Shown piece after piece: positions 1-64,000 of a stretch of 64,000 nt of DNA. The translations under genes were made by a program, and so were the position numbers. Location: the IMG/VR virus record IMGVR_UViG_3300032116_000017, one strand, 5' to 3'. The notes beneath the pieces are model-generated. The model searched no databases and had not been told where the DNA came from. It saw only the letters and a program-made list of their open reading frames with translations. The number at the start of each line of letters is the position of its first letter. The stretch's first letter is position 1. The stretch comes from an uncultured virus (IMG/VR IMGVR_UViG_3300032116_000017). Lineage: Duplodnaviria > Heunggongvirae > Uroviricota > Caudoviricetes.

Positions 1-241
1 TGGGGCATCTGGTGCTGTTTTTTCAGTTTTAACAGTTTTTACTATTCTTACTATTAGAAATGAAAATTTCAAACATTCAATTCATTTAAAAATAAAATCA
101 TTTTTTTATATTTTTTTTATCTTAATTGAACTTTATAATGCTGTTTCATTTCCAAATGATAATATTGGTCACTGGTCTCATATATTTGGTGTTATATTTG
201 GTACAATTTTCTACATACATCATAAAAAAAGTCTCTCTTAA
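1..241 (+). CDS. Rhomboid-family intramembrane serine protease, 3' part (5'-truncated by window)
   Basis: Manual translation from nt 2: GASGAV (catalytic Ser motif) ... hydrophobic helices ... IGHWSHIFG (catalytic His motif); TAA at 239-241; absent from ORF track. Confidence 0.8.
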   Translation, partial: GASGAVFSVLTVFTILTIRNENFKHSIHLKIKSFFYIFFILIELYNAVSFPNDNIGHWSHIFGVIFGTIFYIHHKKSLS

Positions 242-255
242 AAAAGAGAGACTTT
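228..255. terminator. Bidirectional intrinsic terminator
   Basis: AAAGTCTCTCT/AGAGAGACTTT inverted repeat with A/T flanks between convergent genes. Confidence 0.7.
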
Positions 256-390
256 AAAAAATACTATTAAGGGTGTTAAGTATTTTTTACCATGGTCTAA
301 CTAAACTGTAACCAATCATCGTAAAAGCTAAAGTGGTTATTATTATCAGACTGATTAATATTAAATCGATTTTTATATTTTTTTGCATTT

Positions 391-1953
391 TTATTGAATT
401 ATTATTTTTATAGTTTTATTTTGATTTATTAAGTAATACTGACCCGGAGTACTGATACTAACAATTATATCATTTGATCTAATTTCTGTAACTAAACTTC
501 CGACACTATCAAATATTTTTGAATCTGATGGTAAATTTGCTATATTAAAAATGCCATTGTTAGGATTCGGATATACACTAAATTCAGAGTCACTTAAAGT
601 ATTAAAATGATTACCGTTATTACCCTGTCCATTGCCATTATTAGAATTAGAATTATTATTGATTACTCCGTTTTGACTTCCTAATTGTGAATTGTCATAC
701 CCTGGATTAGAAGGATCGAATCCGTCGCTATTTCCGTGTCCATTATTATTGTCATTATCTATAACCAAAGTCATTTCATAAGCAATTCTTACTGCTTCTG
801 CTGAGTTTAATCTACCAGAACCCAACTTTCCTAAATATTGTGGATTTATTGAATAAATATCCACAGCTGTTATTCTAAGAATAGAATCAATTTCTGAATT
901 TGTAATATTTGGATTCACTGATAACATAAGAGCAATTGTACCAGATACATAAGGAGCAGCAAAAGAGGTTCCGGATGAATATGAATACCAACCCGGTGCA
1001 GCACTTAGTGGAACATTGTAACCAGGTGCGCAAATATCCACAGTTGAATTATGTTGATGTGTTGATCCATTTTGAGAAATATGACTATCATTTTGACCAA
1101 CACTAGTAACTGAAAAAACGTGGTTGTAAGCGGCTGGATAAACTAAGTTATCAGGTCCACCACAAGTTGAGCCATTGCCAGCAGATGCTACTATAAATGT
1201 TCCGTTATTCCATACTTCGTCTATTGCTAATTGAGCGTAATAGTTATATGTGCAACCAGAAGCCCAACTCAGATTTATTACTTTATAACCATTATAAGAT
1301 GCTTTTAACATATCATTATAATTCATTCTAAAAAGACCAAGTGAAGAATTATATCCAATTGAACTTATTCCTGTTGAGTTATTAGTATTCCCAGCAGCTG
1401 TAATTGCAACAGCTGTTCCGTGTGTTTTTGTAGATGTATTTGTAACATCATAGTATTTTACTTTTCCTACTAATTCTTCGTGATTTTGATAGAAGTTTTG
1501 GTCTGAAATAGCTATTCTAACAGATGTATCACCGGTAGTATAAGACCAGGCGCCTTCGGCATTTATTAAACTAAGTGCCCAGTTATTAGAGAAAGAAGAT
1601 GTGTAATCGTTAGGAAGTTCTAAAGTCTCAAATTTAGGAGCGATTTCAACCTTAGAGACTACAGTCGATTTGTTTGTAAGATTTTGTAATAATTCTACTT
1701 CATTACAGTTACAATCTATTTGATAAACATTTTGTAATTTTTGATTTTTAGAGTCAGGAAATACTTTTTGAACATTTGTAATTTGGTATGTTTCTAAAAC
1801 AGAGTTTAATTCTTGATTTTGAGAATACAATTTATCACCTCTCATTTGTGGTACATTTTGGGACTCATTAATTGTCATCCAAACTGAATTTTGAGCCATT
1901 AAGTTTACACTTACTATTAAGATTGATGTGATAAGTAGAATTAATTTTTTCAT
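391..1953 (-). CDS. Secreted S8 subtilisin-like serine protease with T9SS (type A) C-terminal sorting domain
   Basis: Signal peptide; catalytic motifs ISD, THGT, GTSFAAP; Asn/Gly-rich linker; C-terminal VYPNP...G.Y...KIII CTD pattern. Confidence 0.9.
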   Translation of the reverse strand: MKKLILLITSILIVSVNLMAQNSVWMTINESQNVPQMRGDKLYSQNQELNSVLETYQITNVQKVFPDSKNQKLQNVYQIDCNCNEVELLQNLTNKSTVVSKVEIAPKFETLELPNDYTSSFSNNWALSLINAEGAWSYTTGDTSVRIAISDQNFYQNHEELVGKVKYYDVTNTSTKTHGTAVAITAAGNTNNSTGISSIGYNSSLGLFRMNYNDMLKASYNGYKVINLSWASGCTYNYYAQLAIDEVWNNGTFIVASAGNGSTCGGPDNLVYPAAYNHVFSVTSVGQNDSHISQNGSTHQHNSTVDICAPGYNVPLSAAPGWYSYSSGTSFAAPYVSGTIALMLSVNPNITNSEIDSILRITAVDIYSINPQYLGKLGSGRLNSAEAVRIAYEMTLVIDNDNNNGHGNSDGFDPSNPGYDNSQLGSQNGVINNNSNSNNGNGQGNNGNHFNTLSDSEFSVYPNPNNGIFNIANLPSDSKIFDSVGSLVTEIRSNDIIVSISTPGQYYLINQNKTIKIIIQ

Positions 1954-2213
1954 AACATTTTTTGTTTTTTTGTTTTATAATTTATATAGTTAGATACTAC
2001 TGAAAAAGACACTGATTTTGACAGTTCCGAATGTAATTTACACATTCACTTATAGTAAGACATACATATAGATACTTACTAATATAAGTAATACTACTTA
2101 GTTAAATTTTTTTGATCATTGGATATACTAAAATGCTCAAATCATTAGGTTTTACTGAATCTTTGTATTAAATATAAATATATACTATAGGGATTAAAAA
2201 TTATTTTTCAATT

Positions 2214-4373
2214 ATGATAAAGTTTTATTTATTTTTATTATCAACCATTTTATTGGTCACAAATTCGTTATCACAAATAAATGAGGGTTTTGAGAGTGGT
2301 CTACCCGCTAGCTATACAACTACGACATCTTATACACTAAGTTCCGGAACTTGGACTGGTCAAGCAAGTGGTGTTATTGGAAACACAACTGCAACTTGGA
2401 TTAAAAGTGGCACTAGATCCTGCCAGCTTAGGTCACAGGTTGGATCACAGATAACCACTCCGACTATTACTCAAACAGTTGGCACAGTAACGTTTTGGGC
2501 ATCAAGAACATCAGGTAGTGGAAGTTCTTTACAAGTAAATTACTCTACAGATGGTGGGACTACTTGGGTAGCTGCTACCGGATCACCCTTTAGTCTAAAC
2601 ACAACAGTAAGTCAATACACAGCTACTGTAAATACGACGAGTGTGAATGTCAAATTACAGTTTTATAGAACAGCAGGAACCGTTAATATAGACGATGTTG
2701 TTATTAATAAAAATAATAATTCCGTATGTTCAACAGTAACAACACTTTCTTTACCATCAACCGTTGGATCAACGACGACTACAGGAACACAGACAACTTG
2801 TGGAAAAGTAAATGATTTTCCGGCTGGTTCTTTTGGATCCTCACTTTACGGTGATGGTCAAGATGCTGTTTGGCAAATTGATGTTCCGGTTAGTGGAGGT
2901 AATTATAAATTCGATATAGGAGGTGCTGGAACTTATAAAATATTATCTTTACACTCTTCTTGTTCCCCAACAAGTGGAAACGCTTTAAATTGGATCACAA
3001 CTTCATCAGGAACAACTGGTAATTTCTCACAAAATCTTACAACGGGAACATACTATCTATGGGTAGATACGTGGCCATCTCCTGATTGTGGTCAGTACTC
3101 CATAACCATTACAAGATTAGCAAATCCACCAGCTCCAAGTTGTATTTCATCACCGACATCTCCAACTAACGGTCAAACAGATGTCAGTACAGCCCCAACG
3201 TTATCATGGCCAACCGCATCTAACGCTACAAGTTATGATGTATATTTTGGGTCTACTTTACCGATCACACCAACGATTAACGTTACTACAACATCTTATA
3301 CTCCAAGTTCATTATCAATCACTACAACATATTATTGGAAAATAGTACCTAAAAATTCTTCGGGTGAGCCTACAGGGTGTTCAACATGGTCTTTTACTAC
3401 TTTAACACCAATTACTAATGACGACCCTTCAGGATCAACAACTTTAATTGTTAATGATCCTTTAGGTTATAAAACTTTTACGAATGTTGGATCATCAAAT
3501 ACGACAACAGAATCTTCACCTACATGTGCATCATATAATGGTGAGGATGTTTGGTTTAAGGTAGTTGTACCGAATGGGATAACAACGCTTGATTTTGATA
3601 CTCAAACAGGTGGTATAACTGATGGTGGTATGTCTATTTACAGAGGAACTATTGGTTCTTTAACTCAAATTGAATGTGATGATGATGATGCATTAGATGG
3701 TCTAATGTCTTGGATATATCGAGAAGATTTTACTCCCGGTGAAACAATTTATATCAGATTTTGGGAATATGGTGGTGGTACAGGAACATTTAAGATTTAT
3801 GTTAGTACTCCTCAAGCACTACCAGTTGAACTAATTAGTTTTAATGCAACTTGTTCCGATGAAGGTATATTAATTAACTGGAAAACCGCTTCTGAACATA
3901 ATAGTTCCCACTTTACACTTGAGAAGTCAAGAGATGGCGAAGATTGGTCTCAAATTTATACCGAACAAGCAGCTGGTAATAGCAATCAAATTATTACTTA
4001 TAGTTTCACAGATAAAAACACTATTAACGGTATTAATTACTATAGATTGAACCAATATGATATAGATGGTGTTTATGAACAATACGGACCTATTTCTGCA
4101 AATTGTTTAGAAAAAACAAAAGGATATTTTTCTACTTTTCCGAATCCAAGTTTTTCAACATTTAATATTACTGTCAATAATGAAAGTATTATCGGTGAAT
4201 CTATTATAGAAATAGTAGATGATATTGGTAGAAAAATAACAAATAAAAATGTCACTGTAAGTCCTGGAATAAACCTTTTCAACTTAAATATAGATATCGA
4301 ACCAGGTATTTATTACATAAACATTCATAATGATTATTTTTCTACCGATGTAATAAAACAAATTATAAGGTAA
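2214..4373 (+). CDS. Secreted Thr/Ser-rich multi-domain protein (FN3-like modules) with T9SS type A CTD
   Basis: Signal peptide; LPVEL..F...W.TASE.NS.HF..EKS.DG module typical of Bacteroidota secreted proteins; FPNP...GIY CTD. Confidence 0.85.
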   Translation: MIKFYLFLLSTILLVTNSLSQINEGFESGLPASYTTTTSYTLSSGTWTGQASGVIGNTTATWIKSGTRSCQLRSQVGSQITTPTITQTVGTVTFWASRTSGSGSSLQVNYSTDGGTTWVAATGSPFSLNTTVSQYTATVNTTSVNVKLQFYRTAGTVNIDDVVINKNNNSVCSTVTTLSLPSTVGSTTTTGTQTTCGKVNDFPAGSFGSSLYGDGQDAVWQIDVPVSGGNYKFDIGGAGTYKILSLHSSCSPTSGNALNWITTSSGTTGNFSQNLTTGTYYLWVDTWPSPDCGQYSITITRLANPPAPSCISSPTSPTNGQTDVSTAPTLSWPTASNATSYDVYFGSTLPITPTINVTTTSYTPSSLSITTTYYWKIVPKNSSGEPTGCSTWSFTTLTPITNDDPSGSTTLIVNDPLGYKTFTNVGSSNTTTESSPTCASYNGEDVWFKVVVPNGITTLDFDTQTGGITDGGMSIYRGTIGSLTQIECDDDDALDGLMSWIYREDFTPGETIYIRFWEYGGGTGTFKIYVSTPQALPVELISFNATCSDEGILINWKTASEHNSSHFTLEKSRDGEDWSQIYTEQAAGNSNQIITYSFTDKNTINGINYYRLNQYDIDGVYEQYGPISANCLEKTKGYFSTFPNPSFSTFNITVNNESIIGESIIEIVDDIGRKITNKNVTVSPGINLFNLNIDIEPGIYYINIHNDYFSTDVIKQIIR

Positions 4374-4375
4374 TT

Positions 4376-4410
4376 AAAAAAACGAGTTATTTAAATAACT
4401 CGTTTTTTTT
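4376..4410. terminator. Palindromic intrinsic terminator
   Basis: AAAACGAGTTATTT/AAATAACTCGTTTT perfect inverted repeat followed by T-run. Confidence 0.75.
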
Positions 4411-4486
4411 GCTCATTAGTCTGTATATAATGCTCAATTTGTATTTTTTATAGCTAAACTTGATTGACTAAATTGATATATAGGGT

Positions 4487-6385
4487 ATGAGAATTATATT
4501 TAAACATAATTTATTATTTCTATTTTGTTTATTGACAAACTTTTTACTTGCACAACCAGCAAATGATAATTGTTCTGGTGCTCAAAATTTAGGAAATTTA
4601 CCAACACCTGCATCTTGCCCAAGTGGTATTGGAACATCAGTAAATGTCACAGGAACCACAGTTGGAGCAACACCTACAAATCCATATAACTACCTTTTAG
4701 GTTGTCAAACTGGTGGAAATCAACCAGCACCAGCTAATGACGTTTGGTATAGATTTGTCGCAACCGGAAATCAAGTAAATATAAATATAACAGCAGGATC
4801 TCCGGTATTAGCAAATCCAGCAATAACACTTTGGACAGGAACTTGCGGTAATCTAACCGGAGTTGGATGTGATAATAATGGAACAAATGCTGGTGCTAAT
4901 TCTGCAATTTTTGAGCCTTTAACATCTGGTCAAACTTATTATATTCAAGTATCTGGCTCTACATCAACGGCTACTGGTAACTTTAACCTTTCTGTAAATT
5001 CACAAAATGATTGTTCAGATTGTCTTCAAGGTTCTTATATAACTGCTACTCCTGCTCCAACAAATGGAACTTATCCACCAAATACTCAAGTGACTTTTTG
5101 TTATACAATCACTTCTTTTAATCAGGTAAGTGCAAACTGGATACATGGAGTGATACCTTCTTTTGGTGCTGGTTGGAATCCAACAACTTTACAATCAGTG
5201 AGTGCTCCAAATGCTTCCGCGGGATATGTTTGGACTTGGACTAATGGACCACTGGGTTTAGGTTGGTATGTTGATTATGATCCAGTAGGACCAACCGGTC
5301 CAGATGGAAATGTCACTAATAACTATGGAACTTCTAATATAAATGGAACGGGAACTTGGACTTTTTGTTGGAGAATTACAACTGATCCAAATTGCACCGG
5401 TGGAACTGACCTTTCGGTAGATGTCAATACAACGTCTGATGGGGAGACCGGTAACTGGACTTCTGTTGCTTGTCAAGACGACCCAGTTTATCAATTTTCA
5501 TCCACATTAATATGTTGCACAAATCCAACTGTAACATTATCCAATCAAACTATTTGTCAGGGTCAAAGCGTGACTCTAACTCCTACGGTTAGTCCTGGTG
5601 GTGGAACTTACTCTTGGTCATCTGGTCAAATAACTTCTTCTATTACGGTTACACCTTCAACAACTACATCCTATACCGTTACATATGCGACCGGTTCTTG
5701 TTTTTCAACTGCGACTGCTACGGTAACTGTTAATACACAAACTACACCAACATTTACACAATTAGGACCTTTCTGTTCAGGAACTTCATTTACCTTACCA
5801 ACAACATCAAATAATGGAATCACCGGTTCTTGGTCACCTGCTATTAACAATACATCAACAACAACTTATACATTCACTCCAACTGCTGGTCAATGTGCTT
5901 CAACTGCAACAATGACAGTTACAATAAATCCACAAACAGTTCCAACATTTACGCAAGTAGGACCTTTTTGTTCTGGAACTTCATTTACTTTACCAACAAC
6001 ATCAAATAATGGAATAACAGGAACTTGGTCTCCTGTAATCAATAATACCTCAACAACAACTTATACATTTACACCAACTGTCGGTCAATGTGCTCAATCA
6101 ACTACGATTACAATAACAATAAGCCCTCAAGTTACTGCTACTGTCACCGGAACAAATCCAACTTGCGACAACGCCTGTGATGGAACAGCAACTACCACAC
6201 CACTTACCGGAACTCCCCCTTACACTTATGTATGGACTCCTTCTGGTGGTACACAAACCATCACAAATTTATGTGAAGGAACTTATAATGTAACTATCAC
6301 TGACTCTTTTGGATGTCAAACAACAGGAAGTGTAACCCTAACAGACCCGGTTGCACCAGTGTTGGGTCCAATTAGTCATGACTAA
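4487..6385 (+). CDS. Secreted adhesin-like protein with Ig-like/SprB-like repeats
   Basis: Signal peptide; QPANDNC start; Cys/Thr-rich repeats; SprB-like GTPPYTYVW...[13 protein letters not shown] unit; ends PVLGPISHD. Confidence 0.75.
5747..6136 (+). repeat. Tandem 195-nt (65-aa) intragenic duplication
   Basis: PTFTQ(L/V)[21 protein letters not shown](S/T)WSP(A/V)[14 protein letters not shown](A/V)GQCA occurs twice, starting at 5747 and 5942. Confidence 0.9.
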
Positions 6386-6402
6386 AAATAAAAAAAAGAA
6401 AA

Positions 6403-6990
6403 ATGAAAAAACTATTAACTTCTCTAGTTGTTTTGTTTGTGAGTGTTGTTTCCTACTCTCAAACTTTTACAACTACTCAACCAGACACGGTGTGTTTTGG
6501 TTCGACAACTCCTTCAACTTATCAAGTTGCTAACATTGGTTCAGGAACTTATACTTGGACCATTCCTGCTTGCGCATCTATTGTATCTGGGCAAGGAACA
6601 AATCAAATTCAAGTCAATTGGTCTAACTGTCCAGCTGGTTTAATTCCTAATGCTGTTTCTGTTACATATGCATCTCCAGCTCCAGCTAACTGTCCCGCTC
6701 TTCCAGTTGATATGGATGTTTTAATTTATCAAGTTGTACCGACAATCACAGCTTTAGGTCCATTTTGTGAATCTGATCCTTGTGTGACTTTAGTTGGAAC
6801 TCCAGCGGGTGGAACATGGACTGGATTAGGTGTTTCAGGAAACCAATTCTGTCCTGATAACGTAGCTAATGGAACTAACGCTACATCAACAGTTACTTAT
6901 ACACTTACAAATGGTGGATGTACATTTACTACATCGGTAGTTGTTCCGGTTTATGGAACTCCTACACTTTCACCTATACAACACGATTAA
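6403..6990 (+). CDS. Secreted PKD-like/Ig-like protein
   Basis: Signal peptide; YTW...IVSGQGTNQIQVNW PKD-like motif; ends PTLSPIQHD. Confidence 0.75.
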   Translation: MKKLLTSLVVLFVSVVSYSQTFTTTQPDTVCFGSTTPSTYQVANIGSGTYTWTIPACASIVSGQGTNQIQVNWSNCPAGLIPNAVSVTYASPAPANCPALPVDMDVLIYQVVPTITALGPFCESDPCVTLVGTPAGGTWTGLGVSGNQFCPDNVANGTNATSTVTYTLTNGGCTFTTSVVVPVYGTPTLSPIQHD

Positions 6991-7007
6991 AAATAATATA
7001 AAGTAAA

Positions 7008-7574
7008 ATGTTGAGATTATTAAGTTTCATATTTATAATGATGTGTTTTGGTTTGTTTTCACAACAAACTTTACAAATATGCCCTGGTGAAAGCGAGACA
7101 GTTACTTATTGGACTGAAACTACAACACCGGGAGAGATAGTGTGGTCTGTAAATGGAACATCTTATTATAGTGATCAACTTGTTATGAACTGGACACAAC
7201 CTGGAACTTATAATATATCAGTCACTCAAACAAATGGAATTTGTGAAGATAGTAAATACTTTACAGTTATTATAAGTTCTTGTGATGATTTAATTTATTA
7301 TGTTCCTAATTCATTCACACCGGATGATGATAATTTTAACAACATATTTCAACCTGTATTCACAGAAGGATTTGATCCATTTGATTTTCATTTAACTATA
7401 TTTGATAGATGGGGTGAGATTATATTTGAGTCATATGATGCCTCAAAAGGATGGAATGGATATTATGGAAACAAAAAGTGTCAAGATGGGGTATATACCT
7501 GGAAAATCGAATTTGGAAGACCTGGTATAGATGATAGAGAAGTTATAGTAGGACACGTAGTTTTAATAAGATAA
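7008..7574 (+). CDS. Secreted protein with gliding-motility-associated (T9SS type B / CHU_C) C-terminal domain
   Basis: YVPNSFTPDDDNFNNIF...IFDRWGEIIFES...GWNG...DGVYTW...GHVVLIR. Confidence 0.9.
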   Translation: MLRLLSFIFIMMCFGLFSQQTLQICPGESETVTYWTETTTPGEIVWSVNGTSYYSDQLVMNWTQPGTYNISVTQTNGICEDSKYFTVIISSCDDLIYYVPNSFTPDDDNFNNIFQPVFTEGFDPFDFHLTIFDRWGEIIFESYDASKGWNGYYGNKKCQDGVYTWKIEFGRPGIDDREVIVGHVVLIR

Positions 7575-7603
7575 AAAAATCCATCAGAAATGATGGATTT
7601 TTT
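7575..7603 (+). terminator. Intrinsic terminator
   Basis: AAAATCCATCA-GAAA-TGATGGATTTT hairpin plus T-run. Confidence 0.75.
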
Positions 7604-7614
7604 GTTTTTATCCT

Positions 7615-7622
7615 TATATTTG
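7615..7622 (+). promoter_or_regulatory. Bacteroidota-type -7 promoter element (TAnnTTTG)
   Basis: TATATTTG 4 nt before ATG 7627. Confidence 0.65.
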
Positions 7623-7626
7623 CATT

Positions 7627-7992
7627 ATGGATAAGTCGAGAATTAATGATATGGTTGATAGAAAAATAATACAGTCTTTTCAAGAAGGATTTTCTATTGG
7701 TTCTATTCAATCAGATCTTAAAGTCAGAATAAGAAATTTCACTAACACTATTGGAAAGGATAGTAGTGTGAATTATATGCAGTTATATGATACTAAATTT
7801 GAAGATATTCCAAACATTCGTCATAGATATGGTATAACCTACATAAAACAGTGTCAAAAAAGATTACAGGATTTAGATTGGATTATTGAGAAGAAATCAA
7901 AATTTAGTAATATGACTTATTCTAAGGTATTTAAATTAATTCAGTTTAGAGAAAAACTCGAATCTACTGCAAAAATTTATCCATTCAAATAG
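7627..7992 (+). CDS. Hypothetical protein
   Basis: ORF directly after TATATTTG element. Confidence 0.7.
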   Translation: MDKSRINDMVDRKIIQSFQEGFSIGSIQSDLKVRIRNFTNTIGKDSSVNYMQLYDTKFEDIPNIRHRYGITYIKQCQKRLQDLDWIIEKKSKFSNMTYSKVFKLIQFREKLESTAKIYPFK

Positions 7993-8023
7993 TTTGTAAA
8001 TTTTAATATTTTCCTTATATTTG
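7993..8023 (+). promoter_or_regulatory. Bacteroidota-type promoter (-33 TTTG / -7 TATATTTG)
   Basis: TTTG 7993-7996, 19-nt spacer, TATATTTG 8016-8023, ATG 4 nt later. Confidence 0.75.
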
Positions 8024-8027
8024 TTGT

Positions 8028-8249
8028 ATGAAAATCAATAAAGGAAACCTCTGGACAATTCTTGAAAAATATGACTCAAAAGACTACGATGGTCTTTGTA
8101 ATGGTCTTTCTCGTATAATTCAAGGTAAATCTACTTCTGGTGATCTGCTTGATGTTTTCACTTACATGGAAAAAATTCAAAAAGAAGATAGAGACATTAT
8201 CGAAAACGAAATCGGAAACGATATCACGAATGTACTTTTCTGTATCTAA
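8028..8249 (+). CDS. Hypothetical protein
   Basis: ORF with dedicated promoter. Confidence 0.7.
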   Translation: MKINKGNLWTILEKYDSKDYDGLCNGLSRIIQGKSTSGDLLDVFTYMEKIQKEDRDIIENEIGNDITNVLFCI

Positions 8250-8323
8250 TTTTCATGTAACATCATGATGATATAACTATATTATATGTTATGGTTTTTT
8301 AAAGTTTAATGATAGTGGATTTT

Positions 8324-9064
8324 TTATAGTCTAATCCATTCTTTAAACCTCAATAAAGATTCTTTTAATGTTTCTACAAAATCAAAATCAATCAAGAATT
8401 GACCGAACTCTTCAACATATTTTTCTTTTGACTCATCGTTGGGGTTTTTTAGAAACTGCCAATTAAATGATAATTGAGTAGGTGTTTTAAATCCAAAGAA
8501 ACTAAGAACTTCTTTTTCTAATTTGACAGCTTCTGAACCATTCCAGTTATGACCAACTGCAATTACTCCGGCTTCTTTATTTTTAAGTAGATTACTTTCA
8601 CCAAGTGTTGTGTGTCTGTTTTCAAGCCAAGTCAATCTTTCAATAAGTGATGTATAAATAGCATTCATTTTACCCCATCTTATTGATCCAAAAAAGATAA
8701 CTATATCAGCGTCAAAAATAGCATTTGCTACTTTATACATTTCATCTGATTTGTTGTTAAGTGATGCCCAACATCTTATATGACCTGTTGGATTCTTTTC
8801 TTTATCTTTAAGAATGGCATCTTTTAATCCACAAGTATTTCCTCTTTTAGTTGAAACATTACCTTCACAAGAAAATATTTTAAGCTTTGCAACATTTATT
8901 ATTTGACATCTATCGCTTCCTAATTTTTTCATAATCTCCTCAGCAATGATAGAAGACTTCGGAAGCTCTTTATCACCAGACCATCTATTCGATGTGGTTA
9001 AGAAAAGAATTTTCTTTTTGTTATTCTTCTTTAGATAATTGTAAAGTCTTTTTAACTCGGTCAT
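8324..9064 (-). CDS. Flavodoxin-like / NAD(P)H-dependent FMN reductase family protein
   Basis: ILFLTTSNR, C-EGNVS...C, ADIVIFFGSIRWG, LIERL pattern of iron-sulfur flavoprotein-like proteins; TAATATATA 4 nt upstream. Confidence 0.7.
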   Translation of the reverse strand: MTELKRLYNYLKKNNKKKILFLTTSNRWSGDKELPKSSIIAEEIMKKLGSDRCQIINVAKLKIFSCEGNVSTKRGNTCGLKDAILKDKEKNPTGHIRCWASLNNKSDEMYKVANAIFDADIVIFFGSIRWGKMNAIYTSLIERLTWLENRHTTLGESNLLKNKEAGVIAVGHNWNGSEAVKLEKEVLSFFGFKTPTQLSFNWQFLKNPNDESKEKYVEEFGQFLIDFDFVETLKESLLRFKEWIRL

Positions 9065-9131
9065 GTTTTATATATTAAAAGTTTTGAATACAATTTTTTA
9101 TTAAATATAAAATTACTTAAAAGTCTTTGAT

Positions 9132-9160
9132 AAAAAAAAGGACTCTAAGTCCTTTTTTTT
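9132..9160. terminator. Intrinsic terminator
   Basis: AAAAGGACT-CTA-AGTCCTTTT hairpin with A/T runs. Confidence 0.65.
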
Positions 9161-10109
9161 ATCCGTGTCTTAACGTCTCTATACCAGGAAACTTAGCTTT
9201 TAAATCTTCACTAACAGTTTCAGTAATTACTGATGGAGGAAGTGTATTTCTTTGAAACTTCCAATGTAGTGCTTCCCAATCTTTAATTTCTTGGTCTAAT
9301 TTCATTAAAGATGATTCTTCTAAATTAACTTCTTCTATTTTTATTTGAATAATTTTTTCAGCTTCTTCTACATCAGATTCTCTTTGTAAAAGTTCTTCTT
9401 CTTTTCTTTTCAACTCTTTTGAAAGTACTTCTAAATCTTTTTCTTTTTCAGTGACTAATCTCAAATCTTTGTCAATTTTTGTTTGAAGATCGGCATATTT
9501 AACATCTAAATCTTTTGCTGATTCTAAAATACTTCTATCAAAGTTTCTTTCCTTTTCATTAAGGTCTTGAATTTTATCTTCTAAATCAATTTGTTTTTCA
9601 GTAAGGTCTCTAGATCTTTGTCTTAACTCATCTTCTTTTTTATCAAGCGATTTGAGCTCCAGTTTATGATCTTCTTCTCTTTTTTCAACTCTCTTTAAAC
9701 GAATATCAATCTCTTCTTCTTTATCTTTAATTCTTCTTTCTCTATTGTTTAGGTCAATTTCTTTCCATTCAACTTCTCTTATTTTACTCTCATCAATATT
9801 AGAAACTGGTCCAGAATTATGTTGAATTGAAGAAAGTACCATTTCTTCAATAAAGGGAATTAGTTTTTTATGAAATTGAGAAGGAGTTGGAAACTTTTGA
9901 GCTTTCATGTGAGTCAGTAACTCGCTTTTCCAGTCAATGACTTCAAAAAATTCTGGATTATTATCAATGATATCTTTATCAATTGGTATTATCTCTGATT
10001 TAACAGTGTAGTTATACTCTTGTAAGATAGTTCCAACTTTAAGTATAAAGATTTTTTTATCAGGGCTTAAATACTGAAACTCCTTAATAACCTTATGCTT
10101 AATTTTCAT
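9159..10109 (-). CDS. Long coiled-coil protein
   Basis: Extended E/K/R-rich heptad region in the C-terminal two thirds. Confidence 0.7.
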   Translation of the reverse strand: MKIKHKVIKEFQYLSPDKKIFILKVGTILQEYNYTVKSEIIPIDKDIIDNNPEFFEVIDWKSELLTHMKAQKFPTPSQFHKKLIPFIEEMVLSSIQHNSGPVSNIDESKIREVEWKEIDLNNRERRIKDKEEEIDIRLKRVEKREEDHKLELKSLDKKEDELRQRSRDLTEKQIDLEDKIQDLNEKERNFDRSILESAKDLDVKYADLQTKIDKDLRLVTEKEKDLEVLSKELKRKEEELLQRESDVEEAEKIIQIKIEEVNLEESSLMKLDQEIKDWEALHWKFQRNTLPPSVITETVSEDLKAKFPGIETLRHG

Positions 10110-10169
10110 TTTAAAAAATATATTTTAAGTTATATATAAAAAACCAGTTTTTTAGTTTATATTTGTGAA

Positions 10170-10643
10170 ATGGAATCTTTAGATAGGGAGTATAATCAAA
10201 TTGTTAATCTTACTAAATTCAATGTTAATTTCAGTAAGTATGTGGATAGCTGCGATCTTTTAAAACAAAGTCCTGACTATATTCTTGAGAAATATAATCA
10301 CTGGATTGGTTTTGGACCAACAGTTGAAAAGAAGTTATATACACCAGGTGATATGACAGATTTTTTCAATAAATATTGTAAAATTTGGAAAATAGACACA
10401 GAGAGTTACCATAAATTAAAAAATATACTGATGTATTTACATTATACTCAAAATTTGAACATCTTAAGGATGTCTGAAAAATTTGAAGAATATATCGGAC
10501 CAATGACGATGATATCAGATACCTCAGATAAACCAGGATTACATCATAAAACAAATGATTTCGTTAATAATATTTTAGAAGGAAATAAAAACAATATTAA
10601 AGTTATTTTAAGAAATATGAAAATTGATAATATAGTGCGATGA
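10170..10643 (+). CDS. Hypothetical protein with C-terminal RxxKIxxI tag
   Basis: Ends LRNMKIDNIVR; TATATTTG at 10158-10165, 4 nt before ATG. Confidence 0.75.
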   Translation: MESLDREYNQIVNLTKFNVNFSKYVDSCDLLKQSPDYILEKYNHWIGFGPTVEKKLYTPGDMTDFFNKYCKIWKIDTESYHKLKNILMYLHYTQNLNILRMSEKFEEYIGPMTMISDTSDKPGLHHKTNDFVNNILEGNKNNIKVILRNMKIDNIVR

Positions 10644-11011
10644 AATATAAAGACAAATCATTTTTAAAGTATCAAGAAAAACAACGTGATGGTGAAGTTG
10701 GGTATTGGTCTAATAGGTCTGAAAGACAAATTCGTAGAGAAAGAGAACACAGATTTTCAACTTTTTATCAAAAGTTTCTTATTGGAAAAATTGACAAGTA
10801 TTGGTGGAAAAACCTAAGAGATTCTGATAAAGAAAAAATTATATCACTTCACTATATACAAGTAGATGCTATTTCATCGAAAGATTTAGATAGATGGTAT
10901 TCTGATCCTGTATTTGATACTTGGTCTGAGTGGTTTGATTATATCAAGACAACTTTTAAACCAAATAAAATATCATTAAGAGAGGATAAACTCAAAGTTT
11001 TGGGTATATAA
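10640..11011 (+). CDS. Hypothetical protein with C-terminal tag
   Basis: Ends LREDKLKVLGI; ATGA overlap with previous ORF. Confidence 0.75.
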   Translation: MKYKDKSFLKYQEKQRDGEVGYWSNRSERQIRREREHRFSTFYQKFLIGKIDKYWWKNLRDSDKEKIISLHYIQVDAISSKDLDRWYSDPVFDTWSEWFDYIKTTFKPNKISLREDKLKVLGI

Positions 11012-11038
11012 TAAGTAACAATAAAAAACAAAATAAAA

Positions 11039-11518
11039 ATGAAAACAATTAAATTTATCTTTTTGGCCATAGTAGCCGCAATTTCAATGACTTCTTGTAC
11101 TGAGAATTACTCTAATGGTGAGCGTATCGGTATGATTACAAAATTCTCTCAAAAAGGACTTGTATGGAATTCTTGGGAAGGAACACTCAACACAACTCAA
11201 ACTGGTATGAACAGTGCAACTCCTTTCGAATTCTCTGTTGATAATGATGTGAACGATCCTAAAGTTATCGCTACTTTAGATTCGGCTGCAACAAATGGTT
11301 GGAAAGTCAAAATCAAATATCACGAAACTTTTGGAAAGAATTGGCTCTCTAACAGAGGTGAAACTAACTACTTTGTTAAAGAGGTTCAAGTCTTAGATAG
11401 AGATCCAATTGGTAATCTTTTCGGTGACTCTTCAAAAAATAACAAATCAAATTGTGATTGTAAAACCGGTGGAAAAGTCATTGATACTATTTATGTTGTA
11501 ATTGATAGAACTAAATAA
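11039..11518 (+). CDS. Lipoprotein
   Basis: Lipobox MTSC after hydrophobic stretch; YSNGERIG..KFSQKG..WEG motif. Confidence 0.75.
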   Translation: MKTIKFIFLAIVAAISMTSCTENYSNGERIGMITKFSQKGLVWNSWEGTLNTTQTGMNSATPFEFSVDNDVNDPKVIATLDSAATNGWKVKIKYHETFGKNWLSNRGETNYFVKEVQVLDRDPIGNLFGDSSKNNKSNCDCKTGGKVIDTIYVVIDRTK

Positions 11519-11520
11519 CT

Positions 11521-11730
11521 ATGAGAAAGGGAGACAAACTTATTTGCAGAGAGACAGTTAATAATGTCTTTGGAATGCCTCTTTTTGAAAAGGGTAAAGA
11601 ATATGAAGTTCTTTACATTGATAATGAAAAAACAGAGGTCATGGTTATATTAAACCACAACCTTTATGCAAACGAATATATGGAATATCCATTAGTATGG
11701 GTTAGTAAAAAATTTAAATCAAAATGTTAA
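11521..11730 (+). CDS. Small hypothetical protein
   Basis: Packed ORF in operon. Confidence 0.65.
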   Translation: MRKGDKLICRETVNNVFGMPLFEKGKEYEVLYIDNEKTEVMVILNHNLYANEYMEYPLVWVSKKFKSKC

Positions 11731-12152
11731 AAGATAGAATTATAGAAATCGTTAAGACACTAACAGAAGTGACTAATTCAAATATTTTGAAGTGGAACGA
11801 AGATGATCCTAAGTCAGTATCAAGAAATTATAGAAGAAAAATGATTTCCAATGGAGAGGATGGTACAAAGTATGAAATGGAAATAAAATTCATACTTAAA
11901 AATGATAATTGGCAAATTGAAGAGGATGCAAGCCTTTGGTTAAGAAATAAATTACTACCAGATGGTATATTTTATATAACAAGTTTTAAATCAGACGGTG
12001 AGACTTCACATCTTAGAGATTCAATTTTAAATAATTTTTGTAAAGATATGAATCCGTCTATAGAAGATATTGAAAATACATTGAGCGATATCGCTCGTGG
12101 AATTAGTATCTCTGAGTTCAGAGAAGGAAGACTAAATAAAATTTTAAACTAA
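11724..12152 (+). CDS. Hypothetical protein with C-terminal tag
   Basis: Ends FREGRLNKILN. Confidence 0.75.
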   Translation: MLKDRIIEIVKTLTEVTNSNILKWNEDDPKSVSRNYRRKMISNGEDGTKYEMEIKFILKNDNWQIEEDASLWLRNKLLPDGIFYITSFKSDGETSHLRDSILNNFCKDMNPSIEDIENTLSDIARGISISEFREGRLNKILN

Positions 12153-12158
12153 AAAGAT

Positions 12159-12725
12159 ATGTATATTATTAACACTAACTTAGAAGAAGTAACTAAAGAA
12201 TTTGATTTTATAAATAGCTGGATTGACACACTTTGTGATAACATTCTACATAAAGACAGGAAAAATTGCAAAATAACAATGTTTTATAATTATGGATATT
12301 TTGTACCAAAAGGTAAAGGTGTAAATCCTGAACAATTTGATATGTTTTTTGAAGATAGATTAAAATATGAGTTATCAAAAGTCAGAGTCAATGTTACTAT
12401 AAAAATCAATGAACTGATGATAACAAATCGTTTAAAGAAAGGAATGGTACCGGATGTAATTAAATCAATGGTTACTGAAATAACTAAGTATAAAATGTCA
12501 ATTGAGTGTGAGTTTCATCAAAATGAAGATATCAAAAATTCTATTCCTGAATTTGATGAGTCAGTTGTATCAATTGAAGTTATTAAACAAGAAATCGGAA
12601 CTGATAAAATTGAAGAAGATTATTTTGATTTAGATGATATCTTAGATAAAATTGCAAAAAGTGGAATAGATTCTCTAACAGATGGAGAGAAGTCATTTTT
12701 AGATAAAAAAAGTAAAGAAATGTAA
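12159..12725 (+). CDS. Hypothetical protein with C-terminal DUF6576-like helical hairpin
   Basis: Ends DLDDILDKIAKSGIDSLTDGEKSFLDKKSKEM. Confidence 0.7.
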   Translation: MYIINTNLEEVTKEFDFINSWIDTLCDNILHKDRKNCKITMFYNYGYFVPKGKGVNPEQFDMFFEDRLKYELSKVRVNVTIKINELMITNRLKKGMVPDVIKSMVTEITKYKMSIECEFHQNEDIKNSIPEFDESVVSIEVIKQEIGTDKIEEDYFDLDDILDKIAKSGIDSLTDGEKSFLDKKSKEM

Positions 12726-13540
12726 TGGATATAAATCAAATATATCAAGGTGATTGTTTAGATTTACTCAAACAGTTAGATGATAACTCTATTGACTTGG
12801 TTATCACAAGTCCACCATATGCGGATTTGAAGGTTTATATTGATAATCCTGGAATACTTGCTGGTGATTATGTTGAATGGTTTTTACCAATATGTAATGA
12901 AATCTGTCGAGTTATAAAACCGACAGGTTCTTTTATTTTAAATATAAATGATAAAGTAGAAGAAGGATTTAGACATCCTTATGTTTATGATCTTATTTCC
13001 GAAATTCATAAAAGAACGGAATTAAAAATGTTTGAGCGTCTTTTTTGGAATAAGATGAAAGGTCTTCCCAATAGAAGTAGATTTGGGGATAGAGTTGAAT
13101 ATTTATTTTGGTTCGCAAAAGAAAAAGGTTTCAAGTTTAACATAGATGAAATGAGAACTGAATATTCTGAAAAATCCATTAAGAGAATGAAGAATCCCCT
13201 TAAAAAAAGATTTGCTCGAACAGAGGAAAATCAAAATGAAAGTGAGTATAAAGAATGGAAACCAAATCCATTAGGTGCCTTACCTACAACACTTGTTAGT
13301 ATATCATCAGAATCAAAAAGAATTGCAGATAATCATGTTGCAGTTTATCCAGTTGAACTTGTTGATTACTTTATCAAAGGTTCAACTCAAGAAGGTGATT
13401 TAGTTTTGGATCCATTTATAGGAACAGGAACAACAGCGGTCTCTGCTAAAAAAATGGGTAGAAACTTTATAGGTTTTGAAAGACAATCAGAATATATCAA
13501 AGTTGCGAATAAAAGAATTTTAGATGTTGAGAATAACTAA
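12725..13540 (+). CDS. Site-specific DNA methyltransferase (N4-C/N6-A, beta class)
   Basis: GDCLDLL, VITSPPY catalytic motif before VLDPFIGTGTT SAM-binding motif. Confidence 0.92.
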   Translation: MDINQIYQGDCLDLLKQLDDNSIDLVITSPPYADLKVYIDNPGILAGDYVEWFLPICNEICRVIKPTGSFILNINDKVEEGFRHPYVYDLISEIHKRTELKMFERLFWNKMKGLPNRSRFGDRVEYLFWFAKEKGFKFNIDEMRTEYSEKSIKRMKNPLKKRFARTEENQNESEYKEWKPNPLGALPTTLVSISSESKRIADNHVAVYPVELVDYFIKGSTQEGDLVLDPFIGTGTTAVSAKKMGRNFIGFERQSEYIKVANKRILDVENN

Positions 13541-13823
13541 AACACCTAAAATAGTAAGTGTTAAATGGTACACAAAAGGAGAAATGGATCCAAGTTATAA
13601 CGGTACTGATGTAGATAGTTTTGTAATTATTCCAGGTGTTACACACTACCAACATATTTACTCTTCTCAAAAATATTTAATCTTTGATAGTAAAACAAGT
13701 TATATGGCAGTTGAATTTACATCAGAGGCTGATTTAGAAAGATACTTTATACAACTAATGAGGGAAATTAAACTTAATCAAATCACAAATGTTAATGTTG
13801 ATGTTGATAAAAAAACAAAGTAA
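13524..13823 (+). CDS. Hypothetical protein with near-terminal tag
   Basis: MREIKLNQI close to C-terminus. Confidence 0.65.
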   Translation: MLRITKTPKIVSVKWYTKGEMDPSYNGTDVDSFVIIPGVTHYQHIYSSQKYLIFDSKTSYMAVEFTSEADLERYFIQLMREIKLNQITNVNVDVDKKTK

Positions 13824-13828
13824 TATGA

Positions 13829-14065
13829 GTGAATATTTATTGCAAAAGAACAATGTTTAATCCAGATGATAATTCGGTGATATGTGCTAAAGGTAAAATA
13901 TATCAAACCGTACCATCTTCTGAATTTGAAGCAAAAACAGGTTTGGTTTTTTGGGTTTCTTCTGAAATTGAAGAAAACATACCACTAACATTAAAACTTT
14001 ATGATAAATATTTCACAACTATTGATGAAATGAGGAATAATAAAATAAACGAAATACTAAAATGA
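13829..14065 (+). CDS. Small hypothetical protein with C-terminal tag
   Basis: GTG start; ends MRNNKINEILK. Confidence 0.7.
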   Translation: MNIYCKRTMFNPDDNSVICAKGKIYQTVPSSEFEAKTGLVFWVSSEIEENIPLTLKLYDKYFTTIDEMRNNKINEILK

Positions 14066-14823
14066 AAATTGTAAAATATCTTTCTGATACTGAAATAATG
14101 AATTGGAATAATAGACTTGAGAATACACCTTATATTGTTATTCCAAGATATCACACTCATTCATCTTTTCCTACAATAGTTTTTAAACAAAAAACAACAA
14201 CTGGTTTAGGAAATTTTCTAAATGATCCACAATCAGAAGTAATAACACTGGATCCACATATGAAATTTCAGTTTTCATTTTCAGTTGCTAAAAATCGTGT
14301 AGATAATTTTTTTAATATATTCAACAAATGGTTTTCTAAAATAGAAACCAAAACTTATTTTCAAGATAGAAGTAATCGAGAGAAAATAGATGATATAGAA
14401 GTATCTGATTCTATTATTAAATCAAAGAAGCAAATTGAACACAAAGTAAAAGAAAAAGAATATACTAAATTCATTTACTATTTTGAAGGACATCTTTCTT
14501 CAATTATGGCTTATGTGATGTTCTTAGAAGACTCTATTGATATTTTCTCTTCTATATGGGGATATGATGAGTCAGGATCAGAACACCTACTGACTAAATT
14601 TAATATTGGTGATTGTGTAACAAAAGTTGGTGACCAATCAGAAGATTATCTCATTTTAGATTTCGAGCCAATAAAAAGTGGTAAAGATTTTTCTTTAGAT
14701 TATGAAATTTGTAAAATGATTACAAAAGGACAGATTATAAAATATGGAAATTCAGAAGTAGTCAAAGAAAAAGATATAACCTGGTCTCGTAATAATAGAA
14801 TTGATGATATTTTAGATAATTGA
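14062..14823 (+). CDS. Hypothetical protein with C-terminal tag
   Basis: Ends SRNNRIDDILDN. Confidence 0.75.
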   Translation: MKIVKYLSDTEIMNWNNRLENTPYIVIPRYHTHSSFPTIVFKQKTTTGLGNFLNDPQSEVITLDPHMKFQFSFSVAKNRVDNFFNIFNKWFSKIETKTYFQDRSNREKIDDIEVSDSIIKSKKQIEHKVKEKEYTKFIYYFEGHLSSIMAYVMFLEDSIDIFSSIWGYDESGSEHLLTKFNIGDCVTKVGDQSEDYLILDFEPIKSGKDFSLDYEICKMITKGQIIKYGNSEVVKEKDITWSRNNRIDDILDN

Positions 14824-14854
14824 TTTGATATTCTAAAAATTAGTATTATATTTG
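14824..14854 (+). promoter_or_regulatory. Bacteroidota-type promoter
   Basis: TTTG 14824-14827, 19-nt spacer, TATATTTG 14847-14854, ATG 4 nt later. Confidence 0.75.
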
Positions 14855-14858
14855 TAAA

Positions 14859-15368
14859 ATGGATAAGTGGAGTAATCTACAATTTAAAGATTTTCTCGAA
14901 GGTGAAAGACTGAATTGTTATTGGTTCTGGTATAAAGGTAAAATCACAAGAAGAAAGAATTTAGATGGAGAAATTTACGAACAAAACCTTTCTGGTAAAT
15001 GTGAATGGAATGGAATAAGATTGCAAAATGGATTTAATCATTGTTTTAATATTTTAACTAATAAATATATGAGAGGATTAAAAGAAGGAAAATACAACGG
15101 TCAAACTAAAGCAGAGTTTGAAAAGAACAAAGTTAGAGTTAGTGATATTTGGATAAAATCCGGTGCTGATATTGAGAAGGCTAAGTCTTTATCAACAACA
15201 CAAGCAAATCGAATTACTGACGAGTGGAAGGCTCTAAATAGAGCTTTTGCTGCTAAAGAAATGGGTTACGAAGAAATATTTGAGATTTTCTTTCATCGTG
15301 CTTATGAATTAGGTTCAGTTTCTAAATTAGAATACCGAGAATATAAATTAGATAAGCTTGGTATCTAA
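14859..15368 (+). CDS. Hypothetical protein with C-terminal tag
   Basis: Ends YREYKLDKLGI. Confidence 0.75.
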   Translation: MDKWSNLQFKDFLEGERLNCYWFWYKGKITRRKNLDGEIYEQNLSGKCEWNGIRLQNGFNHCFNILTNKYMRGLKEGKYNGQTKAEFEKNKVRVSDIWIKSGADIEKAKSLSTTQANRITDEWKALNRAFAAKEMGYEEIFEIFFHRAYELGSVSKLEYREYKLDKLGI

Positions 15369-15655
15369 TGAAAATAATTAAAACTAAATTTCTTTGCAAG
15401 AATAGTAGTCAAACTGTTACGAAAGGACTTCCTATGTATGTTAAAGATAGGTTTATTGAAGGAAAATGGTATGATGGTGAATATGAAGCCTGGAACTTCC
15501 ATGATAGTTACAGACTAAATGGTGGATGGCGTAGATACTGGGTTATAAATGAAAAAGGTGAAAAAGAAGAAATTCACAGAGCTCACATGAATGCAATTTT
15601 TGAAACAGATATAGAAAAGTTAAGAGATAATAAAATAAATGAAATACTAAAATAA
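15368..15655 (+). CDS. Hypothetical protein with C-terminal tag
   Basis: Ends LRDNKINEILK. Confidence 0.75.
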   Translation: MKIIKTKFLCKNSSQTVTKGLPMYVKDRFIEGKWYDGEYEAWNFHDSYRLNGGWRRYWVINEKGEKEEIHRAHMNAIFETDIEKLRDNKINEILK

Positions 15656-15656
15656 A

Positions 15657-16055
15657 ATGAGCGAAGAAACAAAACAACTAAAAGTATCCAATGAGTTTGT
15701 TGATATTTTTAAAAACTTCAATGTTGTAAATAAAGTTGAAGAAATGAAAGCACTTTCTAAGAAAGAACTATATTTATTATTAACACTCTGCTTGGATAAG
15801 CACGATGATGAACAACCAACTGTTGTTTATAACTTTCAACCGTTTAGAGAACAAGTGATGGAGTTATTTGAAATTCAGGATGATAAAGAAACTCTCAATC
15901 CGGTTCTAAAAGAGCTTATTGAAGAAAGCGGTGATAAATACATTGAAACTGATAATATTGTTGATGAAACAGGAAATAAACTTCCAGAGCCTTTAACAAA
16001 AGAGGAAGTGAGAGATGTAAAAATTAATATCATCAATAGTGATGATTCAAAATAA
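15657..16055 (+). CDS. Hypothetical protein with near-terminal tag
   Basis: VRDVKINII near C-terminus. Confidence 0.7.
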   Translation: MSEETKQLKVSNEFVDIFKNFNVVNKVEEMKALSKKELYLLLTLCLDKHDDEQPTVVYNFQPFREQVMELFEIQDDKETLNPVLKELIEESGDKYIETDNIVDETGNKLPEPLTKEEVRDVKINIINSDDSK

Positions 16056-16081
16056 TTTCCTAAATTTGTAAAAAAATAATT

Positions 16082-17329
16082 ATGCAAGAAGATATTCAAA
16101 ATCCAGTAACTGAAGAAGTAAGAACTGAACCAATCATTGGTGAGTTTAAACCAAAACGTAAATTCTTAAACTTTGTTTCTGCTGTAAATGGTGCTCGTGT
16201 TCGTTTCATTCGTGATGTTGCCTTTCTTAAAGGTGAAAAACTATCTGGTGTTTTAGAAGGGGCTATATTTAAAATAACTATTTGTGATGAAGGTACAATT
16301 AACATTGAAGAACAGGAAGGAACTAATCTTTCTGATAAATCAATGATCCAAAGACTTCTTAATGAAATCGATGAAATCGATGTTACTGGTTATGCTCAAA
16401 AGTTTGTTGTCGCTGGATTAGAGTTCGCTGATGTAAAAGGTGACCGTTGTTACTTAGAAGTAGAACATCAAAAACCAATTGATAAATTAAAATCACTTTT
16501 TGATGAAGAGGAAAAAGTTGAGGTTTCTGAAAAGAGTTTGAGTTTACTTGATGATTTATTTGGGAGTGATGAAGAAGAGTGGGATGAGGATCATGCACTT
16601 TCAGAAGTGATGAATTCTATGTTAGATGATCTATCAGAAGAAGATGTTAAGACAATTATTGAAGCAAATGAAAATCCAGCTGAACCTAATGATAAATTAA
16701 AAGAGGCTGCTGAGTCATATATGGAAAAACAATTCCGTAAAATGCATGAAGCAAAAATCATTGAGTTAGAATACCGTATTGAAGAAACTCAGAGAGAAAT
16801 CATTCGATATAAAAATGATGCTAAACAAGCTGAGTCAAAGGCTGAAGAAAAAGTTGAAGCACTTGGTATTTTAGAAACTCGATTAGAAACAATGAAACCA
16901 GGTGACGAACCTAATGGTTATGTATTTTTTGTATCTGAGGAAATGAAAGATATGGAAGAACTTGATGAAACCGAAGCTAAAGTAGCTGCTAAGATTGCAG
17001 ATATTATGAAGTTGAAGAAAGACGTTTTGGTTAAGATGTTGACAGAAGGCTACTACAAAATCAAAATTGCTAAGTCCGATGATATTTCAAATCAAGACTT
17101 TGAATTAGACAAAGAAATCTATAATAAGATTATGACTTTAGATATTGATGGTAAGATGTCACTTACTGATAGTGAGTTTCGATACCGTGGTAAATTAAAC
17201 TGGCATCAACTTGTCTCTAAAATGATTAAATCTGGATTTGCTCAAGATGAAGAGTTTGATAAACTTTGCAACTCTAATTCTTATGAAAGTCACGAAGAAG
17301 AAAAAGAATCTGATAAAACTGAAGAGTAA
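16082..17329 (+). CDS. Acidic coiled-coil hypothetical protein
   Basis: 415-aa ORF; TAAATTTG at 16061-16068 upstream. Confidence 0.75.
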   Translation: MQEDIQNPVTEEVRTEPIIGEFKPKRKFLNFVSAVNGARVRFIRDVAFLKGEKLSGVLEGAIFKITICDEGTINIEEQEGTNLSDKSMIQRLLNEIDEIDVTGYAQKFVVAGLEFADVKGDRCYLEVEHQKPIDKLKSLFDEEEKVEVSEKSLSLLDDLFGSDEEEWDEDHALSEVMNSMLDDLSEEDVKTIIEANENPAEPNDKLKEAAESYMEKQFRKMHEAKIIELEYRIEETQREIIRYKNDAKQAESKAEEKVEALGILETRLETMKPGDEPNGYVFFVSEEMKDMEELDETEAKVAAKIADIMKLKKDVLVKMLTEGYYKIKIAKSDDISNQDFELDKEIYNKIMTLDIDGKMSLTDSEFRYRGKLNWHQLVSKMIKSGFAQDEEFDKLCNSNSYESHEEEKESDKTEE

Positions 17330-17331
17330 AA

Positions 17332-17718
17332 ATGAATATGGGGTTTACAAGATATTGGGAATTTGAGAGATTAAATAGTGAGAAGTTTAAAGAGTTCTCT
17401 AATATCTGTCAGTTACTTATAGATAATATGGATATTCCACTTGATGATGTCACCGTTAATGAAGCACAAGTAAGATTCAATGGAGTTGATGATGATGGTC
17501 ATGAAACATTCAATTTCTCTTTAAATAAAGATGGATTTAACTTTTGTAAAACAGCTACTAAACCTTACGATGAAGTTGTGTATGGTTGTCTTTATATTGC
17601 TAAGTTAATATTCGAAGATAGTGTAAAGATAAATCAAGATTGTAAAGAAGACGAACCTTATGTAAAAAAAGTAATATCTATTCTAAGAGAAAATAAACTT
17701 AATCAACTATTAAAATAA
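17332..17718 (+). CDS. Conserved-type phage protein with C-terminal tag
   Basis: MGFTRYW...FNG...HETF...FCKT..KPYD motif; ends LRENKLNQLLK. Confidence 0.7.
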   Translation: MNMGFTRYWEFERLNSEKFKEFSNICQLLIDNMDIPLDDVTVNEAQVRFNGVDDDGHETFNFSLNKDGFNFCKTATKPYDEVVYGCLYIAKLIFEDSVKINQDCKEDEPYVKKVISILRENKLNQLLK

Positions 17719-17725
17719 AAAAAAT

Positions 17726-18196
17726 ATGATAACTAAAGAAAACCTGAAAATAAAACTTACTAGATTAAGAAGAATAATTAAAGTTTTTTATTTAAAAACA
17801 TTTAAAACTCTTGGTAAAGAAAAGAGGCTTAAAAAACCAAAAAAACTTACCGAGTCTGAAGATACTGCTTGTGAGATATTTTTAACAATATTACACAATA
17901 AGGATAGTAAATTACATTATGATATTCAAACACAGGAATGTTATATAAGTTCTTCAGATAAAACACTTTTTGTCTTTTTAGAAGCTGGTAATGTTAAGAT
18001 TATTAATTCTGTTTTTGGGTATGATGTGCATATACGTCAAGACTTAGAGGCTTATCTACTTGACAAATTTATTAGAGAAATGAGTATTAGAAGAAATGCT
18101 TTCAAAAAAGAAGTTCTTTCTAAAATAAATCACTCTTTAGACAGCACTCTTGATAGAATTAAAGACTGGGATAAAGAATCAAAAAGTAAAAAATAA
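17726..18196 (+). CDS. Hypothetical basic protein
   Basis: Packed ORF in operon. Confidence 0.7.
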   Translation: MITKENLKIKLTRLRRIIKVFYLKTFKTLGKEKRLKKPKKLTESEDTACEIFLTILHNKDSKLHYDIQTQECYISSSDKTLFVFLEAGNVKIINSVFGYDVHIRQDLEAYLLDKFIREMSIRRNAFKKEVLSKINHSLDSTLDRIKDWDKESKSKK

Positions 18197-18245
18197 TTAG
18201 GTTTATCAATTAATAAATACTATATTTGTAAAAAATATTCTAAAA

Positions 18246-19739
18246 ATGATAATTAAGAACATTCACGAAAAATTACTTAACGGTATCCAAACGATGCTTA
18301 TTGATACTAAAATCAATTTGCCTTACTACGGAGAATTCAACCTACACGTTTCATTTCATGAGCAAGATTCAATTGGAACCTGTGCTGTAAATGTTACCTC
18401 AAAAGGTATGAACTTCTTTTATTCTCCAAAGTTTTTGGAAAATATGTCTCAGAAAGAAGTGAACTTCATCACATTACATGAAGATTTTCACTTACTTTTT
18501 AATCATCCTCGTAGAACAATCACTGGTCAATACGATCACAAATTGTCCAACATCGCTCAAGATATGATTATTAATCACGTTATCTGGGAAGATATCCCAC
18601 ACGCTTTTGTTGAAATTCCAAAGTCTCCAGATGGTAAGAATATGGCACTTTTTGTTCCGAAAGAATATGAAGGTAAACTTATCTTTGAAGAGCTTTACGA
18701 ATGGTTGAAAGAAGAAAAAGAAAAATGGCAGAAAGAACAAAAACAAAACTCTCAATGTCAGTCTTGTGGTGGATCTGGAAAGAAACAAGATGGTCAATGT
18801 CAGCAACCTCAAAAAAGTGATGACCAAAAACAAGATGGTAAGGGAAAAGGTGAAAAACAAAATGGTGAAGGAGACCAACCAGAGGATGGTCAAAGTCAAT
18901 CAGAAGGTCAGGGTCAAGGAGAATCTTGTACAGATTGTCAAGGAACTGGTAATGAAGAAGGAAAAGACTCTTCCGGAAAACCTTCTTATGGACCCTATGG
19001 TAAAAATCCATCTAAAGATGGTGAGTCACTTGATACTTGGTCCAAAGAGCAAATCTTCCAAGATATGGAGAATGGGAATGGAGAGTATCTTGACAAACAC
19101 ATCGGTGATGATGTACCTGAAGAATTGAGAGATGCGATGGTTAAGGATGTTATGGAGAGATTAGCCGCTCGTGGTTTATCAGCGGGTAATGTTGAACAAA
19201 CACTAAACAAACTTCGTAAGAAACGAAAAGATTATCTTCGTGAAATCAAAAGAGCAGTTTCTAATATGATTTTTGGAACTGTTAAAGAACGAACAATTGT
19301 TAAACCTAATCGAAAAGGTATATCTGGTTTAAAAGGTAATCGTAAAGTTAAAACCAAAATTAATTGTATCTTAGACACATCAGGTTCAATGGGTGGAACT
19401 TTTGAGAGAGTTTTGAACTATGTTTATCGTAATGATATTGAAATCAATTTGATTGAGGCTGATACTGAGGTTAAATGGATTGAAAATATTAAAAATGCGA
19501 AAAAACTTGAAACTCTTAAAATCAAAGGTCTTGGAGGAACAATTCTTCAACCTGCGATTGACTTAGTTGCTGACCAATACAATGAGTTTAACACTGTTGT
19601 ATTGACTGATGGTTACTGCGACTCTCTTGACTTATCTAAGATTAAAGGTAGAGTCTTAATGGTATCGATTGGTGTAAAAGTTCCGATTTCTCGTTCTAAT
19701 GGAAAAGTCAAGCAGATTATGGTTGAGAAAGAAAACTAA
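18246..19739 (+). CDS. Metallopeptidase-like + vWA domain protein (DUF2201-type MoxR partner)
   Basis: HExxH (LHEDFH), NIAQDMIIN, low-complexity linker with two CxxC, MIDAS DTSGSM, GGT, LTDG; TATATTTG at 18221-18228. Confidence 0.88.
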   Translation: MIIKNIHEKLLNGIQTMLIDTKINLPYYGEFNLHVSFHEQDSIGTCAVNVTSKGMNFFYSPKFLENMSQKEVNFITLHEDFHLLFNHPRRTITGQYDHKLSNIAQDMIINHVIWEDIPHAFVEIPKSPDGKNMALFVPKEYEGKLIFEELYEWLKEEKEKWQKEQKQNSQCQSCGGSGKKQDGQCQQPQKSDDQKQDGKGKGEKQNGEGDQPEDGQSQSEGQGQGESCTDCQGTGNEEGKDSSGKPSYGPYGKNPSKDGESLDTWSKEQIFQDMENGNGEYLDKHIGDDVPEELRDAMVKDVMERLAARGLSAGNVEQTLNKLRKKRKDYLREIKRAVSNMIFGTVKERTIVKPNRKGISGLKGNRKVKTKINCILDTSGSMGGTFERVLNYVYRNDIEINLIEADTEVKWIENIKNAKKLETLKIKGLGGTILQPAIDLVADQYNEFNTVVLTDGYCDSLDLSKIKGRVLMVSIGVKVPISRSNGKVKQIMVEKEN

Positions 19740-19741
19740 TC

Positions 19742-19770
19742 AAAAAGACCAACCTATAGTTGGTCTTTTT
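19742..19770 (+). terminator. Intrinsic terminator
   Basis: AAAAAGACCAAC-CTATA-GTTGGTCTTTTT. Confidence 0.75.
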
Positions 19771-19793
19771 ATTTTAATAAATATATTTGTAAT

Positions 19794-20360
19794 ATGAAAG
19801 TAATTTTTTTGGATTTTGATGGTGTTATGTGTCTCTCTGAGCAATGGGGTGGACGAGCTAAAAAAATGCTAAAGTTTCAAAGAGAATTTCCGGGTTCAAC
19901 TGAAGATGATATGCCAGCTTGGATTAAGCTAGATAATTTTGATTTTAAGGCAACTAAAGTTCTTAACTCTATTTTATTACATCACGATGTTGAGATAGTT
20001 TGCTCTTCAGATTGGAAATTATTTGCTACTTTAGATCAACTTCAAGATATGTTTGATAAATACGGTGTGATTAAATCACCAATAGATGTCACACCAACTC
20101 TTGTTAAGTATGAGTCTAAATCTCAATTCACACAAAGTGAATTAGAGCAATGGAGAGTTAAAGAAATTAAAACGTGGTTAGATTTACATCCAGAAGTAAC
20201 ACACTGGGTTGCTGTTGATGATATGGACTTAGGTGAGAAGTTTGGTCCTATTTCTGGAAATTCCAATGGTGGTCTAACTAACTTCATATTAACTAAGCAG
20301 TATATTGGAATTAAACAATCCGGAATAAAAGAAAAAATCATTAAGTTCTTAAATGATTAA
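19794..20360 (+). CDS. HAD-superfamily phosphatase, Swiss-Army-knife RNA-repair-like type
   Basis: IFLDFDGV, SSDW, VAVDD motifs; TATATTTG 4 nt upstream. Confidence 0.8.
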   Translation: MKVIFLDFDGVMCLSEQWGGRAKKMLKFQREFPGSTEDDMPAWIKLDNFDFKATKVLNSILLHHDVEIVCSSDWKLFATLDQLQDMFDKYGVIKSPIDVTPTLVKYESKSQFTQSELEQWRVKEIKTWLDLHPEVTHWVAVDDMDLGEKFGPISGNSNGGLTNFILTKQYIGIKQSGIKEKIIKFLND

Positions 20361-20850
20361 TGTTTTAGAAATGGACATGAGTATTGAATACAAGTTCGCG
20401 TGGAATGTAGCTGCTCGAGCTTGTTTCAGTATTTTCTATATCCTACCAGACTGTATGTTACTTTATAGACATCAAGTGTCGGAACCATATATCTGGACTA
20501 AATTCGGATGTAATCACCCTGATAAAATAGATTTAGTAAAACTAGATGGTAAAAATCTAATGTTATTTCATGTTGATGTTTATAAAGAAAAAACTCATAA
20601 ATTTAAAGACCTAATTGATTATTGTCAGTCTAATAACATTGATATCTGGATTCCTTTTCCACTTAAAAACCTTTGGAGAACTGAAGAGCCTCATCTTCAG
20701 ATTATGAAAGATATACTAGATAATTATCAATACAGCACTTACGATTTAACTGGAATGAACTACAGGAGTGAAAATGAAATAAGTAGATTGGTTAAAGAAA
20801 AAACGAAACCTATATTAAGAGATATAAAATTAAGAAACTTATTTGATTAA
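20353..20850 (+). CDS. Hypothetical protein with C-terminal tag
   Basis: Ends LRDIKLRNLFD. Confidence 0.7.
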   Translation: MINVLEMDMSIEYKFAWNVAARACFSIFYILPDCMLLYRHQVSEPYIWTKFGCNHPDKIDLVKLDGKNLMLFHVDVYKEKTHKFKDLIDYCQSNNIDIWIPFPLKNLWRTEEPHLQIMKDILDNYQYSTYDLTGMNYRSENEISRLVKEKTKPILRDIKLRNLFD

Positions 20851-21101
20851 TATTCTATTTTCTCAACATCATCTAAATCAACATAGTATTCATTACCATC
20901 GATTTCTACTGTTATTAAACCATCTTCATCTATATCGACCGGAGTAATTGGATCTTTTGGATCATTATCAGGATATTCTTTAACAATTGTAGAATAGATA
21001 ACTCCTCTTTTCTTAATACATTTTATTATATCATCAATTGTGATAAGAGTTCCTTCTTCATTATTCTGTTTGAAATCCTCAAATAATTTTATCCATTTCA
21101 T
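20847..21101 (-). CDS. Small protein with N-terminal MKxIKxFE leader (putative virion-internal protein)
   Basis: Starts MKWIKLFEDF; TAATATATA 4 nt upstream. Confidence 0.7.
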   Translation of the reverse strand: MKWIKLFEDFKQNNEEGTLITIDDIIKCIKKRGVIYSTIVKEYPDNDPKDPITPVDIDEDGLITVEIDGNEYYVDLDDVEKIEY

Positions 21102-21105
21102 AAAT

Positions 21106-21129
21106 TATATATTAAAAACTTAATATATA
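21106..21129. promoter_or_regulatory. Back-to-back divergent TAATATATA (putative late) promoters
   Basis: TATATATTA 21106-21114 (minus) and TAATATATA 21121-21129 (plus), 4 and 6 nt from the respective ATGs. Confidence 0.65.
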
Positions 21130-21135
21130 AAAAGT

Positions 21136-21948
21136 ATGAAGTATATTAAAAGATTCAACGAAGAGCTTAAACCAGAAACTTATATTAGTGCTGGTTATAG
21201 ATTAAAAAATTTACCAGGTGGTGGAAAAAGAAGATCTTCACCTCTTATTGATTATGGTTTTGGGAAAAAGTATGGTTTCTATAAAATGCACTGGGCTAAT
21301 GGTTCATCTCTTTTAGGAAAAGATTTAACATTTACTAATCTAATATGTGAGAGTTACTTTGGGAGACCTGACTCTTCAAAAATTGAGACTTTTAGGTATT
21401 CAGCAGAAGATGCTGTGGAACTGTGGAAACAAGGTAATCATCCTCTTTGTATGACTTTTAATTTTGTTTTTCAATCTACTGAAGAAACAAAAGATAAATT
21501 AAATAGTAGTAGTGAACTTAATACCAACTGTCCAATGTTCTCATTTGAGATTTGGTTTAGTAACTGGGAAGAAGGTTTAGATTCTTATAATTGGGATTAT
21601 GATACTGAAGAGCCAATGACTGGAGATACCGTAGTTGATTTAAATGGTATGTATAAATGGACTAATGAACTTACAATCTATAAGAAGAAACCTGTTAAAA
21701 TGTATTACTCAAAATCATATCCTTTCTGTGGTATATTTTCAGATAGAGCTTCTGCTTTGAAATTCAAAAAAGAATTAAACAGTTTAATGGATCCACATAA
21801 AGAAAAAGTTATGGAACTTTTAAGCTGTGTTAATGCTTCTGCTGACGACATAGAAGATTTTGAAGATAGAATCAATAAAATAAGTTTAAATCATCTTTTC
21901 TCAGTTGATGAAAAAACAACCAATTGGTTCACATACAATGAATTGTAA
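21136..21948 (+). CDS. Leader-tagged protein, paralog family member 1
   Basis: MKYIKRFNEELKPETYISA...FSDRASALKF. Confidence 0.75.
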   Translation: MKYIKRFNEELKPETYISAGYRLKNLPGGGKRRSSPLIDYGFGKKYGFYKMHWANGSSLLGKDLTFTNLICESYFGRPDSSKIETFRYSAEDAVELWKQGNHPLCMTFNFVFQSTEETKDKLNSSSELNTNCPMFSFEIWFSNWEEGLDSYNWDYDTEEPMTGDTVVDLNGMYKWTNELTIYKKKPVKMYYSKSYPFCGIFSDRASALKFKKELNSLMDPHKEKVMELLSCVNASADDIEDFEDRINKISLNHLFSVDEKTTNWFTYNEL

Positions 21949-21961
21949 ATAAATTAATAAT

Positions 21962-22687
21962 ATGAAACACTTAAAGAAATTTAACGAAGAACTTAGACCA
22001 CAGACTTATATGTCTGCTGCTAGAAAATTAGATAAATTAGGTCACCACGATAGAGCAAATGCTTTAAAAGACTGGGCTAAAGAAACTGAGAAAAAAGAAG
22101 AAATGATTAAGTGGCAAGACCGCATACAAGATTATGCTCAGTTTGGAACATTTAAATTGACTATAAAAAATCCAGAAACTAATGAAACATTAACTGGTGA
22201 TTTTCATTTAGATGTTAATTTTGATGATTTATCATTTAGTGATGAGCCTGAAAGTGGTATAACTTTCTTCTTAGGTTTAATTCCAACTTCTGAAGATTTA
22301 ATCTATCAGTATATGGAACTTTGTCCAGATTATGATTTCGGAAACGGTTTCTTCTGGGGTAAAATCTTTAATTTACAATATGAATTAGGAGATACTGTTG
22401 TATTTACTAAGTGGAATATGTGGGACTATGATGATGAAATGAATGGTAAAATAAATTTTGCTGACAGAGCATCTGCTAACAAGTTCAAGAATTTAATTAT
22501 ACAAATATTTAGTAATCCACAATTAGGTTATCCATCTGGATATACCGACGCTGATGACTTATATGAAAAATTAACTAATACTATCTTAGCAGAGAACTCA
22601 TTCTCTTCTGATTATGGATTTAAATTAGAAGATGCTGCTGAATACATGAGAACAATTAGTCCAAATTTACTTTCTTCTACACTATGA
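21962..22687 (+). CDS. Leader-tagged protein, paralog family member 2
   Basis: MKHLKKFNEELRPQTYMSA...LGH...FADRASANKF. Confidence 0.75.
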   Translation: MKHLKKFNEELRPQTYMSAARKLDKLGHHDRANALKDWAKETEKKEEMIKWQDRIQDYAQFGTFKLTIKNPETNETLTGDFHLDVNFDDLSFSDEPESGITFFLGLIPTSEDLIYQYMELCPDYDFGNGFFWGKIFNLQYELGDTVVFTKWNMWDYDDEMNGKINFADRASANKFKNLIIQIFSNPQLGYPSGYTDADDLYEKLTNTILAENSFSSDYGFKLEDAAEYMRTISPNLLSSTL

Positions 22688-23544
22688 GATACTTAAAAAG
22701 ATTTAATGAAGAGTTAAAAGCATCTACTTACAAAAAAGCAGGTGAGAAATTCACTCAGATGGGTCACAAAAGAAGAGGATCTGAATTATTAGATTATGCA
22801 ACTCAAGTTGAATTAAAAGAAAAATATCAAAAATTAAGACAGGCTCAGGATGAAAATAAGGAGTATGGTTTATTTGATATTACGATGACAAGAGGTTATG
22901 GGTCAAATAAGAAAGATGTATTTTCTGGTAAATTTTATCTACAAATGTGTTTAGAATCTGATTGGTTCAAAGACCAATTATGGGATTGGTTTTATGAAGG
23001 TATGGATTGGCATATGGGAATTGCTATGGAGTTTGCCATTATACCAGCTGATGACGAAACACTTAGAATGTTGGAAACAAGTGAAGACGGAGATATAGTG
23101 TATTTTAGAAATAATACTATGTGGGGAGATGACTATAGATACTGGACAAATAGACTTTGGCTTACACTCTGTGATAAAAATGCAGTTCCTCTTTATATAG
23201 CAGGTGCTGGTGGATTTGAAGATAGAGATTCTTTTACATTCCATTTTAATTCAAGATCAGAAGCTATGAAATTTAGAAACTTATTGGCTAATACATTAGA
23301 AGGAAAATCTGATTGGGGTTCTTATAATGGTAGAACGATTTCTGACCAATTAAAATCAACAATTATTATGGATGAAGAAGACTGGAGATCAAAACTAATG
23401 GATAAGTTTTTACCGGGTAGAGAAGATGAATATGATATTAATAATCCAGATACTTGGCCAAAAAATACTTTTACAGAAGATACTTACAAAGGAGCTATCG
23501 AGGCGGTTAAGAGAATGTCAGTAAATGGTTTATATAGAGATTAA
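22684..23544 (+). CDS. Leader-tagged protein, paralog family member 3
   Basis: MRYLKRFNEELKASTYKKA...MGH...FNSRSEAMKF...NGLYRD. Confidence 0.75.
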   Translation: MRYLKRFNEELKASTYKKAGEKFTQMGHKRRGSELLDYATQVELKEKYQKLRQAQDENKEYGLFDITMTRGYGSNKKDVFSGKFYLQMCLESDWFKDQLWDWFYEGMDWHMGIAMEFAIIPADDETLRMLETSEDGDIVYFRNNTMWGDDYRYWTNRLWLTLCDKNAVPLYIAGAGGFEDRDSFTFHFNSRSEAMKFRNLLANTLEGKSDWGSYNGRTISDQLKSTIIMDEEDWRSKLMDKFLPGREDEYDINNPDTWPKNTFTEDTYKGAIEAVKRMSVNGLYRD

Positions 23545-23547
23545 GAG

Positions 23548-24819
23548 ATGAAGTATTTAAAAAGATATGAAGAAGCTGTCGGTGTTAGATTGAAATCAGA
23601 ATTGAAATCAACAGTTGAAGATTTGCTTATTGATTTAAGAGATGATGAATTTGAAACTAAAGTATCTGAAATAGATTATCATTCTCAAAAAGTAAAGGTC
23701 AAAGTCAATATACAAAGAGATAGAGAATTTACTTATGAAGATATAAAACCTCAAATTGAATCTATTTGGTCTTATTTAAATGAAGAAGGATTTACAATTG
23801 AAAACTTCACTAGTGTAGAAGACTGGGAAAACTTTGAAGAACCAGAAGACGAATTTACAATTCATCAAAAAGATAAAGGTTATGTGTGGTCCACTGGTGA
23901 AGATGGTGAGATTAAATCTATTGACAAAGAATTTCAAAGAAGACCAAATGTCATGATTTCACCAATATATAATCCAGAAAACTTTGATAGAATTCAAAAG
24001 TGGATATTTGAGATTTCATTTACTAAAGATAAAATTGTAGTTGATAGAAAGAGAGGTCATCTTACAACTAATGAAGAGTTAAAACCACAAACATATATAA
24101 GTGCTGCTGATAAACTAACTAAGTTAGGTCATATTAAAAGACCTGAGCAATTAAAATCTTGGGCTGAAACTATTAAGCAAAGAGAAATAGATACTAAACA
24201 CAAAATGGCTTTAGAAGAAGCAAAAAAATTAGGACAATTTCAATTAAGATTTGTTGGTAGAGGAAGTGAAATAAGGTTTGCAAACTGTTACATTCAACTT
24301 TATTTTAATTCCGATTATTACCTAAGTGAGATGTTACCAGAGTGGTTAGATGGTGAGAGAAACACACTTTGGTCACAGTTTATGTTTGGGATTCATCCGG
24401 TTTCTTCAGAAGATTTAGAAGTTTTAAATTGGTTTTCTGGTGATATTAAAGGTTATACAAATAGAGCGAATGGTATAATCTGGTTACAAGATGTTTATAT
24501 CAATCTGACAAATCAAAACTGCAAAGATGAAGATGGTGTGACTTTACCTATGACCCCTTCAGGTGTAGTTTCAATCGAATGCTCTGAATTTAGTGAAGTT
24601 TATTTTGCAAATAGAAGAGAAGCTATTAAGTTTAGAAATTTATTAGTCGATCTTTTCGAGGGAGATATAGATTACATACAACCGAATGGTAAAGACTTTA
24701 AAGAAGATATAATTGAAACTTGGTGTGATCATGAAGAAAGACCAGTTGAACTTTCAGAGTTAGAAGATTTTATTGATAAACTTAGAGTAATGAGATTAAA
24801 TTCATTATATAGAGATTAA
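23548..24819 (+). CDS. Leader-tagged two-module protein; C-half is paralog family member 4
   Basis: MKYLKRYEE start; internal NEELKPQTYISA..KL..LGH; FANRREAIKF; ends NSLYRD. Confidence 0.75.
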   Translation: MKYLKRYEEAVGVRLKSELKSTVEDLLIDLRDDEFETKVSEIDYHSQKVKVKVNIQRDREFTYEDIKPQIESIWSYLNEEGFTIENFTSVEDWENFEEPEDEFTIHQKDKGYVWSTGEDGEIKSIDKEFQRRPNVMISPIYNPENFDRIQKWIFEISFTKDKIVVDRKRGHLTTNEELKPQTYISAADKLTKLGHIKRPEQLKSWAETIKQREIDTKHKMALEEAKKLGQFQLRFVGRGSEIRFANCYIQLYFNSDYYLSEMLPEWLDGERNTLWSQFMFGIHPVSSEDLEVLNWFSGDIKGYTNRANGIIWLQDVYINLTNQNCKDEDGVTLPMTPSGVVSIECSEFSEVYFANRREAIKFRNLLVDLFEGDIDYIQPNGKDFKEDIIETWCDHEERPVELSELEDFIDKLRVMRLNSLYRD

Positions 24820-24835
24820 TTATTATATTTACAAA

Positions 24836-26008
24836 ATGAAAATAAAAAGATATAGACAATTCTTAGAATCAAACTCTAATGATATGTGGAACATTATTCC
24901 ACAGTCAGTGAAAGATTTGCAACAACTTTTTAAATCAAAAGAAAAAAAATTATATGTTGTTGGAGGTGCCGTTAGAGACTTTCTAACAGGAGATACACCA
25001 AAAGACTTTGACTTAGCAACTGATGCACTTCCAGATGAAGTATTAGAAATATTAGGAAGTAAATATAAAACTAACCTACAAGGTAAAGCATTTGGAGTGG
25101 TCGTGGTTTTCACCAATGATCAACCAGAAGGAATGGAGATTGCAACATTCCGAGAAGATGTTTCAAAAGGTAGAAACCCTGAAGTTAAATTAGGAGTTAC
25201 CATTGAAGATGATGTTAAAAGAAGAGATTTAACTTATAACGCACTTTTCTATGATTTAGATACTAAAGAGATTGTTGATTTAACTGGAGGACGTGAGCAT
25301 TTAGCAAAAGGAATAACTCAAATGGTTGGTGATCCTATTGAAAGATTTGATGAAGATTCTTTAAGAATTTTGAGAGCTTTTAGATTTGCTTCAAGATATG
25401 GACACCCTTTACATAAAGATACTGAAGCGGCAATTGAAAAAAGAAAACAATTAGAAAATATAGATCCTGAAACCGGTGAAATGAAAAGAATTTCACAAGA
25501 AAGAGTTTGGGAAGAGATGAACAAGGCGTGGAAACAAGCAAAAGACTATAGAAACTATTTACAATTCTTTACTAAGTTTGATATGTGGTCTGAAGTTTTT
25601 CCAGGCTCTGAAATCAATACCGATCTGGTTGATAGTAAAGACTTTGTGGTTGTTATTGCTAACTTATTTAAGAATGAAAACACGGATGGTTTAGAAAAGA
25701 GATTGGTTCAAGACTACAGAATAGATTCTCAAATGGCATCAAAAATAGTTTTCTTAATTAGATTATTAGAATTGACACCAGATACAGCATTTGATTTACA
25801 TAAGTCAAAATTACAATGTCATATTGAAGATAAAACTATTTTAGAATGGTTTAGAGTTTTGGGTGTAAATGATACTGTTAAAATTAAATTTGTAGAATAC
25901 AAACCAACTACTTCTGCTCAGGAATTGATGTTACAGGGTTTTAAAGGAAAGGCTTTAGGTGATGAGTTAAAAAGACTTGAAATTGAAAATTTCAAGAAGA
26001 TTTTATAA
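24836..26008 (+). CDS. cca: CCA-adding tRNA nucleotidyltransferase / poly(A) polymerase family, with N-terminal leader
   Basis: VGGAVRD, DFDLAT, EIATFR, RRDLTYNAL, EDSLRILRAFRF motifs; starts MKIKRYRQFLES. Confidence 0.9.
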   Translation: MKIKRYRQFLESNSNDMWNIIPQSVKDLQQLFKSKEKKLYVVGGAVRDFLTGDTPKDFDLATDALPDEVLEILGSKYKTNLQGKAFGVVVVFTNDQPEGMEIATFREDVSKGRNPEVKLGVTIEDDVKRRDLTYNALFYDLDTKEIVDLTGGREHLAKGITQMVGDPIERFDEDSLRILRAFRFASRYGHPLHKDTEAAIEKRKQLENIDPETGEMKRISQERVWEEMNKAWKQAKDYRNYLQFFTKFDMWSEVFPGSEINTDLVDSKDFVVVIANLFKNENTDGLEKRLVQDYRIDSQMASKIVFLIRLLELTPDTAFDLHKSKLQCHIEDKTILEWFRVLGVNDTVKIKFVEYKPTTSAQELMLQGFKGKALGDELKRLEIENFKKIL

Positions 26009-26040
26009 TTTTCTCATTTTAAAAATAGATATATACTGCT

Positions 26041-26505
26041 ATGATTTACCACTTATCGTATTTAAGAGACCGTTTAGGAAATAACTATTTAGGAATTAAT
26101 ATTCCAGTCGATTTAATTGAACCCTATTTAAATGAATTAAAAAATCACTTAACTACTGAAGAATACTCAACTTATGTCCAAAATCATCAAAATAGAGATT
26201 CTGGTCATTATCACATTACGGTTATAAATGTTATGGATTATAATAAGTTAGCGGAAGAATGGGGAATGGATAAATTTATTAATTCTTTAGAACCGGTTTT
26301 TCACTATGAAATCGATGACTTAGAAATGTTAGGAGTTGGAAAGGCCATAAAAGAACCAAACGTGGCTTATTTTATCGTCTGTAATTCGGATAAATTAGAT
26401 GCTGTAAGAACTAGATTTGATTTACCAAAACAAGATTTTCATGTTACAATAGGTTTCAAAGATAAAGATGTTTTTGGTGTAAGAAAAAATGAATTACTAA
26501 ATTAA
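26041..26505 (+). CDS. 2H phosphoesterase (RNA-repair type)
   Basis: Two HxT motifs: YHITV and FHVTIGF; GATATATA 5 nt upstream. Confidence 0.8.
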   Translation: MIYHLSYLRDRLGNNYLGINIPVDLIEPYLNELKNHLTTEEYSTYVQNHQNRDSGHYHITVINVMDYNKLAEEWGMDKFINSLEPVFHYEIDDLEMLGVGKAIKEPNVAYFIVCNSDKLDAVRTRFDLPKQDFHVTIGFKDKDVFGVRKNELLN

Positions 26506-26556
26506 ACTTTTAGTCTAATTATAGATATAGGAATCTATAATAAAAAAATAAAATAT

Positions 26557-26829
26557 ATGGAAAAAATGGAACTTTATGATTACTACAATCTTGATGAATG
26601 TGTTGATAGAAAAAAAGTAATTACTACATTAAAGAAGTTTAAAAAAGACGGAAAGATCGATTATTCTTTAGATGGTGAGGAACTTCATATTGAAGATATA
26701 GATTTAGATGATACTGAAATCGAGTATTTGTCTGAACTACTTGACGAAAATGATGTTTTTCCAAATCCTGATAAGGAAGAAGGTGATGATGATTATTCAG
26801 ACTTTGATGACTACGATGATGATTATTAA
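26557..26829 (+). CDS. Small acidic hypothetical protein
   Basis: D/E-rich 90-aa ORF. Confidence 0.65.
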   Translation: MEKMELYDYYNLDECVDRKKVITTLKKFKKDGKIDYSLDGEELHIEDIDLDDTEIEYLSELLDENDVFPNPDKEEGDDDYSDFDDYDDDY

Positions 26830-26862
26830 TAAAAAAGAGTTAGATTTTTCTAACTCTTTTTT
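26830..26862. terminator. Bidirectional terminator
   Basis: AAAAAAGAGTTAGA/TCTAACTCTTTTTT inverted repeat between convergent genes. Confidence 0.7.
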
Positions 26863-27695
26863 GTTTTCTTTCTTTTACGGTTCCAAAAATAAAGAAATAT
26901 TGGAATAATTATAGTAGTCATTAACCATTGCCAGTATTTCTCAAAAAAACCTTCAACTACAATCGGAAGATTTGATTTGATTTTAATATTTTTATTGAAT
27001 ACAATAATGTCTTTATTTAAATCTTTCAACTTAATAACTAACTTTAAAGGAGTTTCACCACTTTTTTTAGGTGTCACAATCCATTCCCATTCTGTGTAAC
27101 TTTCATTATCTATGTTTTGAACAGGAGTTGAAAGTGCAACAATGTTGAAAGCTTCTGAGTCACCTCTTAAATCAGCCGACATCTCACCAGAAACTTTGAT
27201 ATCATCAATTGTTGCGACGCTCTCATATTGAGGATTGTTTATAAAATCATCATTTCCTAATATCAAAACTGATTTATTTTGACCATTTGTCTTTTTAGAT
27301 ATTCTTACTTTTATTGAGTAGTTTTTAGATACCTTCATGCTTTCAGGTACTGAATAAGCTATCCATCCTTTTGCAGTATCAACTATATTTTCAGAGATAT
27401 TTTGAATTGACCTATCCACCACTTTTAAATTTGTATTTTTTTCGTGTTTTTCAACTAGTCTTATTTGATGAATCACATCAATTTTATTGATGTCGTCTTT
27501 TTTTATTACTTTCATTTCTTCAACTAATTCTTGTCTAATTAAAGTGTCTTTTATCGGCTCAACATTTAATTCATCTTTAATAACCGAGACAGTATCTAGT
27601 TTTAAAGACTCTAAATTCGTATCTGATTGGGTTACTTTTTGTGTTGCACATGAGACTAACCAAAATGCACTAATAAAAATAAAAATAAATCTCAT
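26850..27695 (-). CDS. Lipoprotein with C-terminal membrane anchor
   Basis: LVSC lipobox; terminal hydrophobic helix followed by basic tail. Confidence 0.7.
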   Translation of the reverse strand: MRFIFIFISAFWLVSCATQKVTQSDTNLESLKLDTVSVIKDELNVEPIKDTLIRQELVEEMKVIKKDDINKIDVIHQIRLVEKHEKNTNLKVVDRSIQNISENIVDTAKGWIAYSVPESMKVSKNYSIKVRISKKTNGQNKSVLILGNDDFINNPQYESVATIDDIKVSGEMSADLRGDSEAFNIVALSTPVQNIDNESYTEWEWIVTPKKSGETPLKLVIKLKDLNKDIIVFNKNIKIKSNLPIVVEGFFEKYWQWLMTTIIIPIFLYFWNRKRKKTKKS

Positions 27696-27739
27696 ATGTT
27701 ATATATTTAATATGAAAACTAAAATTAATATATAGTTTT

Positions 27740-28993
27740 ATGGATATTATTAAATTTTCTCAGTTTCTAAATGAAAATGTTATGATAACAGTTCTTGACT
27801 GTGTAATTGATGAATTCGGAAATTTATACAATGGAACTAACAATCGATATCCGCTAATGAAAGGATATATTGAAAAAGAGAAACTTCCAAAAATTTCAGT
27901 TGGTAGAATTTTAGGTGATGATAAAAGGACTTATTTAGCTGGTATAGACAAAAACGGTGTTTTAGTAGCAGCTGAAAAAAACAAATCATTAGATGGATAT
28001 CTAATAGATAATATCGGAAATAGAGTAAAAGTTCCGGCTTGGTTAAAAGGTACAAAATCAAGATATTGGAAGTTCTTTGACTTAACAAAGGATGCAAACG
28101 GAAATGATGTTCAAAGTTTTAATTATGATTACACAAGACTTGTTCCAACTGTTGCAACTGGTTGGGTAAATACTAAAGTTGATATGGAAGTCATCAAAAA
28201 AGTTCGTAGATATTCAAGAGGTTTAGGTCAAGGTTCCGGTAGAGAAGGATTCGTTAGTAAATTGTCTGACTTGCAAAGAATATCTTCTGAAGGACTCCAA
28301 AAAAGAAAAAGATCAAGAAATACAATACAGAAAGAAATGTCTGTAATTATGTTACTTCACTACATTAATGAAATTAAAAACTTTTTTACTCCGTCAGCAT
28401 CTGGATTCCTTTTTGAATCATTCTTAGGTGGTTTAATTAAAAACTCAAAAGTGGTTGAAGATAATTCCAAAGCAGATGTAAGAGCTGACGGTGAAACTTG
28501 GCAAATAAAACTTTACGATGCTGTTTCATCCTCTTCGATATCAGTAGCCTATATGGACGAAAGGTCAGTGCCAAAAATTCCGGTAGATCACTTTGTAATT
28601 TGTTTGAAATATGCTGATAAGATTGATATCGTTGTATTAAGAGGTATTGAAGACACAACAGATCCTCTTTGTTATACTAACTTCATAACCGGTGGTGGTA
28701 ATTTTTCTGTAGCTAAAATCAAAAACACACCATTCAAATATACAATAGAGCTTTTAGGTATTGAAGAAAAAATTAAATCTATTGCATCTGGACTTAAAGA
28801 ATCAATAGATGATATTTATTCTGATTTAAGCACTTTTCAATATAATATAGAATCAATAATCACTGGAGTAGATGAGAAAGGAAAATTGTTAAACGAGTCT
28901 AAGTTTGACCAGACTTACAATGAATCAGTTAATATTGCACAAGGACTTGATGTCAAAATAACATCTCTTTACAAGACTATTAAACAAGAATAA
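27740..28993 (+). CDS. Leader-tagged protein, possible restriction-endonuclease-like fold in C-half
   Basis: MDIIKFSQFLNE start; TAATATATA at 27726-27734; GFLFESFL...ADV...QIK spacing suggests PD-(D/E)xK. Confidence 0.55.
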   Translation: MDIIKFSQFLNENVMITVLDCVIDEFGNLYNGTNNRYPLMKGYIEKEKLPKISVGRILGDDKRTYLAGIDKNGVLVAAEKNKSLDGYLIDNIGNRVKVPAWLKGTKSRYWKFFDLTKDANGNDVQSFNYDYTRLVPTVATGWVNTKVDMEVIKKVRRYSRGLGQGSGREGFVSKLSDLQRISSEGLQKRKRSRNTIQKEMSVIMLLHYINEIKNFFTPSASGFLFESFLGGLIKNSKVVEDNSKADVRADGETWQIKLYDAVSSSSISVAYMDERSVPKIPVDHFVICLKYADKIDIVVLRGIEDTTDPLCYTNFITGGGNFSVAKIKNTPFKYTIELLGIEEKIKSIASGLKESIDDIYSDLSTFQYNIESIITGVDEKGKLLNESKFDQTYNESVNIAQGLDVKITSLYKTIKQE

Positions 28994-29038
28994 TTTGACT
29001 TTTATAAACATTGTATTATATTTGTAATAAAATATATT

Positions 29039-29686
29039 ATGATAGATATAAAAGAAGTAGTTGATTACCTAAACACATTTAATAATTATCAACTTTCAAA
29101 CTCAAGTGATGATGGAAGAGTTAATTCACTCACTTCTGAAGATTTACTTGTCTCAACTATTGAAAAAAATCTAAGTCACTACTCTAACATAAAAGTAGAA
29201 CCTAAAACCAGCAACCGACAGGAGCATGATTTTGTTTTATCACTAATTGATAACTCTGGTGAATCAATTTTCACCGAAGGGCATGATATAAAGATTGTTG
29301 AACCTTCTAACTTCACAAATACTGTTAGCTTTGTGAAACTATCTAAAATGTTAAATTTAGATGGGATGTCCTATGAGACAGTTATCAAATCTTATGAAAA
29401 GAAATCTAAAGCATGTGATATTAAATTAACACAAGATTATTCAATTTTGTTTTTTAACAAATCAACGATGAAGTTTTTTCATTGCTATCTTTCTGAAATG
29501 CCTAATAATGATGTCACTACAAATCCATCGAATTGTATTCAAACAAAACTTCCAACTGAACTAGTTACAAGAACTGAAGAAGAAAAGTTCAACTTCATAC
29601 ATTCATTGTGGAAAGGATATATTTATAAAAGAGTTGTAGCACCTGCTAAATTATGTGAGTCGATTGACTTTTCAGATATGTTTTAA
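29039..29686 (+). CDS. Putative type II restriction endonuclease
   Basis: Convergent with and overlapping the MTase; DGRVNS..SE, HDF...DIK spacing compatible with PD-(D/E)xK; host-type promoter TTTG-N19-TATATTTG at 28994-29024. Confidence 0.4.
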   Translation: MIDIKEVVDYLNTFNNYQLSNSSDDGRVNSLTSEDLLVSTIEKNLSHYSNIKVEPKTSNRQEHDFVLSLIDNSGESIFTEGHDIKIVEPSNFTNTVSFVKLSKMLNLDGMSYETVIKSYEKKSKACDIKLTQDYSILFFNKSTMKFFHCYLSEMPNNDVTTNPSNCIQTKLPTELVTRTEEEKFNFIHSLWKGYIYKRVVAPAKLCESIDFSDMF

Positions 29687-30825
29687 ACATCTATTGTTAT
29701 ATTTGATAAAGTTTTCTGAGAAAAAACAAATCTTCCACCAACTTTAAATCCTAAACTTTTCCAGTCAGTCAAATTAAGTTTTGATAAGTAGAAGTCTATG
29801 TTATTTTCAACCTCGTCTGACTTTGGAATAAGAGCTAATACTGAACCATCGTAGTTCTTACATTCGTGTGTAAAGAATGGATTTTGATTTCTGGTTTTAG
29901 CATTAACATAGATTCTTCTTCTATCTGATTTATAGAAATCACGACCCCACATCCACCAATTAGTTTCGTTGAATTTTTTGATTTTACGTTTAATTATTAC
30001 ATCTTTCTTAGATGTGATATAATCATTGATGATATTATAGTGAAAGGTTTTAAGTTGTCCAGTCTGTGCTGTATAAGAACAAACGAATTGCTCATTACCG
30101 GTTTCTTCTGCAAAAACTTCATCCATTCCTGACACACCTCCGACTTTAACATCAAACAAGTCACCTAATCTTGTACCTGACGGAGCATCATCTAAAAATA
30201 GAATTTGACCGTTAAGTAATGTAAAGGTTTTGACACCTGAATTTGTAATTGTTTTTCTGGAAAAGTCACCTTTTTGAAATCTAAATATTACCACAGATGG
30301 AGAGTATCCTTTAAAGACGACAGAATCACCAAATTCGTACCAATCAGTGATTGTTCCCATATCATAAATGAATTGGTTCAGACCAATAGATGAAGTAGAT
30401 TTTATAAACTCTCTTGGTGTAATAAAAATAATCTCACCGTTATCGGTTAGGTGATTGATACTTTTTTCAATAAAGTATAGGTAAAGATTTGACTTTGCGT
30501 GCGTCACGCACTTACTGTTAATCTTTGAAAGTGTTTGTTTAAGTATTTTTTTACCTTTCACATACGGAGGATTTCCAACAATTGTGTCAAACTTTTCATC
30601 AATTGAATAATCAAAAAAATCCATGCAAATTGCATTTTCAGGACAATGATTTTGGTCGAATTCAATTCCAACTATATTCTCATTACTTAAATTATTCAGG
30701 AATATTCCATCGCCACAAGAAGGTTCAAGTATTCTTGAGCCGTTTTTTATCATTTTACACATTCTTTCAACTATATCTTCTGGTGTAAAAACTTGACCTA
30801 AATCTTCAACATTGTATTCTGACAT
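29683..30825 (-). CDS. N6-adenine DNA methyltransferase (gamma class, Eco57I-like)
   Basis: GQVFTP, ILEPSCGDG, VGNPPY, NLYLYFIE; likely start MSEY at 30825 rather than 30900. Confidence 0.9.
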   Translation of the reverse strand: MSEYNVEDLGQVFTPEDIVERMCKMIKNGSRILEPSCGDGIFLNNLSNENIVGIEFDQNHCPENAICMDFFDYSIDEKFDTIVGNPPYVKGKKILKQTLSKINSKCVTHAKSNLYLYFIEKSINHLTDNGEIIFITPREFIKSTSSIGLNQFIYDMGTITDWYEFGDSVVFKGYSPSVVIFRFQKGDFSRKTITNSGVKTFTLLNGQILFLDDAPSGTRLGDLFDVKVGGVSGMDEVFAEETGNEQFVCSYTAQTGQLKTFHYNIINDYITSKKDVIIKRKIKKFNETNWWMWGRDFYKSDRRRIYVNAKTRNQNPFFTHECKNYDGSVLALIPKSDEVENNIDFYLSKLNLTDWKSLGFKVGGRFVFSQKTLSNITIDV

Positions 30826-30901
30826 AGTTATTATATTAAAAACTATTGATAAAGTTAAGATAATTTTGATAATTGAATTATTTATTATTATATTTGTCAT
30901 T

Positions 30902-31492
30902 ATGAAAATTTATTTAGTAAGACTAAAAAATACTAATGTTAGATGGTTTGATAATGATTCAGACCTTACTAACTTTTTTATTAATGCACCTGAAAGACTT
31001 GATAGTTATCAAGTCACTATACTTAATGCTGAAGTTGATACAAAAATAACCGGTGATAAATTATTTGATGCTATTCAAGAACAGTCTAATCTTGATAGAA
31101 AATTAAATGTTGTTTTAGGTAATGAATATGTTGATAAAGTCGAGAAATTAATTCAATTATATGAGCAGTTTTGCAAAAGGACTCCTTGGGATAAAACCAA
31201 AATGACTACAAATGCTCAAAAAGTTTATGAAAAATTGACTACCACCACACCGGAAGAAAAACAATTTTATAAACTTATGAGTAGTAGTTGTCAAAGATAT
31301 TTACTTTACTCTGTTTCTGACTCAGTTGAGTGGTACGAAGCTATGTTGGATGTTTATCCAAAAATTAAAGGTCTTGCTGAAACTTGTGAAATTGAGTATG
31401 TTGATCCTGTTACTCGTGGAACTTCTTGGAGAGGTGGTAGAACTCCTGTAAAAATGGTTAAAAACTTCGAAAAAGCAAAAAAAATAAAATAA
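30902..31492 (+). CDS. Hypothetical protein (paralog of next ORF), internal tag-like motif
   Basis: Start moved to ATG 30902, 5 nt after TATATTTG 30889-30896; LDRKLNVVLG; DSVEW and NF.KAK shared with next ORF. Confidence 0.7.
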   Translation: MKIYLVRLKNTNVRWFDNDSDLTNFFINAPERLDSYQVTILNAEVDTKITGDKLFDAIQEQSNLDRKLNVVLGNEYVDKVEKLIQLYEQFCKRTPWDKTKMTTNAQKVYEKLTTTTPEEKQFYKLMSSSCQRYLLYSVSDSVEWYEAMLDVYPKIKGLAETCEIEYVDPVTRGTSWRGGRTPVKMVKNFEKAKKIK

Positions 31493-32079
31493 TGAAAAAG
31501 TTTATAGTTTATAGTGATGTTGTTAAAATATTTAATGAAGAAAAAGACTTAGTTAAATATTTAGCCACTCAAAAGTCAAAAAGAACTTGGTCTGGTGGTA
31601 AAATCGTTTCTAAATTAGACCTTATTGAAATTGAAACTTGTGAGATTGAAGTTCTGGAAGAATCTATTGCTTCAAAATATTTAGAGTCTTATGTAGAAAA
31701 ACAAAAAAGAGAAACAAAATTGAACAGTATTTTTGGAGATACTCTTTCTCAGAATTTTGAAAAGTTTAAAACTATGTTTTTAGAGTTAGCAAAAGATGAT
31801 ATGAACAAAAGGAAATTTCTAACTCAACTAGAAATAACACCAGTTGAAAAGAAATCTATCTCAAAACTTATTTCAGGTTGGGTCTCTTATCTTTTCTTAT
31901 TAAATGATAGTGTTGAGTGGTTTAAAATATTGATTGCCTTACACAACTTTAGAAAAATAAATGACTCCTATGTCACAGAAGTATTTTATTCCAACGGTTC
32001 AAGTAGATATCAAAATATCAAAATAAGTGAATCGACTAAAGAGAATTTCTATAAAGCAAAATCACTAAATAATTTTTAG
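31492..32079 (+). CDS. Hypothetical protein (paralog of previous ORF), internal tag-like motif
   Basis: KRETKLNSIFG; DSVEWF; NFYKAK. Confidence 0.7.
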   Translation: MKKFIVYSDVVKIFNEEKDLVKYLATQKSKRTWSGGKIVSKLDLIEIETCEIEVLEESIASKYLESYVEKQKRETKLNSIFGDTLSQNFEKFKTMFLELAKDDMNKRKFLTQLEITPVEKKSISKLISGWVSYLFLLNDSVEWFKILIALHNFRKINDSYVTEVFYSNGSSRYQNIKISESTKENFYKAKSLNNF

Positions 32080-32137
32080 AAAATAATTTGTATTGTTAAT
32101 TTTTTTTACTACTTTTGTATAAATAAAATGTATCACT

Positions 32138-32647
32138 ATGAATATGTCTAAAATCTTTTGTGTTGATTTAACTAAATACAATCAAGATCAACTTACTAAA
32201 ATTTCTGATATCATCGGAATAAATTCAGGTTCTCTTGTAGAAGCAAAAGTTAATGGAACTAAACGAGTTTATTTTGATCACGAGAATAGATTATTCATCG
32301 GAGAACTTGTAAAAGATGCTACTAAGTATATTAGAAGCTACAAAAATCTTGTTCTTACTGAAAATTTTGCACACCTTTCTAAAAGAGAAAAAGACCAATT
32401 AATTAATATGGATCCTTATAAATTCAACACAAAAAATGTTGATAAAAACGATTTATTTAATTCTGTTGTTGAGACTGAAATTATTGAAATTAAAGGTGAT
32501 GTTACTAAAAATGAAATTGTTAATGTTGTTAGAGTTTCAAATGTTGTTTTGGAAATTGACGCTATATTAGATAAAATTGCAGACTTTGGAATTAAATCAT
32601 TGACCAAAGAAGAAAAAGATTTCTTGGATAAGGAATCAATGAAATAA
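32138..32647 (+). CDS. Hypothetical protein with C-terminal DUF6576-like helical hairpin
   Basis: Ends EIDAILDKIADFGIKSLTKEEKDFLDKESMK; TTTG-N19-TACTTTTG upstream (32087-32117). Confidence 0.7.
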   Translation: MNMSKIFCVDLTKYNQDQLTKISDIIGINSGSLVEAKVNGTKRVYFDHENRLFIGELVKDATKYIRSYKNLVLTENFAHLSKREKDQLINMDPYKFNTKNVDKNDLFNSVVETEIIEIKGDVTKNEIVNVVRVSNVVLEIDAILDKIADFGIKSLTKEEKDFLDKESMK

Positions 32648-32835
32648 ACTTTTTTCCGATTGAAAACCAAAATCAATATCTATAATAATCAGAACTCTAA
32701 CTGATAGAATAAAATGAGGGATAGAGAATTGGCATTTTTCTATATTTTCCTTGAAAAGTAATCATATTTACTCATGTGTGGAAGATTTTCTTTACAACAA
32801 TTTGTTAGAGAAGAAAAAATAAATTCTATTATTTC

Positions 32836-33492
32836 TTAATATATTCTTTTTGACGCCTCAATACAAGCAAGTACATCCTTTTCACAATACTCTTTTATCT
32901 CTTCTAATTTCCCATTCCAAAAATAAGTATTGACATCACCACCATTGATTTTATCTTTAGGTGATTCTACTCCTAACTCATAACACATTTCATCAAATGA
33001 CCAAGACCAAGCAAATTTTTGTTTCCAATCATCAGCCATATCAACAATTCTCATTTCCCAAGGTTTCTTGTTGTATGGTTTAATAATATCAGCTGGAATA
33101 ATTTCATACTTGTGAAGTTTATGTAAAACATAAGGAATATCAAAATGTAAAATACGAAATCCAGAAAGACTAAAAGATTTCTTTTCGATTTTTTTAAGTA
33201 GATTATTAAATGATTCAACAATTTCTTTCTCATCTTCACCATATATAGAACGAATTTGTGATTGACCAGAATCATCGGTGAATCCGAATGAAATACAAAC
33301 AATTCTACCATAAGTTGAAATGATACCACCCTGTTCTTTATAAGCTTCTTCTAATGAAGAATACTTATCTTCCCAATTCATACGATGGTATTTAGATTCA
33401 AAAAGTTTTGAACCTCTTTCGTCTTCTAATTTAAATGTTTCCCAGTTCGGGAATCCACAAGCTGTTTCTATATCCCAGTGAAATAATTCCAT
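32836..33492 (-). CDS. DEDD 3'-5' exonuclease (PolB-like exonuclease domain)
   Basis: WDIET (ExoI), FDIPY (ExoII), YCEKDV (ExoIII). Confidence 0.85.
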   Translation of the reverse strand: MELFHWDIETACGFPNWETFKLEDERGSKLFESKYHRMNWEDKYSSLEEAYKEQGGIISTYGRIVCISFGFTDDSGQSQIRSIYGEDEKEIVESFNNLLKKIEKKSFSLSGFRILHFDIPYVLHKLHKYEIIPADIIKPYNKKPWEMRIVDMADDWKQKFAWSWSFDEMCYELGVESPKDKINGGDVNTYFWNGKLEEIKEYCEKDVLACIEASKRIY

Positions 33493-33691
33493 ATTTATTA
33501 TACTACACAGTGAACTTAAGTTTTATTTTTTATATACCTTATTATGATAAAAATAATAGAACTAATTAAAATTTATCCAATATCATTTTTTATGATAGTT
33601 GGTATATTCATAGCCTTAGTATTTACAATTAAAGAAGAAATTGGAAGAAAAAAATGATATGAGAAAAGATTAAGAGTTTTATAAATACTCA

Positions 33692-34204
33692 ATGGGTAGA
33701 AAATCATCAATCAATAAAATAAAAAGAGATAACTCTAAATCAAAAAATATAGAAGCATCTTTGGTAATGTATCTGTATCAAAAATCACATTCACCAATAA
33801 CAACTAGATTCACCGGAATGGGTCTTCAAGAATGTGATGTGATATCAGTATCAAAGTCTGATTATATCTATGAGTATGAAATTAAAATAAGTCGTCAAGA
33901 CTTTAAAAAAGATTTCATTAAAGAAAAACATAATCATATCTTAAATGAGAAATTTACTTATGTTAGAAAGGGTGAACAACTTTTCAGAGTTTGTAATTAC
34001 TTTAACTATGTAGTTCCAAAAGATTTGATTTCAGTTGATGAGGTTCCAGAGTATGCTGGACTTATTTATATCAATGAGGATTTTACTTTTGAAATTGTGA
34101 AGAAACCAATATTATTACATAAGACTAAAGCAACTGCAGGATTTATCAGACAGTTAGCACATAATTTAAGTTGTAAATTAATATTTAATAAGGTTTTATC
34201 CTAG
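33692..34204 (+). CDS. PD-(D/E)xK nuclease-like protein (MmcB-like)
   Basis: ECDVI...YEIKISRQDFKKD; FNYVVP...PEYAGLI; TATAAATA 4 nt upstream. Confidence 0.7.
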   Translation: MGRKSSINKIKRDNSKSKNIEASLVMYLYQKSHSPITTRFTGMGLQECDVISVSKSDYIYEYEIKISRQDFKKDFIKEKHNHILNEKFTYVRKGEQLFRVCNYFNYVVPKDLISVDEVPEYAGLIYINEDFTFEIVKKPILLHKTKATAGFIRQLAHNLSCKLIFNKVLS

Positions 34205-34261
34205 AACACGAGTGAACAACACAATTATAATTTATATATACTAAAAAAATAATAAAACGTT

Positions 34262-34546
34262 ATGGATGAATACATAGGATCAATTTTACCAATGGCATTT
34301 AATTGGTCACCTAAAGGGTGGTATATTTGTCATGGTCAAGTATTATCAATTAATCAATATCAAGCACTTTTTGCACTTATTGGAACTACTTATGGTGGTG
34401 ATGGTGCTACTACCTTTAAGATACCTGATTTAAGAAAAAAGAATTCAGGTGGTAATTATTACCAACCTGGTGAGATTATGGAAGATGGAACTCCTTATAT
34501 TGAGAGTTGTATCTGTGTTGAAGGTATATTTCCTTCGAGACCTTAA
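34262..34546 (+). CDS. Phage tail collar domain protein
   Basis: IGSI..AFN..PKGW..CHGQ.LSI.QYQALFALIGTTYGGDG.TTF.IPDLR. Confidence 0.88.
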   Translation: MDEYIGSILPMAFNWSPKGWYICHGQVLSINQYQALFALIGTTYGGDGATTFKIPDLRKKNSGGNYYQPGEIMEDGTPYIESCICVEGIFPSRP

Positions 34547-34549
34547 ATT

Positions 34550-34580
34550 AAAACCTCATCTTTTAGATGGGGTTTTTTTT
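34550..34580 (+). terminator. Intrinsic terminator
   Basis: AAACCTCATCT-TTT-AGATGGGGTTT plus T-run. Confidence 0.7.
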
Positions 34581-34589
34581 ATTCTAATA

Positions 34590-34712
34590 TTTGTAAATTA
34601 AAATAATTTCCGTATATTTGTATTGTCTGATTGAGACAACGATTTAGATACAACAATCAGAAAAAAAAGATAAGGAAATATTTGGTGAAACCAGAAAAAC
34701 TCCTTATCTTTG
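34590..34712 (+). promoter_or_regulatory. Two tandem Bacteroidota-type promoters
   Basis: TTTG 34590 + TATATTTG 34613-34620 (19 nt spacer); TTTG 34681 + TATCTTTG 34705-34712 (20 nt spacer). Confidence 0.7.
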
Positions 34713-34752
34713 TAAAAGAAATTAATCACTACAAATAAAAAACAAAGAAACT

Positions 34753-35373
34753 ATGGCAAATTTATTCGCAAAAGCAAAGAAAGCAGCACCCGCTAAAACT
34801 ACAGCAGCAAAAGACAAAAAAGTTCGTCTAAACGTAACTGACCCTACATTCTTCTCTAAAGTTGAGAAGTTGGAGCAACTAAACGACACTCTTAAATCAG
34901 CTAAAGCTCAAGCTGACATGATTTCTGACGAAATCAAAGACTTGGCTAAATCTGAGTGGGTTGATTACTACTCTCAAACTGGTAAAAACCCTGAGTCTGT
35001 TATGATTGTTCAGGAAGTTGCTGGAGACACTGCACAAGTTATGTTCATACCTACAGACAAATACATTACCGTTACTGAGGCTCGTGCCGAAGAACTTCGT
35101 GAGACTTACGGTGAAGAAATCGTTGAAGAAGAAACTACTTTCTCTTTTGACTCAACAATGATTGAGAAATACGGTGAAGTTCTTTCTATGTTGATTGAGA
35201 ACTGTGCTGATATCACAGACGCTGACAAAGAGAAAATCATCAAAGCAACTACTAAATACTCTGTCGCTAAAGGAACCATCGACAAATTGAACCAATACGG
35301 TGATGTGACTGAAGTTATGGAAGCTGTTAAACCAGTTGTAGCACTTAAGAACGTTGAAGTTATCAAAGGGTAA
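34753..35373 (+). CDS. Hypothetical protein, probably highly expressed early
   Basis: Tandem promoters; visibly biased codons (GCT, CGT, TTC, TAC, AAC). Confidence 0.75.
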   Translation: MANLFAKAKKAAPAKTTAAKDKKVRLNVTDPTFFSKVEKLEQLNDTLKSAKAQADMISDEIKDLAKSEWVDYYSQTGKNPESVMIVQEVAGDTAQVMFIPTDKYITVTEARAEELRETYGEEIVEEETTFSFDSTMIEKYGEVLSMLIENCADITDADKEKIIKATTKYSVAKGTIDKLNQYGDVTEVMEAVKPVVALKNVEVIKG

Positions 35374-35403
35374 TCCTTTGATAACTTTTTTAATATAATA
35401 ATT

Positions 35404-35844
35404 ATGAAAAACACTATTTTATTTTTAATCTCCTGTTGTATTAGTTTTCTAATAATGTTTGCTTGTAATGAAACAGACCGTGGTCCGAAAGCTCCTCAAT
35501 CAAAACGAATGGAGTTAGATACCACTTCACAATACTATGACCAACAATATAAAGTTTATACACTTGAAGGATGTGAATACATTGTAGTTGGATATGGTAA
35601 GGATAGGTGGGGATCTCATAAAGGAAATTGTAAAAATCCAATACACTCTAATGTTCCTGTTTGTAAAACACCTGTAATCGATACAGTAGAAAAACATTTC
35701 GATTGTTATGTAGAAGATTGTTATTTTGATAAAGAAATGAATTCATATGCAGTAACAACTGAATGTGGAATTCAATTTTACGATAAATCTAAACATAATA
35801 AGAATGTAGTCCTAAAAGGATTTAAATCACCTAAACATAAATAA
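35404..35844 (+). CDS. Lipoprotein-like hypothetical protein
   Basis: Hydrophobic N-terminus, MFAC lipobox; GCEY...HKGNCKNPIH. Confidence 0.65.
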   Translation: MKNTILFLISCCISFLIMFACNETDRGPKAPQSKRMELDTTSQYYDQQYKVYTLEGCEYIVVGYGKDRWGSHKGNCKNPIHSNVPVCKTPVIDTVEKHFDCYVEDCYFDKEMNSYAVTTECGIQFYDKSKHNKNVVLKGFKSPKHK

Positions 35845-35845
35845 G

Positions 35846-36004
35846 ATGAAGAGAAGTAAGACTGATAGAATTGTAGGAGGAGTTTGTGGAGGTATTGGAA
35901 AATATTTTGATATAAACCCGTGGGCGCCAAGGCTAGTTTTTCTTTTAGCCGGTGGATTTTGGATATATGTTATCCTTTGGATAGCTTTAAAAGAAGAAAA
36001 TTAA
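35846..36004 (+). CDS. PspC domain membrane protein
   Basis: Manual translation MKRSKTDRIVGGVCGGIGKYFDINPWAPRLVFLLAGGFWIYVILWIALKEEN; not in ORF track. Confidence 0.8.
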   Translation: MKRSKTDRIVGGVCGGIGKYFDINPWAPRLVFLLAGGFWIYVILWIALKEEN

Positions 36005-36008
36005 CATT

Positions 36009-36146
36009 ATGGAAAATTGGAATAGAAATGAATGGCAAGGTCGCCGTAAAGACCAATATGAATCATCTGCTAAGATTTTAGTTGGTTCTTTTGTTGCGAT
36101 TGTTTTGATATTAGTTGTGTCTTTAATTTATTTGGTGTGTCTTTAA
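36009..36146 (+). CDS. Small single-pass membrane protein
   Basis: Manual translation MENWNRNEWQGRRKDQYESSAKILVGSFVAIVLILVVSLIYLVCL. Confidence 0.55.
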   Translation: MENWNRNEWQGRRKDQYESSAKILVGSFVAIVLILVVSLIYLVCL

Positions 36147-36727
36147 AATTTATAACTTTACTTCTAACACTTTTTATCTTCAATCCAGTTTTGAATGAAT
36201 CTAAAAAAGTTGATATTAGAGTTAAAAAAATAGACACTTCTAAAAAACAGTTGGTTCAAAAAAATATCATCATCGGTGACTCTCAATCACCATTTGTTGA
36301 TTGGGGAAGTCAGAGTTTTAATTTGATTTCATCAAAAGGTGGCCAAAGTTCTCTTTGGTTGGGAGGGAAAACTTTAGGTTGGTTGTTAGAATCCATTAAA
36401 GTTTATCCTGGTGATAGTTTAGTAACTGGTGTTGCAATTTGTATTGGAACAAACGGTGGGTTTAATAAAAATGATAAGATTTCAGAATTGGTGACCGAGT
36501 GTAAATTAAAGTTTCCAAATTCTAAACTCTATGTAATACAGGGATCTTGGGGTTGGGGTGGTGTTTCTAATAAAACTGAAAGTGTTGTCAGAGATTACTA
36601 TAAGAAGTTTTCAGAATTAGGTGTTGTAGTGGTTGAACCACCTATTGGAAAGATTGAACCACATGGTAGAAAACTAATTTATAAAAAGATTGGACAAAAT
36701 TTAGATAGTTTAGTGAAAATAAACTAA
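36137..36727 (+). CDS. SGNH/GDSL-like hydrolase, exported
   Basis: N-terminal hydrophobic segment; IIGDS, IGTNG, EPH. Confidence 0.55.
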   Translation: MSLKFITLLLTLFIFNPVLNESKKVDIRVKKIDTSKKQLVQKNIIIGDSQSPFVDWGSQSFNLISSKGGQSSLWLGGKTLGWLLESIKVYPGDSLVTGVAICIGTNGGFNKNDKISELVTECKLKFPNSKLYVIQGSWGWGGVSNKTESVVRDYYKKFSELGVVVVEPPIGKIEPHGRKLIYKKIGQNLDSLVKIN

Positions 36728-36776
36728 ACAAAGTTGATAATTAAGATAAAAGTTTTATCTTTGTTAAAAGAAATAA

Positions 36777-36861
36777 GGTCGAGTGATGAAATCGGTATAC
36801 ATGACAGACTTAAAATCTGTTGGGCATTACGCCCGTGCGGGTTCAAGTCCCGCCTCGACTA
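36777..36861 (+). tRNA. tRNA-Leu(TAA), CCA not encoded
   Basis: Acceptor GGTCGAG/CTCGACT; anticodon arm ACAGA-CT-TAA-AA-TCTGT; long variable arm; T-loop GGTTCAAGTCC. Confidence 0.92.
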
Positions 36862-36897
36862 CAAATAGGTAATCTTCGGAAATCCTTATAAAAAAAG

Positions 36898-36969
36898 GGT
36901 CCCATAGCTTAACGGATAAAGCCTCGGTTTTCTAAACCGATAATCCAAGTTCGATTCTTGGTGGGATCA
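36898..36969 (+). tRNA. tRNA-Arg(TCT), CCA not encoded
   Basis: Acceptor GGTCCCA/TGGGATC; anticodon arm TCGGT-TT-TCT-AA-ACCGA; T-loop AGTTCGATT. Confidence 0.92.
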
Positions 36970-36970
36970 C

Positions 36971-37004
36971 AAAAAAAAAGAGACTCAGATTTGAGTCTCT
37001 TTTT
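36971..37004. terminator. Bidirectional terminator after tRNAs
   Basis: AAAAGAGACTCA-GATT-TGAGTCTCTTTT. Confidence 0.75.
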
Positions 37005-37007
37005 GTT

Positions 37008-37358
37008 TTAAATAATTTCAGTTACATCTGATGCGGTTTGACCATCTTCTTCGTCGACTTTCTGAATCAACATTTTATCTCTATCTTCAGAATTAAACCA
37101 GTAGTCAACTACTTTGTTTAGGTTACCAACAAATGCCCCTAAAAGGATAAGTAACATTTCTTTCCAATCTTCGTTAATCGAGGCTCCCATAAACACACCA
37201 GCATTTATTCCTAAAATAATGAAAAAGAAAAGTCCTAATACGATAGCTGTAATTCTCCATCTATTAGCTTGCATTTGTTGAAGCATATAATAGAATCTGT
37301 TTTTATCTTCTACTTTAACATACTCGGTCTTTGCGCTAAAAATGTTTTTAAATCTCAT
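37008..37358 (-). CDS. Small two-TM membrane protein (holin-like candidate)
   Basis: Two hydrophobic helices, LLGAF...VDYWFNS; TAATATATA upstream. Confidence 0.5.
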   Translation of the reverse strand: MRFKNIFSAKTEYVKVEDKNRFYYMLQQMQANRWRITAIVLGLFFFIILGINAGVFMGASINEDWKEMLLILLGAFVGNLNKVVDYWFNSEDRDKMLIQKVDEEDGQTASDVTEII

Positions 37359-37435
37359 AATATTTTTTGTTTTATATATTATAAGTCGAATTCAATAATT
37401 TTTCTAACATTTTACAAAAATTCAATATAACATAA

Positions 37436-38122
37436 ATGATTAATATAACTAAAGGTGTCATAGTAACAGAAGTTGATTCTATAATTAAATATATCAATGA
37501 GATTAAAAAGATACCGATTCTTACAAGAGAAGAAGAGTTTGAGATTTGTCAAAGAATCAAATCTGGTGACCAATCTGCTATTTCTGAGTTAGTAAAACAC
37601 AATTTAAGATTTGTTATACACACTGCAAAAAAGTATCAGAATTTAGGTCTTACATTTGAGGATTTAATATCATTTGGTAACTTGGGTCTTTACAGAGCAG
37701 TTGAAAAGTTTGATATTGATAGAGGATTTAAGTTTATAACATTTGCTGTTTGGTATATCAAATCTGAAATAACAACCGCTATAAATGAACTATCTACTCA
37801 GGTGAGGATACCTAACTCACAGGACTCTGATAATTATGATTTTAAGTCGGAAGATGCTAATTTATCTACAAATGATGTTAGTAGATTCGATAAGAGTGAT
37901 TTAATGACGGAGTTAAAAATGGTTCTTAATTGTTTGTCTAGTGAGGAATATGATTATATAACTAGATTTTATGGATTTGGATATGAGTTTGCTCAATCTA
38001 TTGATGATATTGCTGAAGTAATGAGTCTATCTAATGAAAGAGTAAGACAGGTGATTAGAAAGGCTGAAAGAAGGTTAAAGAGTCATCCTAATTTAGATAT
38101 ATTAAGGAAATATTTAGATTAA
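37436..38122 (+). CDS. RNA polymerase sigma-70 family factor (RpoD/RpoS-like, compact)
   Basis: YINEI..IP.LT.EEE, LVKHNLRFV..AKKY, DLIS.GN.GL..AVEKFD..RGFKF.T.AVWYI, region 4 ERVRQ. Confidence 0.92.
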   Translation: MINITKGVIVTEVDSIIKYINEIKKIPILTREEEFEICQRIKSGDQSAISELVKHNLRFVIHTAKKYQNLGLTFEDLISFGNLGLYRAVEKFDIDRGFKFITFAVWYIKSEITTAINELSTQVRIPNSQDSDNYDFKSEDANLSTNDVSRFDKSDLMTELKMVLNCLSSEEYDYITRFYGFGYEFAQSIDDIAEVMSLSNERVRQVIRKAERRLKSHPNLDILRKYLD

Positions 38123-38186
38123 AATTATTTTTTACAAACTATTTGATATTTATACTAAAAGTGGTATATTTGTAAAAAATAGTAAT

Positions 38187-38354
38187 ATGTCACAGCTCAG
38201 TAAAGAGCAAGATTTGCTCAGAAAGTTATATGAATGTCAGGAAGAAATGGAAAAACTTCTAAAGCAGGGTAAGGAAGATTCTCACTATAAAATGATATGT
38301 GAGTTAATAACTCGTTTAGAGATGTTTCTTTGTAATAATCAAGATTTAATGTAA
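38187..38354 (+). CDS. Small hypothetical protein
   Basis: Manual translation MSQLSKEQDLLRKL...NNQDLM; promoter TTTG-N19-TATATTTG at 38142-38172. Confidence 0.6.
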   Translation: MSQLSKEQDLLRKLYECQEEMEKLLKQGKEDSHYKMICELITRLEMFLCNNQDLM

Positions 38355-38357
38355 GTT

Positions 38358-38807
38358 ATGGATATAGATAAACTTTATAGTGATTTCAACTTTGCTCAGG
38401 GAGTAGATGAAAAAAGACAAATTTTAGAATCATTTTCTGATGATATTTCGGATCATGATTTAAAAGAGCTTCAAGCTCAGATTAATGATGTTATTGAGAA
38501 TTCAAAAATTGAAGAGGATATTATTATTTCTATGGAAATAGAAGATGGTAAGTACCACCTTTATAACTGTGTGGAAAGTGTTGCTGATTATAAATCTGGT
38601 TCTAATTACTATGTCAAAGTAGATGATCCAAAAGAATTTTACTTATCAACTGGAATTGGTGAAACAAATACAATTATTCACAATATGATTGAAACTATTA
38701 AACCAATCTATTGGATTATAACTGACGATGGTATTGGTACATTAAAAAGAAAAAATATTTTCCCGAATGATGTTGATTTTTCGGATTATTTTGTTAAATT
38801 TGCTTAA
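38358..38807 (+). CDS. Hypothetical protein
   Basis: Packed ORF. Confidence 0.7.
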   Translation: MDIDKLYSDFNFAQGVDEKRQILESFSDDISDHDLKELQAQINDVIENSKIEEDIIISMEIEDGKYHLYNCVESVADYKSGSNYYVKVDDPKEFYLSTGIGETNTIIHNMIETIKPIYWIITDDGIGTLKRKNIFPNDVDFSDYFVKFA

Positions 38808-38816
38808 AATATAAAT

Positions 38817-39002
38817 ATGGAAAAAATTAATGAAGTTGAAATTATCTCAAGATTAGATAAACAATTCGGAAATGATCAAGATTTGGGTAAAAACTACCGT
38901 AGTGTTATCTTAATGAATTTTGGAAAATTCGACGAAAATTGCAAAAAATATCCTAATGATTTTGACTTAGGAAAAAATTTAAGAAAAAAAATTAAAAATT
39001 AA
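38817..39002 (+). CDS. Small hypothetical protein with duplicated ND.DLGK motif
   Basis: GNDQDLGKNYR and PNDFDLGKNLR. Confidence 0.6.
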   Translation: MEKINEVEIISRLDKQFGNDQDLGKNYRSVILMNFGKFDENCKKYPNDFDLGKNLRKKIKN

Positions 39003-39056
39003 TTTGGTAAAAAGAAAATAATTACTAACTTTGTTAAAAATAAAAACGAAAAATAT

Positions 39057-40181
39057 ATGTCAATGAAACCTAATGGAATGTCAGAAGAAATGTTAGAGAA
39101 CTTGGGTAACCTAACAGAAAAAGAAAGAAAGTATTTTGCTATTATGTGGGCAAAGTATGGTGTTCTTTTTATATCATCTAAACCCGGAGTTGCTAAGTCT
39201 GCAATTGGTCGTTCAATCGCTGAGAAGATGGGATTTGCATACTTAGATATGCGTTTATCGATGTCTGATGAATCTGACTTCAAATATCCTTATCTTGAAG
39301 ATGGTACGTTTGAGGGAAAACCAATTAAAGTTTCCGGATACGCAGTACCGAAATGGGCTTATGAGGCTAACCAACGCCCAACACTTATTCACTTCGAAGA
39401 GTTAAACAGAGCTCCTCAATTCGTAAGAAATGCGGCTCTACAAATCCTTCTTGAGCGTGAGATTGGTGAATTCAAATTCAACTCTAACGTTATTATGATG
39501 GCATCTGGTAACTTAGGTGATGAAGATGGTACTGACGTTGAAGAGTTCGACTCAGCTCTTAACAACCGTCTAATTCACATTCCTCACTCTCTTGGAGTTG
39601 AAGAGTGGTTAGGTGATTTCGCATCTACAGGGTGTCACAAACTTATCACTTCATTCATCAAATCTCACCCAGAGCAGATGTATAAGACGAGTGATAACAC
39701 TAAGGGTTACGCAACTCCACGTTCTTGGACAATGTTGTCTAAGTTTATCACAGAAAACTGGGGAATGGAAGCTTCACCGAGAGAGTTTCTTCCACTTTTG
39801 AAAGAGGTAGCCTCTGGATATGTTGGAAACTCAGCGATGAAGTTCATTCAATACTGTGAGGATATGTTGAATATCTCAATTCAAGATGTTCTTAATGACT
39901 ACGACCGTATCAAAAAGGATCTTGAGAAGTACAACCGTGATAAGAACTCTGAATTGATTCAGTCATTGAAAGAGATTGATATCACTAAGTTGTCTGAGAA
40001 ACAACTTGACAATTGTGTTAAATTTCTTAACGGAGTTGGTGATGATGAAAAGACGGCTTACCTACTTTACATCTTAGATAATATCGCGGATGTGACTAAT
40101 CCAAAAATGAAGAAGTTTCTTCTTAAGTTTGAGGAATTGTTGAGAACAATTAAGAAAATCAACAAACCAGGTAGTAAGTAA
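39057..40181 (+). CDS. MoxR-like AAA+ ATPase
   Basis: Walker A variant SKPGVAKS, Walker B IHFEELNRA, ASGN, ALNNR, ATPRSW; promoter TTTG-N19-TAACTTTG at 39003-39033. Confidence 0.88.
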   Translation: MSMKPNGMSEEMLENLGNLTEKERKYFAIMWAKYGVLFISSKPGVAKSAIGRSIAEKMGFAYLDMRLSMSDESDFKYPYLEDGTFEGKPIKVSGYAVPKWAYEANQRPTLIHFEELNRAPQFVRNAALQILLEREIGEFKFNSNVIMMASGNLGDEDGTDVEEFDSALNNRLIHIPHSLGVEEWLGDFASTGCHKLITSFIKSHPEQMYKTSDNTKGYATPRSWTMLSKFITENWGMEASPREFLPLLKEVASGYVGNSAMKFIQYCEDMLNISIQDVLNDYDRIKKDLEKYNRDKNSELIQSLKEIDITKLSEKQLDNCVKFLNGVGDDEKTAYLLYILDNIADVTNPKMKKFLLKFEELLRTIKKINKPGSK

Positions 40182-40198
40182 TAGTCTTTCTGAGAGTT

Positions 40199-40230
40199 AA
40201 GGGGATGTCGAAAAGATATCCCCTTTTTTT
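40199..40230 (+). terminator. Intrinsic terminator
   Basis: AAGGGGATGTC-GAAAA-GATATCCCCTT plus T-run. Confidence 0.75.
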
Positions 40231-40263
40231 GATAATTAAGAAATTATTTTAGATATATAAACC

Positions 40264-40488
40264 ATGTATGAGATAAAACTTGTTTTGATAAGCACTTACG
40301 GTGAATTTCGAGGTAGGCCTGCAATTCTATCTTTAGAAGACTATGCTCGTCTTGTCGAAATGACCAAAACATTTTACAGTGGAGGATTTGAATTGACACT
40401 TGAAGATGGTACATTCGTAGTATTTGCCCCTGATGTTGTTAGTCAATCTATTCTTAAAATAGAAAAAAAAGAAATAAAAAATGTTTAA
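40264..40488 (+). CDS. Small hypothetical protein
   Basis: ORF 4 nt after GATATATA. Confidence 0.65.
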   Translation: MYEIKLVLISTYGEFRGRPAILSLEDYARLVEMTKTFYSGGFELTLEDGTFVVFAPDVVSQSILKIEKKEIKNV

Positions 40489-41131
40489 AAATAGATTTAA
40501 AAGATTTGGGGGAGATTACATTCCTGATATCATAGAGTATCTTTCTGATTATATTAGTAAAGATCCTAGTGTTACTATTTCAGTTGGTTGTGACTCTATT
40601 CAAAAGAGACGAAGAACTGTTTATGCAATCACAATTATGATGTATAATACCGATTTAAGACATGGGGCTCACGTTGTTTTTTTCAGAGAGTCTTGTCCTA
40701 AAATTAGAGACAACAATGAAAGACTTTTTAAAGAAGCTCAATATTTACATGATATTGGAACTTACTTAGATGGTGAGCTTTCCAAATTTTATAAAAGAAC
40801 AGACTTATCAGAAAGAGAAATGAAAAGATATAAGTATCACCTTCTTAAATGTGCGGGTGAATATGGACACGTTCCTCTTCACCAAGATGATGCGGTAATG
40901 AATGCTCTGTTTCTCAGTCCTGCTGATATGATTGATTATAGAACTGTTGATATACATGTTGACTTTAATCCATTTGAGGGTTCAATAAATGAAAAAGGAT
41001 TACATAAAAATAAGTCGTATGCTGCTTATAAAAGTTATACACCTTGGTTGAGAGGCATGGGCTTTAGAACTTGGGCAAAACCTCTCGCCCATGCCAGTAC
41101 ATCAGCCGCAGACTTACTTTTACAGGACTGA
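40481..41131 (+). CDS. RNase H-like YkuK (DUF458) family protein
   Basis: ISVGCDS, LFKEA, IHVDFN, KP.A.ASTSAAD motifs. Confidence 0.75.
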   Translation: MFKNRFKRFGGDYIPDIIEYLSDYISKDPSVTISVGCDSIQKRRRTVYAITIMMYNTDLRHGAHVVFFRESCPKIRDNNERLFKEAQYLHDIGTYLDGELSKFYKRTDLSEREMKRYKYHLLKCAGEYGHVPLHQDDAVMNALFLSPADMIDYRTVDIHVDFNPFEGSINEKGLHKNKSYAAYKSYTPWLRGMGFRTWAKPLAHASTSAADLLLQD

Positions 41132-41490
41132 TGTTTGAATTAAACTCACATATGATTCAAAAAATGGGGTGGTTTTCATATCACCCTTCTATTGGACTTG
41201 GGTTTGATTTGCCTGGTGTTTTTCATAGTGATCCTTTTGTTAGATTTTTTTTCATTGACAAGTCTAAAAATGTTGTTTTCATTATTAAAGAAATGACTCC
41301 TGATGAAAAACAAAAGACAAAAAAAGAATATAAATTTATAGATTTTAAAACACCAATAAACATAAAAGCTACTAAGATGAATATAGTAGAATTTAACTCA
41401 AATGAAGAATTATGGAAACTGGTTATTGAAAATGAGGCTTGTGGTGAAAATTATCAAAGACACTTTAGACTAAACAAAATATTAAAATGA
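41131..41490 (+). CDS. Hypothetical protein with C-terminal tag
   Basis: Likely start ATG 41131 (TGATG overlap); ends QRHFRLNKILK. Confidence 0.7.
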   Translation: MFELNSHMIQKMGWFSYHPSIGLGFDLPGVFHSDPFVRFFFIDKSKNVVFIIKEMTPDEKQKTKKEYKFIDFKTPINIKATKMNIVEFNSNEELWKLVIENEACGENYQRHFRLNKILK

Positions 41491-42113
41491 AAAGAAAAGA
41501 ATTAAAAATTTTAGGTCTCTCTTATAGCCAAACACAAATCGGATCTTATGTTTGTGTGCTAACTGAAAAAAAGGGAACAATTAAGATACCACTTATTATT
41601 AAAGCAAATGAAGCTCAAAGAATTGCACTTGAACTTGAAGGTATTAAACCAACTAGAACTCTAACACATGATACCATTAAAGGTATTTGTGATTCTTTTG
41701 ATTTAGATGTTCAGGAAGTTTTTATTTACGCACTTATGGAAGGTGTTTTCTACACCAGAATAGTAGTTTCTAACGGAATTGATGAAATGGAAATTGAAAC
41801 AACTATTGGTGATGCACTTGCTCTATCAACAATATATAAATGTCCAATTTACACTACCACTGATATCATAGGTTCGGTAGGTGTCAAAATTAATGATGAT
41901 GGTAGCTTTGATTCAAATGATAAAGATGAAGATGATTTTGAGGATGATGATTTTGAAGATGATTTTGATAGTTTTATTGATGATGGAAAAAAAGAAAGAG
42001 TTGTCTCTGTTGAAGATTTAGAGATACTTATGCAAAATGCTATTGATAATGAAGAGTATGAAATTGCAGCAGAACTAAGAGACCGCATACAAAAATTAAA
42101 AAATGAAGAATAA
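41487..42113 (+). CDS. Bifunctional nuclease (DUF151) domain + UVR domain protein
   Basis: LSYSQTQ.G.Y, IPLII...EAQ.IA, R.LTHD, EGVFY, DALAL; C-terminal AI..EEYE.AAELRD. Confidence 0.85.
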   Translation: MKRKELKILGLSYSQTQIGSYVCVLTEKKGTIKIPLIIKANEAQRIALELEGIKPTRTLTHDTIKGICDSFDLDVQEVFIYALMEGVFYTRIVVSNGIDEMEIETTIGDALALSTIYKCPIYTTTDIIGSVGVKINDDGSFDSNDKDEDDFEDDDFEDDFDSFIDDGKKERVVSVEDLEILMQNAIDNEEYEIAAELRDRIQKLKNEE

Positions 42114-42544
42114 TGGAGAAAAAGTTATACGATAAAATCGATAGTAATATACTTAAATCACTACCTAACCCAACTGAAGAAGCTTACGAGGCAAAAATAA
42201 AAATTCCAGAATGTACCTTTTTAGGAGTTCATGAACAACCAGATTTTGCTAGTTTCTACCTTACTTTTTATGCTGATAAAAAAATCATTGAATTGAAATC
42301 TCTTAAACATTACATCTATCAATTGAGAGATATTGTAGTTTCATATGAGAGACTAATCAATATCGTTTATGAGGATTTAATGAAAACATATGAGCCTACT
42401 AGATTAAGAATCGTTATGGTTTGTAATCCACGAGGCGGTATAAGTTCTAAACTAACCATTGATTCGGATTGGGGAATTAGAGGTGGGAAAGAAATTTTCA
42501 AAGACTGGCACCAATCAGAGGACACTTGGGAAGTTGTAATGTAA
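42113..42544 (+). CDS. QueF-like T-fold protein (canonical catalytic Cys absent)
   Basis: QPDFA, ELKSLK.Y, SYE, NPRGGI motifs. Confidence 0.8.
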   Translation: MEKKLYDKIDSNILKSLPNPTEEAYEAKIKIPECTFLGVHEQPDFASFYLTFYADKKIIELKSLKHYIYQLRDIVVSYERLINIVYEDLMKTYEPTRLRIVMVCNPRGGISSKLTIDSDWGIRGGKEIFKDWHQSEDTWEVVM

Positions 42545-42557
42545 AAAAAAATTACAA

Positions 42558-42584
42558 TAAAGGCAACTTAGGTTGTCTTTTTTT
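42558..42584 (+). terminator. Intrinsic terminator
   Basis: AAAAGGCAAC-TTAG-GTTGTCTTTT. Confidence 0.6.
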
Positions 42585-42609
42585 ATATAACAAAAAAATA
42601 AAATATTAA

Positions 42610-43509
42610 ATGGCATTATCTTATATCGGTGGTAAGTCAAGAATCGGAACTTGGATTAGAAATTATATTCCAAAAGACATTGAGACTTATGTAGAACCTT
42701 TTTCCGGAATGTTCTGGGTCTTCTTCAAAATGGAGCTTCCAGTATATCAAAATATCAAAACTGTCGTTTATAACGACTGGAACCCACTCAATGTAAATCT
42801 TTTCAACTGTATCAAAAATTACAAAGAGTTTTATGATGTGATTAAAGATTATAAATCACAGGATAAATCAATGTTTGAAAAGTTTCAAAAAGAGATTTTT
42901 AGTCCTGAATTTAAAATAGATTTGACCAATTCTGATTATCACACGGCCGCAAAATACGCTTATGTTTTATCACAAGTTTGGTCTGGGACTAATCCTGAGA
43001 AATCTAAATTTATTGATCTTAAGGGTAAATATAAATCAAAGTTTGATTCATTTGTTAATAAACTTCAAAACCCTAATTGGCAAAAGTATTTTGATAAAAT
43101 AACAGTTTGTGAAAATTTAGACTTTGAAGAAGTTATTAAAAAATATGATTCGGAAAGAACATATTTCTACTGTGATCCACCTTACTATAAGACGGAAAAG
43201 TATTACGCAAATCATGAGTTTGGAATTGAAACACATGAAAGATTGGCAAATTGTTTAAAATCAACTACTGGTAAATTTTCACTTAGCTACTATCACTTTG
43301 AACAATTAGAGGAATGGTTTCCAAAAGATGAGTATCAGTGGCAATCTAAAGAATTCTCAAAAGCAGCAATGGCTAAGGCAGGTAAATCTCAAACAGTTGG
43401 AACTGAACTACTAATTATGAACTATGGAAAAGTAGAAAAGAGAGAATTGATAGAAGAAGAAAAGACATCAACTATTTTAGATGATGATAACTTTGATTTC
43501 AGTATTTAA
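42610..43509 (+). CDS. Dam-like (D12 class) N6-adenine DNA methyltransferase
   Basis: YIGGKS, YVEPFSG, VYND, FYCDPPY, ELLIMNY. Confidence 0.92.
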   Translation: MALSYIGGKSRIGTWIRNYIPKDIETYVEPFSGMFWVFFKMELPVYQNIKTVVYNDWNPLNVNLFNCIKNYKEFYDVIKDYKSQDKSMFEKFQKEIFSPEFKIDLTNSDYHTAAKYAYVLSQVWSGTNPEKSKFIDLKGKYKSKFDSFVNKLQNPNWQKYFDKITVCENLDFEEVIKKYDSERTYFYCDPPYYKTEKYYANHEFGIETHERLANCLKSTTGKFSLSYYHFEQLEEWFPKDEYQWQSKEFSKAAMAKAGKSQTVGTELLIMNYGKVEKRELIEEEKTSTILDDDNFDFSI

Positions 43510-43569
43510 TTTATAAAAGGAGACTTGATAATTTTTATAAATAAGTTATAAAAATTATCACTCTTTTCT

Positions 43570-43791
43570 ATGAAGTACAAACCCGGTGATATAGTCATTA
43601 AAACCACAGGTGGTAATAAAATGACAATCTTTGATAAGATATCCGATGGTGTTTATAAATGTCTTTGGTTTGTTGAAAACTCAATGAAGGAATCCGTATT
43701 TAATGAGGAGGAATTAGTTACTTTAAATGAGTATAAACGGTTTCTGAAAACGGAAGAAAGAGAAGATAAGATTAATCAATTACTGGGTTAA
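43570..43791 (+). CDS. YodC/DUF2158-like small protein with C-terminal tag
   Basis: PGDIV...GG.KMT...CLWF...F..EEL; ends EREDKINQLLG. Confidence 0.7.
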   Translation: MKYKPGDIVIKTTGGNKMTIFDKISDGVYKCLWFVENSMKESVFNEEELVTLNEYKRFLKTEEREDKINQLLG

Positions 43792-44269
43792 AATAAACAT
43801 TTAATGATATTGACTTATATTCTTCGTGGTGTGAATTCATATCAATAAGAACTTTATCATAACTATCTTTAAGTCTATCCCAAGTTACTAAAATATCCTT
43901 TAACTTATCAACACCAGAATCATCTAAAATAGCATAATCAGCTTTTATCTTTATGGTAGCACAAAATACAAACGGATATTCATCTAAATCAGTTGTGCGT
44001 AAAAATAATTGACGGTAAGACTCATTATCAAGATATCTATTAGCTTCTTCTGTTTGAGATTGAACCCATCTTTCAAAATTTCCATTATTTGGATTTACAG
44101 ACCAAAGCATGTCACGCTCTTTTACACCAGAGTATCCACAAACACACATGCTATAAGATACAACATCATCATCTTCATACTCTACGAAATATTCCCTAAT
44201 CTTATTTACTTCATCTTTGAAAGAATCAGACGAATTACTTTCATTAAATTTTGACCAGTCTTTAATCAT
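43772..44269 (-). CDS. Leader-tagged hypothetical protein
   Basis: Starts MIKDWSKFNES. Confidence 0.7.
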   Translation of the reverse strand: MIKDWSKFNESNSSDSFKDEVNKIREYFVEYEDDDVVSYSMCVCGYSGVKERDMLWSVNPNNGNFERWVQSQTEEANRYLDNESYRQLFLRTTDLDEYPFVFCATIKIKADYAILDDSGVDKLKDILVTWDRLKDSYDKVLIDMNSHHEEYKSISLNVYFNPVID

Positions 44270-44270
44270 A

Positions 44271-44333
44271 CTACTTCTTTCTTACAGCAACTCTACCTTT
44301 AAGTAAAGATTTTAATAATTCTAATATTTTCAT
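44271..44333 (-). CDS. Possible 20-aa basic peptide
   Basis: MKILELLKSLLKGRVAVRKK; ATG 4 nt after TAATATATA; stop 1 nt before next ATG. Confidence 0.45.
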   Translation of the reverse strand: MKILELLKSLLKGRVAVRKK

Positions 44334-44343
44334 AGATTATATA

Positions 44344-47133
44344 TTAAAAATTATATTTGAAAGAAAGACTTATTGATTGACCAAAGTTTATTTCCTGCCA
44401 TCTATTGTCACCAGATGTATATTTTCTATTACCATCTAAATCTTGAAATAAAATCAAATCTTGAGATATAATATCTTTGATATTCAGTTTAAGCTCACAA
44501 TTTTTAATTGTCTTAGAAATTTGTAAATCAATTACATTTCTACCATTTTCCCAAACAGATGGCTCTTGAACATTACCAACTATATAAATCCTTTGGCCTA
44601 TTAGGTTGTATGAAATTGTCGCTGTGAAATCCTTTTTAGGGGATGTGTAAAATAAACCAGAATTTATTATAAAAGGTGATTGTCCCTGTAGAGGTCTATT
44701 TTCAGATCCATGAAAACCTTCTAAATTAACTTCAGACTTAATAAGTGATGCATTTGTGTATATTGATAGATTTTCAAATTTACTGGATATAAATTTTAAA
44801 TTAGTTCTCATTTCAATCTCTGCTCCGAAATTTCTACTTGACTTAGCATTCATGTAATACAATTCTGGAGAACCTGAAGTTCCCGTTCTGTTTATCAACT
44901 CTATTGGGTTTATGAATTTTTTATAGAAACCGGATACTGAAATCATTTGACCACTTTTAGGAAACCACTCCCATCTTAAATCTAAATTATCAATGGTTGC
45001 TCTCTCTAATTTAGGATTTCCAGAAACTATGTTGTCTAAAACAAAGTTATAAAAACTAAATGGTGCTAATTCTCTAAACTCTGGTCTCGAAACTGACTTG
45101 AAGTAAGCCGCTCTTATTTTCATTTTATCAGTTAGTGAATAGATTAAATTCAATGAAGGTAAAACATCAATAACAGTTGTATCAATTGTCTTTTTTAAGT
45201 TACTTCCGAATTCAACATAATTAAACTTCTGACTGTAAGACTCAACTCTCACTCCTGTAACAAATCTGAAATTGTTTATTTTTGAATCTGTCATTAGAAA
45301 TCCAGAGTTGAGAAATGAATTCGCTGAGTAAGAGTCATCGACATTTGTCGCTTCATCTAATTTGAATCCACCTGTTCCATCGGATAAAAGACCCATATTT
45401 TGTTGTGAGAAGATTTCACTCGCTGGAAGTAAAAGTAACTGTGAGTTGAAATACGAACCTTGTGGTTTATATTGAGAAAATCCAAAGTTTCTTGATATAA
45501 ATTCTTTGTCTCTAAATTGATGCCATCCTCCGAGTTTAATCTCATTTTCTAATTTTGATATATTGACCGGTATTATATAATCATAATTCAAAGACCATAT
45601 ATTTTCACCTGATTTAGACCAAAACATATTACCAGCAGCTGTTGGAATAGTTCCATTTGATTGTATGACAGCCGCGTATTGTTGAGTCGTATCATCTTCG
45701 TATAAAGAGTATTTTCTATAAACTATTCTTCTTAAATTCGGAATATCTCTTATAACATTTGAATATCCAATATTCCAATTGAATACGGTTTTTTTAATAT
45801 CGTGTTTTCCAGATAACTGATTTGTTAAAATATTATTTTGTGTTAGCCAAAAATTAGTGGATTTTTCCCATTGACGAGGATCATTATCCATTTCACGAAC
45901 ACCGTTTCTAACATTTATTCTATCTTCAGAGTTTATTGAATATAAAGATTTCAACTTAATGTTGTTTTTTTGATTAATTTTTAGACTCAAATTCAATAAG
46001 TTAGTAAATAATATATTTTTTGTAAAAACCGAATCTTTTAATTCCATTTTCGTAATTACACCTGAAGCTTGTTCTTCAAAATCTCGCCTGATTGAATTAT
46101 TCATTGATTCAACATTTTGATAAGATGTAGCAAAAATAAGACCTAATTTTGTGTCTTTTTTTAATTTAATTTCTTTACCAATGGTCCATTGTAAAGTTCC
46201 ACCTGGAAGAGCTAATCTTTGATTAGTGGTCCAGTTCCAATTCATCAGTTTAGAATAGTCAGCTCTCTGATTTTTATCAGTTAATAACCAGTCTTCTATT
46301 GTTGGTATTCCATCTGGTAGATTTCTTGATTTACCAGCAATTCCTAAAAATTCTAAACCAGAATTTTTATTATAATTAAAGTTTCTAAAAGTAGAGATTG
46401 TGTTATAATTTAAACCTAAACTTAGATTATGTATAACCTTAGCATCAAGTGTTGATACATTTATCACACCACCTGCAAACTCACCAGGTAGGTCTGGAGA
46501 ACCCGATTTATAAATGACTAAATTGTCTAATATATTTGAAGGAAATATATCAAAAGAAAAAGCTCTTTTGTCAGATTCGGTCGATGGTAGAGGACTTCCA
46601 TTTATAAGTCCAAAATTATATCTATCATTAAGTCCTCTTATGATAACGAATTTGTTTTCCTGTATTGAAGCTCCTGAAACTCTTTTAAATACATCAGTAG
46701 CTTTAGAATCAGGTGTTTTTTTAAATTGTTCTGATGTCACTCCATCTAAAGAAACTGCTGATTTATTTTGCATTCTTATAATTTCAGAAGTTGATCCTTT
46801 ATCAACCGTCATAGTGACTGTCACTCCCTCAAGCTCCTGTGTTTTAGATTCTAAACTTACAACTATTGAAGTGTCGGAATTTATAGATAATTCTATTAAC
46901 TTATTTTGATACCCGATATATCTGAACTCAATTCTATTAACACCTTTAGATAGATTAATTTTGAAATTACCATCATAATCTGTTCTAGTCCCTGTTTGTT
47001 GATTAATTATATATACTGTTGCACCAAAAAGTGACTCACCTGATTGAGAGTCACTAATGGTTCCAGTTAGTGTTTGTGAAAATGTGTAATAAGAAATAAA
47101 TAATAATACTACACTTAAAAATAAATTTCTCAT
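44344..47133 (-). CDS. TonB-dependent outer-membrane receptor with N-terminal carboxypeptidase-regulatory-like domain
   Basis: Signal peptide; GTISDS..GE.L.GA.V; plug IRGL..RYN; barrel SRPEFRELAPF, GNPKL; terminal FKYNF. Confidence 0.92.
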   Translation of the reverse strand: MRNLFLSVVLLFISYYTFSQTLTGTISDSQSGESLFGATVYIINQQTGTRTDYDGNFKINLSKGVNRIEFRYIGYQNKLIELSINSDTSIVVSLESKTQELEGVTVTMTVDKGSTSEIIRMQNKSAVSLDGVTSEQFKKTPDSKATDVFKRVSGASIQENKFVIIRGLNDRYNFGLINGSPLPSTESDKRAFSFDIFPSNILDNLVIYKSGSPDLPGEFAGGVINVSTLDAKVIHNLSLGLNYNTISTFRNFNYNKNSGLEFLGIAGKSRNLPDGIPTIEDWLLTDKNQRADYSKLMNWNWTTNQRLALPGGTLQWTIGKEIKLKKDTKLGLIFATSYQNVESMNNSIRRDFEEQASGVITKMELKDSVFTKNILFTNLLNLSLKINQKNNIKLKSLYSINSEDRINVRNGVREMDNDPRQWEKSTNFWLTQNNILTNQLSGKHDIKKTVFNWNIGYSNVIRDIPNLRRIVYRKYSLYEDDTTQQYAAVIQSNGTIPTAAGNMFWSKSGENIWSLNYDYIIPVNISKLENEIKLGGWHQFRDKEFISRNFGFSQYKPQGSYFNSQLLLLPASEIFSQQNMGLLSDGTGGFKLDEATNVDDSYSANSFLNSGFLMTDSKINNFRFVTGVRVESYSQKFNYVEFGSNLKKTIDTTVIDVLPSLNLIYSLTDKMKIRAAYFKSVSRPEFRELAPFSFYNFVLDNIVSGNPKLERATIDNLDLRWEWFPKSGQMISVSGFYKKFINPIELINRTGTSGSPELYYMNAKSSRNFGAEIEMRTNLKFISSKFENLSIYTNASLIKSEVNLEGFHGSENRPLQGQSPFIINSGLFYTSPKKDFTATISYNLIGQRIYIVGNVQEPSVWENGRNVIDLQISKTIKNCELKLNIKDIISQDLILFQDLDGNRKYTSGDNRWQEINFGQSISLSFKYNF

Positions 47134-48692
47134 TTATTGATAGTTATCGTTTTTGTAATATCTCCTACTTTTACAAAGTAGATTCCACTTGATAAATTTG
47201 ATAAATTAATATAAGAGTCATTAGTAGAGATTAAATTCTTACCTAAATTATCTGATATCGAGACTATAACATTTCTGTCTGACTTGATATTTATGTAATC
47301 AGTAGCAGGATTTGGATAAACAACTACATCTGAATTAGAAATTTCAGAAACAGTCAAAAATCCACCTTGAAATTTAGGGTTGGTGAAGTCAGCTCCTGTT
47401 GATACTGTAGAATTATTATTTAGTCTGAAATCTGGATTATTTGAAAAAGCATCAACCCAAGAAATTTGATCTATTGATTTAGTAGTATCATTTGAATTCT
47501 GATTAAAAAATGTTGAATAAAATTGTGTAGTAGCTGTTACTAAATTAAATCCGGTTGTGAATTCAACTAAATCATTATTTGCGAAAACTAAATTTCCATT
47601 TGATATATTTGTTTCAACTGGTAATCCTTCAATTGATAGCCCCTTTTCCCAACCAGTAACTAAAGAGTTAAATATTGAAATTGAAGAGTTTCTTCTTATT
47701 CTGAAAGATTTCTCAAATTTCTCACCAACTGGAAGTTGAATACTACCATCACCTTTTGGTCCTATGATTGTGAAGTTTGAAAATATAGCCGATGTTTGTG
47801 GTGTATTTGATGAACCTTGAGCATCATTGTCTGATTCAAAACAATTTGAATCACCCGCAGCATCTGATAAATATTGAGTTCTTATTGATAATCCAAATTG
47901 AACTTTTCCTCTATATCCAAAATCAGTATCGAAATCATCATCAGTTCCTTTAAAAGCAATCAAGTGTCTGCAATTAACAGTTCCGCCAAACCATTCAAAT
48001 GAATCATCTCCTGAAAAAGAAACTTGAACGAAATCAACTTCTGTTTCACTACCTACGGATCCAAAAGTCAAACCATTTATTTCTTTGTTAGGCTCTAGTG
48101 CAATTCCTGCAAATTCTATTCTAACATATTTTAATATTCCCGAATTGTCTAAGTCATTACTTCCACCATACTCGGTATTGGAAGTTGGTGAAATTCCTTC
48201 AATATTTGCAACTCCACCAGGTTGGTTATTAGTTGCTTGTCCTAAGATCACCAGACCACCCCAATCACCTTCAGCTCTTAGACCGACATTTTGTGAAGAA
48301 GTGAAAACTATTGGATTTGTTGATGTGCCTTCTGCTATTATTTTTGAGCCTTTTGTTATAATCAAACTACCTTGAGTGGAACCATCTCCTCTGATTATAG
48401 TTCCTGGTAGAATTGTTAATACTGCTCCATTTTTAACATAAACTTTATTTTCTAATAGAACTACTCCAGAGATGGTTGTATTTGTAGTAATATCGTTATT
48501 TAAGGTTGAAGTAATTTGAGGATAATAGGTATTTTCAGGATCGAAATTTGACCAACCATCTGTCCAGTCTGTCTGAGATGTTCCATCTGTCACCGGAAAT
48601 GCTCCTTTATAGCTTGTTGATGTCCAAAATGCTTGCTGACTTAATAACAAATTAGAAATGCAAATTGTAATTAATGTAATTAATTTTTTCAT
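47130..48692 (-). CDS. Secreted beta-helix-like protein with T9SS type A CTD, TonB-receptor partner
   Basis: Signal peptide; GDWGGLVILG, DNSG.LKYVRIEFAG, EINGLT, DD.FE.FGG; VYPNPA...GIYFV CTD. Confidence 0.82.
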   Translation of the reverse strand: MKKLITLITICISNLLLSQQAFWTSTSYKGAFPVTDGTSQTDWTDGWSNFDPENTYYPQITSTLNNDITTNTTISGVVLLENKVYVKNGAVLTILPGTIIRGDGSTQGSLIITKGSKIIAEGTSTNPIVFTSSQNVGLRAEGDWGGLVILGQATNNQPGGVANIEGISPTSNTEYGGSNDLDNSGILKYVRIEFAGIALEPNKEINGLTFGSVGSETEVDFVQVSFSGDDSFEWFGGTVNCRHLIAFKGTDDDFDTDFGYRGKVQFGLSIRTQYLSDAAGDSNCFESDNDAQGSSNTPQTSAIFSNFTIIGPKGDGSIQLPVGEKFEKSFRIRRNSSISIFNSLVTGWEKGLSIEGLPVETNISNGNLVFANNDLVEFTTGFNLVTATTQFYSTFFNQNSNDTTKSIDQISWVDAFSNNPDFRLNNNSTVSTGADFTNPKFQGGFLTVSEISNSDVVVYPNPATDYINIKSDRNVIVSISDNLGKNLISTNDSYINLSNLSSGIYFVKVGDITKTITINK

Positions 48693-48856
48693 AATTTTTT
48701 TTTGTTTTTTATTTTTATATATGTGATTTGTCTAAATCAATAAAAAACACAAAAATCATCTAAACTATTGCTGGGTAATAGTTTCAAACGATTTTTACTT
48801 TTGTTAAGAAATCGTTAAGAAAAGGTTATAAAATCAGCACATCTAATATATAACCT

Positions 48857-49201
48857 ATGAAACTTGACATAAATGAAGTATATCATAACTATATTGTTAG
48901 AGTGGTAATTTTTTCACTCTTCACTTATAAGAGATTAGTTAGGCAGCCAAATGTATATAAACAATCTGTTCTTTCGTTTGTGACTAAAAGAGTTGCATGG
49001 AAAATACATCTTGTTATAGATACTGGTCTTCAAATGTCAAAAGATGAAGAAAGAGATATAGTATTAAATGAGTTACTCGAAGGAATTGAATCTGATTATC
49101 TAACAACAGTAACTGTTACTTTTACAACACCACTTAAAGAAATAACAATAGAGGTTGATTTAAAAGATGAAGATAAATACCAAAACTTTCTGTACTTATA
49201 A
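48857..49201 (+). CDS. Hypothetical protein
   Basis: TAATATATA 4 nt upstream; internal ERDIVLNELL. Confidence 0.65.
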   Translation: MKLDINEVYHNYIVRVVIFSLFTYKRLVRQPNVYKQSVLSFVTKRVAWKIHLVIDTGLQMSKDEERDIVLNELLEGIESDYLTTVTVTFTTPLKEITIEVDLKDEDKYQNFLYL

Positions 49202-49216
49202 TTTAATATATAAAGT

Positions 49217-49888
49217 ATGAAATATTTAAGTAATTGGAAACAAATAAATGAAGCTGATAATCAACTAACTGAAGAAACACCAAGTAGATCTGGTAGAGTA
49301 TTAACTCAAGCTCAGCGAGAGTGGAATGATGATTCTTCTATAGAAAGAGGTGATAATTTACCTTCAGTTCTCTTTACTGATGTTGAGGGATCTTCTGAAA
49401 AATGGTCAAGTGATGCTGTAACAATGATGGAGCAATTGAAAGGACATCATGAGTTAGTTAATAGAATTTCTAAAAAGTATAACGGATGGATTGTTAAAAC
49501 AATAGGAGATGCTTTTATGATATATTTTGAACCAAATACTGATTCACTAACAAATGCAATTAAATGTGGTAAAGAGATAATTTTGTCTGAAAAAAACTAT
49601 AATTTAAGAGTTGGGGTTTGCCAGGGTCCGATGCAAGAAGATACTTATGAGTTACAAAAGGTAACTCTAAGAGATTTTTATGGTAACTCTATAAATGTTG
49701 CATCTAGAATGGAGTCTAAAATCGCAGAAGCTGCCGGTTATATTGCTTTTACATCACTTGAGCCAATTAGTAAAAATATTATATCTCAGTATAGTAAAAC
49801 AATTGGTGAGGTTTTAGATGTTGATTTAAGTAAATTTGATCTAAAAGGAGCTAAAACCGAATCTGCTTATAGAATAAAAGTAAAATGA
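49217..49888 (+). CDS. Class III adenylate/guanylate cyclase with N-terminal leader
   Basis: VLFTDVEGSS, VKTIGDAFM, LRVGV, DFYGNSINVASRME; starts MKYLSNWKQINE; TAATATATA 4 nt upstream. Confidence 0.9.
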   Translation: MKYLSNWKQINEADNQLTEETPSRSGRVLTQAQREWNDDSSIERGDNLPSVLFTDVEGSSEKWSSDAVTMMEQLKGHHELVNRISKKYNGWIVKTIGDAFMIYFEPNTDSLTNAIKCGKEIILSEKNYNLRVGVCQGPMQEDTYELQKVTLRDFYGNSINVASRMESKIAEAAGYIAFTSLEPISKNIISQYSKTIGEVLDVDLSKFDLKGAKTESAYRIKVK

Positions 49889-49925
49889 TTTTACTTTATT
49901 AAATTTTTTTTAGTATATTTGTAAT

Positions 49926-50141
49926 ATGTTTATCTGTGTTAGTAATACATCAAATAGAAGTGAATTAGAAATAGGAAAATACTATGACTTATTTAAACAT
50001 GAGCAACACCCAAAAGTTGTTTGGGTAAAAATACCCGATTCATCTAATACTGTTGGTTACAGAACTATTCAATGTTATTTAGCTGACTTTAAAAATAAAG
50101 GTCAATGGAGAAATGATCAGATTGATAAGATTTTAGATTAA
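49926..50141 (+). CDS. Small hypothetical protein with C-terminal tag
   Basis: Ends WRNDQIDKILD; TATATTTG 4 nt upstream. Confidence 0.7.
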   Translation: MFICVSNTSNRSELEIGKYYDLFKHEQHPKVVWVKIPDSSNTVGYRTIQCYLADFKNKGQWRNDQIDKILD

Positions 50142-51472
50142 TCTTCCCAAAAGAAATAGACAAACTTATCTGGCCATCTGTAATCAAAGTGTGCAAAACC
50201 ATATAACTCTGCAACTCTTTCTAATCTATCATCAGTATTTCTTGGAAGTTCTCCGTCATACTCGATTGAGTCAAATTCAACATAAACATTATCATCATGT
50301 TCTGTGACATCTAAAATATGTAAGCCAGTATGATGTTCGAAATTGGACCTGAACTCATTGGTATCAAATTTCTTTTCACCAACTCTTTCGTCTTTCTTTT
50401 TGAATTTAAAATCAATTGTGTGAAATTTAATATCTGTTTGTTCACCTTCACTTGAATAAGGCTCGAATTTCACTAAAGACCAACCTAAATCTGAAAGTCT
50501 AGCAATTACCACTTGCATTTCATCACAAATTCTAACAAAGTCTTCATAGGTCTTAAATTTATCATTTTTAAAGAATCTTATAAAAAACTGAGAAACCAAA
50601 ACACCGCTACTCATTTTTATTTGTGGTTGGAAACTGGTATCACCATCTAAATATTGTTGATAAGTAATACCACCACCATGTGATATAAATTTTATATCAT
50701 ATCCATCATCAATAAAATCTAGCATAGTATCAACTATTTGTGAAGTAACATCTTTGTTATCAACACTTTCTTTAATGACGTATCTGTCATTCTTTCTAAT
50801 TGCTAACTTACCATCAATAAATTTATAAAACTTATATTTCTTATCAATTGATGTTACTAAATAATATGCATCTGGATTAAGTGCTTTATATCTTTGAATA
50901 TTACCTTCTACTTTAACTCCATCAACTTCACCACCCTGTTGTTTAGCATAAGCCCATTGAATATAGTGTGGATCAACGTGACGTGATCTTAAAGCATCTT
51001 GGTCAATAGAGGTTTGTAAAGTAGAAAGTAAATGAATGAATATTATTTTATATTTATTTTGTCTAGCATTATCATAAATCTCTTTTATGTGTTCATATCC
51101 TTTATCTGTGAATTCTTTTCCAGCACCAGTTGTGTCATAGATAAAGTTTTGACCAGTTTCCATAAACTCCATCATTCTTAGAAGATTTAATTCAGAAGCA
51201 TTCTTAGTTCTACCACCTTCTTTTTTTTCTCTACCTCTGTAATAAACATTTGGATCTTTTGTAAAAAGAAGTGAAACATCATCAGTTGAGAAGTCTTTAA
51301 TGTTTCTATTTTTAGTATGAATATGATTTTTAACAAAGTAAGACTTTCCGATACCTGGTGCTCCAATCAAGAAGATAGCTAGTCCTCTACTCATTCCAAT
51401 GATTTCTGGAATCGGCTCGTTTTTAGAAACTTCTTCTAAAATAAATTGGTTATATTCCTTAATAAATTTCAT
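50138..51472 (-). CDS. Leader-tagged P-loop kinase (AAA_33/zeta-like) fused to a second module
   Basis: MKFIKEYNQFILE start; GAPGIGKS, IYDTTG, lid R.R; second module after VIKES. Confidence 0.75.
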   Translation of the reverse strand: MKFIKEYNQFILEEVSKNEPIPEIIGMSRGLAIFLIGAPGIGKSYFVKNHIHTKNRNIKDFSTDDVSLLFTKDPNVYYRGREKKEGGRTKNASELNLLRMMEFMETGQNFIYDTTGAGKEFTDKGYEHIKEIYDNARQNKYKIIFIHLLSTLQTSIDQDALRSRHVDPHYIQWAYAKQQGGEVDGVKVEGNIQRYKALNPDAYYLVTSIDKKYKFYKFIDGKLAIRKNDRYVIKESVDNKDVTSQIVDTMLDFIDDGYDIKFISHGGGITYQQYLDGDTSFQPQIKMSSGVLVSQFFIRFFKNDKFKTYEDFVRICDEMQVVIARLSDLGWSLVKFEPYSSEGEQTDIKFHTIDFKFKKKDERVGEKKFDTNEFRSNFEHHTGLHILDVTEHDDNVYVEFDSIEYDGELPRNTDDRLERVAELYGFAHFDYRWPDKFVYFFWED

Positions 51473-51513
51473 ACTATATTGTATATATTAAAATTGTTTA
51501 TTATATTTGTCGT

Positions 51514-52368
51514 ATGAGAGGATTTAGAATTTACAACAAACAAGAACTATTCAATTCGATTGAAAAAATCACGGTTGAAAAAATTGAAGACCAAGTTATC
51601 ACAAAGTATAACGGTCGTGTCACACAGGTGGCAAATGTCTCAAAAAGATATGAGATATTTGATATTGTTAAATATCTAAAAGATAAGATTGAACTTATTG
51701 AACAAAACTTTACTATTTCTAAATATCAATTGTTGATTAGAAAAGGTCAACAATACCTTCAACTTATTTCTGATAGTGTTGAAATCGGAGGTATTCGTTT
51801 TTACAAATCCTTTTACATACTTAACTCAACTGATAAATCACGTAGGCTTAGTTTCTATGCGGGTCTACACTCTGAAAAATATTATTTCATCGGAGCAAAC
51901 AATGTAGGTATGTCAAGAAAACATCTTACTGGTGTCACTGAAGCTGCTGATGTTGCTTCAACCGCATTGAATGGTGAAACTTTTGATGAACAAATTAAAG
52001 CTCTTCAAAACTTAGTCGGTCACCGTATTCAACTCTCTAAAATACGTGAGGTTATCTTAGGTGATAAAGAGGAAATTCCACAAATCAATCATCGTAAATT
52101 TGATGCGTTTAAGAACTCTATTCGTTACGCTGATAGTGATGGTCTTATCAGACTTACCAGAGAACAACGTTCTCAATTATATACTGACTCTGAAAGAATG
52201 ACAGAAGTTAAAGAAGATTTTTACTTAGATGCTTTCTGGGTTTTCGGAACTTATATGAGATTGTTTAACAAACAAGACTCACATATCATTAAAAATGAAA
52301 CAGACCGTATTATGAAGATTACTCAATGGGCTGTTAGAAACTCAGTGTTGGAGGCACTTGGTATCTAA
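51514..52368 (+). CDS. Hypothetical protein (possibly DUF932-like) with C-terminal tag
   Basis: VSKRY, LNSTDKS; ends VRNSVLEALGI; TATATTTG 4 nt upstream. Confidence 0.65.
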   Translation: MRGFRIYNKQELFNSIEKITVEKIEDQVITKYNGRVTQVANVSKRYEIFDIVKYLKDKIELIEQNFTISKYQLLIRKGQQYLQLISDSVEIGGIRFYKSFYILNSTDKSRRLSFYAGLHSEKYYFIGANNVGMSRKHLTGVTEAADVASTALNGETFDEQIKALQNLVGHRIQLSKIREVILGDKEEIPQINHRKFDAFKNSIRYADSDGLIRLTREQRSQLYTDSERMTEVKEDFYLDAFWVFGTYMRLFNKQDSHIIKNETDRIMKITQWAVRNSVLEALGI

Positions 52369-52502
52369 TGAAAAAAATTGGATGCACAGACTATGATAGT
52401 ATGGGAAACCACGGAAGGTTTCCTAAAAGAAAAGAGATTGAGCCAAGTCTTATGACTAAATTTATAAATTCAATTAAAAGATTTTATGCTAAGAGAAGAT
52501 AA
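52368..52502 (+). CDS. Small hypothetical protein
   Basis: Manual translation MKKIGCTDYDSMGNHGRFPKRKE...YAKRR; TAATG overlap with upstream stop. Confidence 0.5.
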   Translation: MKKIGCTDYDSMGNHGRFPKRKEIEPSLMTKFINSIKRFYAKRR

Positions 52503-52968
52503 CACCGGATTTGTAAATTTTCCTATATCAGGAAAAGTAATTGATAGAATTGAAGGTCTTAAAACCTTTATCTATTTGGTCGCGTTTGAAACATTAGACC
52601 TAACTAATGTTCCTTATATACTTTCTAATTGCAGATTGAATTTACAAGGAACTCTTGTATCTGATGATGTTACCTTTAGAAAACGATTTACACACAATAC
52701 ACTCGACGAAATTATCGAGTCACAATTGGATAGTAACGAGTTTGAAAGTCGTTATTTTCCAAACGTAGATGGAGAAACTCAAGTTTCTATTCCACTAACT
52801 ACTTCAATTTGTTTGGGTTGGTCTGAACATACTTATCAATTCAAAGATGGAAATGATTGGGTTTGTACTTTCAGAGATCTAACTAATGAAGGACAGAAGT
52901 TATACTATTCAATAAAAAAGCTTCACAATAATAAAGAAGTAAGAATTTTTACTTTTAACAATATTTAA
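52486..52968 (+). CDS. Hypothetical protein
   Basis: Packed ORF. Confidence 0.7.
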   Translation: MLREDNTGFVNFPISGKVIDRIEGLKTFIYLVAFETLDLTNVPYILSNCRLNLQGTLVSDDVTFRKRFTHNTLDEIIESQLDSNEFESRYFPNVDGETQVSIPLTTSICLGWSEHTYQFKDGNDWVCTFRDLTNEGQKLYYSIKKLHNNKEVRIFTFNNI

Positions 52969-53014
52969 TATTGTATTTTTCATTTTAATCATTATATTTG
53001 TAGAAAATAATTTT

Positions 53015-54337
53015 ATGGCATACGAAAGAAAAACTTACGACCTCTTTATCTCTGACGAACTAAAAGAAGTTTTAGAACAAATTAAATCAGAATCAGTTGT
53101 TGCTGATTTGCTTCTTAAACGCAGACATTCCAAAGAGGACTTGGTTGATGATCCAATAAATTTCGTATCCATTTCATCACAAGATTCAACTCGAATTTCT
53201 TACCTTACAACTGAGCGTATAGGTATGATAAACGAGGGTGAATTTTGGACATCCTCTCGTAGATTTCACATGAAACCAGGTGGTTTTATTTCTAAAGTTT
53301 TTAAGAATATTTCTGCAAAAGATGTTGAGGTTTTTTCAAATCTTTACCGTTCAGAGGTTCGAAAACCTAAATTTGAATTTAAAATTGTAAATGGTGAAGA
53401 TATCAGAAGATATTACCATTATGATTACCACGCAAATGACTATGGAAGTCTTGGTGTTTCTTGTATGAGATATGAATCTTGTCAAAAACTATTCAATATG
53501 TATGTCGAAAACTCTGATAAAATTTCTTTGTTACTTATGTTAAACGAAGATGGTCGAGTTATGGGTCGAACTCTTCTTTGGAACTTCGATGGGAATAGAA
53601 TTATGGATAGGATTTATTCTGTCAATGACGAACAACTACCTTTTTATTTTAAGAAGTGGGCAACTGAAAACGGTTACTACTATAAATCACAACAAAATTG
53701 GTATAACTCAATTCAATTTGAAAGACTAGGAGAGGGTAAAAAATTATTAAAGTTAGACGTTAAGTTAGATAGTTTTGATTTTAGATACTATCCTTATATG
53801 GACACTTTTAAGTTCTTCAATCCCGATACAGGAACATTCTCTAATTACCGACCAGAAGGTAGAGATCATTATACACTTTGTTCATCTGATGGAAGCAAAT
53901 ATGATTGGAACTATCTTGAGTACGATGATTTTGATAAAGTTTATCGTCATAGAGGAGAGACCGTAAGACTTAATTATCTTAATATGAATGCTCACCCTGA
54001 TAGATGTAACTATTCTGAAATACATGACCAATACTTGTTAAGTGATCATTCTCAATGGAGAGACGATTTAAGAGATTATGTTTTTAGTGGTGAATATTCA
54101 AACTTGAATGATGTGAATAGAATCGAACAAAGAATTAAAGATAATGAGGAATATGAAAAAGAGAGAGAATCTCGTAGAAGTAGAAGGGGATATTCTATTT
54201 CACAGAGAATATTAGAATCACTTTCTAATCCTCAAAGTGAGATTGATATGTCAAGTCTTTATCAACAATATGTAACCTCAGGATCAGCATTCGACCAAAT
54301 TAATATATCAACACAAACAGAATCTACAGAAGAATAA
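53015..54337 (+). CDS. Conserved-type phage hypothetical protein
   Basis: SCMR...GRTLLW...MDRIY...YPYMDTF motif; TATATTTG at 52993-53000. Confidence 0.7.
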   Translation: MAYERKTYDLFISDELKEVLEQIKSESVVADLLLKRRHSKEDLVDDPINFVSISSQDSTRISYLTTERIGMINEGEFWTSSRRFHMKPGGFISKVFKNISAKDVEVFSNLYRSEVRKPKFEFKIVNGEDIRRYYHYDYHANDYGSLGVSCMRYESCQKLFNMYVENSDKISLLLMLNEDGRVMGRTLLWNFDGNRIMDRIYSVNDEQLPFYFKKWATENGYYYKSQQNWYNSIQFERLGEGKKLLKLDVKLDSFDFRYYPYMDTFKFFNPDTGTFSNYRPEGRDHYTLCSSDGSKYDWNYLEYDDFDKVYRHRGETVRLNYLNMNAHPDRCNYSEIHDQYLLSDHSQWRDDLRDYVFSGEYSNLNDVNRIEQRIKDNEEYEKERESRRSRRGYSISQRILESLSNPQSEIDMSSLYQQYVTSGSAFDQINISTQTESTEE

Positions 54338-54365
54338 AAAAAAGAGATCTAATGGTCTCTTTTTT
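54338..54365. terminator. Bidirectional terminator
   Basis: AAAAAGAGA..TCTCTTTTT inverted repeat between convergent genes. Confidence 0.6.
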
Positions 54366-54888
54366 CTTTTTTATACTTATCTAATAACTCTCTAACATTT
54401 GTATAGTCATAATAATCAATATAATTATCTATTGTTTTTATAAAGTTCCAATCTTTTCTTTCAGTAGTTGTTAGTATATTAAAATAGTAATCAAAATAAT
54501 TGAATATTTTTTTTTCTGACACTAAACCATTTTTACAATGAATATTGAAGTAAGCCAGTTTATCAAAAAAGTTATCAAAAAGGTCTCTTATATGTGCTTC
54601 CTCAATTGAAAATCTTGACTTTTGATTATGTGTTTTCAAAGCTTCTATCATATAATCATCATTTACTTTAACTTCCTGTCCATTAATCATAATTTTTCTG
54701 ACATTCCAATCAAGTAGTGTTAAAACAACTTTTACTCTTTCATCTGAAAAAAACTCTTTAATCTCTTTAGATAAAAACTCAGATTCTTTCCAAAGTTGTG
54801 TTTTTCTATATTCAATGATGGCTTTTATAAATGAAAATATTCCAAGCAAAGGAATAATATCAATTATGATGTTATATATTGTCTCCAT
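54349..54888 (-). CDS. Membrane-anchored hypothetical protein
   Basis: N-terminal TM helix; likely ATG start at 54888. Confidence 0.65.
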   Translation of the reverse strand: METIYNIIIDIIPLLGIFSFIKAIIEYRKTQLWKESEFLSKEIKEFFSDERVKVVLTLLDWNVRKIMINGQEVKVNDDYMIEALKTHNQKSRFSIEEAHIRDLFDNFFDKLAYFNIHCKNGLVSEKKIFNYFDYYFNILTTTERKDWNFIKTIDNYIDYYDYTNVRELLDKYKKEKRDH

Positions 54889-54920
54889 AAACAAACACTT
54901 TTTTCTATATATAAATTATT

Positions 54921-55655
54921 ATGAAAGATTTAATCTTATCTCAATTAGAATGTTTTAACGATACTGACTTTAAATTCGATCCAAAGTATCACAAATACAC
55001 TTATCACGGAGAACAATTTATTTCCGTAACAAAGTATATTCAGAATTTTCACAAACCATTTGAAACTGATTTTTGGTCTAAAAAGAAGGCAGAACAAAGA
55101 GGAGTCGATCAAGAAGTTATTCTAAAAGAATGGAAACAACTCAACGATTATGCAAATGATGTTGGAACAGATACACATCAATGGATAGAAGATTACTTTA
55201 ATGAAATTTGGAAACCACTTCCATCTAATTTAGATTTAATACATCGTATAAATAAATTCAATAAGATATTCGCTAAACATCTTCACAAGTTAGAACCACT
55301 TAAATTTGAGGTAAGAGTATTTTCTAAAAAATGGAAAATTGCAGGAATGATAGATTCTCTTTTTCTTTATAAAGGAAAAATCTATATTTTAGATTGGAAA
55401 ACAAATAAACAATTCACAAACGATGATCATCAAAAAGGTCAATATGAAAAACTATTAGAACCATTTGATGATTTCTGGAAAAACCATCATAACGAATATT
55501 CAATACAGTTATCTCTTTATGCTCTTATTTTAGAAGAGTGGGGATTTGAAGTAGGAGGAGCTTATCTCGTTCATATAGGACCAGGTGACGAAGAAGCTGA
55601 ATTATACAAGGTTGTTGATATGAGAGATAAGTTAAAAATAGCTCTTGAAAAATGA
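54921..55655 (+). CDS. PD-(D/E)xK exonuclease-like protein
   Basis: SVT, GT.TH, E.RV, AGMIDSL, ILDWKT, Y.IQL.LY. Confidence 0.85.
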   Translation: MKDLILSQLECFNDTDFKFDPKYHKYTYHGEQFISVTKYIQNFHKPFETDFWSKKKAEQRGVDQEVILKEWKQLNDYANDVGTDTHQWIEDYFNEIWKPLPSNLDLIHRINKFNKIFAKHLHKLEPLKFEVRVFSKKWKIAGMIDSLFLYKGKIYILDWKTNKQFTNDDHQKGQYEKLLEPFDDFWKNHHNEYSIQLSLYALILEEWGFEVGGAYLVHIGPGDEEAELYKVVDMRDKLKIALEK

Positions 55656-55885
55656 AATCAATTTTAGGATTTTTTAGATTTTTAGGAAATATTGCTCTGA
55701 TTTATCTGGCTTTTTACTTTCTTTTTTGGTACATAAAAATGCACTTCAATCGTAAATGGTTTTGGGCTTTTTGGTTAAACACTAGTTTATCAATAGTCAT
55801 GTTTATAAATCATAATAAACCAGATCGTGAAAGGGAAAAGATTGAAAGAATGACAGGTGCTGAATACTGGAAGATGACACATTAA
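55652..55885 (+). CDS. Small membrane protein
   Basis: Two aromatic/hydrophobic segments. Confidence 0.6.
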   Translation: MKSILGFFRFLGNIALIYLAFYFLFWYIKMHFNRKWFWAFWLNTSLSIVMFINHNKPDREREKIERMTGAEYWKMTH

Positions 55886-55887
55886 AC

Positions 55888-55917
55888 AAAAAAAGAGAGT
55901 ATTTAACTCTCTTTTTT
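55888..55917. terminator. Bidirectional terminator
   Basis: AAAAAGAGAGT-ATTTA-ACTCTCTTTTT. Confidence 0.65.
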
Positions 55918-56379
55918 CTCTGACTTTTCAACATATTCCGAAAAAATATTCATTTCTTTAAATACCTCTAAAATTTGTGATGTTATTTCAAATTTCTCAG
56001 CAGCATAGACTGTTTCAATTTTACTAATAACAGCATCTATGGAGTTTTTGATTGAATATTCTGAAACTATTTTTTCTATATCTTCATAAACCTCTTCTTT
56101 TAATTTTTGACCCATCTTTGATAGTTTATATTTTGCATCTTTATCAATTTCAACCATTTGACTTTGTAGCCTCTGAAATTTTTCCATTCTTTGTTCTTGA
56201 GTAAGGTTGTCAACAATAATACCACCCTGAGATGCAGCAATGATATTTTGCATTTCTCTTCTCATTGGTTCAATACTTTCAAGTATTTGTGCCTTTTCTT
56301 TGTCAATCTCAGCAACTCCTTTTTGATACTTATCAAAGTGTCTTGTTAGTAATTCAAAATCTACGACTCTAATTTCCAT
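55903..56379 (-). CDS. OmpH/Skp-like chaperone lacking signal peptide
   Basis: IRVVDF...long coiled coil...IDAVI...VYA..KFEIT..IL pattern. Confidence 0.65.
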   Translation of the reverse strand: MEIRVVDFELLTRHFDKYQKGVAEIDKEKAQILESIEPMRREMQNIIAASQGGIIVDNLTQEQRMEKFQRLQSQMVEIDKDAKYKLSKMGQKLKEEVYEDIEKIVSEYSIKNSIDAVISKIETVYAAEKFEITSQILEVFKEMNIFSEYVEKSEKKES

Positions 56380-56414
56380 AATTATAATATTTTTCTATTA
56401 TATATGAAATATCA

Positions 56415-58109
56415 TCAAGAGTTTAGATAATCCACAGCTTGGGTATATCTAATTAGTAAATTTTGATCTTCCGCCAAAGATAAGTCATCATAAGCAAAAA
56501 TTGATGCCGTTGCAAAGCCAGTTAATGATGTTAAATCTACTTTATGTACTTCAAGATATGTTTTTCTTGCTCCTATAATTTTAGCAAATTGTCGATTTAA
56601 CAATAAATATTTTGCATCAGGTGTAAATATTTCTCTTTCAATGATTTTTCCTAAATAAGTGTTCCTGTTTGTGTCAATTTTGTAATTTAGTATTTGATTT
56701 TTACCTTTATAGTAATTAACTCTGTAGTAATAATTACTTGATTTACTTAGATTAGTTAATAAAACAGAGGCGGTAGTTCCATAAATTTGTTTTCCTAATT
56801 TATACTTTTGTTCTATAGTACTGAATGTGCTACTTTTCGAAAGTTCAAATTCGTATCCATTTTCATTATTTACAGACATTGGTCCTGTATTGATAGTTGG
56901 CCAATATGCAGTTCCAAATGAATCTGAGGATATGACCTCACCGGATTGAGTTTGACCATATAATGTTCTTACTCTGTAGTAATAAGTTCCGGTAGAAAGT
57001 CCAGATATTGAATACGTATTCGAAACACTACTAGTAATATATGGTAAAGTATTCGACAATGTACCTAAAGTCAAACTGTAATTAGGTAATAAAGATGAGA
57101 ATGAACTAAATGTTGATATATCAAAAGAATATGCATCAGCTGAATTATTTGTCGGCCATGTAAAACTAGCAGTACTGCCACTAGCTGATAATATCAACTG
57201 ATTAGTAAAAGTAGTTAAAGTATATCTTGAAGTATAATAATAAGTAGTATTTGGTGATAAATCAAATACAACAAGAGAAGCGGTATTTCCAGAAACATTA
57301 TAAGATGGTGGATTTGAACCTGTTCCTAACTTTATGGAATTATAACTAGATAATTTTGTTTCAAAAGAACTTGATGTTGATATGTTTAATATGTATCCAG
57401 TTGTTACCGGGTCTGTATTCCAAACTATTGACGCGGTTGGATTAGAAGACATAAAAGAAGCCGAGTAAGTAAAATTCTTTAAAATATTTTCTCTTTCTTC
57501 TGTGTAAATCCACCATTGTTTAGTCAAATCTAAATTTATTTGAGTTTGAATCTCACTAAATGTTCCAACTAAGAAATTCATATATTCTACCGCGTTTGAT
57601 GGTACAAAAGTGTCATTATCATCAACCCATTCAGATAGATAAAGTTTAAAAGAGTATAGATTATCTCTAATGATATTCATATTAACGGAATAATCTTCTT
57701 CTTTTGTTAGTATAAAGGAACTAGTGAGCGAGGTAATAGAAAAAGTTGTCGATAATGGATCAGATAGAGATAAATTTATATTATTTATATTTAGTGAGTA
57801 AATATCGACCGATGTTTGATAAACTTTCTTCTTATCATACATCAGTTTTAACTTCTTCAAAAAAGGTGTATTAGTTTCAAAACAAATCTGTTCCCAAGTA
57901 GTTCTTTTAATCTCAGCCAAATTTGTTACCTCATCAATATTAATTTTGTAATAGTAATACAAACATTGTTGAAAAGCTTGAAAATCTCCTTTATTGACTA
58001 ATTCGTCAATATACTTATAATATTCTGAAATATTATCTTTGCCCTTAGATGCTAATTTATCAAGGCTATTTTGAATTTTTGCTAATTTTCTTTGATAGAG
58101 ATTTGCCAT
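56415..58109 (-). CDS. FN3-like repeat protein (putative structural/late)
   Basis: Three LS..T/S.YYY(R) beta-sandwich units; TAATATATA 6 nt upstream. Confidence 0.6.
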   Translation of the reverse strand: MANLYQRKLAKIQNSLDKLASKGKDNISEYYKYIDELVNKGDFQAFQQCLYYYYKINIDEVTNLAEIKRTTWEQICFETNTPFLKKLKLMYDKKKVYQTSVDIYSLNINNINLSLSDPLSTTFSITSLTSSFILTKEEDYSVNMNIIRDNLYSFKLYLSEWVDDNDTFVPSNAVEYMNFLVGTFSEIQTQINLDLTKQWWIYTEERENILKNFTYSASFMSSNPTASIVWNTDPVTTGYILNISTSSSFETKLSSYNSIKLGTGSNPPSYNVSGNTASLVVFDLSPNTTYYYTSRYTLTTFTNQLILSASGSTASFTWPTNNSADAYSFDISTFSSFSSLLPNYSLTLGTLSNTLPYITSSVSNTYSISGLSTGTYYYRVRTLYGQTQSGEVISSDSFGTAYWPTINTGPMSVNNENGYEFELSKSSTFSTIEQKYKLGKQIYGTTASVLLTNLSKSSNYYYRVNYYKGKNQILNYKIDTNRNTYLGKIIEREIFTPDAKYLLLNRQFAKIIGARKTYLEVHKVDLTSLTGFATASIFAYDDLSLAEDQNLLIRYTQAVDYLNS

Positions 58110-58142
58110 ATAATTTATATATTAAAAATCTCAATCTATAAG

Positions 58143-59273
58143 TTATTGCTCTTCTCCTCCACCTAATTGTTTTTCAATTTCAGCGATTTTATCTTTATTA
58201 ACATCAGGATCTTTGTAAAGGTCAGCTATATCACTTAGTTTTTTGATTGCTTCAGGATTCTTAGTTTTTACATCTTTAAGTGTATTTACTAAGTCTTCTT
58301 GTCCTTCTGCTTTTGCTTCTACTTTTCCTAATAAATCCTCAGTTTTCTTTTTAAAATCTGCATCTTCAAAGGAAACAACATCACCGTTAATATCCTTGAC
58401 TTTTTTAATACCTATCATTTCTTTATCTTGAAGATCTTTCATAGGTCCTTCATTAGGTTTTTTCTTATCCTCATCAGTTATTTTTTTCCATTCATCTTCA
58501 TTGAATTTATCTCTTTTATAGATAACTGTATCACCAGCTTTGTAACCTCCTTCTGGTCCAGCTTCCGGAACTTCTTTTCCTAATGACTCAACGTATTTAT
58601 CAACGTCTTCGTCTTTAATTTCGGATAAATATTTATCAAGTCTCGGAACTAAAATTTTATTTACCCAATCAATAGATAATTGTTTCATCTTTTTAGTATC
58701 TTTTCCAGCTGGTAGAATTGCCTTTTTAAATTCCGGAAGGTGAGTTTGATCTTTCATATCAACAACAATCTTTTTGTCATCTACCTTAGCGTCTGTTCCA
58801 ACTTTTAAATCAGGTCCACCCGCATATTTATAATCTTTAATAGCTCTATTTCTTATTGTTTCCATATAGAATTTAACTATATCGACTGTCGGTGTATCTT
58901 TACCAAAAGATTTCAAAAGTCCATCATAAAGAGTTTGAAGACCTTGTTTTCCAAGTGCTCCCAATTGAGGATCGAGTATGTTTTTAATCAGATCTAAACA
59001 TGCTTGTTCATTAATATCTGTATCTTTTTTCTTTATAAATTCGTCCATTACTCCTTTAAGTAAGTAACTATCATCTTGTGGATTCAATGGATTTTTATCA
59101 ATCCATGCTTCAATTTCTTCAGGTGCTGGGTTTTCTCCTAATTTTTTAATTTCCTCTACGGCTTTATTCCACATATTTTTGAAAAAATTCAAAACACCAG
59201 ATAGGAGTTCTTCATTTACTGATTTTAGGTTTCTATCTTTTTTAAATGACTCAAATTTCTTAATATAGCTCAT
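58143..59273 (-). CDS. Leader-tagged K/D/E-rich protein (putative virion-internal)
   Basis: MSYIKKFESF...SVNEELL; TAATATATA upstream. Confidence 0.7.
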   Translation of the reverse strand: MSYIKKFESFKKDRNLKSVNEELLSGVLNFFKNMWNKAVEEIKKLGENPAPEEIEAWIDKNPLNPQDDSYLLKGVMDEFIKKKDTDINEQACLDLIKNILDPQLGALGKQGLQTLYDGLLKSFGKDTPTVDIVKFYMETIRNRAIKDYKYAGGPDLKVGTDAKVDDKKIVVDMKDQTHLPEFKKAILPAGKDTKKMKQLSIDWVNKILVPRLDKYLSEIKDEDVDKYVESLGKEVPEAGPEGGYKAGDTVIYKRDKFNEDEWKKITDEDKKKPNEGPMKDLQDKEMIGIKKVKDINGDVVSFEDADFKKKTEDLLGKVEAKAEGQEDLVNTLKDVKTKNPEAIKKLSDIADLYKDPDVNKDKIAEIEKQLGGGEEQ

Positions 59274-59332
59274 TACATAATATTATTTTTACAAACTATA
59301 TATTATTTTTTTTATATAAAAAATAAAAAATT

Positions 59333-59788
59333 ATGAACTATTTATCAAAAGTATCAGAGTTTCATAAAACCTTTGACGCTCCAATATTAGAAAGTCCTCA
59401 AATTCCATCTGATGAAAGATGTCAATTAAGAGTTTCACTACTTCAAGAAGAATTAAATGAATTAAAACAAGCTATTGATGATAATGATATTGTTGAAATC
59501 GCAGATGCTCTCTGTGATTTACAATATGTCCTTTCTGGTGCAATCTTAGAATTTGGTTTAGGTGAAAAGTTTGATGAACTTTTTGATGAAGTACAAAGGA
59601 GTAATATGTCTAAGGCTTGTAGTTCAATACAAGAAGCAATCGAAACAATATCACACTATAAAAAGAAAGATAGTACTGAATCATCATATAAAATGATTGG
59701 TGAAAAATGTGTAGTGTATAGAGACTCTGATAACAAGGTGTTGAAATCTATAAACTATTCACCTGCTGATTTAAAAAATAAAATTTAA
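59333..59788 (+). CDS. MazG-like / PRA-PH nucleoside triphosphate pyrophosphohydrolase
   Basis: EFHKTF, LQEELNEL, EIADALCDLQYV, EVQRSNMSK, KVLKS. Confidence 0.88.
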   Translation: MNYLSKVSEFHKTFDAPILESPQIPSDERCQLRVSLLQEELNELKQAIDDNDIVEIADALCDLQYVLSGAILEFGLGEKFDELFDEVQRSNMSKACSSIQEAIETISHYKKKDSTESSYKMIGEKCVVYRDSDNKVLKSINYSPADLKNKI

Positions 59789-59790
59789 GA

Positions 59791-60636
59791 ATGGAAAATT
59801 TAGGAATTATAGGACAGGGTTTTGTCGGAGGTGCAGTTTATCAAGGAATGAAAAACTTCTTCAATGTTTATACTTTTGATATAAATGGAAATTGTACAGA
59901 GTCATCACTTTTTAATTTAATCGAAAAAGTTGATATGACATTTTTATGTTTACCAACACCAATGAGAAAAACAGGAGAATGTGATTTATCAATTGTTAAA
60001 AATTGTCTCTCTCAAATAGATTTGATTGTTAAATCATTAGATAAAAAAGATTTTATTGTTATTATAAAATCAACAATTCCACCGGGAACAACAGAAATGT
60101 TAAATAAAGAAAACGAAAATATACATATCGTTTTCAATCCAGAATTTTTAACAGAAGCCAATGCTGTTGAAGATTATAAAAATCAAAATAGAATTATTGT
60201 CGGAGGTGACAGACCTTATTCATCAAAAGTTAAAAATATTTTTGAAAAGGCTTTCCCAAAAGTTCCTATTGTAAAGACTTCCTCAACAATTGCAGAAATG
60301 ATTAAATATGTTACAAATACTTTTTTAGCAACTAAAGTTTCATTTGCTAATGAAATGTATCAAATATGTGAGGGGTTGAATATTGATTATGATAAAGTGA
60401 TTGAATACGCTCGTTATGATGATAGATTGGGTAATTCTCATTGGTCGGTTCCTGGACCGGATGGCGACCTGGGATACGGTGGTCATTGTTTTCCAAAAGA
60501 TGTAGCAGCTCTAAAATATGTCGGTGACTCAATGAATGTTTCAACGACAATGTTATGTGCAACTATGGACAAAAATAAAGAAGTTAGAACAGACAAAGAT
60601 TGGGAAAGCCAAATAGGAAGAGCAGTTTCAGAATAA
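59791..60636 (+). CDS. UDP-glucose/GDP-mannose dehydrogenase family (no C-terminal domain)
   Basis: GIIGQGFVG, CLPTP, KSTIPPG, NPEFL, GYGGHCFPKD. Confidence 0.88.
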   Translation: MENLGIIGQGFVGGAVYQGMKNFFNVYTFDINGNCTESSLFNLIEKVDMTFLCLPTPMRKTGECDLSIVKNCLSQIDLIVKSLDKKDFIVIIKSTIPPGTTEMLNKENENIHIVFNPEFLTEANAVEDYKNQNRIIVGGDRPYSSKVKNIFEKAFPKVPIVKTSSTIAEMIKYVTNTFLATKVSFANEMYQICEGLNIDYDKVIEYARYDDRLGNSHWSVPGPDGDLGYGGHCFPKDVAALKYVGDSMNVSTTMLCATMDKNKEVRTDKDWESQIGRAVSE

Positions 60637-60639
60637 AAT

Positions 60640-60888
60640 ATGAATCCTGATATGTCGGATATTCTTATGATGAACTCTAAGTTCTATGGTGATTATTACT
60701 GTAAGAAAGTAAAAGATTTTTTTGATGACGGTCAAATAGTAACTGTTTATTCACACTACTCATATAGACTTTTTACAATAGGAAAAAATAAAAGAATATT
60801 CAGAATTCATCATACAGATTTTGGAACTACACTTTTTACAAAAGAAGAATGGAGAAATAAAAAAATTAATAGAGTTTTAAAAAAATAA
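60640..60888 (+). CDS. Small hypothetical protein with C-terminal tag
   Basis: Ends WRNKKINRVLKK. Confidence 0.7.
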   Translation: MNPDMSDILMMNSKFYGDYYCKKVKDFFDDGQIVTVYSHYSYRLFTIGKNKRIFRIHHTDFGTTLFTKEEWRNKKINRVLKK

Positions 60889-60904
60889 TTTCTATATTTG
60901 CCAT

Positions 60905-61261
60905 ATGTTATCGAATAAAGAAAAGAAACGAAGACAACACGAGAAAGAACTGAAGTCACTTAGAAATAAGATGAGTAAAAACATCATATGGTTTGACGCT
61001 CTCAATACCACTCAACAATATGACCTTCTTTTTGCTTGGAAGAGAGAGAAAAAATCAAACACACGAACTAAACCTCAAAAGAAAACAATTATAAGAAAAG
61101 TGGGTGGATTCTTGAATGGTAGATATCAGACTATGAGAAAAGAAATCGAAATAGTGTCTTATCCACCAAACTTTAAACATTTTCTTAAAAATATGAAACC
61201 AAAATTCAGCGTAAGTGTCTCAAAAATGAGACAGGCTCAATTAAAACATCTATTGAAATAA
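60905..61261 (+). CDS. Basic hypothetical protein with C-terminal tag variant
   Basis: Ends MRQAQLKHLLK; TATATTTG 4 nt upstream. Confidence 0.7.
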   Translation: MLSNKEKKRRQHEKELKSLRNKMSKNIIWFDALNTTQQYDLLFAWKREKKSNTRTKPQKKTIIRKVGGFLNGRYQTMRKEIEIVSYPPNFKHFLKNMKPKFSVSVSKMRQAQLKHLLK

Positions 61262-61276
61262 ATTAAATAATAATAT

Positions 61277-62263
61277 ATGAAAATTTTTAGCGGAACCGGA
61301 AGTCAGCAATTGACTAAAGAAATTTGTAAAGTCTTAAAAGAAAGAGGTAGTGATATATCACCTGGTAGATTGAAAATTGATAAGTTTTTAGACGGTGAAA
61401 TACTACCGTTATTTGAAGAGTCAGTTAGAGACCAAGATGTCTTTTTTGTTCAAACAACAAATAGCTCTGATAACATAATGGAAACACTCTTAGTTATCGA
61501 TGCTGCAAAAAGAGCCGGTTGTAAATCATTTACACTTGTTGCTCCATTCCACGGATACTCTCGTCAGGATAAAACAGACCACCTCCGTTCATCAATTGGT
61601 TCTAAAATGTTAGCTGATGTCTTAACAACAGCTGGTATGAACCGAATTATTACAATCGACTTACATGCCTCTGCTATTCAAGGATTTTATAATGTTCCTG
61701 TTATTCACTTAAATGGGAATAAAATATTTATTGACTACATTAAAGAGAACGAAATAGAAGATTTAACAATTGTTGCTCCAGACCAAGGAGCTGTTAAAAG
61801 AGCTTCTGACTTTTGTAAAGCATTTCCAGAAGCAACATTCGCAATGATTAATAAGAAAAGAATTAAACCAAATGAAATTCATTCAATGGAGTTAGTTGGT
61901 GAAGTTACTGGTCGTAATGTTGTTATTGTAGATGATATGGCTGATACATTAGGAACAATGTGTAAAGCAGCTGAGTTGCTTATTGAGAAGGGTGCTAATT
62001 CTGTAAGATGTATTGCGACTCATGGTATTCTAAGTGGTAAAGCAATTGAAAACCTTTACAACTCTAAGATTACTGAGTTATTAGTATCTGATACAATCTC
62101 ATTTATTGGTGATAAAGATGCTTCTCGTAATGAAGGTAGAGGTATTTATCAAGGTCCTCCAACTAATTCAAAAATGAGAGTGATTAGTTGTGCAAAAATT
62201 ATTGGTAAATCAATCTGGTCTCTCTCTCAGCGTCAATCAATACACGAAATTAATATGATATAA
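61277..62263 (+). CDS. prs: Ribose-phosphate pyrophosphokinase
   Basis: F.DGE, YSRQDK, DLHA..IQGFY, VAPDQGA, VDDMADT.GT, THG. Confidence 0.95.
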   Translation: MKIFSGTGSQQLTKEICKVLKERGSDISPGRLKIDKFLDGEILPLFEESVRDQDVFFVQTTNSSDNIMETLLVIDAAKRAGCKSFTLVAPFHGYSRQDKTDHLRSSIGSKMLADVLTTAGMNRIITIDLHASAIQGFYNVPVIHLNGNKIFIDYIKENEIEDLTIVAPDQGAVKRASDFCKAFPEATFAMINKKRIKPNEIHSMELVGEVTGRNVVIVDDMADTLGTMCKAAELLIEKGANSVRCIATHGILSGKAIENLYNSKITELLVSDTISFIGDKDASRNEGRGIYQGPPTNSKMRVISCAKIIGKSIWSLSQRQSIHEINMI

Positions 62264-62628
62264 TGAAAAAGATTTTACTATGTGACATAGACGGAACTAT
62301 ATGTGATGATATCAAAAATGAGGAATCACATCTTTATGCAACTGCAGAAGTGTATGAAGGATCCAGAGAACAATTAAATCAATGGTATGATGAAGGACAT
62401 CATATTACATTCTTTACAGCTCGTGAAGAAAAAGATAGAGAAGTGACCGTAAAATGGTTAGATTATAATGGGTTTAAATATCACGGTCTTATTATGAATA
62501 AACCAAGATGTTTAAATGATGAAGATGTTTATTGTTGGATAGACAATAGAAAAGTTATGGGTGTTACTTATAAAGGGGTCTGGGGACCACTTGTTGAAAG
62601 AGTAACAACAATAAAAACGATGGAATAA
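62263..62628 (+). CDS. Small HAD-superfamily phosphatase
   Basis: LCDIDGTI, FTAR, KPR, WIDN. Confidence 0.75.
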   Translation: MKKILLCDIDGTICDDIKNEESHLYATAEVYEGSREQLNQWYDEGHHITFFTAREEKDREVTVKWLDYNGFKYHGLIMNKPRCLNDEDVYCWIDNRKVMGVTYKGVWGPLVERVTTIKTME

Positions 62629-62723
62629 TATGGTAGTGTATTTAGTTGGTGGGATAGCAATAGGAATTATGATTGCACCTACAGTTAATCAAATGATTAA
62701 AGATTACGTTAATAGAAAATAAT

Positions 62724-63368
62724 ATGAGTTATCTTAATGAACTTAAAGCTTATCTAAGAGATATAAATTTGGAAATTCTAATGGAAAGTCCAGATGTTAA
62801 AATTGATATATCTAAAAGATATTATAATAAATTTAGACTTTTTTACCCAAGTCGTAGGCTTATCAAATACACCACCAATATTGGTGGTGTATTGGTTGGA
62901 TCAAGAGCAATTCGTTGCTTTACAATAAATGATAAACCAATTCTTGAAAGAAGAGTAAATGATTGGGACTTTATTGTAACACTTGATATGGCTTTTAAGA
63001 TCTGTGATGATATGGGAATAGAAGAGATTCCAAAAATCGGTGGTGTTATAAGTATTAAGAATCAAAGAAGATGGGCTCATCCATCTTATCAAGATGCTTA
63101 TAGAGTTGGTCCAGTTGATGTTCAGTTAATTGTAGAGGAAGAACTACCGGATTATACGGAAGTTGATGGTGTTAGAATTGCTAACTTTGGTTATTCAATT
63201 TCTCAAAAGATTGGTCTAACTTCTGAATTACAAAGTAAATTGGGTGATCGAAACAAATACAAAAGCCTATCTTCTCGTTATGATAGTATAGATGAACAAT
63301 ATCATAAACACATAGATGATTTAAAAGAAATAATTATAAAATATAATAGTATCAAATGCAAACTTTAG
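62724..63368 (+). CDS. Nucleotidyltransferase-like protein
   Basis: VGSRA...DWDF (GS + DxD) motif; KH..D near C-terminus. Confidence 0.55.
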   Translation: MSYLNELKAYLRDINLEILMESPDVKIDISKRYYNKFRLFYPSRRLIKYTTNIGGVLVGSRAIRCFTINDKPILERRVNDWDFIVTLDMAFKICDDMGIEEIPKIGGVISIKNQRRWAHPSYQDAYRVGPVDVQLIVEEELPDYTEVDGVRIANFGYSISQKIGLTSELQSKLGDRNKYKSLSSRYDSIDEQYHKHIDDLKEIIIKYNSIKCKL

Positions 63369-64000
63369 CAAACATTTTAGATGGAAGAATCGTATCAGGT
63401 CAAATTTTATCCAATATCAAAGATAAAATCGAAGGTCACATAGAAAAAAGCCAATCAAGATTAGGATATCAAATTTCAAAACCATCTATGGCGATAGTTC
63501 TTGTTGGAAATAATCCAGCATCTGAGTCTTATGTCAATGGAAAAACAAAAGCTTGTGAAAAAGCTGGAATAAACTATAGTGTTATTAGATTTCCAGAAAA
63601 AATAACCTCATTTGATCTTTTAGAAGAAGTAAAAAGATTAAATAAGTCTTCTTATGATGGATTTATTGTTCAACTTCCATTACCAGAACACATTAAGTCG
63701 GATTCTATTATAAACGAGATAAGTGCATATAAAGACATTGATGGATTTCATCCTCTTAACTTTGGTAAAATGTCACTTGGTCAGAAGTCAATGAGACCAG
63801 CAACTGCTTATGGTATATTAAAACTAATCGAATGGTATGAAATTGACACTAAAGGAAAACATGTCGTAGTTATTGGTCGCTCTAATATTGTCGGGAAACC
63901 TATTTCTATTATGTTAGGTAACGACTTTAACATTGGAAGAGCTACCGTTACATCTTGTGATATAAACACTCCTAAAGAACTCCTAATTGAAGAAACTAAG
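63356..64000 (+). CDS. folD: Bifunctional methylene-THF dehydrogenase/cyclohydrolase (3'-truncated by window)
   Basis: Manual translation: ILDG, VLVGNNPASESYV..K.KAC, GFIVQLPLP.H, KDIDGFHP.N, GRSNIVGKP; not in ORF track. Confidence 0.92.
   Translation, partial: MQTLANILDGRIVSGQILSNIKDKIEGHIEKSQSRLGYQISKPSMAIVLVGNNPASESYVNGKTKACEKAGINYSVIRFPEKITSFDLLEEVKRLNKSSYDGFIVQLPLPEHIKSDSIINEISAYKDIDGFHPLNFGKMSLGQKSMRPATAYGILKLIEWYEIDTKGKHVVVIGRSNIVGKPISIMLGNDFNIGRATVTSCDINTPKELLIEETK

Follow-up and report, generated by a model that had tools for sequence, protein, structure and literature searches.

A short C-terminal tag on unrelated, mainly early-type proteins of large AT-rich Bacteroidota phages: a candidate docking label

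Why should many proteins of one phage, with unrelated bodies, end in the same few residues? This question is raised by a window of 64,000 nucleotides (the whole stretch of DNA that was annotated) from an uncultured member of the Caudoviricetes, IMG/VR record IMGVR_UViG_3300032116_000017, in which an initial annotation had listed 17 open reading frames (ORFs) with a common C-terminal peptide and proposed an amphipathic helix that docks early proteins on one hub. The tag core, R-[DEN]-x-K-[IL]-[NDK]-x-[IL]-[LGF], is the consensus at all of these ORF ends and is usually followed by 0-2 residues. About one in eight proteins of this large phage end in the same short tag. Literature searches found no description of it, in line with the annotation, and it appears to be undescribed.

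All 17 ORFs, on the + strand, carry the listed peptides. From the cluster at 10170 onwards, the tags (a plus sign marks the end of the core) are RNMKIDNIV+R (10611..10643; ORF 10170-10643, 157 aa), REDKLKVLG+I (10979..11011; ORF 10640-11011, 123 aa), REGRLNKIL+N (12120..12152; ORF 11724-12152, 142 aa), RNNKINEIL+K (14033..14065; ORF 13853-14065, 70 aa), RNNRIDDIL+DN (14788..14823; ORF 14062-14823, 253 aa), REYKLDKLG+I (15336..15368; ORF 14859-15368, 169 aa) and RDNKINEIL+K (15623..15655; ORF 15368-15655, 95 aa). Further downstream, ORFs 17332-17718 (128 aa) and 20353-20850 (165 aa), the latter followed by a convergent gene, end in RENKLNQLL+K (17686..17718) and RDIKLRNLF+D (20818..20850), ORF 41131-41490 (119 aa) in RHFRLNKIL+K (41458..41490), and the DUF2158 (SH3/KOW-like barrel) protein 43570-43791 (73 aa) in REDKINQLL+G (43759..43791). 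The remaining ends are RNDQIDKIL+D (50109..50141; ORF 49926-50141, 71 aa, next gene convergent), RNSVLEALG+I (52336..52368; ORF 51514-52368, 284 aa), RNKKINRVL+KK (60853..60888; ORF 60640-60888, 82 aa) and RQAQLKHLL+K (61229..61261; ORF 60905-61261, 118 aa). Two of the 17 are near-terminal rather than terminal, namely REIKLNQIT in ORF 13524-13823 (99 aa; 13761..13823) and RDVKINIIN in ORF 15657-16055 (132 aa; 16011..16055), with 11 and 5 residues beyond, respectively. Of the internal copies reported earlier, those in 31492-32079 and 48857-49201 were found again, whereas that of 30902-31492 falls outside the pattern. That all carriers lie on the + strand, as stated earlier, holds for the window only: tagged genes in the window number 15 on + and 0 on - among 73 and 18 genes, respectively, but 25 and 8 over the whole record.

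The record covers 175,894 bp (176 kb), and our own gene call gave 248 ORFs. A strict pattern, R..[KR][IL]..[IL][LGIF], counted as terminal when at most 4 residues from the C-terminus, was terminal in 26 of the 248 proteins, with only 2 matches among 52,095 internal positions, while 500 shuffles of whole proteins gave a mean of 0.05 (maximum 2) and 500 shuffles restricted to the final 30 residues a mean of 0.064 (maximum 1). A loose pattern was terminal in 33 of 248 proteins, with 6 internal matches and with 0.11 and 0.16 in the shuffles. The first 14 residues of the proteins gave no match. The check suggested by the annotation, enrichment at C-termini over shuffled sequences, thus came out at 26-33 of 248 against 0.05-0.16, and the tag is a real feature of this proteome. 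Its conserved face consists of R0, K3, hydrophobic residues at 4, 7 and 8 and polar residues at 1 and 5, and in the profile +1 is a conserved acidic or amide residue, +5 is N or D, and 9% have F at +8. Exactly one residue follows the core in 22 of 33 loose tags; over all tags the distance to the C-terminus varies from 0 to 4 residues and is sometimes 5-15, which argues against recognition of a free carboxylate as in ssrA-type degrons.

The carriers are mostly small proteins without assigned function, and BLASTP among 39 of them with tags removed gave a single weak pair (E 3.8e-4), so that their bodies are unrelated, as had been claimed. In the family of ORF 17332-17718, where a variable acidic linker precedes the tag, 60 of 62 close homologs have it and the remaining 2 are cut before the end, but none of 37 distant homologs do. 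In the DUF2158 family, REDKINQLL is kept in 120 of 120 among the matches listed while the residues beyond it vary, and the Pfam DUF2158 match in protein 43570-43791 covers residues 6-49 of 73 only, stopping before the tag. Moreover, the tag is one-sided in 12 ortholog pairs under the 4-residue criterion, several of them having the motif in a shifted or weaker form on the other side. Since distant homologs of two carrier families do without the tag and orthologs gain or lose it, the tag is a modular addition to unrelated bodies, and the comparison with tagless homologs agrees with the annotation on this point.

The helix proposed in the annotation is likewise predicted in both of two AlphaFold models. 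In that of ORF 17332-17718 the tag region has pLDDT 87-91 and forms a helix, a turn and a short helix, which suggests that the tag may pack on its own body instead of staying free. The tag might then work on its own, with no external reader, as a structural or oligomerisation element, capping its own body or bundling with other tags; the N/D at +5 and the G at +8 would suit helix-capping positions, and such peptides evolve easily from AT-rich codons. We consider this unlikely. Carriers with unrelated folds keep identical tag residues, distant homologs of these bodies fold when no tag is present, and in the DUF2158 carrier the tag ends a protruding 21-residue helix (residues 52-72) with falling confidence. 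In AT-rich phages outside the tag lineages, 0 of 1227 genes and, in L015 (25% GC), 0 of 18 genes are tagged. A helix of this kind might instead target early proteins to the inner membrane in the manner of MinD or FtsA. The extreme C-terminal placement, the basic and hydrophobic residues and endings such as KLKKLF, which resemble the MinD tail, are consistent with it. On the other hand, the tag has just three hydrophobic positions, the acidic or amide +1, the N or D at +5 and the scarcity of aromatics (F at +8 in 9%) do not suit it, an invariant arginine occupies the centre of the hydrophobic face, and membrane segments are not enriched in carriers (3 of 39 vs 26 of 209 in other proteins), so that membrane targeting is very improbable.

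With regard to the level of selection, residue identity between ortholog pairs is 72% in the tag and 58% in the bodies, while the synonymous-codon difference at identical residues amounts to 0.35 in the tag, compared with 0.34 directly upstream of it and 0.40 in the bodies, and the I and L positions are encoded by 6-9 different codons. Because synonymous codons change as freely in the tag as outside it, while its amino acids are kept better than those of the bodies, selection acts on the peptide, which bears out the protein-level conservation read from varying codons in the annotation. These values speak against an element at the nucleic-acid or translation level, that is, gene ends shaped by the next gene's start region, a recombination site, or a nascent peptide promoting termination-reinitiation within the tightly packed early-type operons. 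A co-directional gene does lie within 20 nt downstream of 63% of 210 tagged genes vs 42% of untagged ones, tagged genes make up 27% of coupled vs 16% of uncoupled genes in early-type units (p 0.0096), many ...LGI endings have the coding sequence GGAATATGA, with the ATG of the next gene inside it, and the marked bias towards a single residue after the core points the same way. This tight trailing leaves some room for a translational role. However, the coupled gene is absent for 37% of tagged genes, 17% are last in their transcription unit or have a convergent neighbour, and the distance from tag to stop codon differs among orthologs; such an element is therefore a highly improbable account of the tag.

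The carriers also share an operon class, which we assigned from promoter-like motifs, taking the host-type TAnnTTTG as early-type and AATATATA as the phage's own motif. TAnnTTTG is known as the -7 element of Bacteroidota sigma-A. One copy (10158..10165, +) precedes the first tagged gene in the 10170 cluster by 12 nt, and others (14847-14854, 49914-49921 and 51502-51509) lie upstream of other tagged genes. Tags were found on 84 of 381 genes in TAnnTTTG units and on 12 of 635 genes in units with AATATATA (odds ratio 14.7, p 1.8e-26), and this 84:12 ratio upholds the claim that carriers stand mostly downstream of host-type promoters. A leader resembling the capsid targeting sequence (CTS) of T4 (MKYIKSYKLFES / MKxLKRFNEE), in turn, begins 31 late-class vs 1 early-class genes. 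Leader and tag hardly ever coincide; their exclusivity is near rather than strict as the annotation had it. The T4 CTS is N-terminal, cleaved and found on late virion internal proteins. The tag is like it in being one short terminal peptide on unrelated phage proteins, with a proposed address function, and unlike it in being C-terminal, in a phage with a separate CTS-like leader on late-class genes.

T4 and RB69 also offer C-terminal tails, those of gp43, gp33 and gp55, which bind the sliding clamp, and the hydrophobic spacing of the PIP box (4, 7, 8) is equal to that of the tag. As with these tails, unrelated proteins would meet on one hub, putative for the tag; the C-terminal position fits, and among the phage's replication and structural genes are T4-like ones (gp32-like SSB, gp6-like baseplate wedge). 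Nevertheless, the tag is basic while clamp tails are acidic or aromatic, it has no Q at position 1 and rarely aromatics at 7-8, and it occurs on dozens of early-class proteins without assigned function instead of replication and transcription proteins. No recognisable replication protein, e.g. the 5'-3' exonuclease, the topoisomerase subunits or SSB, is tagged, and a clamp ligand is the least probable of the explanations weighed here.

The tag is not confined to this phage. Five other large AT-rich phage records have it on 8-13% of their proteins, and one of them (G012) is a second lineage sharing few genes: it shares 22 of our 248 proteins (median identity 38%), yet, in a record 83% complete, tags 30 of 232 proteins with a position profile close to that of clade A. 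Tag-using phage records contain the tag DNA pattern 1-23 times each, vs 0-2 for a reversed control, and the tag pattern is not in excess in AT-rich phages outside the tag lineages. Large AT-rich phages of Flavobacteriia-type Bacteroidota thus use the tag in at least two lineages. In 31 Bacteroidota genomes the pattern was not in excess (136 vs 142 for the reversed control in 26 of them, and likewise no excess in 5 more). Eukaryotic viruses mimic short linear motifs of their hosts, e.g. LxxLL or PDZ-binding tails. The tag resembles these as a short helical hydrophobic-x-x-hydrophobic-hydrophobic motif ending unrelated viral proteins, but no host proteins with it were found in the 26 + 5 genomes, and mimicry of a host ligand is unsupported at the search sensitivity used.

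An indistinguishable tag in two lineages with almost no common core genes suggests that the putative reader is probably encoded by the host, or is a machine supplied by host and phage both. One candidate is DnaK/DnaJ, which the tag would recruit to fold or hold early proteins. DnaK-binding peptides have leucines with flanking basic residues, which the tag resembles, and this phage (G000) encodes DnaK, DnaJ and GrpE, conserved in G001, G008 and G009, with two tagged genes between grpE and dnaJ and one just downstream of dnaJ. Nevertheless, G012 bears the same tag without DnaK, DnaJ or GrpE by BLAST or Pfam, the strict R0 and K3 with helical i, i+3, i+4 spacing differ from the loose, extended DnaK motif, and PMC12619734 gives DnaK in only 8 of 25 moraphages. 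We regard a chaperone signal as quite unlikely. MoxR/VWA, ClpC and DnaK genes were all absent from G012 (83% complete) by BLAST.

Our leading guess for the reader, still a doubtful one, is the Clp system, in which ClpC or ClpX would recognise the tag as a degron, or as a tether like that of SspB, and feed ClpP. Host ClpC or ClpX with ClpP might be aided by the phage's N-domain-less ClpC or ClpP; a degron would limit the life of early proteins, clearing them at the switch to late functions, while a tether would bring to the protease those host targets that the variable bodies bind. Comparable known peptides are the C-terminal XB peptide of SspB, which binds the ClpX N-domain, and the C-terminal degrons of the ssrA type. 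The tag is similarly short, conserved, extreme C-terminal and portable, follows a variable linker (acidic in the 17332 family) in at least one family, and belongs to early-class genes of phages that invest in Clp components. Clade A has a true ClpC without N-domain and with the VGF ClpP-docking loop kept (4 of 4 records >150 kb), whose gene sits among tagged genes in an early-type operon; G012 and G008 encode a true ClpP; metagenomes contain >120 clusters of ~700-aa homologs, and Bacteroidota genomes a full-length ClpC (63-68% identical). Moreover, a Clp ATPase is listed as a core gene of 'moraphages' in PMC12619734. SPO1 Gp53, as described in PMC6873191, is an early host-takeover protein that engages ClpC in an adaptor-like manner, as we guess for the tag, though it is a single 25-kDa protein without a shared tag.

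The tag differs from the SspB and ssrA peptides in sequence, predicted helicity, invariant Arg, conserved Lys and variable distance to the carboxyl end, the last being contrary to a Clp degron, and it marks 8-13% of a phage proteome instead of one adaptor, with a Clp reader that is putative. In addition, 58 viral loci with ClpC homologs of <70% identity, many of them N-domain-less (659-687 aa), had no tags in 1227 genes, tags were on only 15 of 592 genes in clade-A ClpC neighbourhoods, and G012 is tagged yet without ClpC by BLAST or Pfam. Given tagless phages with an N-domain-less ClpC and G012 with no ClpC found, an obligatory link to Clp is not supported by gene co-occurrence.

Finally, whichever machine reads it, we favour, as the probable role of the tag, a portable docking or address label through which diverse early proteins would be connected to a single conserved reader. 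A helix appended to many unrelated small proteins, mainly behind host-type promoters, would present its conserved face so that each carrier is plugged into one reader present in every infected cell.

The peptide R-[DEN]-x-K-[IL]-x-x-[IL]-[LGF] is a real, strongly selected and modular C-terminal helical label, borne mainly by genes behind early-type promoters and used by more than one phage lineage. All 17 ORF ends listed in the initial annotation carry the peptides given there; most are terminal, except that the ORFs ending at 13823 and 16055 have 11 and 5 residues beyond the motif, respectively. In our own gene call of the whole record (G000; 248 ORFs), the strict pattern R..[KR][IL]..[IL][LGIF] was found ≤4 residues from the C-terminus in 26 of 248 proteins and internally only twice in 52,095 positions, against 0.05 terminal matches when whole proteins were shuffled and 0.064 when only the last 30 residues were. 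A loose pattern was terminal in 33 of 248 proteins, with exactly one residue after the core in 22 of the 33, and internal 6 times, while the first 14 residues of the 248 proteins gave no match. Chance occurrence in AT-biased proteins had been named as an explanation that might undo the motif. At 58 viral loci with more distantly related ClpC genes, many of 28-33% G+C, 0 of 1227 genes were tagged, and AT-richness is not the source of the tag. On the other hand, the claim that all carriers lie on the + strand did not hold genome-wide (25 on + and 8 on -), and the all-plus picture is a window effect. The adjacent paralogs at window 30902-31492 and 31492-32079 share a C-terminal domain (..SVEW[YF]..) with an internal tag-like motif ahead of it (RETKLNSIF, residue 73 of 195), and look like a case of a once-terminal tag buried through gene fusion.

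Selection on the tag acts at the level of the peptide. Codons are free at the conserved I/L sites, position 4 (counted from R0) being encoded by TTA, ATT, ATA, TTG, ATC, CTA, GTA, CTC or CTT. When G000 proteins were paired with their orthologs in four relatives, the tag residues proved more conserved than the bodies (identity 72% and 58%). Synonymous-codon differences at identical residues, however, are alike: 0.35 for the tag, 0.34 for the stretch directly before it and 0.40 for the bodies, which is why we place selection on the peptide. The protein-level conservation first suspected from codon variation is thus borne out, and a DNA- or RNA-level element, the other explanation that had been raised against the tag, does not agree with synonymous sites that drift there as elsewhere. 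Tagged genes do have a tight co-directional downstream gene more often than untagged ones (133/210, 63%, vs 42%), as a role in the start region of the next gene would predict. However, 37% of tagged genes have no such coupling, 17% stand at a unit end or face a convergent neighbour, and the bias within early-type units is modest (27% of coupled vs 16% of uncoupled genes tagged); therefore, a role confined to the next gene's start is unlikely.

The bodies are unrelated, as had been proposed, since 39 tag-stripped carriers gave a single weak BLASTP pair. Carriers are short (median 118 aa vs 183.5 for all genes), heterogeneous in charge and pI and not enriched in membrane segments, and tagged small proteins showed no quicker evolution than other small proteins (identity 55.5% vs 57.6%, p 0.74). 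Judging from database matches, their functions are almost entirely unassigned: of 40 G000 carriers, 1 has a body domain known to Pfam (DUF2158) and 2 match PHROGs, in no case across the tag, and 5 of 113 carriers of at least 85 aa from four other records have weak Pfam matches. A Pfam comparison of carrier tails (the terminal 35 aa from each of 36 proteins, E<=10) gave no family matched by more than one member, and a tail profile found 0 matches among 1.84 billion proteins, the motif being too short for significance.

Modularity of the tag on these bodies is seen in two families and in one-sided ortholog pairs. In the family of window ORF 17332-17718, 60 of 62 close homologs have the tag, with invariant R and K and a variable acidic linker before it, and the remaining two end early where the sequence is cut. 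Distant homologs have none (0/37), the tblastn matches in cultured phages end ahead of the tag, and a viral scan with the single 17332 protein returned only distant, untagged relatives. The DUF2158 carrier (window 43570-43791) consists of a barrel, with the Pfam match over residues 6-49 of 73, and a 24-residue tail; its REDKINQLL is kept in 120 of 120 homologs among the matches listed (contigs up to 611 kb), and the residues beyond vary. Twelve ortholog pairs have the tag on one side only by the within-4-residues criterion, although in several of them the motif is retained out of place or in weakened form. Clearest of the twelve is the untagged 415-aa protein at window 16082-17329, whose 590- and 581-aa orthologs are tagged. 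Pfam DUF6576 (...SLTxxEKxFLD...) is a second C-terminal module of this portable kind; it closes three proteins that differ in the rest of their sequence (window 12159-12725 and 32138-32647, and L006:14455-15075) and also two proteins of an unrelated lineage, G012.

AlphaFold2 predicted a helical tag in both families modelled (2/2). The 17332 model has a helix at 108-120, a three-residue break and a short helix at 124-127 (pLDDT 87-91 at the end), and matched nothing in Foldseek at E<=0.001. The DUF2158 carrier is predicted as a beta body followed by a single helix at 52-72, along which confidence falls from 90 to 84 to 76; its Foldseek matches to SH3/KOW-like barrels cover just ~52-57 columns, which makes the helix an appendage. 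Drawn as a helical wheel, the tag would have R0, [IL]4, [IL]7 and [LF]8 on a common face flanked by K3 and by position +1, which is acidic or amide. Thus, of the amphipathic helix proposed initially, the helix stands in both predicted models, and the shared face comes from our own geometric reading.

Two types of promoter-like motif split the genome and probably mark early and late gene classes. One is TTG...TAnnTTTG, which we take to be the Bacteroidota sigma-A consensus (for example TATATTTG at window 10158-10165), and the other, (T)AATATATA, is specific to the phage and sits near start codons, for example in the window upstream of 21136, 26850, 27740, 54349 and 56415. Over six records, with classes taken from the motifs alone and a crude assignment of units, 84 tagged genes, 1 N-terminal-leader gene and 296 other genes stand behind the TAnnTTTG type, and 12, 31 and 593, respectively, behind the AATATATA type. 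The tagged fraction is accordingly 84/381 vs 12/635 (odds ratio 14.7, p 1.8e-26), in agreement with the early impression that carriers lie mostly behind host-type promoters. The leader (MKYIKSYKLFES / MKxLKRFNEEL) is present on ~14 of 248 G000 proteins, including window 21136-21948, 21962-22687 and 22684-23544 and, as examples elsewhere, C1:32068-32805, 35344-36662 and 59843-60316 of the G000 contig; with its h-F-x-E cleavage-like end it resembles the T4 capsid-targeting sequence.

The tag is widespread in related phages. The loose pattern marks 17/211, 11/92, 38/408 and 81/649 proteins in G001, G002, G009 (281 kb, 94% complete) and G008 (476 kb, 97% complete), which form clade A with G000, and these tags sit on G000 orthologs and also on other proteins. 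The tag as a DNA pattern occurred 1-23 times per record in nine viral records vs 0-2 for a reversed control, and a scan of a viral collection gave, among the matches listed, clear tags on contigs of 17-476 kb. The IMG/VR contig L421 (84,646 bp) is extremely dense in tags: 18 of 49 genes in ~20 kb (18478-39146) end in one. G012 (155 kb, 83% complete) has matches for only 22 of 248 G000 proteins (median identity 38%), and its matches to clade A, 68 of 232 proteins, are accessory genes of patchy occurrence, so by gene content it is a different lineage. Of those 232 proteins 30 are tagged, with a profile closely like that of clade A. Loci of distant homologs had 0 tags in 189 genes. A scan of host sequences had been suggested at the outset. 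With a DNA pattern limited to arginines encoded by AGR and to a single residue beyond the core, 31 Bacteroidota genomes showed no excess, 26 of them, from the family holding the best TonB-receptor match, giving 136 matches vs 142 for the control and the other 5 likewise none. As far as this AGR-limited pattern can see, the sampled bacteria do not use the tag, and mimicry of a host peptide is not supported.

The window covers bases 95,874-159,873 of the 175,894-bp record, which is an estimated 73% complete and has 29.5% G+C. By Pfam and PHROGs, G000 is a large tailed phage with very sparse annotation, combining T4-like genes (gp32-like SSB, gp6-like baseplate wedge, topoisomerase II subunits, RNA ligase) with host-type Bacteroidota genes (T9SS sorting domains, SusC-like TonB receptor, OmpH). 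It also encodes DnaK, DnaJ, GrpE, a ClpC-type AAA+ protein, a sigma factor, NusG, and a MoxR-like ATPase with a VWA/metallopeptidase partner. Moraphages, recently described large phages of freshwater Flavobacteriia, infect Bacteroidota; their core comprises T4-like genes and a Clp ATPase, and some members encode DnaK/DnaJ (PMC12619734). Compared by these described features, the gene content of G000 (gp6-like wedge, gp32-like SSB, ClpC, DnaK/DnaJ, T9SS/TonB) appears to fit them. For host assignment, the phage PRPP synthetase gave just 40-49% identity to Bacteroidales, and the TonB-dependent receptor 52% to one bacterial genome of 2.2 Mb. Host-type envelope genes are clustered at window 391-9064, 44344-48692 and 55903-59273 (S8 peptidase, T9SS-sorted proteins with Por_Secre_tail and CHU_C, the SusC-like receptor, OmpH and a PhoD/purple-acid-phosphatase-like protein). 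Moreover, G000 encodes a PrkA/DUF444 (YeaH)/SpoVR trio with very strong Pfam scores (C1:70988-77343) and a full DnaK/DnaJ/GrpE set (C1:47375-50436 and 63421-65304) with small tagged genes between grpE and dnaJ; one terminator hairpin (~C1:47362-47375) is common to two convergent tagged genes.

Docking on one conserved reader, a binding partner, is the most likely role of the tag. Because two lineages sharing few genes use the same tag, the comparison argues for a reader that is host-encoded, or supplied by host and phage both. In G012, neither BLAST (E<1e-3) nor Pfam, the latter run on the 113 proteins of at least 150 aa, found MoxR/VWA, DnaK/DnaJ/GrpE or ClpC, and the first two sets were rejected as readers on that ground. 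The Clp system is the most suggestive lead. The clade-A ClpC (L002:7502-9616, equivalent to G000 C1:7502-9619) is genuine (E 2.7e-222 to S. aureus ClpC), sits in an early-type operon alongside tagged genes, and has retained its M-domain and the VGF loop for ClpP docking, with no N-domain in front. The N-terminal domain of ClpC binds adaptors and phospho-arginine. Full-length Bacteroidota ClpC proteins are 63-68% identical to the phage protein, similar truncated genes (659-687 aa) occur in several other phage lineages, more than 120 metagenomic clusters hold ~700-aa ClpC homologs of the N-domain-less type, and a true ClpP is encoded in G012 and G008. Against Clp counts the variable distance from tag to carboxyl end, unlike ssrA-type degrons. 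Clade-A ClpC neighbourhoods are tag-poor (15/592 genes), and phage ClpC was rejected as an obligatory reader by the tagless genes around the more distant N-domain-less loci. A search there for a different shared tail gave only one conserved ortholog, upstream of ClpC, ending FDGSGLRGWWD. In another phage lineage whose ClpC (659-660 aa) has no N-domain (L327, L334, L337 and L351), the nearest upstream gene is conserved, with the ending ...FDGSG[LM][RK]GWWD; its product is a possible dedicated partner of the adjoining ClpC.

We also considered as a candidate reader the sole uncharacterised family common to all tag-using records, which has invariant motifs GxLGNSCM, GRALxW, MDRxYT and YPYMDTF (GSLGNSCM...YPYMDTF at window 53015-54337 and G000 C1:67241-68482, with three copies in G012) and several paralogs per genome. 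Tags lie nearby at 47 of 77 viral loci of this family and at none of those with GC >=0.36. The family had no Pfam or PDB-sequence match, and the ESM Atlas returned only viral clusters without a Pfam family.

In its behaviour the tag is like established terminal peptides for docking or addressing (the SspB XB tether, ssrA degrons, T4 clamp-binding tails, the T4 CTS, encapsulin and microcompartment cargo peptides), but where the sequences allow a check it appears to have the defining features of none. An ssrA degron is fixed at the free carboxyl end, whereas the tag core is followed by 0-4 residues, and its orthologs have 1-5 variable residues (some 6-15) beyond the invariant core. An SspB-type tether has a variable flexible linker between the body and a conserved terminal peptide. 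The 17332 family has a variable acidic linker; in the DUF2158 carrier, in contrast, the tag is predicted to prolong a long helix out of the body. The T4 capsid-targeting sequence is N-terminal and found on late virion proteins, while the tag is C-terminal and divided 84:12 between early and late classes; by analogy, the separate N-terminal leader may fill this role in tag-bearing phages. Encapsulin and microcompartment cargo peptides go with a shell protein encoded in the genome that carries them; no encapsulin or BMC shell domain was found among 243 G000 proteins scanned with Pfam in this 73% complete record. A PIP box has Q at position 1, aromatics at 7-8 and replication or repair carriers; the tag has D/E/N (82%) and just 6% Q at position 1, F in 9% at position 8, and functionally unassigned carriers. 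A MinD/FtsA-type sequence has an uninterrupted lipid-binding hydrophobic face, and the tag, judged by sequence, has an invariant Arg interspersed with its three hydrophobic positions. In line with the initial annotation, which knew of no description of the motif, no published description of the tag was found in the literature, and the word 'C-terminal' is absent from the moraphage paper (PMC12619734).

One more specific reading, which we regard as a long shot, sees in the tagged proteins a viral 'degrader' toolkit. The 30-80 variable bodies would each bind a different host protein, such as a defence system, and the shared C-terminal helix would link every tagged protein to a single AAA+ protease, reinforced by the phage with its own N-domain-less ClpC and/or ClpP; host proteolysis would thereby be turned on many targets at once early in infection. 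If true, the toolkit would be nature's counterpart of targeted protein degradation, with a short linear motif spread over the proteome as its basis.

Finally, most early genes of large phages are functionally unassigned. A shared label under selection, borne by 8-13% of the proteome, places dozens of these genes in a single functional class. The tag is also an experimental handle, a 10-residue peptide for pull-downs or reporters toward the common machine. If the reader of the docking motif is a host hub or protease, the tag would represent an undescribed phage route to taking over Bacteroidota cells, and we know of no earlier use of a short linear motif on a proteome scale in bacterial viruses. 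The tag could help annotate early host-takeover genes in metagenomic phage genomes.

Follow-up and report, generated by a model that had tools for sequence, protein, structure and literature searches.

A conserved gene pair for a CCA-type tRNA nucleotidyltransferase and a 2H phosphoesterase in a huge phage, with a T4-like candidate capsid-targeting leader on the nucleotidyltransferase

A gene for a class II tRNA nucleotidyltransferase of the CCA-adding type (24836..26008, + strand; 390 aa; hereafter the CCA enzyme) is followed by a gene for a 2H-SAK phosphoesterase (26041..26505, + strand; 154 aa) in the DNA analyzed here, and this arrangement is conserved among related viral contigs. The DNA (hereafter the window; 64,000 nucleotides) belongs to a 176-kb contig, a fragment of the genome of a huge phage that is uncultured, has Bacteroidota-type hosts and is related to the Mahaphage genomes of 634-642 kb. 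The CCA enzyme begins with a 12-residue leader, MKIKRYRQFLES (24836..24871, + strand), which is similar to the capsid targeting sequence (CTS) of T4. We propose that, in this huge phage of Bacteroidota-type hosts, the CCA enzyme and the 2H enzyme form a conserved unit for the maturation and repair of tRNA 3' ends, a reading that we regard as falling slightly short of probable.

The CCA-type nucleotidyltransferase

The CCA enzyme matched PF01743 (PolyA_pol head domain) of Pfam with an E-value of 3.6e-30 (105.3 bits; cut-off 23) and phrog_2244, 'tRNA nucleotidyltransferase', with 2.4e-58. Motif A, GGAVRD (residues 43-48), and the catalytic DFD (residues 57-59) were located at 24962..25012, motif B, RRD (residues 129-131), at 25220..25228, and motif D, EDSLRILRAFRF (residues 173-184), at 25352..25387, all on the + strand. 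The motif names follow the class II nucleotidyltransferase literature, in which A stands for GGxVRD and DxD, B for RRD and D for EDxxR. All these motifs were unchanged across the 30 aligned orthologues, which share 77-96% identity. No HD family was found in the CCA enzyme by Pfam at E <= 0.01, and the C-terminal HD phosphohydrolase of the E. coli type is absent. The initial annotation had described a complete class II nucleotidyltransferase with no obvious HD domain, and this description is supported by the domain match, the intact motifs and the Pfam search. The model for E. coli-type CCA addition and repair, NF008137, covered residues 38-256 with 87.9 bits, far under its cut-off of 451.

The solved structures closest to the CCA enzyme by sequence are those of CCA-adding enzymes (6ibp, 104.7 bits; 1miv, 97 bits). 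Among the NCBIfam models, pcnB (147.7 bits; cut-off 305.65) and the best CCA model, NF009814 (145.7 bits; cut-off 290), gave nearly the same score. Since these equivalog cut-offs were not reached, the CCA enzyme is classified, as judged from its sequence, as a divergent member of the CCA tRNA nucleotidyltransferases.

It could be argued that the nucleotidyltransferase does not add CCA but makes poly(A), or is an RNA-tailing enzyme of another kind, and that its tails mark the RNA of the host or the phage. The pcnB score is slightly above that of the best CCA model, and E. coli poly(A) polymerase is close, with 89.5 bits in the sequence search of solved structures and first place by E-value in Foldseek. 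Both NCBIfam scores are, however, far under their cut-offs, the top solved relatives by sequence add CCA, and the PHROG family is that of tRNA nucleotidyltransferases. In addition, all 59 tRNA genes of the 634-kb sister genome need CCA addition, while only one such nucleotidyltransferase gene was found in the record of that genome. To our knowledge, class II poly(A) polymerases occur only in beta- and gamma-proteobacteria. A poly(A) or RNA-tailing function thus seems quite improbable. The predicted enzyme would very probably add or restore CCA on phage and host tRNAs, being of the CCA type rather than the poly(A) type.

The predicted structure of the CCA enzyme was poor (pLDDT 65.5 overall and below 50 in the leader), with confident helices in the C-terminal 120 residues. 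All of the 40 Foldseek matches of this model at E <= 0.001 were class II enzymes, with TM scores of 0.2-0.31; coming from a predicted model of this quality, they would support the family only. PF12627, which represents the tRNA-binding body/tail region, gave a weak match of 17 bits against a cut-off of 22.

The 2H phosphoesterase and its pairing with the CCA gene

The 2H enzyme matched PF22547 (2H-SAK) with 1.4e-20 (74.3 bits; cut-off 27). Its first HxT motif, H58-I-T60 (26212..26220, + strand), and its second, H134-V-T136 (26440..26448, + strand), were both unchanged in the 32 aligned sequences. The enzyme next to the CCA gene is therefore a 2H protein with two HxT motifs, as had been noted initially. 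The predicted model had a pLDDT of 91.7, and in a VIA-wide search with it the top 21 of 48,161 chains were all 2H enzymes (Z 7.6 to 4.6). The best match was the LigT-type 1vgj (Z 7.6, rmsd 4.2, 124 residues), and RNA-end and cyclic-nucleotide enzymes were at most one Z unit apart. Foldseek gave nothing at E <= 0.001 for this model, with matches only at E >= 0.025, and the sequence gave nothing meaningful against solved structures, the best match (E 0.085) being an unrelated protein.

The neighbourhood was surveyed in 28 related viral-contig loci, each carrying a 2H-SAK relative. In 25 of the 28, a CCA homologue was located upstream of the 2H gene on the same strand within 5 kb, and in about half of the paired loci the gap between the two genes was less than 60 nt. 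The pairing was conserved at 46-66% identity, and LR745206.1 and LR756502.1 also have the CCA gene upstream of the 2H gene. No terminator-like hairpin was found on the + strand between 19770 and 26828, and the CCA and 2H genes are probably co-transcribed. Neighbourhood conservation, which had been put forward initially as a check, was thus observed for the CCA and 2H genes. On the 3' side of the 2H gene lies an acidic 90-aa ORF (26557..26829, + strand), homologues of which come after the 2H gene in two relatives (L001 and L002), and then a terminator-like hairpin (26828-26865). A promoter scan gave a count not above that of the shuffles (56 versus 46.6 +/- 5.8).

The HD domain of E. coli Cca acts on 2',3'-cyclic phosphate ends. 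Like this multifunctional enzyme, the pair combines a CCA-adding head domain with a putative activity on 2',3'-cyclic phosphates, in a heal-then-rebuild manner. Unlike in E. coli Cca, the HD domain is absent, and the candidate for end healing is a separate 2H-fold protein encoded by the neighbouring gene. The 2H enzyme is predicted, with fair likelihood, to open 2',3'-cyclic phosphate ends on the way to a 3'-OH and to be an in-trans stand-in for the HD domain of E. coli Cca. The product of 2H enzymes carries a 2'-phosphate. Because of this phosphate, a phosphatase step would still be required after the 2H reaction. The HAD phosphatase of the window is not conserved near the 2H gene (see below).

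It is worth considering another interpretation of the 2H-SAK protein, namely that it is a counter-signalling nuclease directed against cyclic oligonucleotide or 2'-5' oligoadenylate-type signals, like Acb1 or the viral 2H phosphodiesterases, and that its adjacency to the CCA gene has no mechanistic meaning. The 2H protein in the window is short and stand-alone, and its matches in Foldseek and VIA-align include the penguinpox cGAMP phosphodiesterase, phage Acb1, MHV ns2 and rotavirus VP3. On the other hand, Pfam gives 2H-SAK with 74 bits and, as a weak second match, the CPD domain of fungal tRNA ligase, and gives no match to Acb1. The top Z values belong to LigT/ThpR-type RNA 2',3'-cyclic phosphodiesterases, although these are tied within 1 Z. 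The conserved pairing with the CCA gene also argues against a counter-signalling role, which we consider improbable.

The initial annotation had further named a HAD enzyme. The gene in question encodes an untagged HAD_SAK_2 phosphatase (19794..20360, + strand; PF18143, 1.2e-23). HAD_SAK_2 was found within 5 kb of the 2H gene in 3 of the 28 related loci, and no homologue was found at E <= 1e-5 in the 634-kb relative (W01). The HAD protein was therefore rejected as a part of the CCA-2H module. Burroughs and Aravind reportedly defined the SAK ('Swiss Army Knife') RNA-repair domains in 2016. Both of the SAK RNA-repair domains of Pfam, 2H-SAK and HAD_SAK_2, are present in the window, and the genomic linkage expected of a SAK set failed to appear, as the count of 3 among 28 loci indicates.

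The N-terminal leader

The leader was scored with a weight matrix that was rule-built from the ORFs of the 176-kb contig (n = 241), with a threshold of at least 8 bits. At this threshold, the leader was found at the N-termini of at least 34 of the 241 contig ORFs versus 2 of 49,893 internal positions, a count that is partly circular because the matrix was trained on the same ORFs. In the 634-kb relative (n = 930 ORFs), it was found at 48 of 930 N-termini and 16 of 176,760 internal positions. As outside controls, 45 kb of T4 gave 0 of 68 ORFs, and the 50 kb covered in Tenacibaculum phage PTm1, the cultured relative inspected, gave 1 of 62. The tag frequency was 14-17% of ORFs in the contig and at least 5% in the 634-kb relative. 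The CCA enzyme has the highest score in the contig, and the leader that had been noticed on it initially is not a product of chance, as the N-terminal and internal counts in the contig show.

The tag is carried by the CCA enzyme, an Rnl1 ligase, a 2H-exonuclease fusion, a dehydratase, a racemase and many uncharacterised ORFs. Four tandem tagged paralogues (270, 241, 286 and 423 aa; 21136..24819, + strand) are encoded directly 5' of the CCA gene and begin with MKYIKRFNEEL, MKHLKKFNEEL, MRYLKRFNEEL and MKYLKRYEEA. They have no Pfam or PHROG match, one of them gave no usable match in Protein Atlas, and two have relatives in 17 of the 28 related loci. A small tagged ORF of 84 aa, MKWIKLFEDF (20847..21101, - strand), is conserved in 17 of the 28 loci, and a tagged ORF of 417 aa (27740..28993, + strand) begins with MDIIKFSQFLNE and scores 15.3. 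No tag was found on the housekeeping proteins gp32, topoisomerase II, RNR, DnaK/J/GrpE, ClpB and the sigma factor. The tag lies beyond the family models: residues 22-377 of Rnl1 align with model positions 4-353, and residue 29 of the CCA enzyme aligns with residue 13 of 1miv, which places the leader outside the family alignment. In the 634-kb relative, it is retained on the orthologues of the CCA enzyme, Rnl1 and the 2H fusion. The 2H-SAK protein, however, has no leader in any of the 32 aligned sequences. The module as a whole is accordingly not tagged: the leader is on the CCA enzyme, and not on the 2H-SAK or the HAD protein.

Residues K4, Y6, F9, L10, E11 and S12 of the CCA leader showed no change across the 30 orthologues, while synonymous codons varied. 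F9 is encoded by TTT in 15 and TTC in 8 cases, and Ser12 by both TCN and AGY codons. The third positions are the most variable in the leader, and the Phe, Tyr, Lys and Glu codons vary as they do genome-wide. The leader is thus a portable N-terminal peptide under amino-acid-level selection. A DNA-level repeat was rejected since synonymous codons vary. A Sec signal was also rejected, since the tag is charged and lacks hydrophobic character, and genuine signal peptides are easily recognised in other ORFs.

An artefact was also considered, in which the leader reflects a DNA-level motif (a recombination site, a promoter or a translation-start signal) or a wrongly assigned start, the true start being M17. 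M17 is unchanged in the 30 close orthologues, and an AT-rich motif precedes many tagged genes. Nevertheless, the codon usage described above is not that of a DNA-level motif, with the most variable positions being the third ones and Ser drawn from both codon families. In addition, operon-internal genes without the upstream motif are still tagged, and several orthologues without M17 retain the tag. An artefact of either kind is very unlikely. Since M17 is conserved in most orthologues, an untagged isoform of the CCA enzyme may be made from the internal start.

Likeness to the T4 capsid targeting sequence and to the scaffold repeat

The core of the leader, aromatic-x-x-aromatic-[ILV]-(x)-E-[SN], matches both the T4 CTS and the repeat of the protease-scaffold protein of this phage lineage. 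The consensus of the tags is M-K-x-[IL]-K-x-Y-x-x-F-[IL]-x-E-S, and T4 IPII and IPIII begin with MKTYQEFIAE in the T4 record. One ORF of the contig has a T4-CTS-like beginning, MKIKKTYQEFIKES. The CCA tag reads F-L-E, which is one residue shorter than [ILV]-x-E. As in T4, the tag is a short N-terminal peptide found on unrelated proteins. In the T4 CTS, residues 4 and 7 are responsible for targeting and residues 8 and 10 for processing; the aromatic pair of our tag, three residues apart, resembles the former, and its [IL]-x-E resembles the latter (PMC9026906, in excerpt).

There are also differences. The tag described here is two to three residues longer than the T4 CTS ahead of the first aromatic residue. 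Because the T4 tag is shorter at this point, the leader matrix gives the T4 internal proteins no score, and the likeness does not extend beyond the core. The tag is carried by at least 34 ORFs in 176 kb, whereas the T4 CTS is carried by a handful of proteins, and the tagged set includes RNA-repair enzymes, unlike that of T4. In T4, the CTS of the internal proteins IPI, IPII and IPIII is removed by the prohead protease gp21.

The 176-kb contig is a fragment, and no gene for a capsid protein, a protease or a scaffold was found in it. The head module is therefore known only from relatives (48-75% identity). A Gp23-type capsid protein was found in the relatives LR745206.1 and LR756502.1 (88.7 and 95.9 bits), and in the relatives its gene is preceded by a protease-scaffold ORF of about 700 aa. 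The N-domain of this ORF matched phrog_207, 'head maturation protease' (6e-30 and 6.4e-32), and shares 35% identity with the 'prohead core scaffolding protein and protease' of PTm1; the relatives' protease scored 20-23 bits against Pfam S77 (T4 gp21), under the cut-off of 27. The protease domain is followed by about 13 repeats of NIxYSEY[IL]AENLDK, with a 13-residue unit, and it is this repeat of the lineage's own scaffold that the tag resembles. The lineage of the relatives and T4 are alike in the Gp23-type capsid protein, and the head maturation protease of the lineage is fused to the scaffold. The protease-scaffold fusion is also present in PTm1, with no such tags in the 50 kb examined.

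The 8-residue pattern [YFW]xx[YF][LIV]xE[NS] was counted in the proteome of the 634-kb relative. It occurred 28 times, with 11 N-terminal sites versus 0.3 expected. The other sites were in the protease-scaffold ORF (8), in one 83-aa ORF (3) and elsewhere (6).

tRNA genes and the RNA-repair set

The window contains genes for tRNA-Leu(TAA) and tRNA-Arg(TCT) without encoded CCA (36777..36970, + strand). CCA is encoded in none of the 59 tRNA genes of the 634-kb sister genome and in none of the 3 in the contig. Since all its examined tRNA genes are without encoded CCA, the phage needs CCA addition anyway, and ordinary tRNA maturation suffices as an everyday role for the CCA enzyme. This simple role was absent from the initial annotation.

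T4 repairs tRNA with Pnkp and Rnl1, which are synthesised after infection and are not known to be packaged. The contig encodes a T4 RnlA-family (Rnl1) RNA ligase (TIGR02308, 4.7e-43; phrog_562, 5.9e-62) and a P-loop protein of 444 aa (50138..51472, - strand) that is weakly polynucleotide-kinase-like (phrog_505, 'polynucleotide kinase', 2.6e-05; AAA_33, 0.0077, below cut-off). Here, both the ligase and the PNK-like protein bear the capsid-type tag, the leader of the latter being MKFIKEYNQFILEE (score 24.9).

Phage answers to tRNA attack include CCA-adding enzymes, 2H phosphoesterases, SAK-type HAD phosphatases, RlaP and RNA ligases (Iyer et al. 2021, PMC7824862, on the RNA repair complements of jumbo phages, in excerpt). 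Every class of this list is present in the contig. The figure legends of PMC7162821 name CCA-adding enzymes from huge phages. The excerpts of PMC7824862 and PMC7162821 contain no mention of an N-terminal tag, of virion loading or of a fixed CCA-2H pair, and Burroughs and Aravind 2016 may describe a link to CCA.

Proposed role of the tag

By analogy with T4, the tag would attach the CCA enzyme to the scaffold core inside the prohead, cleavage after the Glu residue by the prohead protease would remove the tag, and the mature enzyme would be ejected along with the DNA. We put this forward tentatively, as an explanation about as likely to fail as to hold, if not a little more so. Because it would enter with the DNA, the ejected enzyme could complete the earliest phage tRNAs and repair clipped ones ahead of new protein synthesis. 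Since the 2H-SAK protein has no tag, packaging would be limited to the CCA enzyme, and the 2H-SAK protein would act from new synthesis.

Two observations on the tag bearers speak against packaging. The tag frequency implies far more cargo species than T4 loads, and the unusual tagged proteins, pterin-4a-carbinolamine dehydratase and Asp/Glu racemase, would be odd cargo.

Alternatively, the tagged proteins may be ordinary cytoplasmic enzymes. The CCA enzyme would then mature the phage tRNAs, and the leader would be a docking or regulatory tag for another shared partner and not a capsid address. Examples would be the phage DnaK/DnaJ/GrpE or ClpB chaperones, a replication or translation factory, or timed proteolysis. 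Such enzymes would suit the CCA-less tRNA genes (59 of 59 and 3 of 3) and the presence of the tag on 14-17% of ORFs, metabolic enzymes included. The phage encodes Hsp70, DnaJ, GrpE and a ClpB-like ATPase, and a small ORF of scaffold-like repeats adjoins dnaJ in both genomes. Furthermore, a promoter-like motif, TAATATAT, is located 4-7 nt before the ATG in 15 of 41 tagged genes versus 15 of 200; it is positioned differently at the capsid gene, which hints at an expression class unlike that of the head genes. However, we know of no chaperone or degron tag of such a form. The tag also matches the protease-scaffold repeat of the lineage, in a pattern that hardly occurs elsewhere in about 196,000 residues. 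In addition, its core fits the T4 CTS at the targeting and cleavage positions of T4 (PMC9026906, in excerpt). A purely cytoplasmic role seems to us rather unlikely.

Docking on the prohead core can be extended to the whole clade, although in this wider form it appears doubtful. The tag of the clade would be a copy of one 13-residue repeat unit of the scaffold and would load dozens of proteins, including a tRNA repair kit of the CCA enzyme, Rnl1, the 2H-exonuclease fusion and the kinase-like protein. These would be trimmed by the prohead protease and ejected with the DNA. Ahead of all phage protein synthesis, tRNA ends cut by host defence systems would thereby be mended, and the 50-60 CCA-less tRNAs of the phage would be completed.

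Should the tag be a capsid address, translation-repair enzymes would be delivered as protein; in the literature searched, no report was found of the delivery of a CCA-adding enzyme as protein in virions. The handful of injected anti-restriction proteins of T4 would then be extended to a large cargo library with exchangeable members. From the similarity of the tag to the scaffold repeat, a concrete and testable rule of cargo recognition would follow, which could serve for loading foreign proteins into large capsids. Whether or not packaging occurs, the fixed CCA-2H pair makes a clear candidate for a counterpart, in two proteins, of the E. coli CCA/HD repair enzyme.

A conserved CCA-2H gene pair in a huge phage

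The window corresponds to positions 95874-159873 of a virus contig of 175,894 bases and has a G+C content of about 30%. Its genes encode a T4-type gp32, topoisomerase II, RNR, Hsp70/DnaJ/GrpE, a ClpB-like ATPase and a sigma factor, and Bacteroidota-style surface proteins (TonB-dependent receptor, T9SS sorting domain) are also encoded. In the window, a TonB-dependent receptor, a protein with a T9SS C-terminal sorting domain, a subtilase and several signal-peptide proteins lie at 44344-48692 (-) and 391-7574. These host-like surface proteins are consistent with a Bacteroidota host. The closest public genomes are those of two uncultured huge phages. In LR745206.1, of 634 kb, the CCA protein is 74.6% identical to that of the window; in LR756502.1, of 642 kb, it is 48.4% identical. 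Their capsid protein groups with other 460-735-kb metagenomic phages and Lak phages, and the same grouping takes in jumbo phages of Tenacibaculum, Chryseobacterium, Flavobacterium and Sphingomonas. In excerpts of Al-Shayeb et al. (PMC7162821), genomes above 634 kb form the 'Mahaphage' clade, with predicted Bacteroidetes hosts.

The ORF at 24836-26008 (+) encodes a class II nucleotidyltransferase of 390 aa (PF01743, 3.6e-30; phrog_2244 'tRNA nucleotidyltransferase', 2.4e-58). Its motifs GGAVRD, DFD, RRD and EDSLRILRAFRF are all present and do not vary across 30 orthologues. No HD domain was found in this ORF by family-profile search, so the class II enzyme without an HD domain proposed in the initial annotation is upheld. 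The NCBIfam models pcnB and CCA equivalog scored 147.7 and 145.7 bits, respectively, each far below its own cut-off. Among solved relatives, CCA-adding enzymes were best (104.7 and 97 bits), ahead of the E. coli poly(A) polymerase (89.5 bits). The choice between CCA and poly(A) activity is not decided from sequence alone. The AlphaFold model of the enzyme was poor (pLDDT 65.5); all 40 Foldseek matches obtained with it at E <= 0.001 were class II enzymes, which confirms the family and no more.

The adjoining ORF at 26041-26505 (+) encodes a 2H-SAK phosphoesterase of 154 aa (PF22547, 1.4e-20), with a second, weak match to the CPD domain of fungal tRNA ligase. Both HxT motifs, already noted in the initial annotation, are unchanged in 32 of 32 sequences. 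When the confident predicted model (pLDDT 91.7) was compared with 48,161 solved chains, the best 21 were all 2H enzymes, headed by LigT/ThpR-type RNA cyclic phosphodiesterases (Z 7.6, 7.2, 7.2 and 7.1). Since Usb1, MHV ns2, CNPase and Acb1 all lie within 1-2 Z, the fold ranking singles out no one substrate. The protein of the window is a short form; many relatives carry a form of about 246 aa (for example L001 10162-10902 and L002 9565-10299) in which some 90 further C-terminal residues make up an extra domain without a family match.

When the 2H alignment was searched against viral contigs, 28 loci of 46-66% identity matched. Conservation of the gene neighbourhood had been proposed as a check on the pair, and a CCA homologue lies upstream on the same strand in 25 of the 28 loci; 5 kb was examined, and the remaining three held none within it. 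The gap is shorter than 60 nt in about half of the 25 paired loci. The pairing is thus meaningful. The CCA enzyme aligned partially, in one piece, in several loci (first half only in four, second half only in one). In these five loci (L056, L057, L063, L078 and L079), about 1.5-2 kb separates the aligned part from the 2H gene, which suggests, from the alignments, a gene insertion or split. The HAD_SAK_2 gene (19794-20360) is within 5 kb of the 2H gene in only 3 of the 28 loci, and LR745206.1 has no homologue of it at E <= 1e-5.

The tagged paralogue family preceding the CCA gene has members in 17 of the 28 loci. In the window, four tandem tagged paralogues (21136-24819) have a common second module, NEELKPxTYxSAAxKLxKLGHxxR..., and a C-terminal F-x-NRxxAxKFxNLL motif; no family match was found for them. 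In the 423-aa paralogue the second module is internal, near residue 183, and an additional N-domain with its own tag precedes it. Terminator-like hairpins were found on the + strand at 19742-19770 and 26828-26865 and none between them, so that the four paralogues, the CCA and 2H genes and a 90-aa acidic ORF plausibly form one transcript.

An N-terminal tag shared by many genes

The first 12 residues of the CCA enzyme (24836..24871) belong to a tag that recurs on the contig, where the N-termini of many ORFs are variations on M-[KR]-x-[IL]-K-x-[YF]-x-x-F-x-E-S; by a looser rule, 41 ORFs are tagged. Using 23 contig ORFs, a weight matrix was constructed by rule; with a threshold of at least 8 bits, it matched 34 of 241 N-termini and 2 of 49,893 internal positions of the same contig on which it was trained. 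On independent DNA, LR745206.1, it matched 48/930 N-termini and 16/176,760 internal positions; control N-termini gave 0/68 (T4) and 1/62 (PTm1).

The conservation acts at the peptide level. Codons for Lys, Phe, Tyr and Glu in the tag vary like those of the whole genome, and Ser is drawn from both codon families. F9 never varies across the 23 distinct CCA orthologues (TTT 15, TTC 8), Y/F6 is kept, and most variation falls at third positions. All 30 close orthologues have Met17 (24884-24886), as do many of the more distant ones; a start there would give an untagged isoform beginning where bacterial CCA enzymes begin.

The tag extends beyond family cores. It is found on the CCA enzyme; on a T4 RnlA-family RNA ligase (Rnl1; contig 53941-55260, L016:2941-4260, +; TIGR02308, 4.7e-43), where it forms an extension of some 20 residues ahead of the family-model start; and on a fusion of 2H with an RNase_T/DEDD 3'-5' exonuclease (contig 33638-35344, L014:16638-18344, -; 2_5_RNA_ligase2, 2.4e-09, weak Acb1), a candidate enzyme for both trimming and healing RNA 3' ends. 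Also tagged are a pterin-4a-carbinolamine dehydratase, an Asp/Glu racemase and a P-loop protein that weakly matches polynucleotide kinase; the majority of tagged ORFs have no known family. Orthologues of the CCA enzyme, Rnl1, the 2H fusion and others in LR745206.1 retain the tag. No replication, nucleotide-metabolism or chaperone gene carries it, and the RNA-repair genes for 2H-SAK, HAD_SAK_2, RlaP, a HAD_PNKP-like protein and an AAA_33 kinase are untagged.

The tag as a proposed capsid address

The best reading of the tag, in our analysis, is a capsid address. In T4 (NC_000866), IPII and IPIII start with MKTYQEFIAE and IPI with MKTFKEFTS. According to excerpts of two sources (PMC9026906, PMC3012670), residues 4 and 7 of this capsid targeting sequence (CTS) serve targeting and residues 8 and 10 processing, and the T4 tag loads foreign proteins that are afterwards injected. 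Both the aromatic pair and the [IL]-x-E of T4 recur in the tag described above; one contig ORF starts with MKIKKTYQEFIKES.

The relatives encode a Gp23-type capsid protein, directly preceded by an ORF of about 700 aa (LR756502.1 225272-227371, L004/L006; LR745206.1 198546-200669) in which a head maturation protease is fused to a scaffold region. Its N-domain matches phrog_207 head maturation protease (6e-30 and 6.4e-32; Pfam S77 gave only 20-23 bits) and is 35% identical to the PTm1 'prohead core scaffolding protein and protease'. Its middle holds about 13 tandem 13-residue repeats, NIxYSEY[IL]AENLDK, each with an [IL]-x-E site. The repeat unit Y-S-E-Y-[IL]-A-E-N shares its form with the N-terminal tag and the T4 CTS core. 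Given this likeness, we infer that the tag would join the scaffold core by mimicking one repeat unit and would be cut by the same prohead protease. The pattern [YFW]xx[YF][LIV]xE[NS] occurs 28 times in the proteome of LR745206.1 (about 196,000 residues): 11 times at N-termini against 0.3 expected, 8 times in the protease-scaffold ORF, 3 times in an 83-aa ORF by dnaJ and 6 times elsewhere. This small dnaJ-side ORF, present in both genomes (contig 47375-47542, -, outside the window, 55 aa; LR745206.1 460435-460686, -, 83 aa), consists of 3-4 scaffold-like repeats and a basic tail ending in KNLFN. A minor core protein is one possible identity; a link to the phage chaperones is another.

Several points weigh against a capsid address. 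The tagged genes are very numerous, some of the tagged proteins are odd cargo, the register differs from that of T4, and the head module is known from the relatives alone. A further point is the promoter-like TAATATAT, which is enriched 4-7 nt ahead of the start codon of tagged genes (15 of 41, against 15 of 200 untagged) and is placed differently ahead of the capsid gene. In many tagged genes the end of TTAATATATA lies 4-7 nt ahead of the ATG (for example 21120-21135 and 27722-27739); if it is a -10-type element, the mRNAs would be nearly leaderless. In a second upstream class, TATATA lies 20-30 nt before genes, including the capsid gene of the relative. The titles and abstracts searched gave no report of a virion-packaged CCA-adding enzyme or of this tag in huge phages.

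RNA repair and the phage tRNAs

As a mechanism for the CCA-2H pair, 'heal then rebuild' is reasonable. The concept is already known, and the E. coli Cca-HD enzyme is such a case. Excerpts of a review of jumbo-phage RNA repair (PMC7824862) also give it precedent. The initial annotation had proposed a candidate injected module countering tRNA-targeting defence. As a whole this is not supported: 2H-SAK and HAD_SAK_2 are untagged, and at most the tagged CCA half would be injected. Nothing ties the pair to a specific defence that attacks tRNA ends. Another tag variant and another repair pairing are possibly seen in a more distant 595-kb phage (L081). At the N-terminus, its 508-aa CCA-type enzyme (LR756511.1 580680-582206) is extended by about 85 residues, beginning MRTTFLEF, and two genes further on a HAD phosphatase (582920-583582) has the start MNLNFRQYVEG before its DxDGT motif.

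The tRNA genes of these phages point to an everyday need. The 59 tRNA genes of LR745206.1 lie mostly in four arrays (342-421 kb, L037-L041); the contig has three, of which tRNA-Leu(TAA) and tRNA-Arg(TCT) lie at 36777-36970 of the window. In nearly all of them C-A-A-A directly follows the discriminator, which may be a shared 3'-processing signal. The LR745206.1 record holds one CCA-type gene. Since CCA is encoded in none of the tRNA genes (0/59 and 0/3), CCA addition is required for every phage tRNA, and this requirement explains on its own why the CCA gene is retained.
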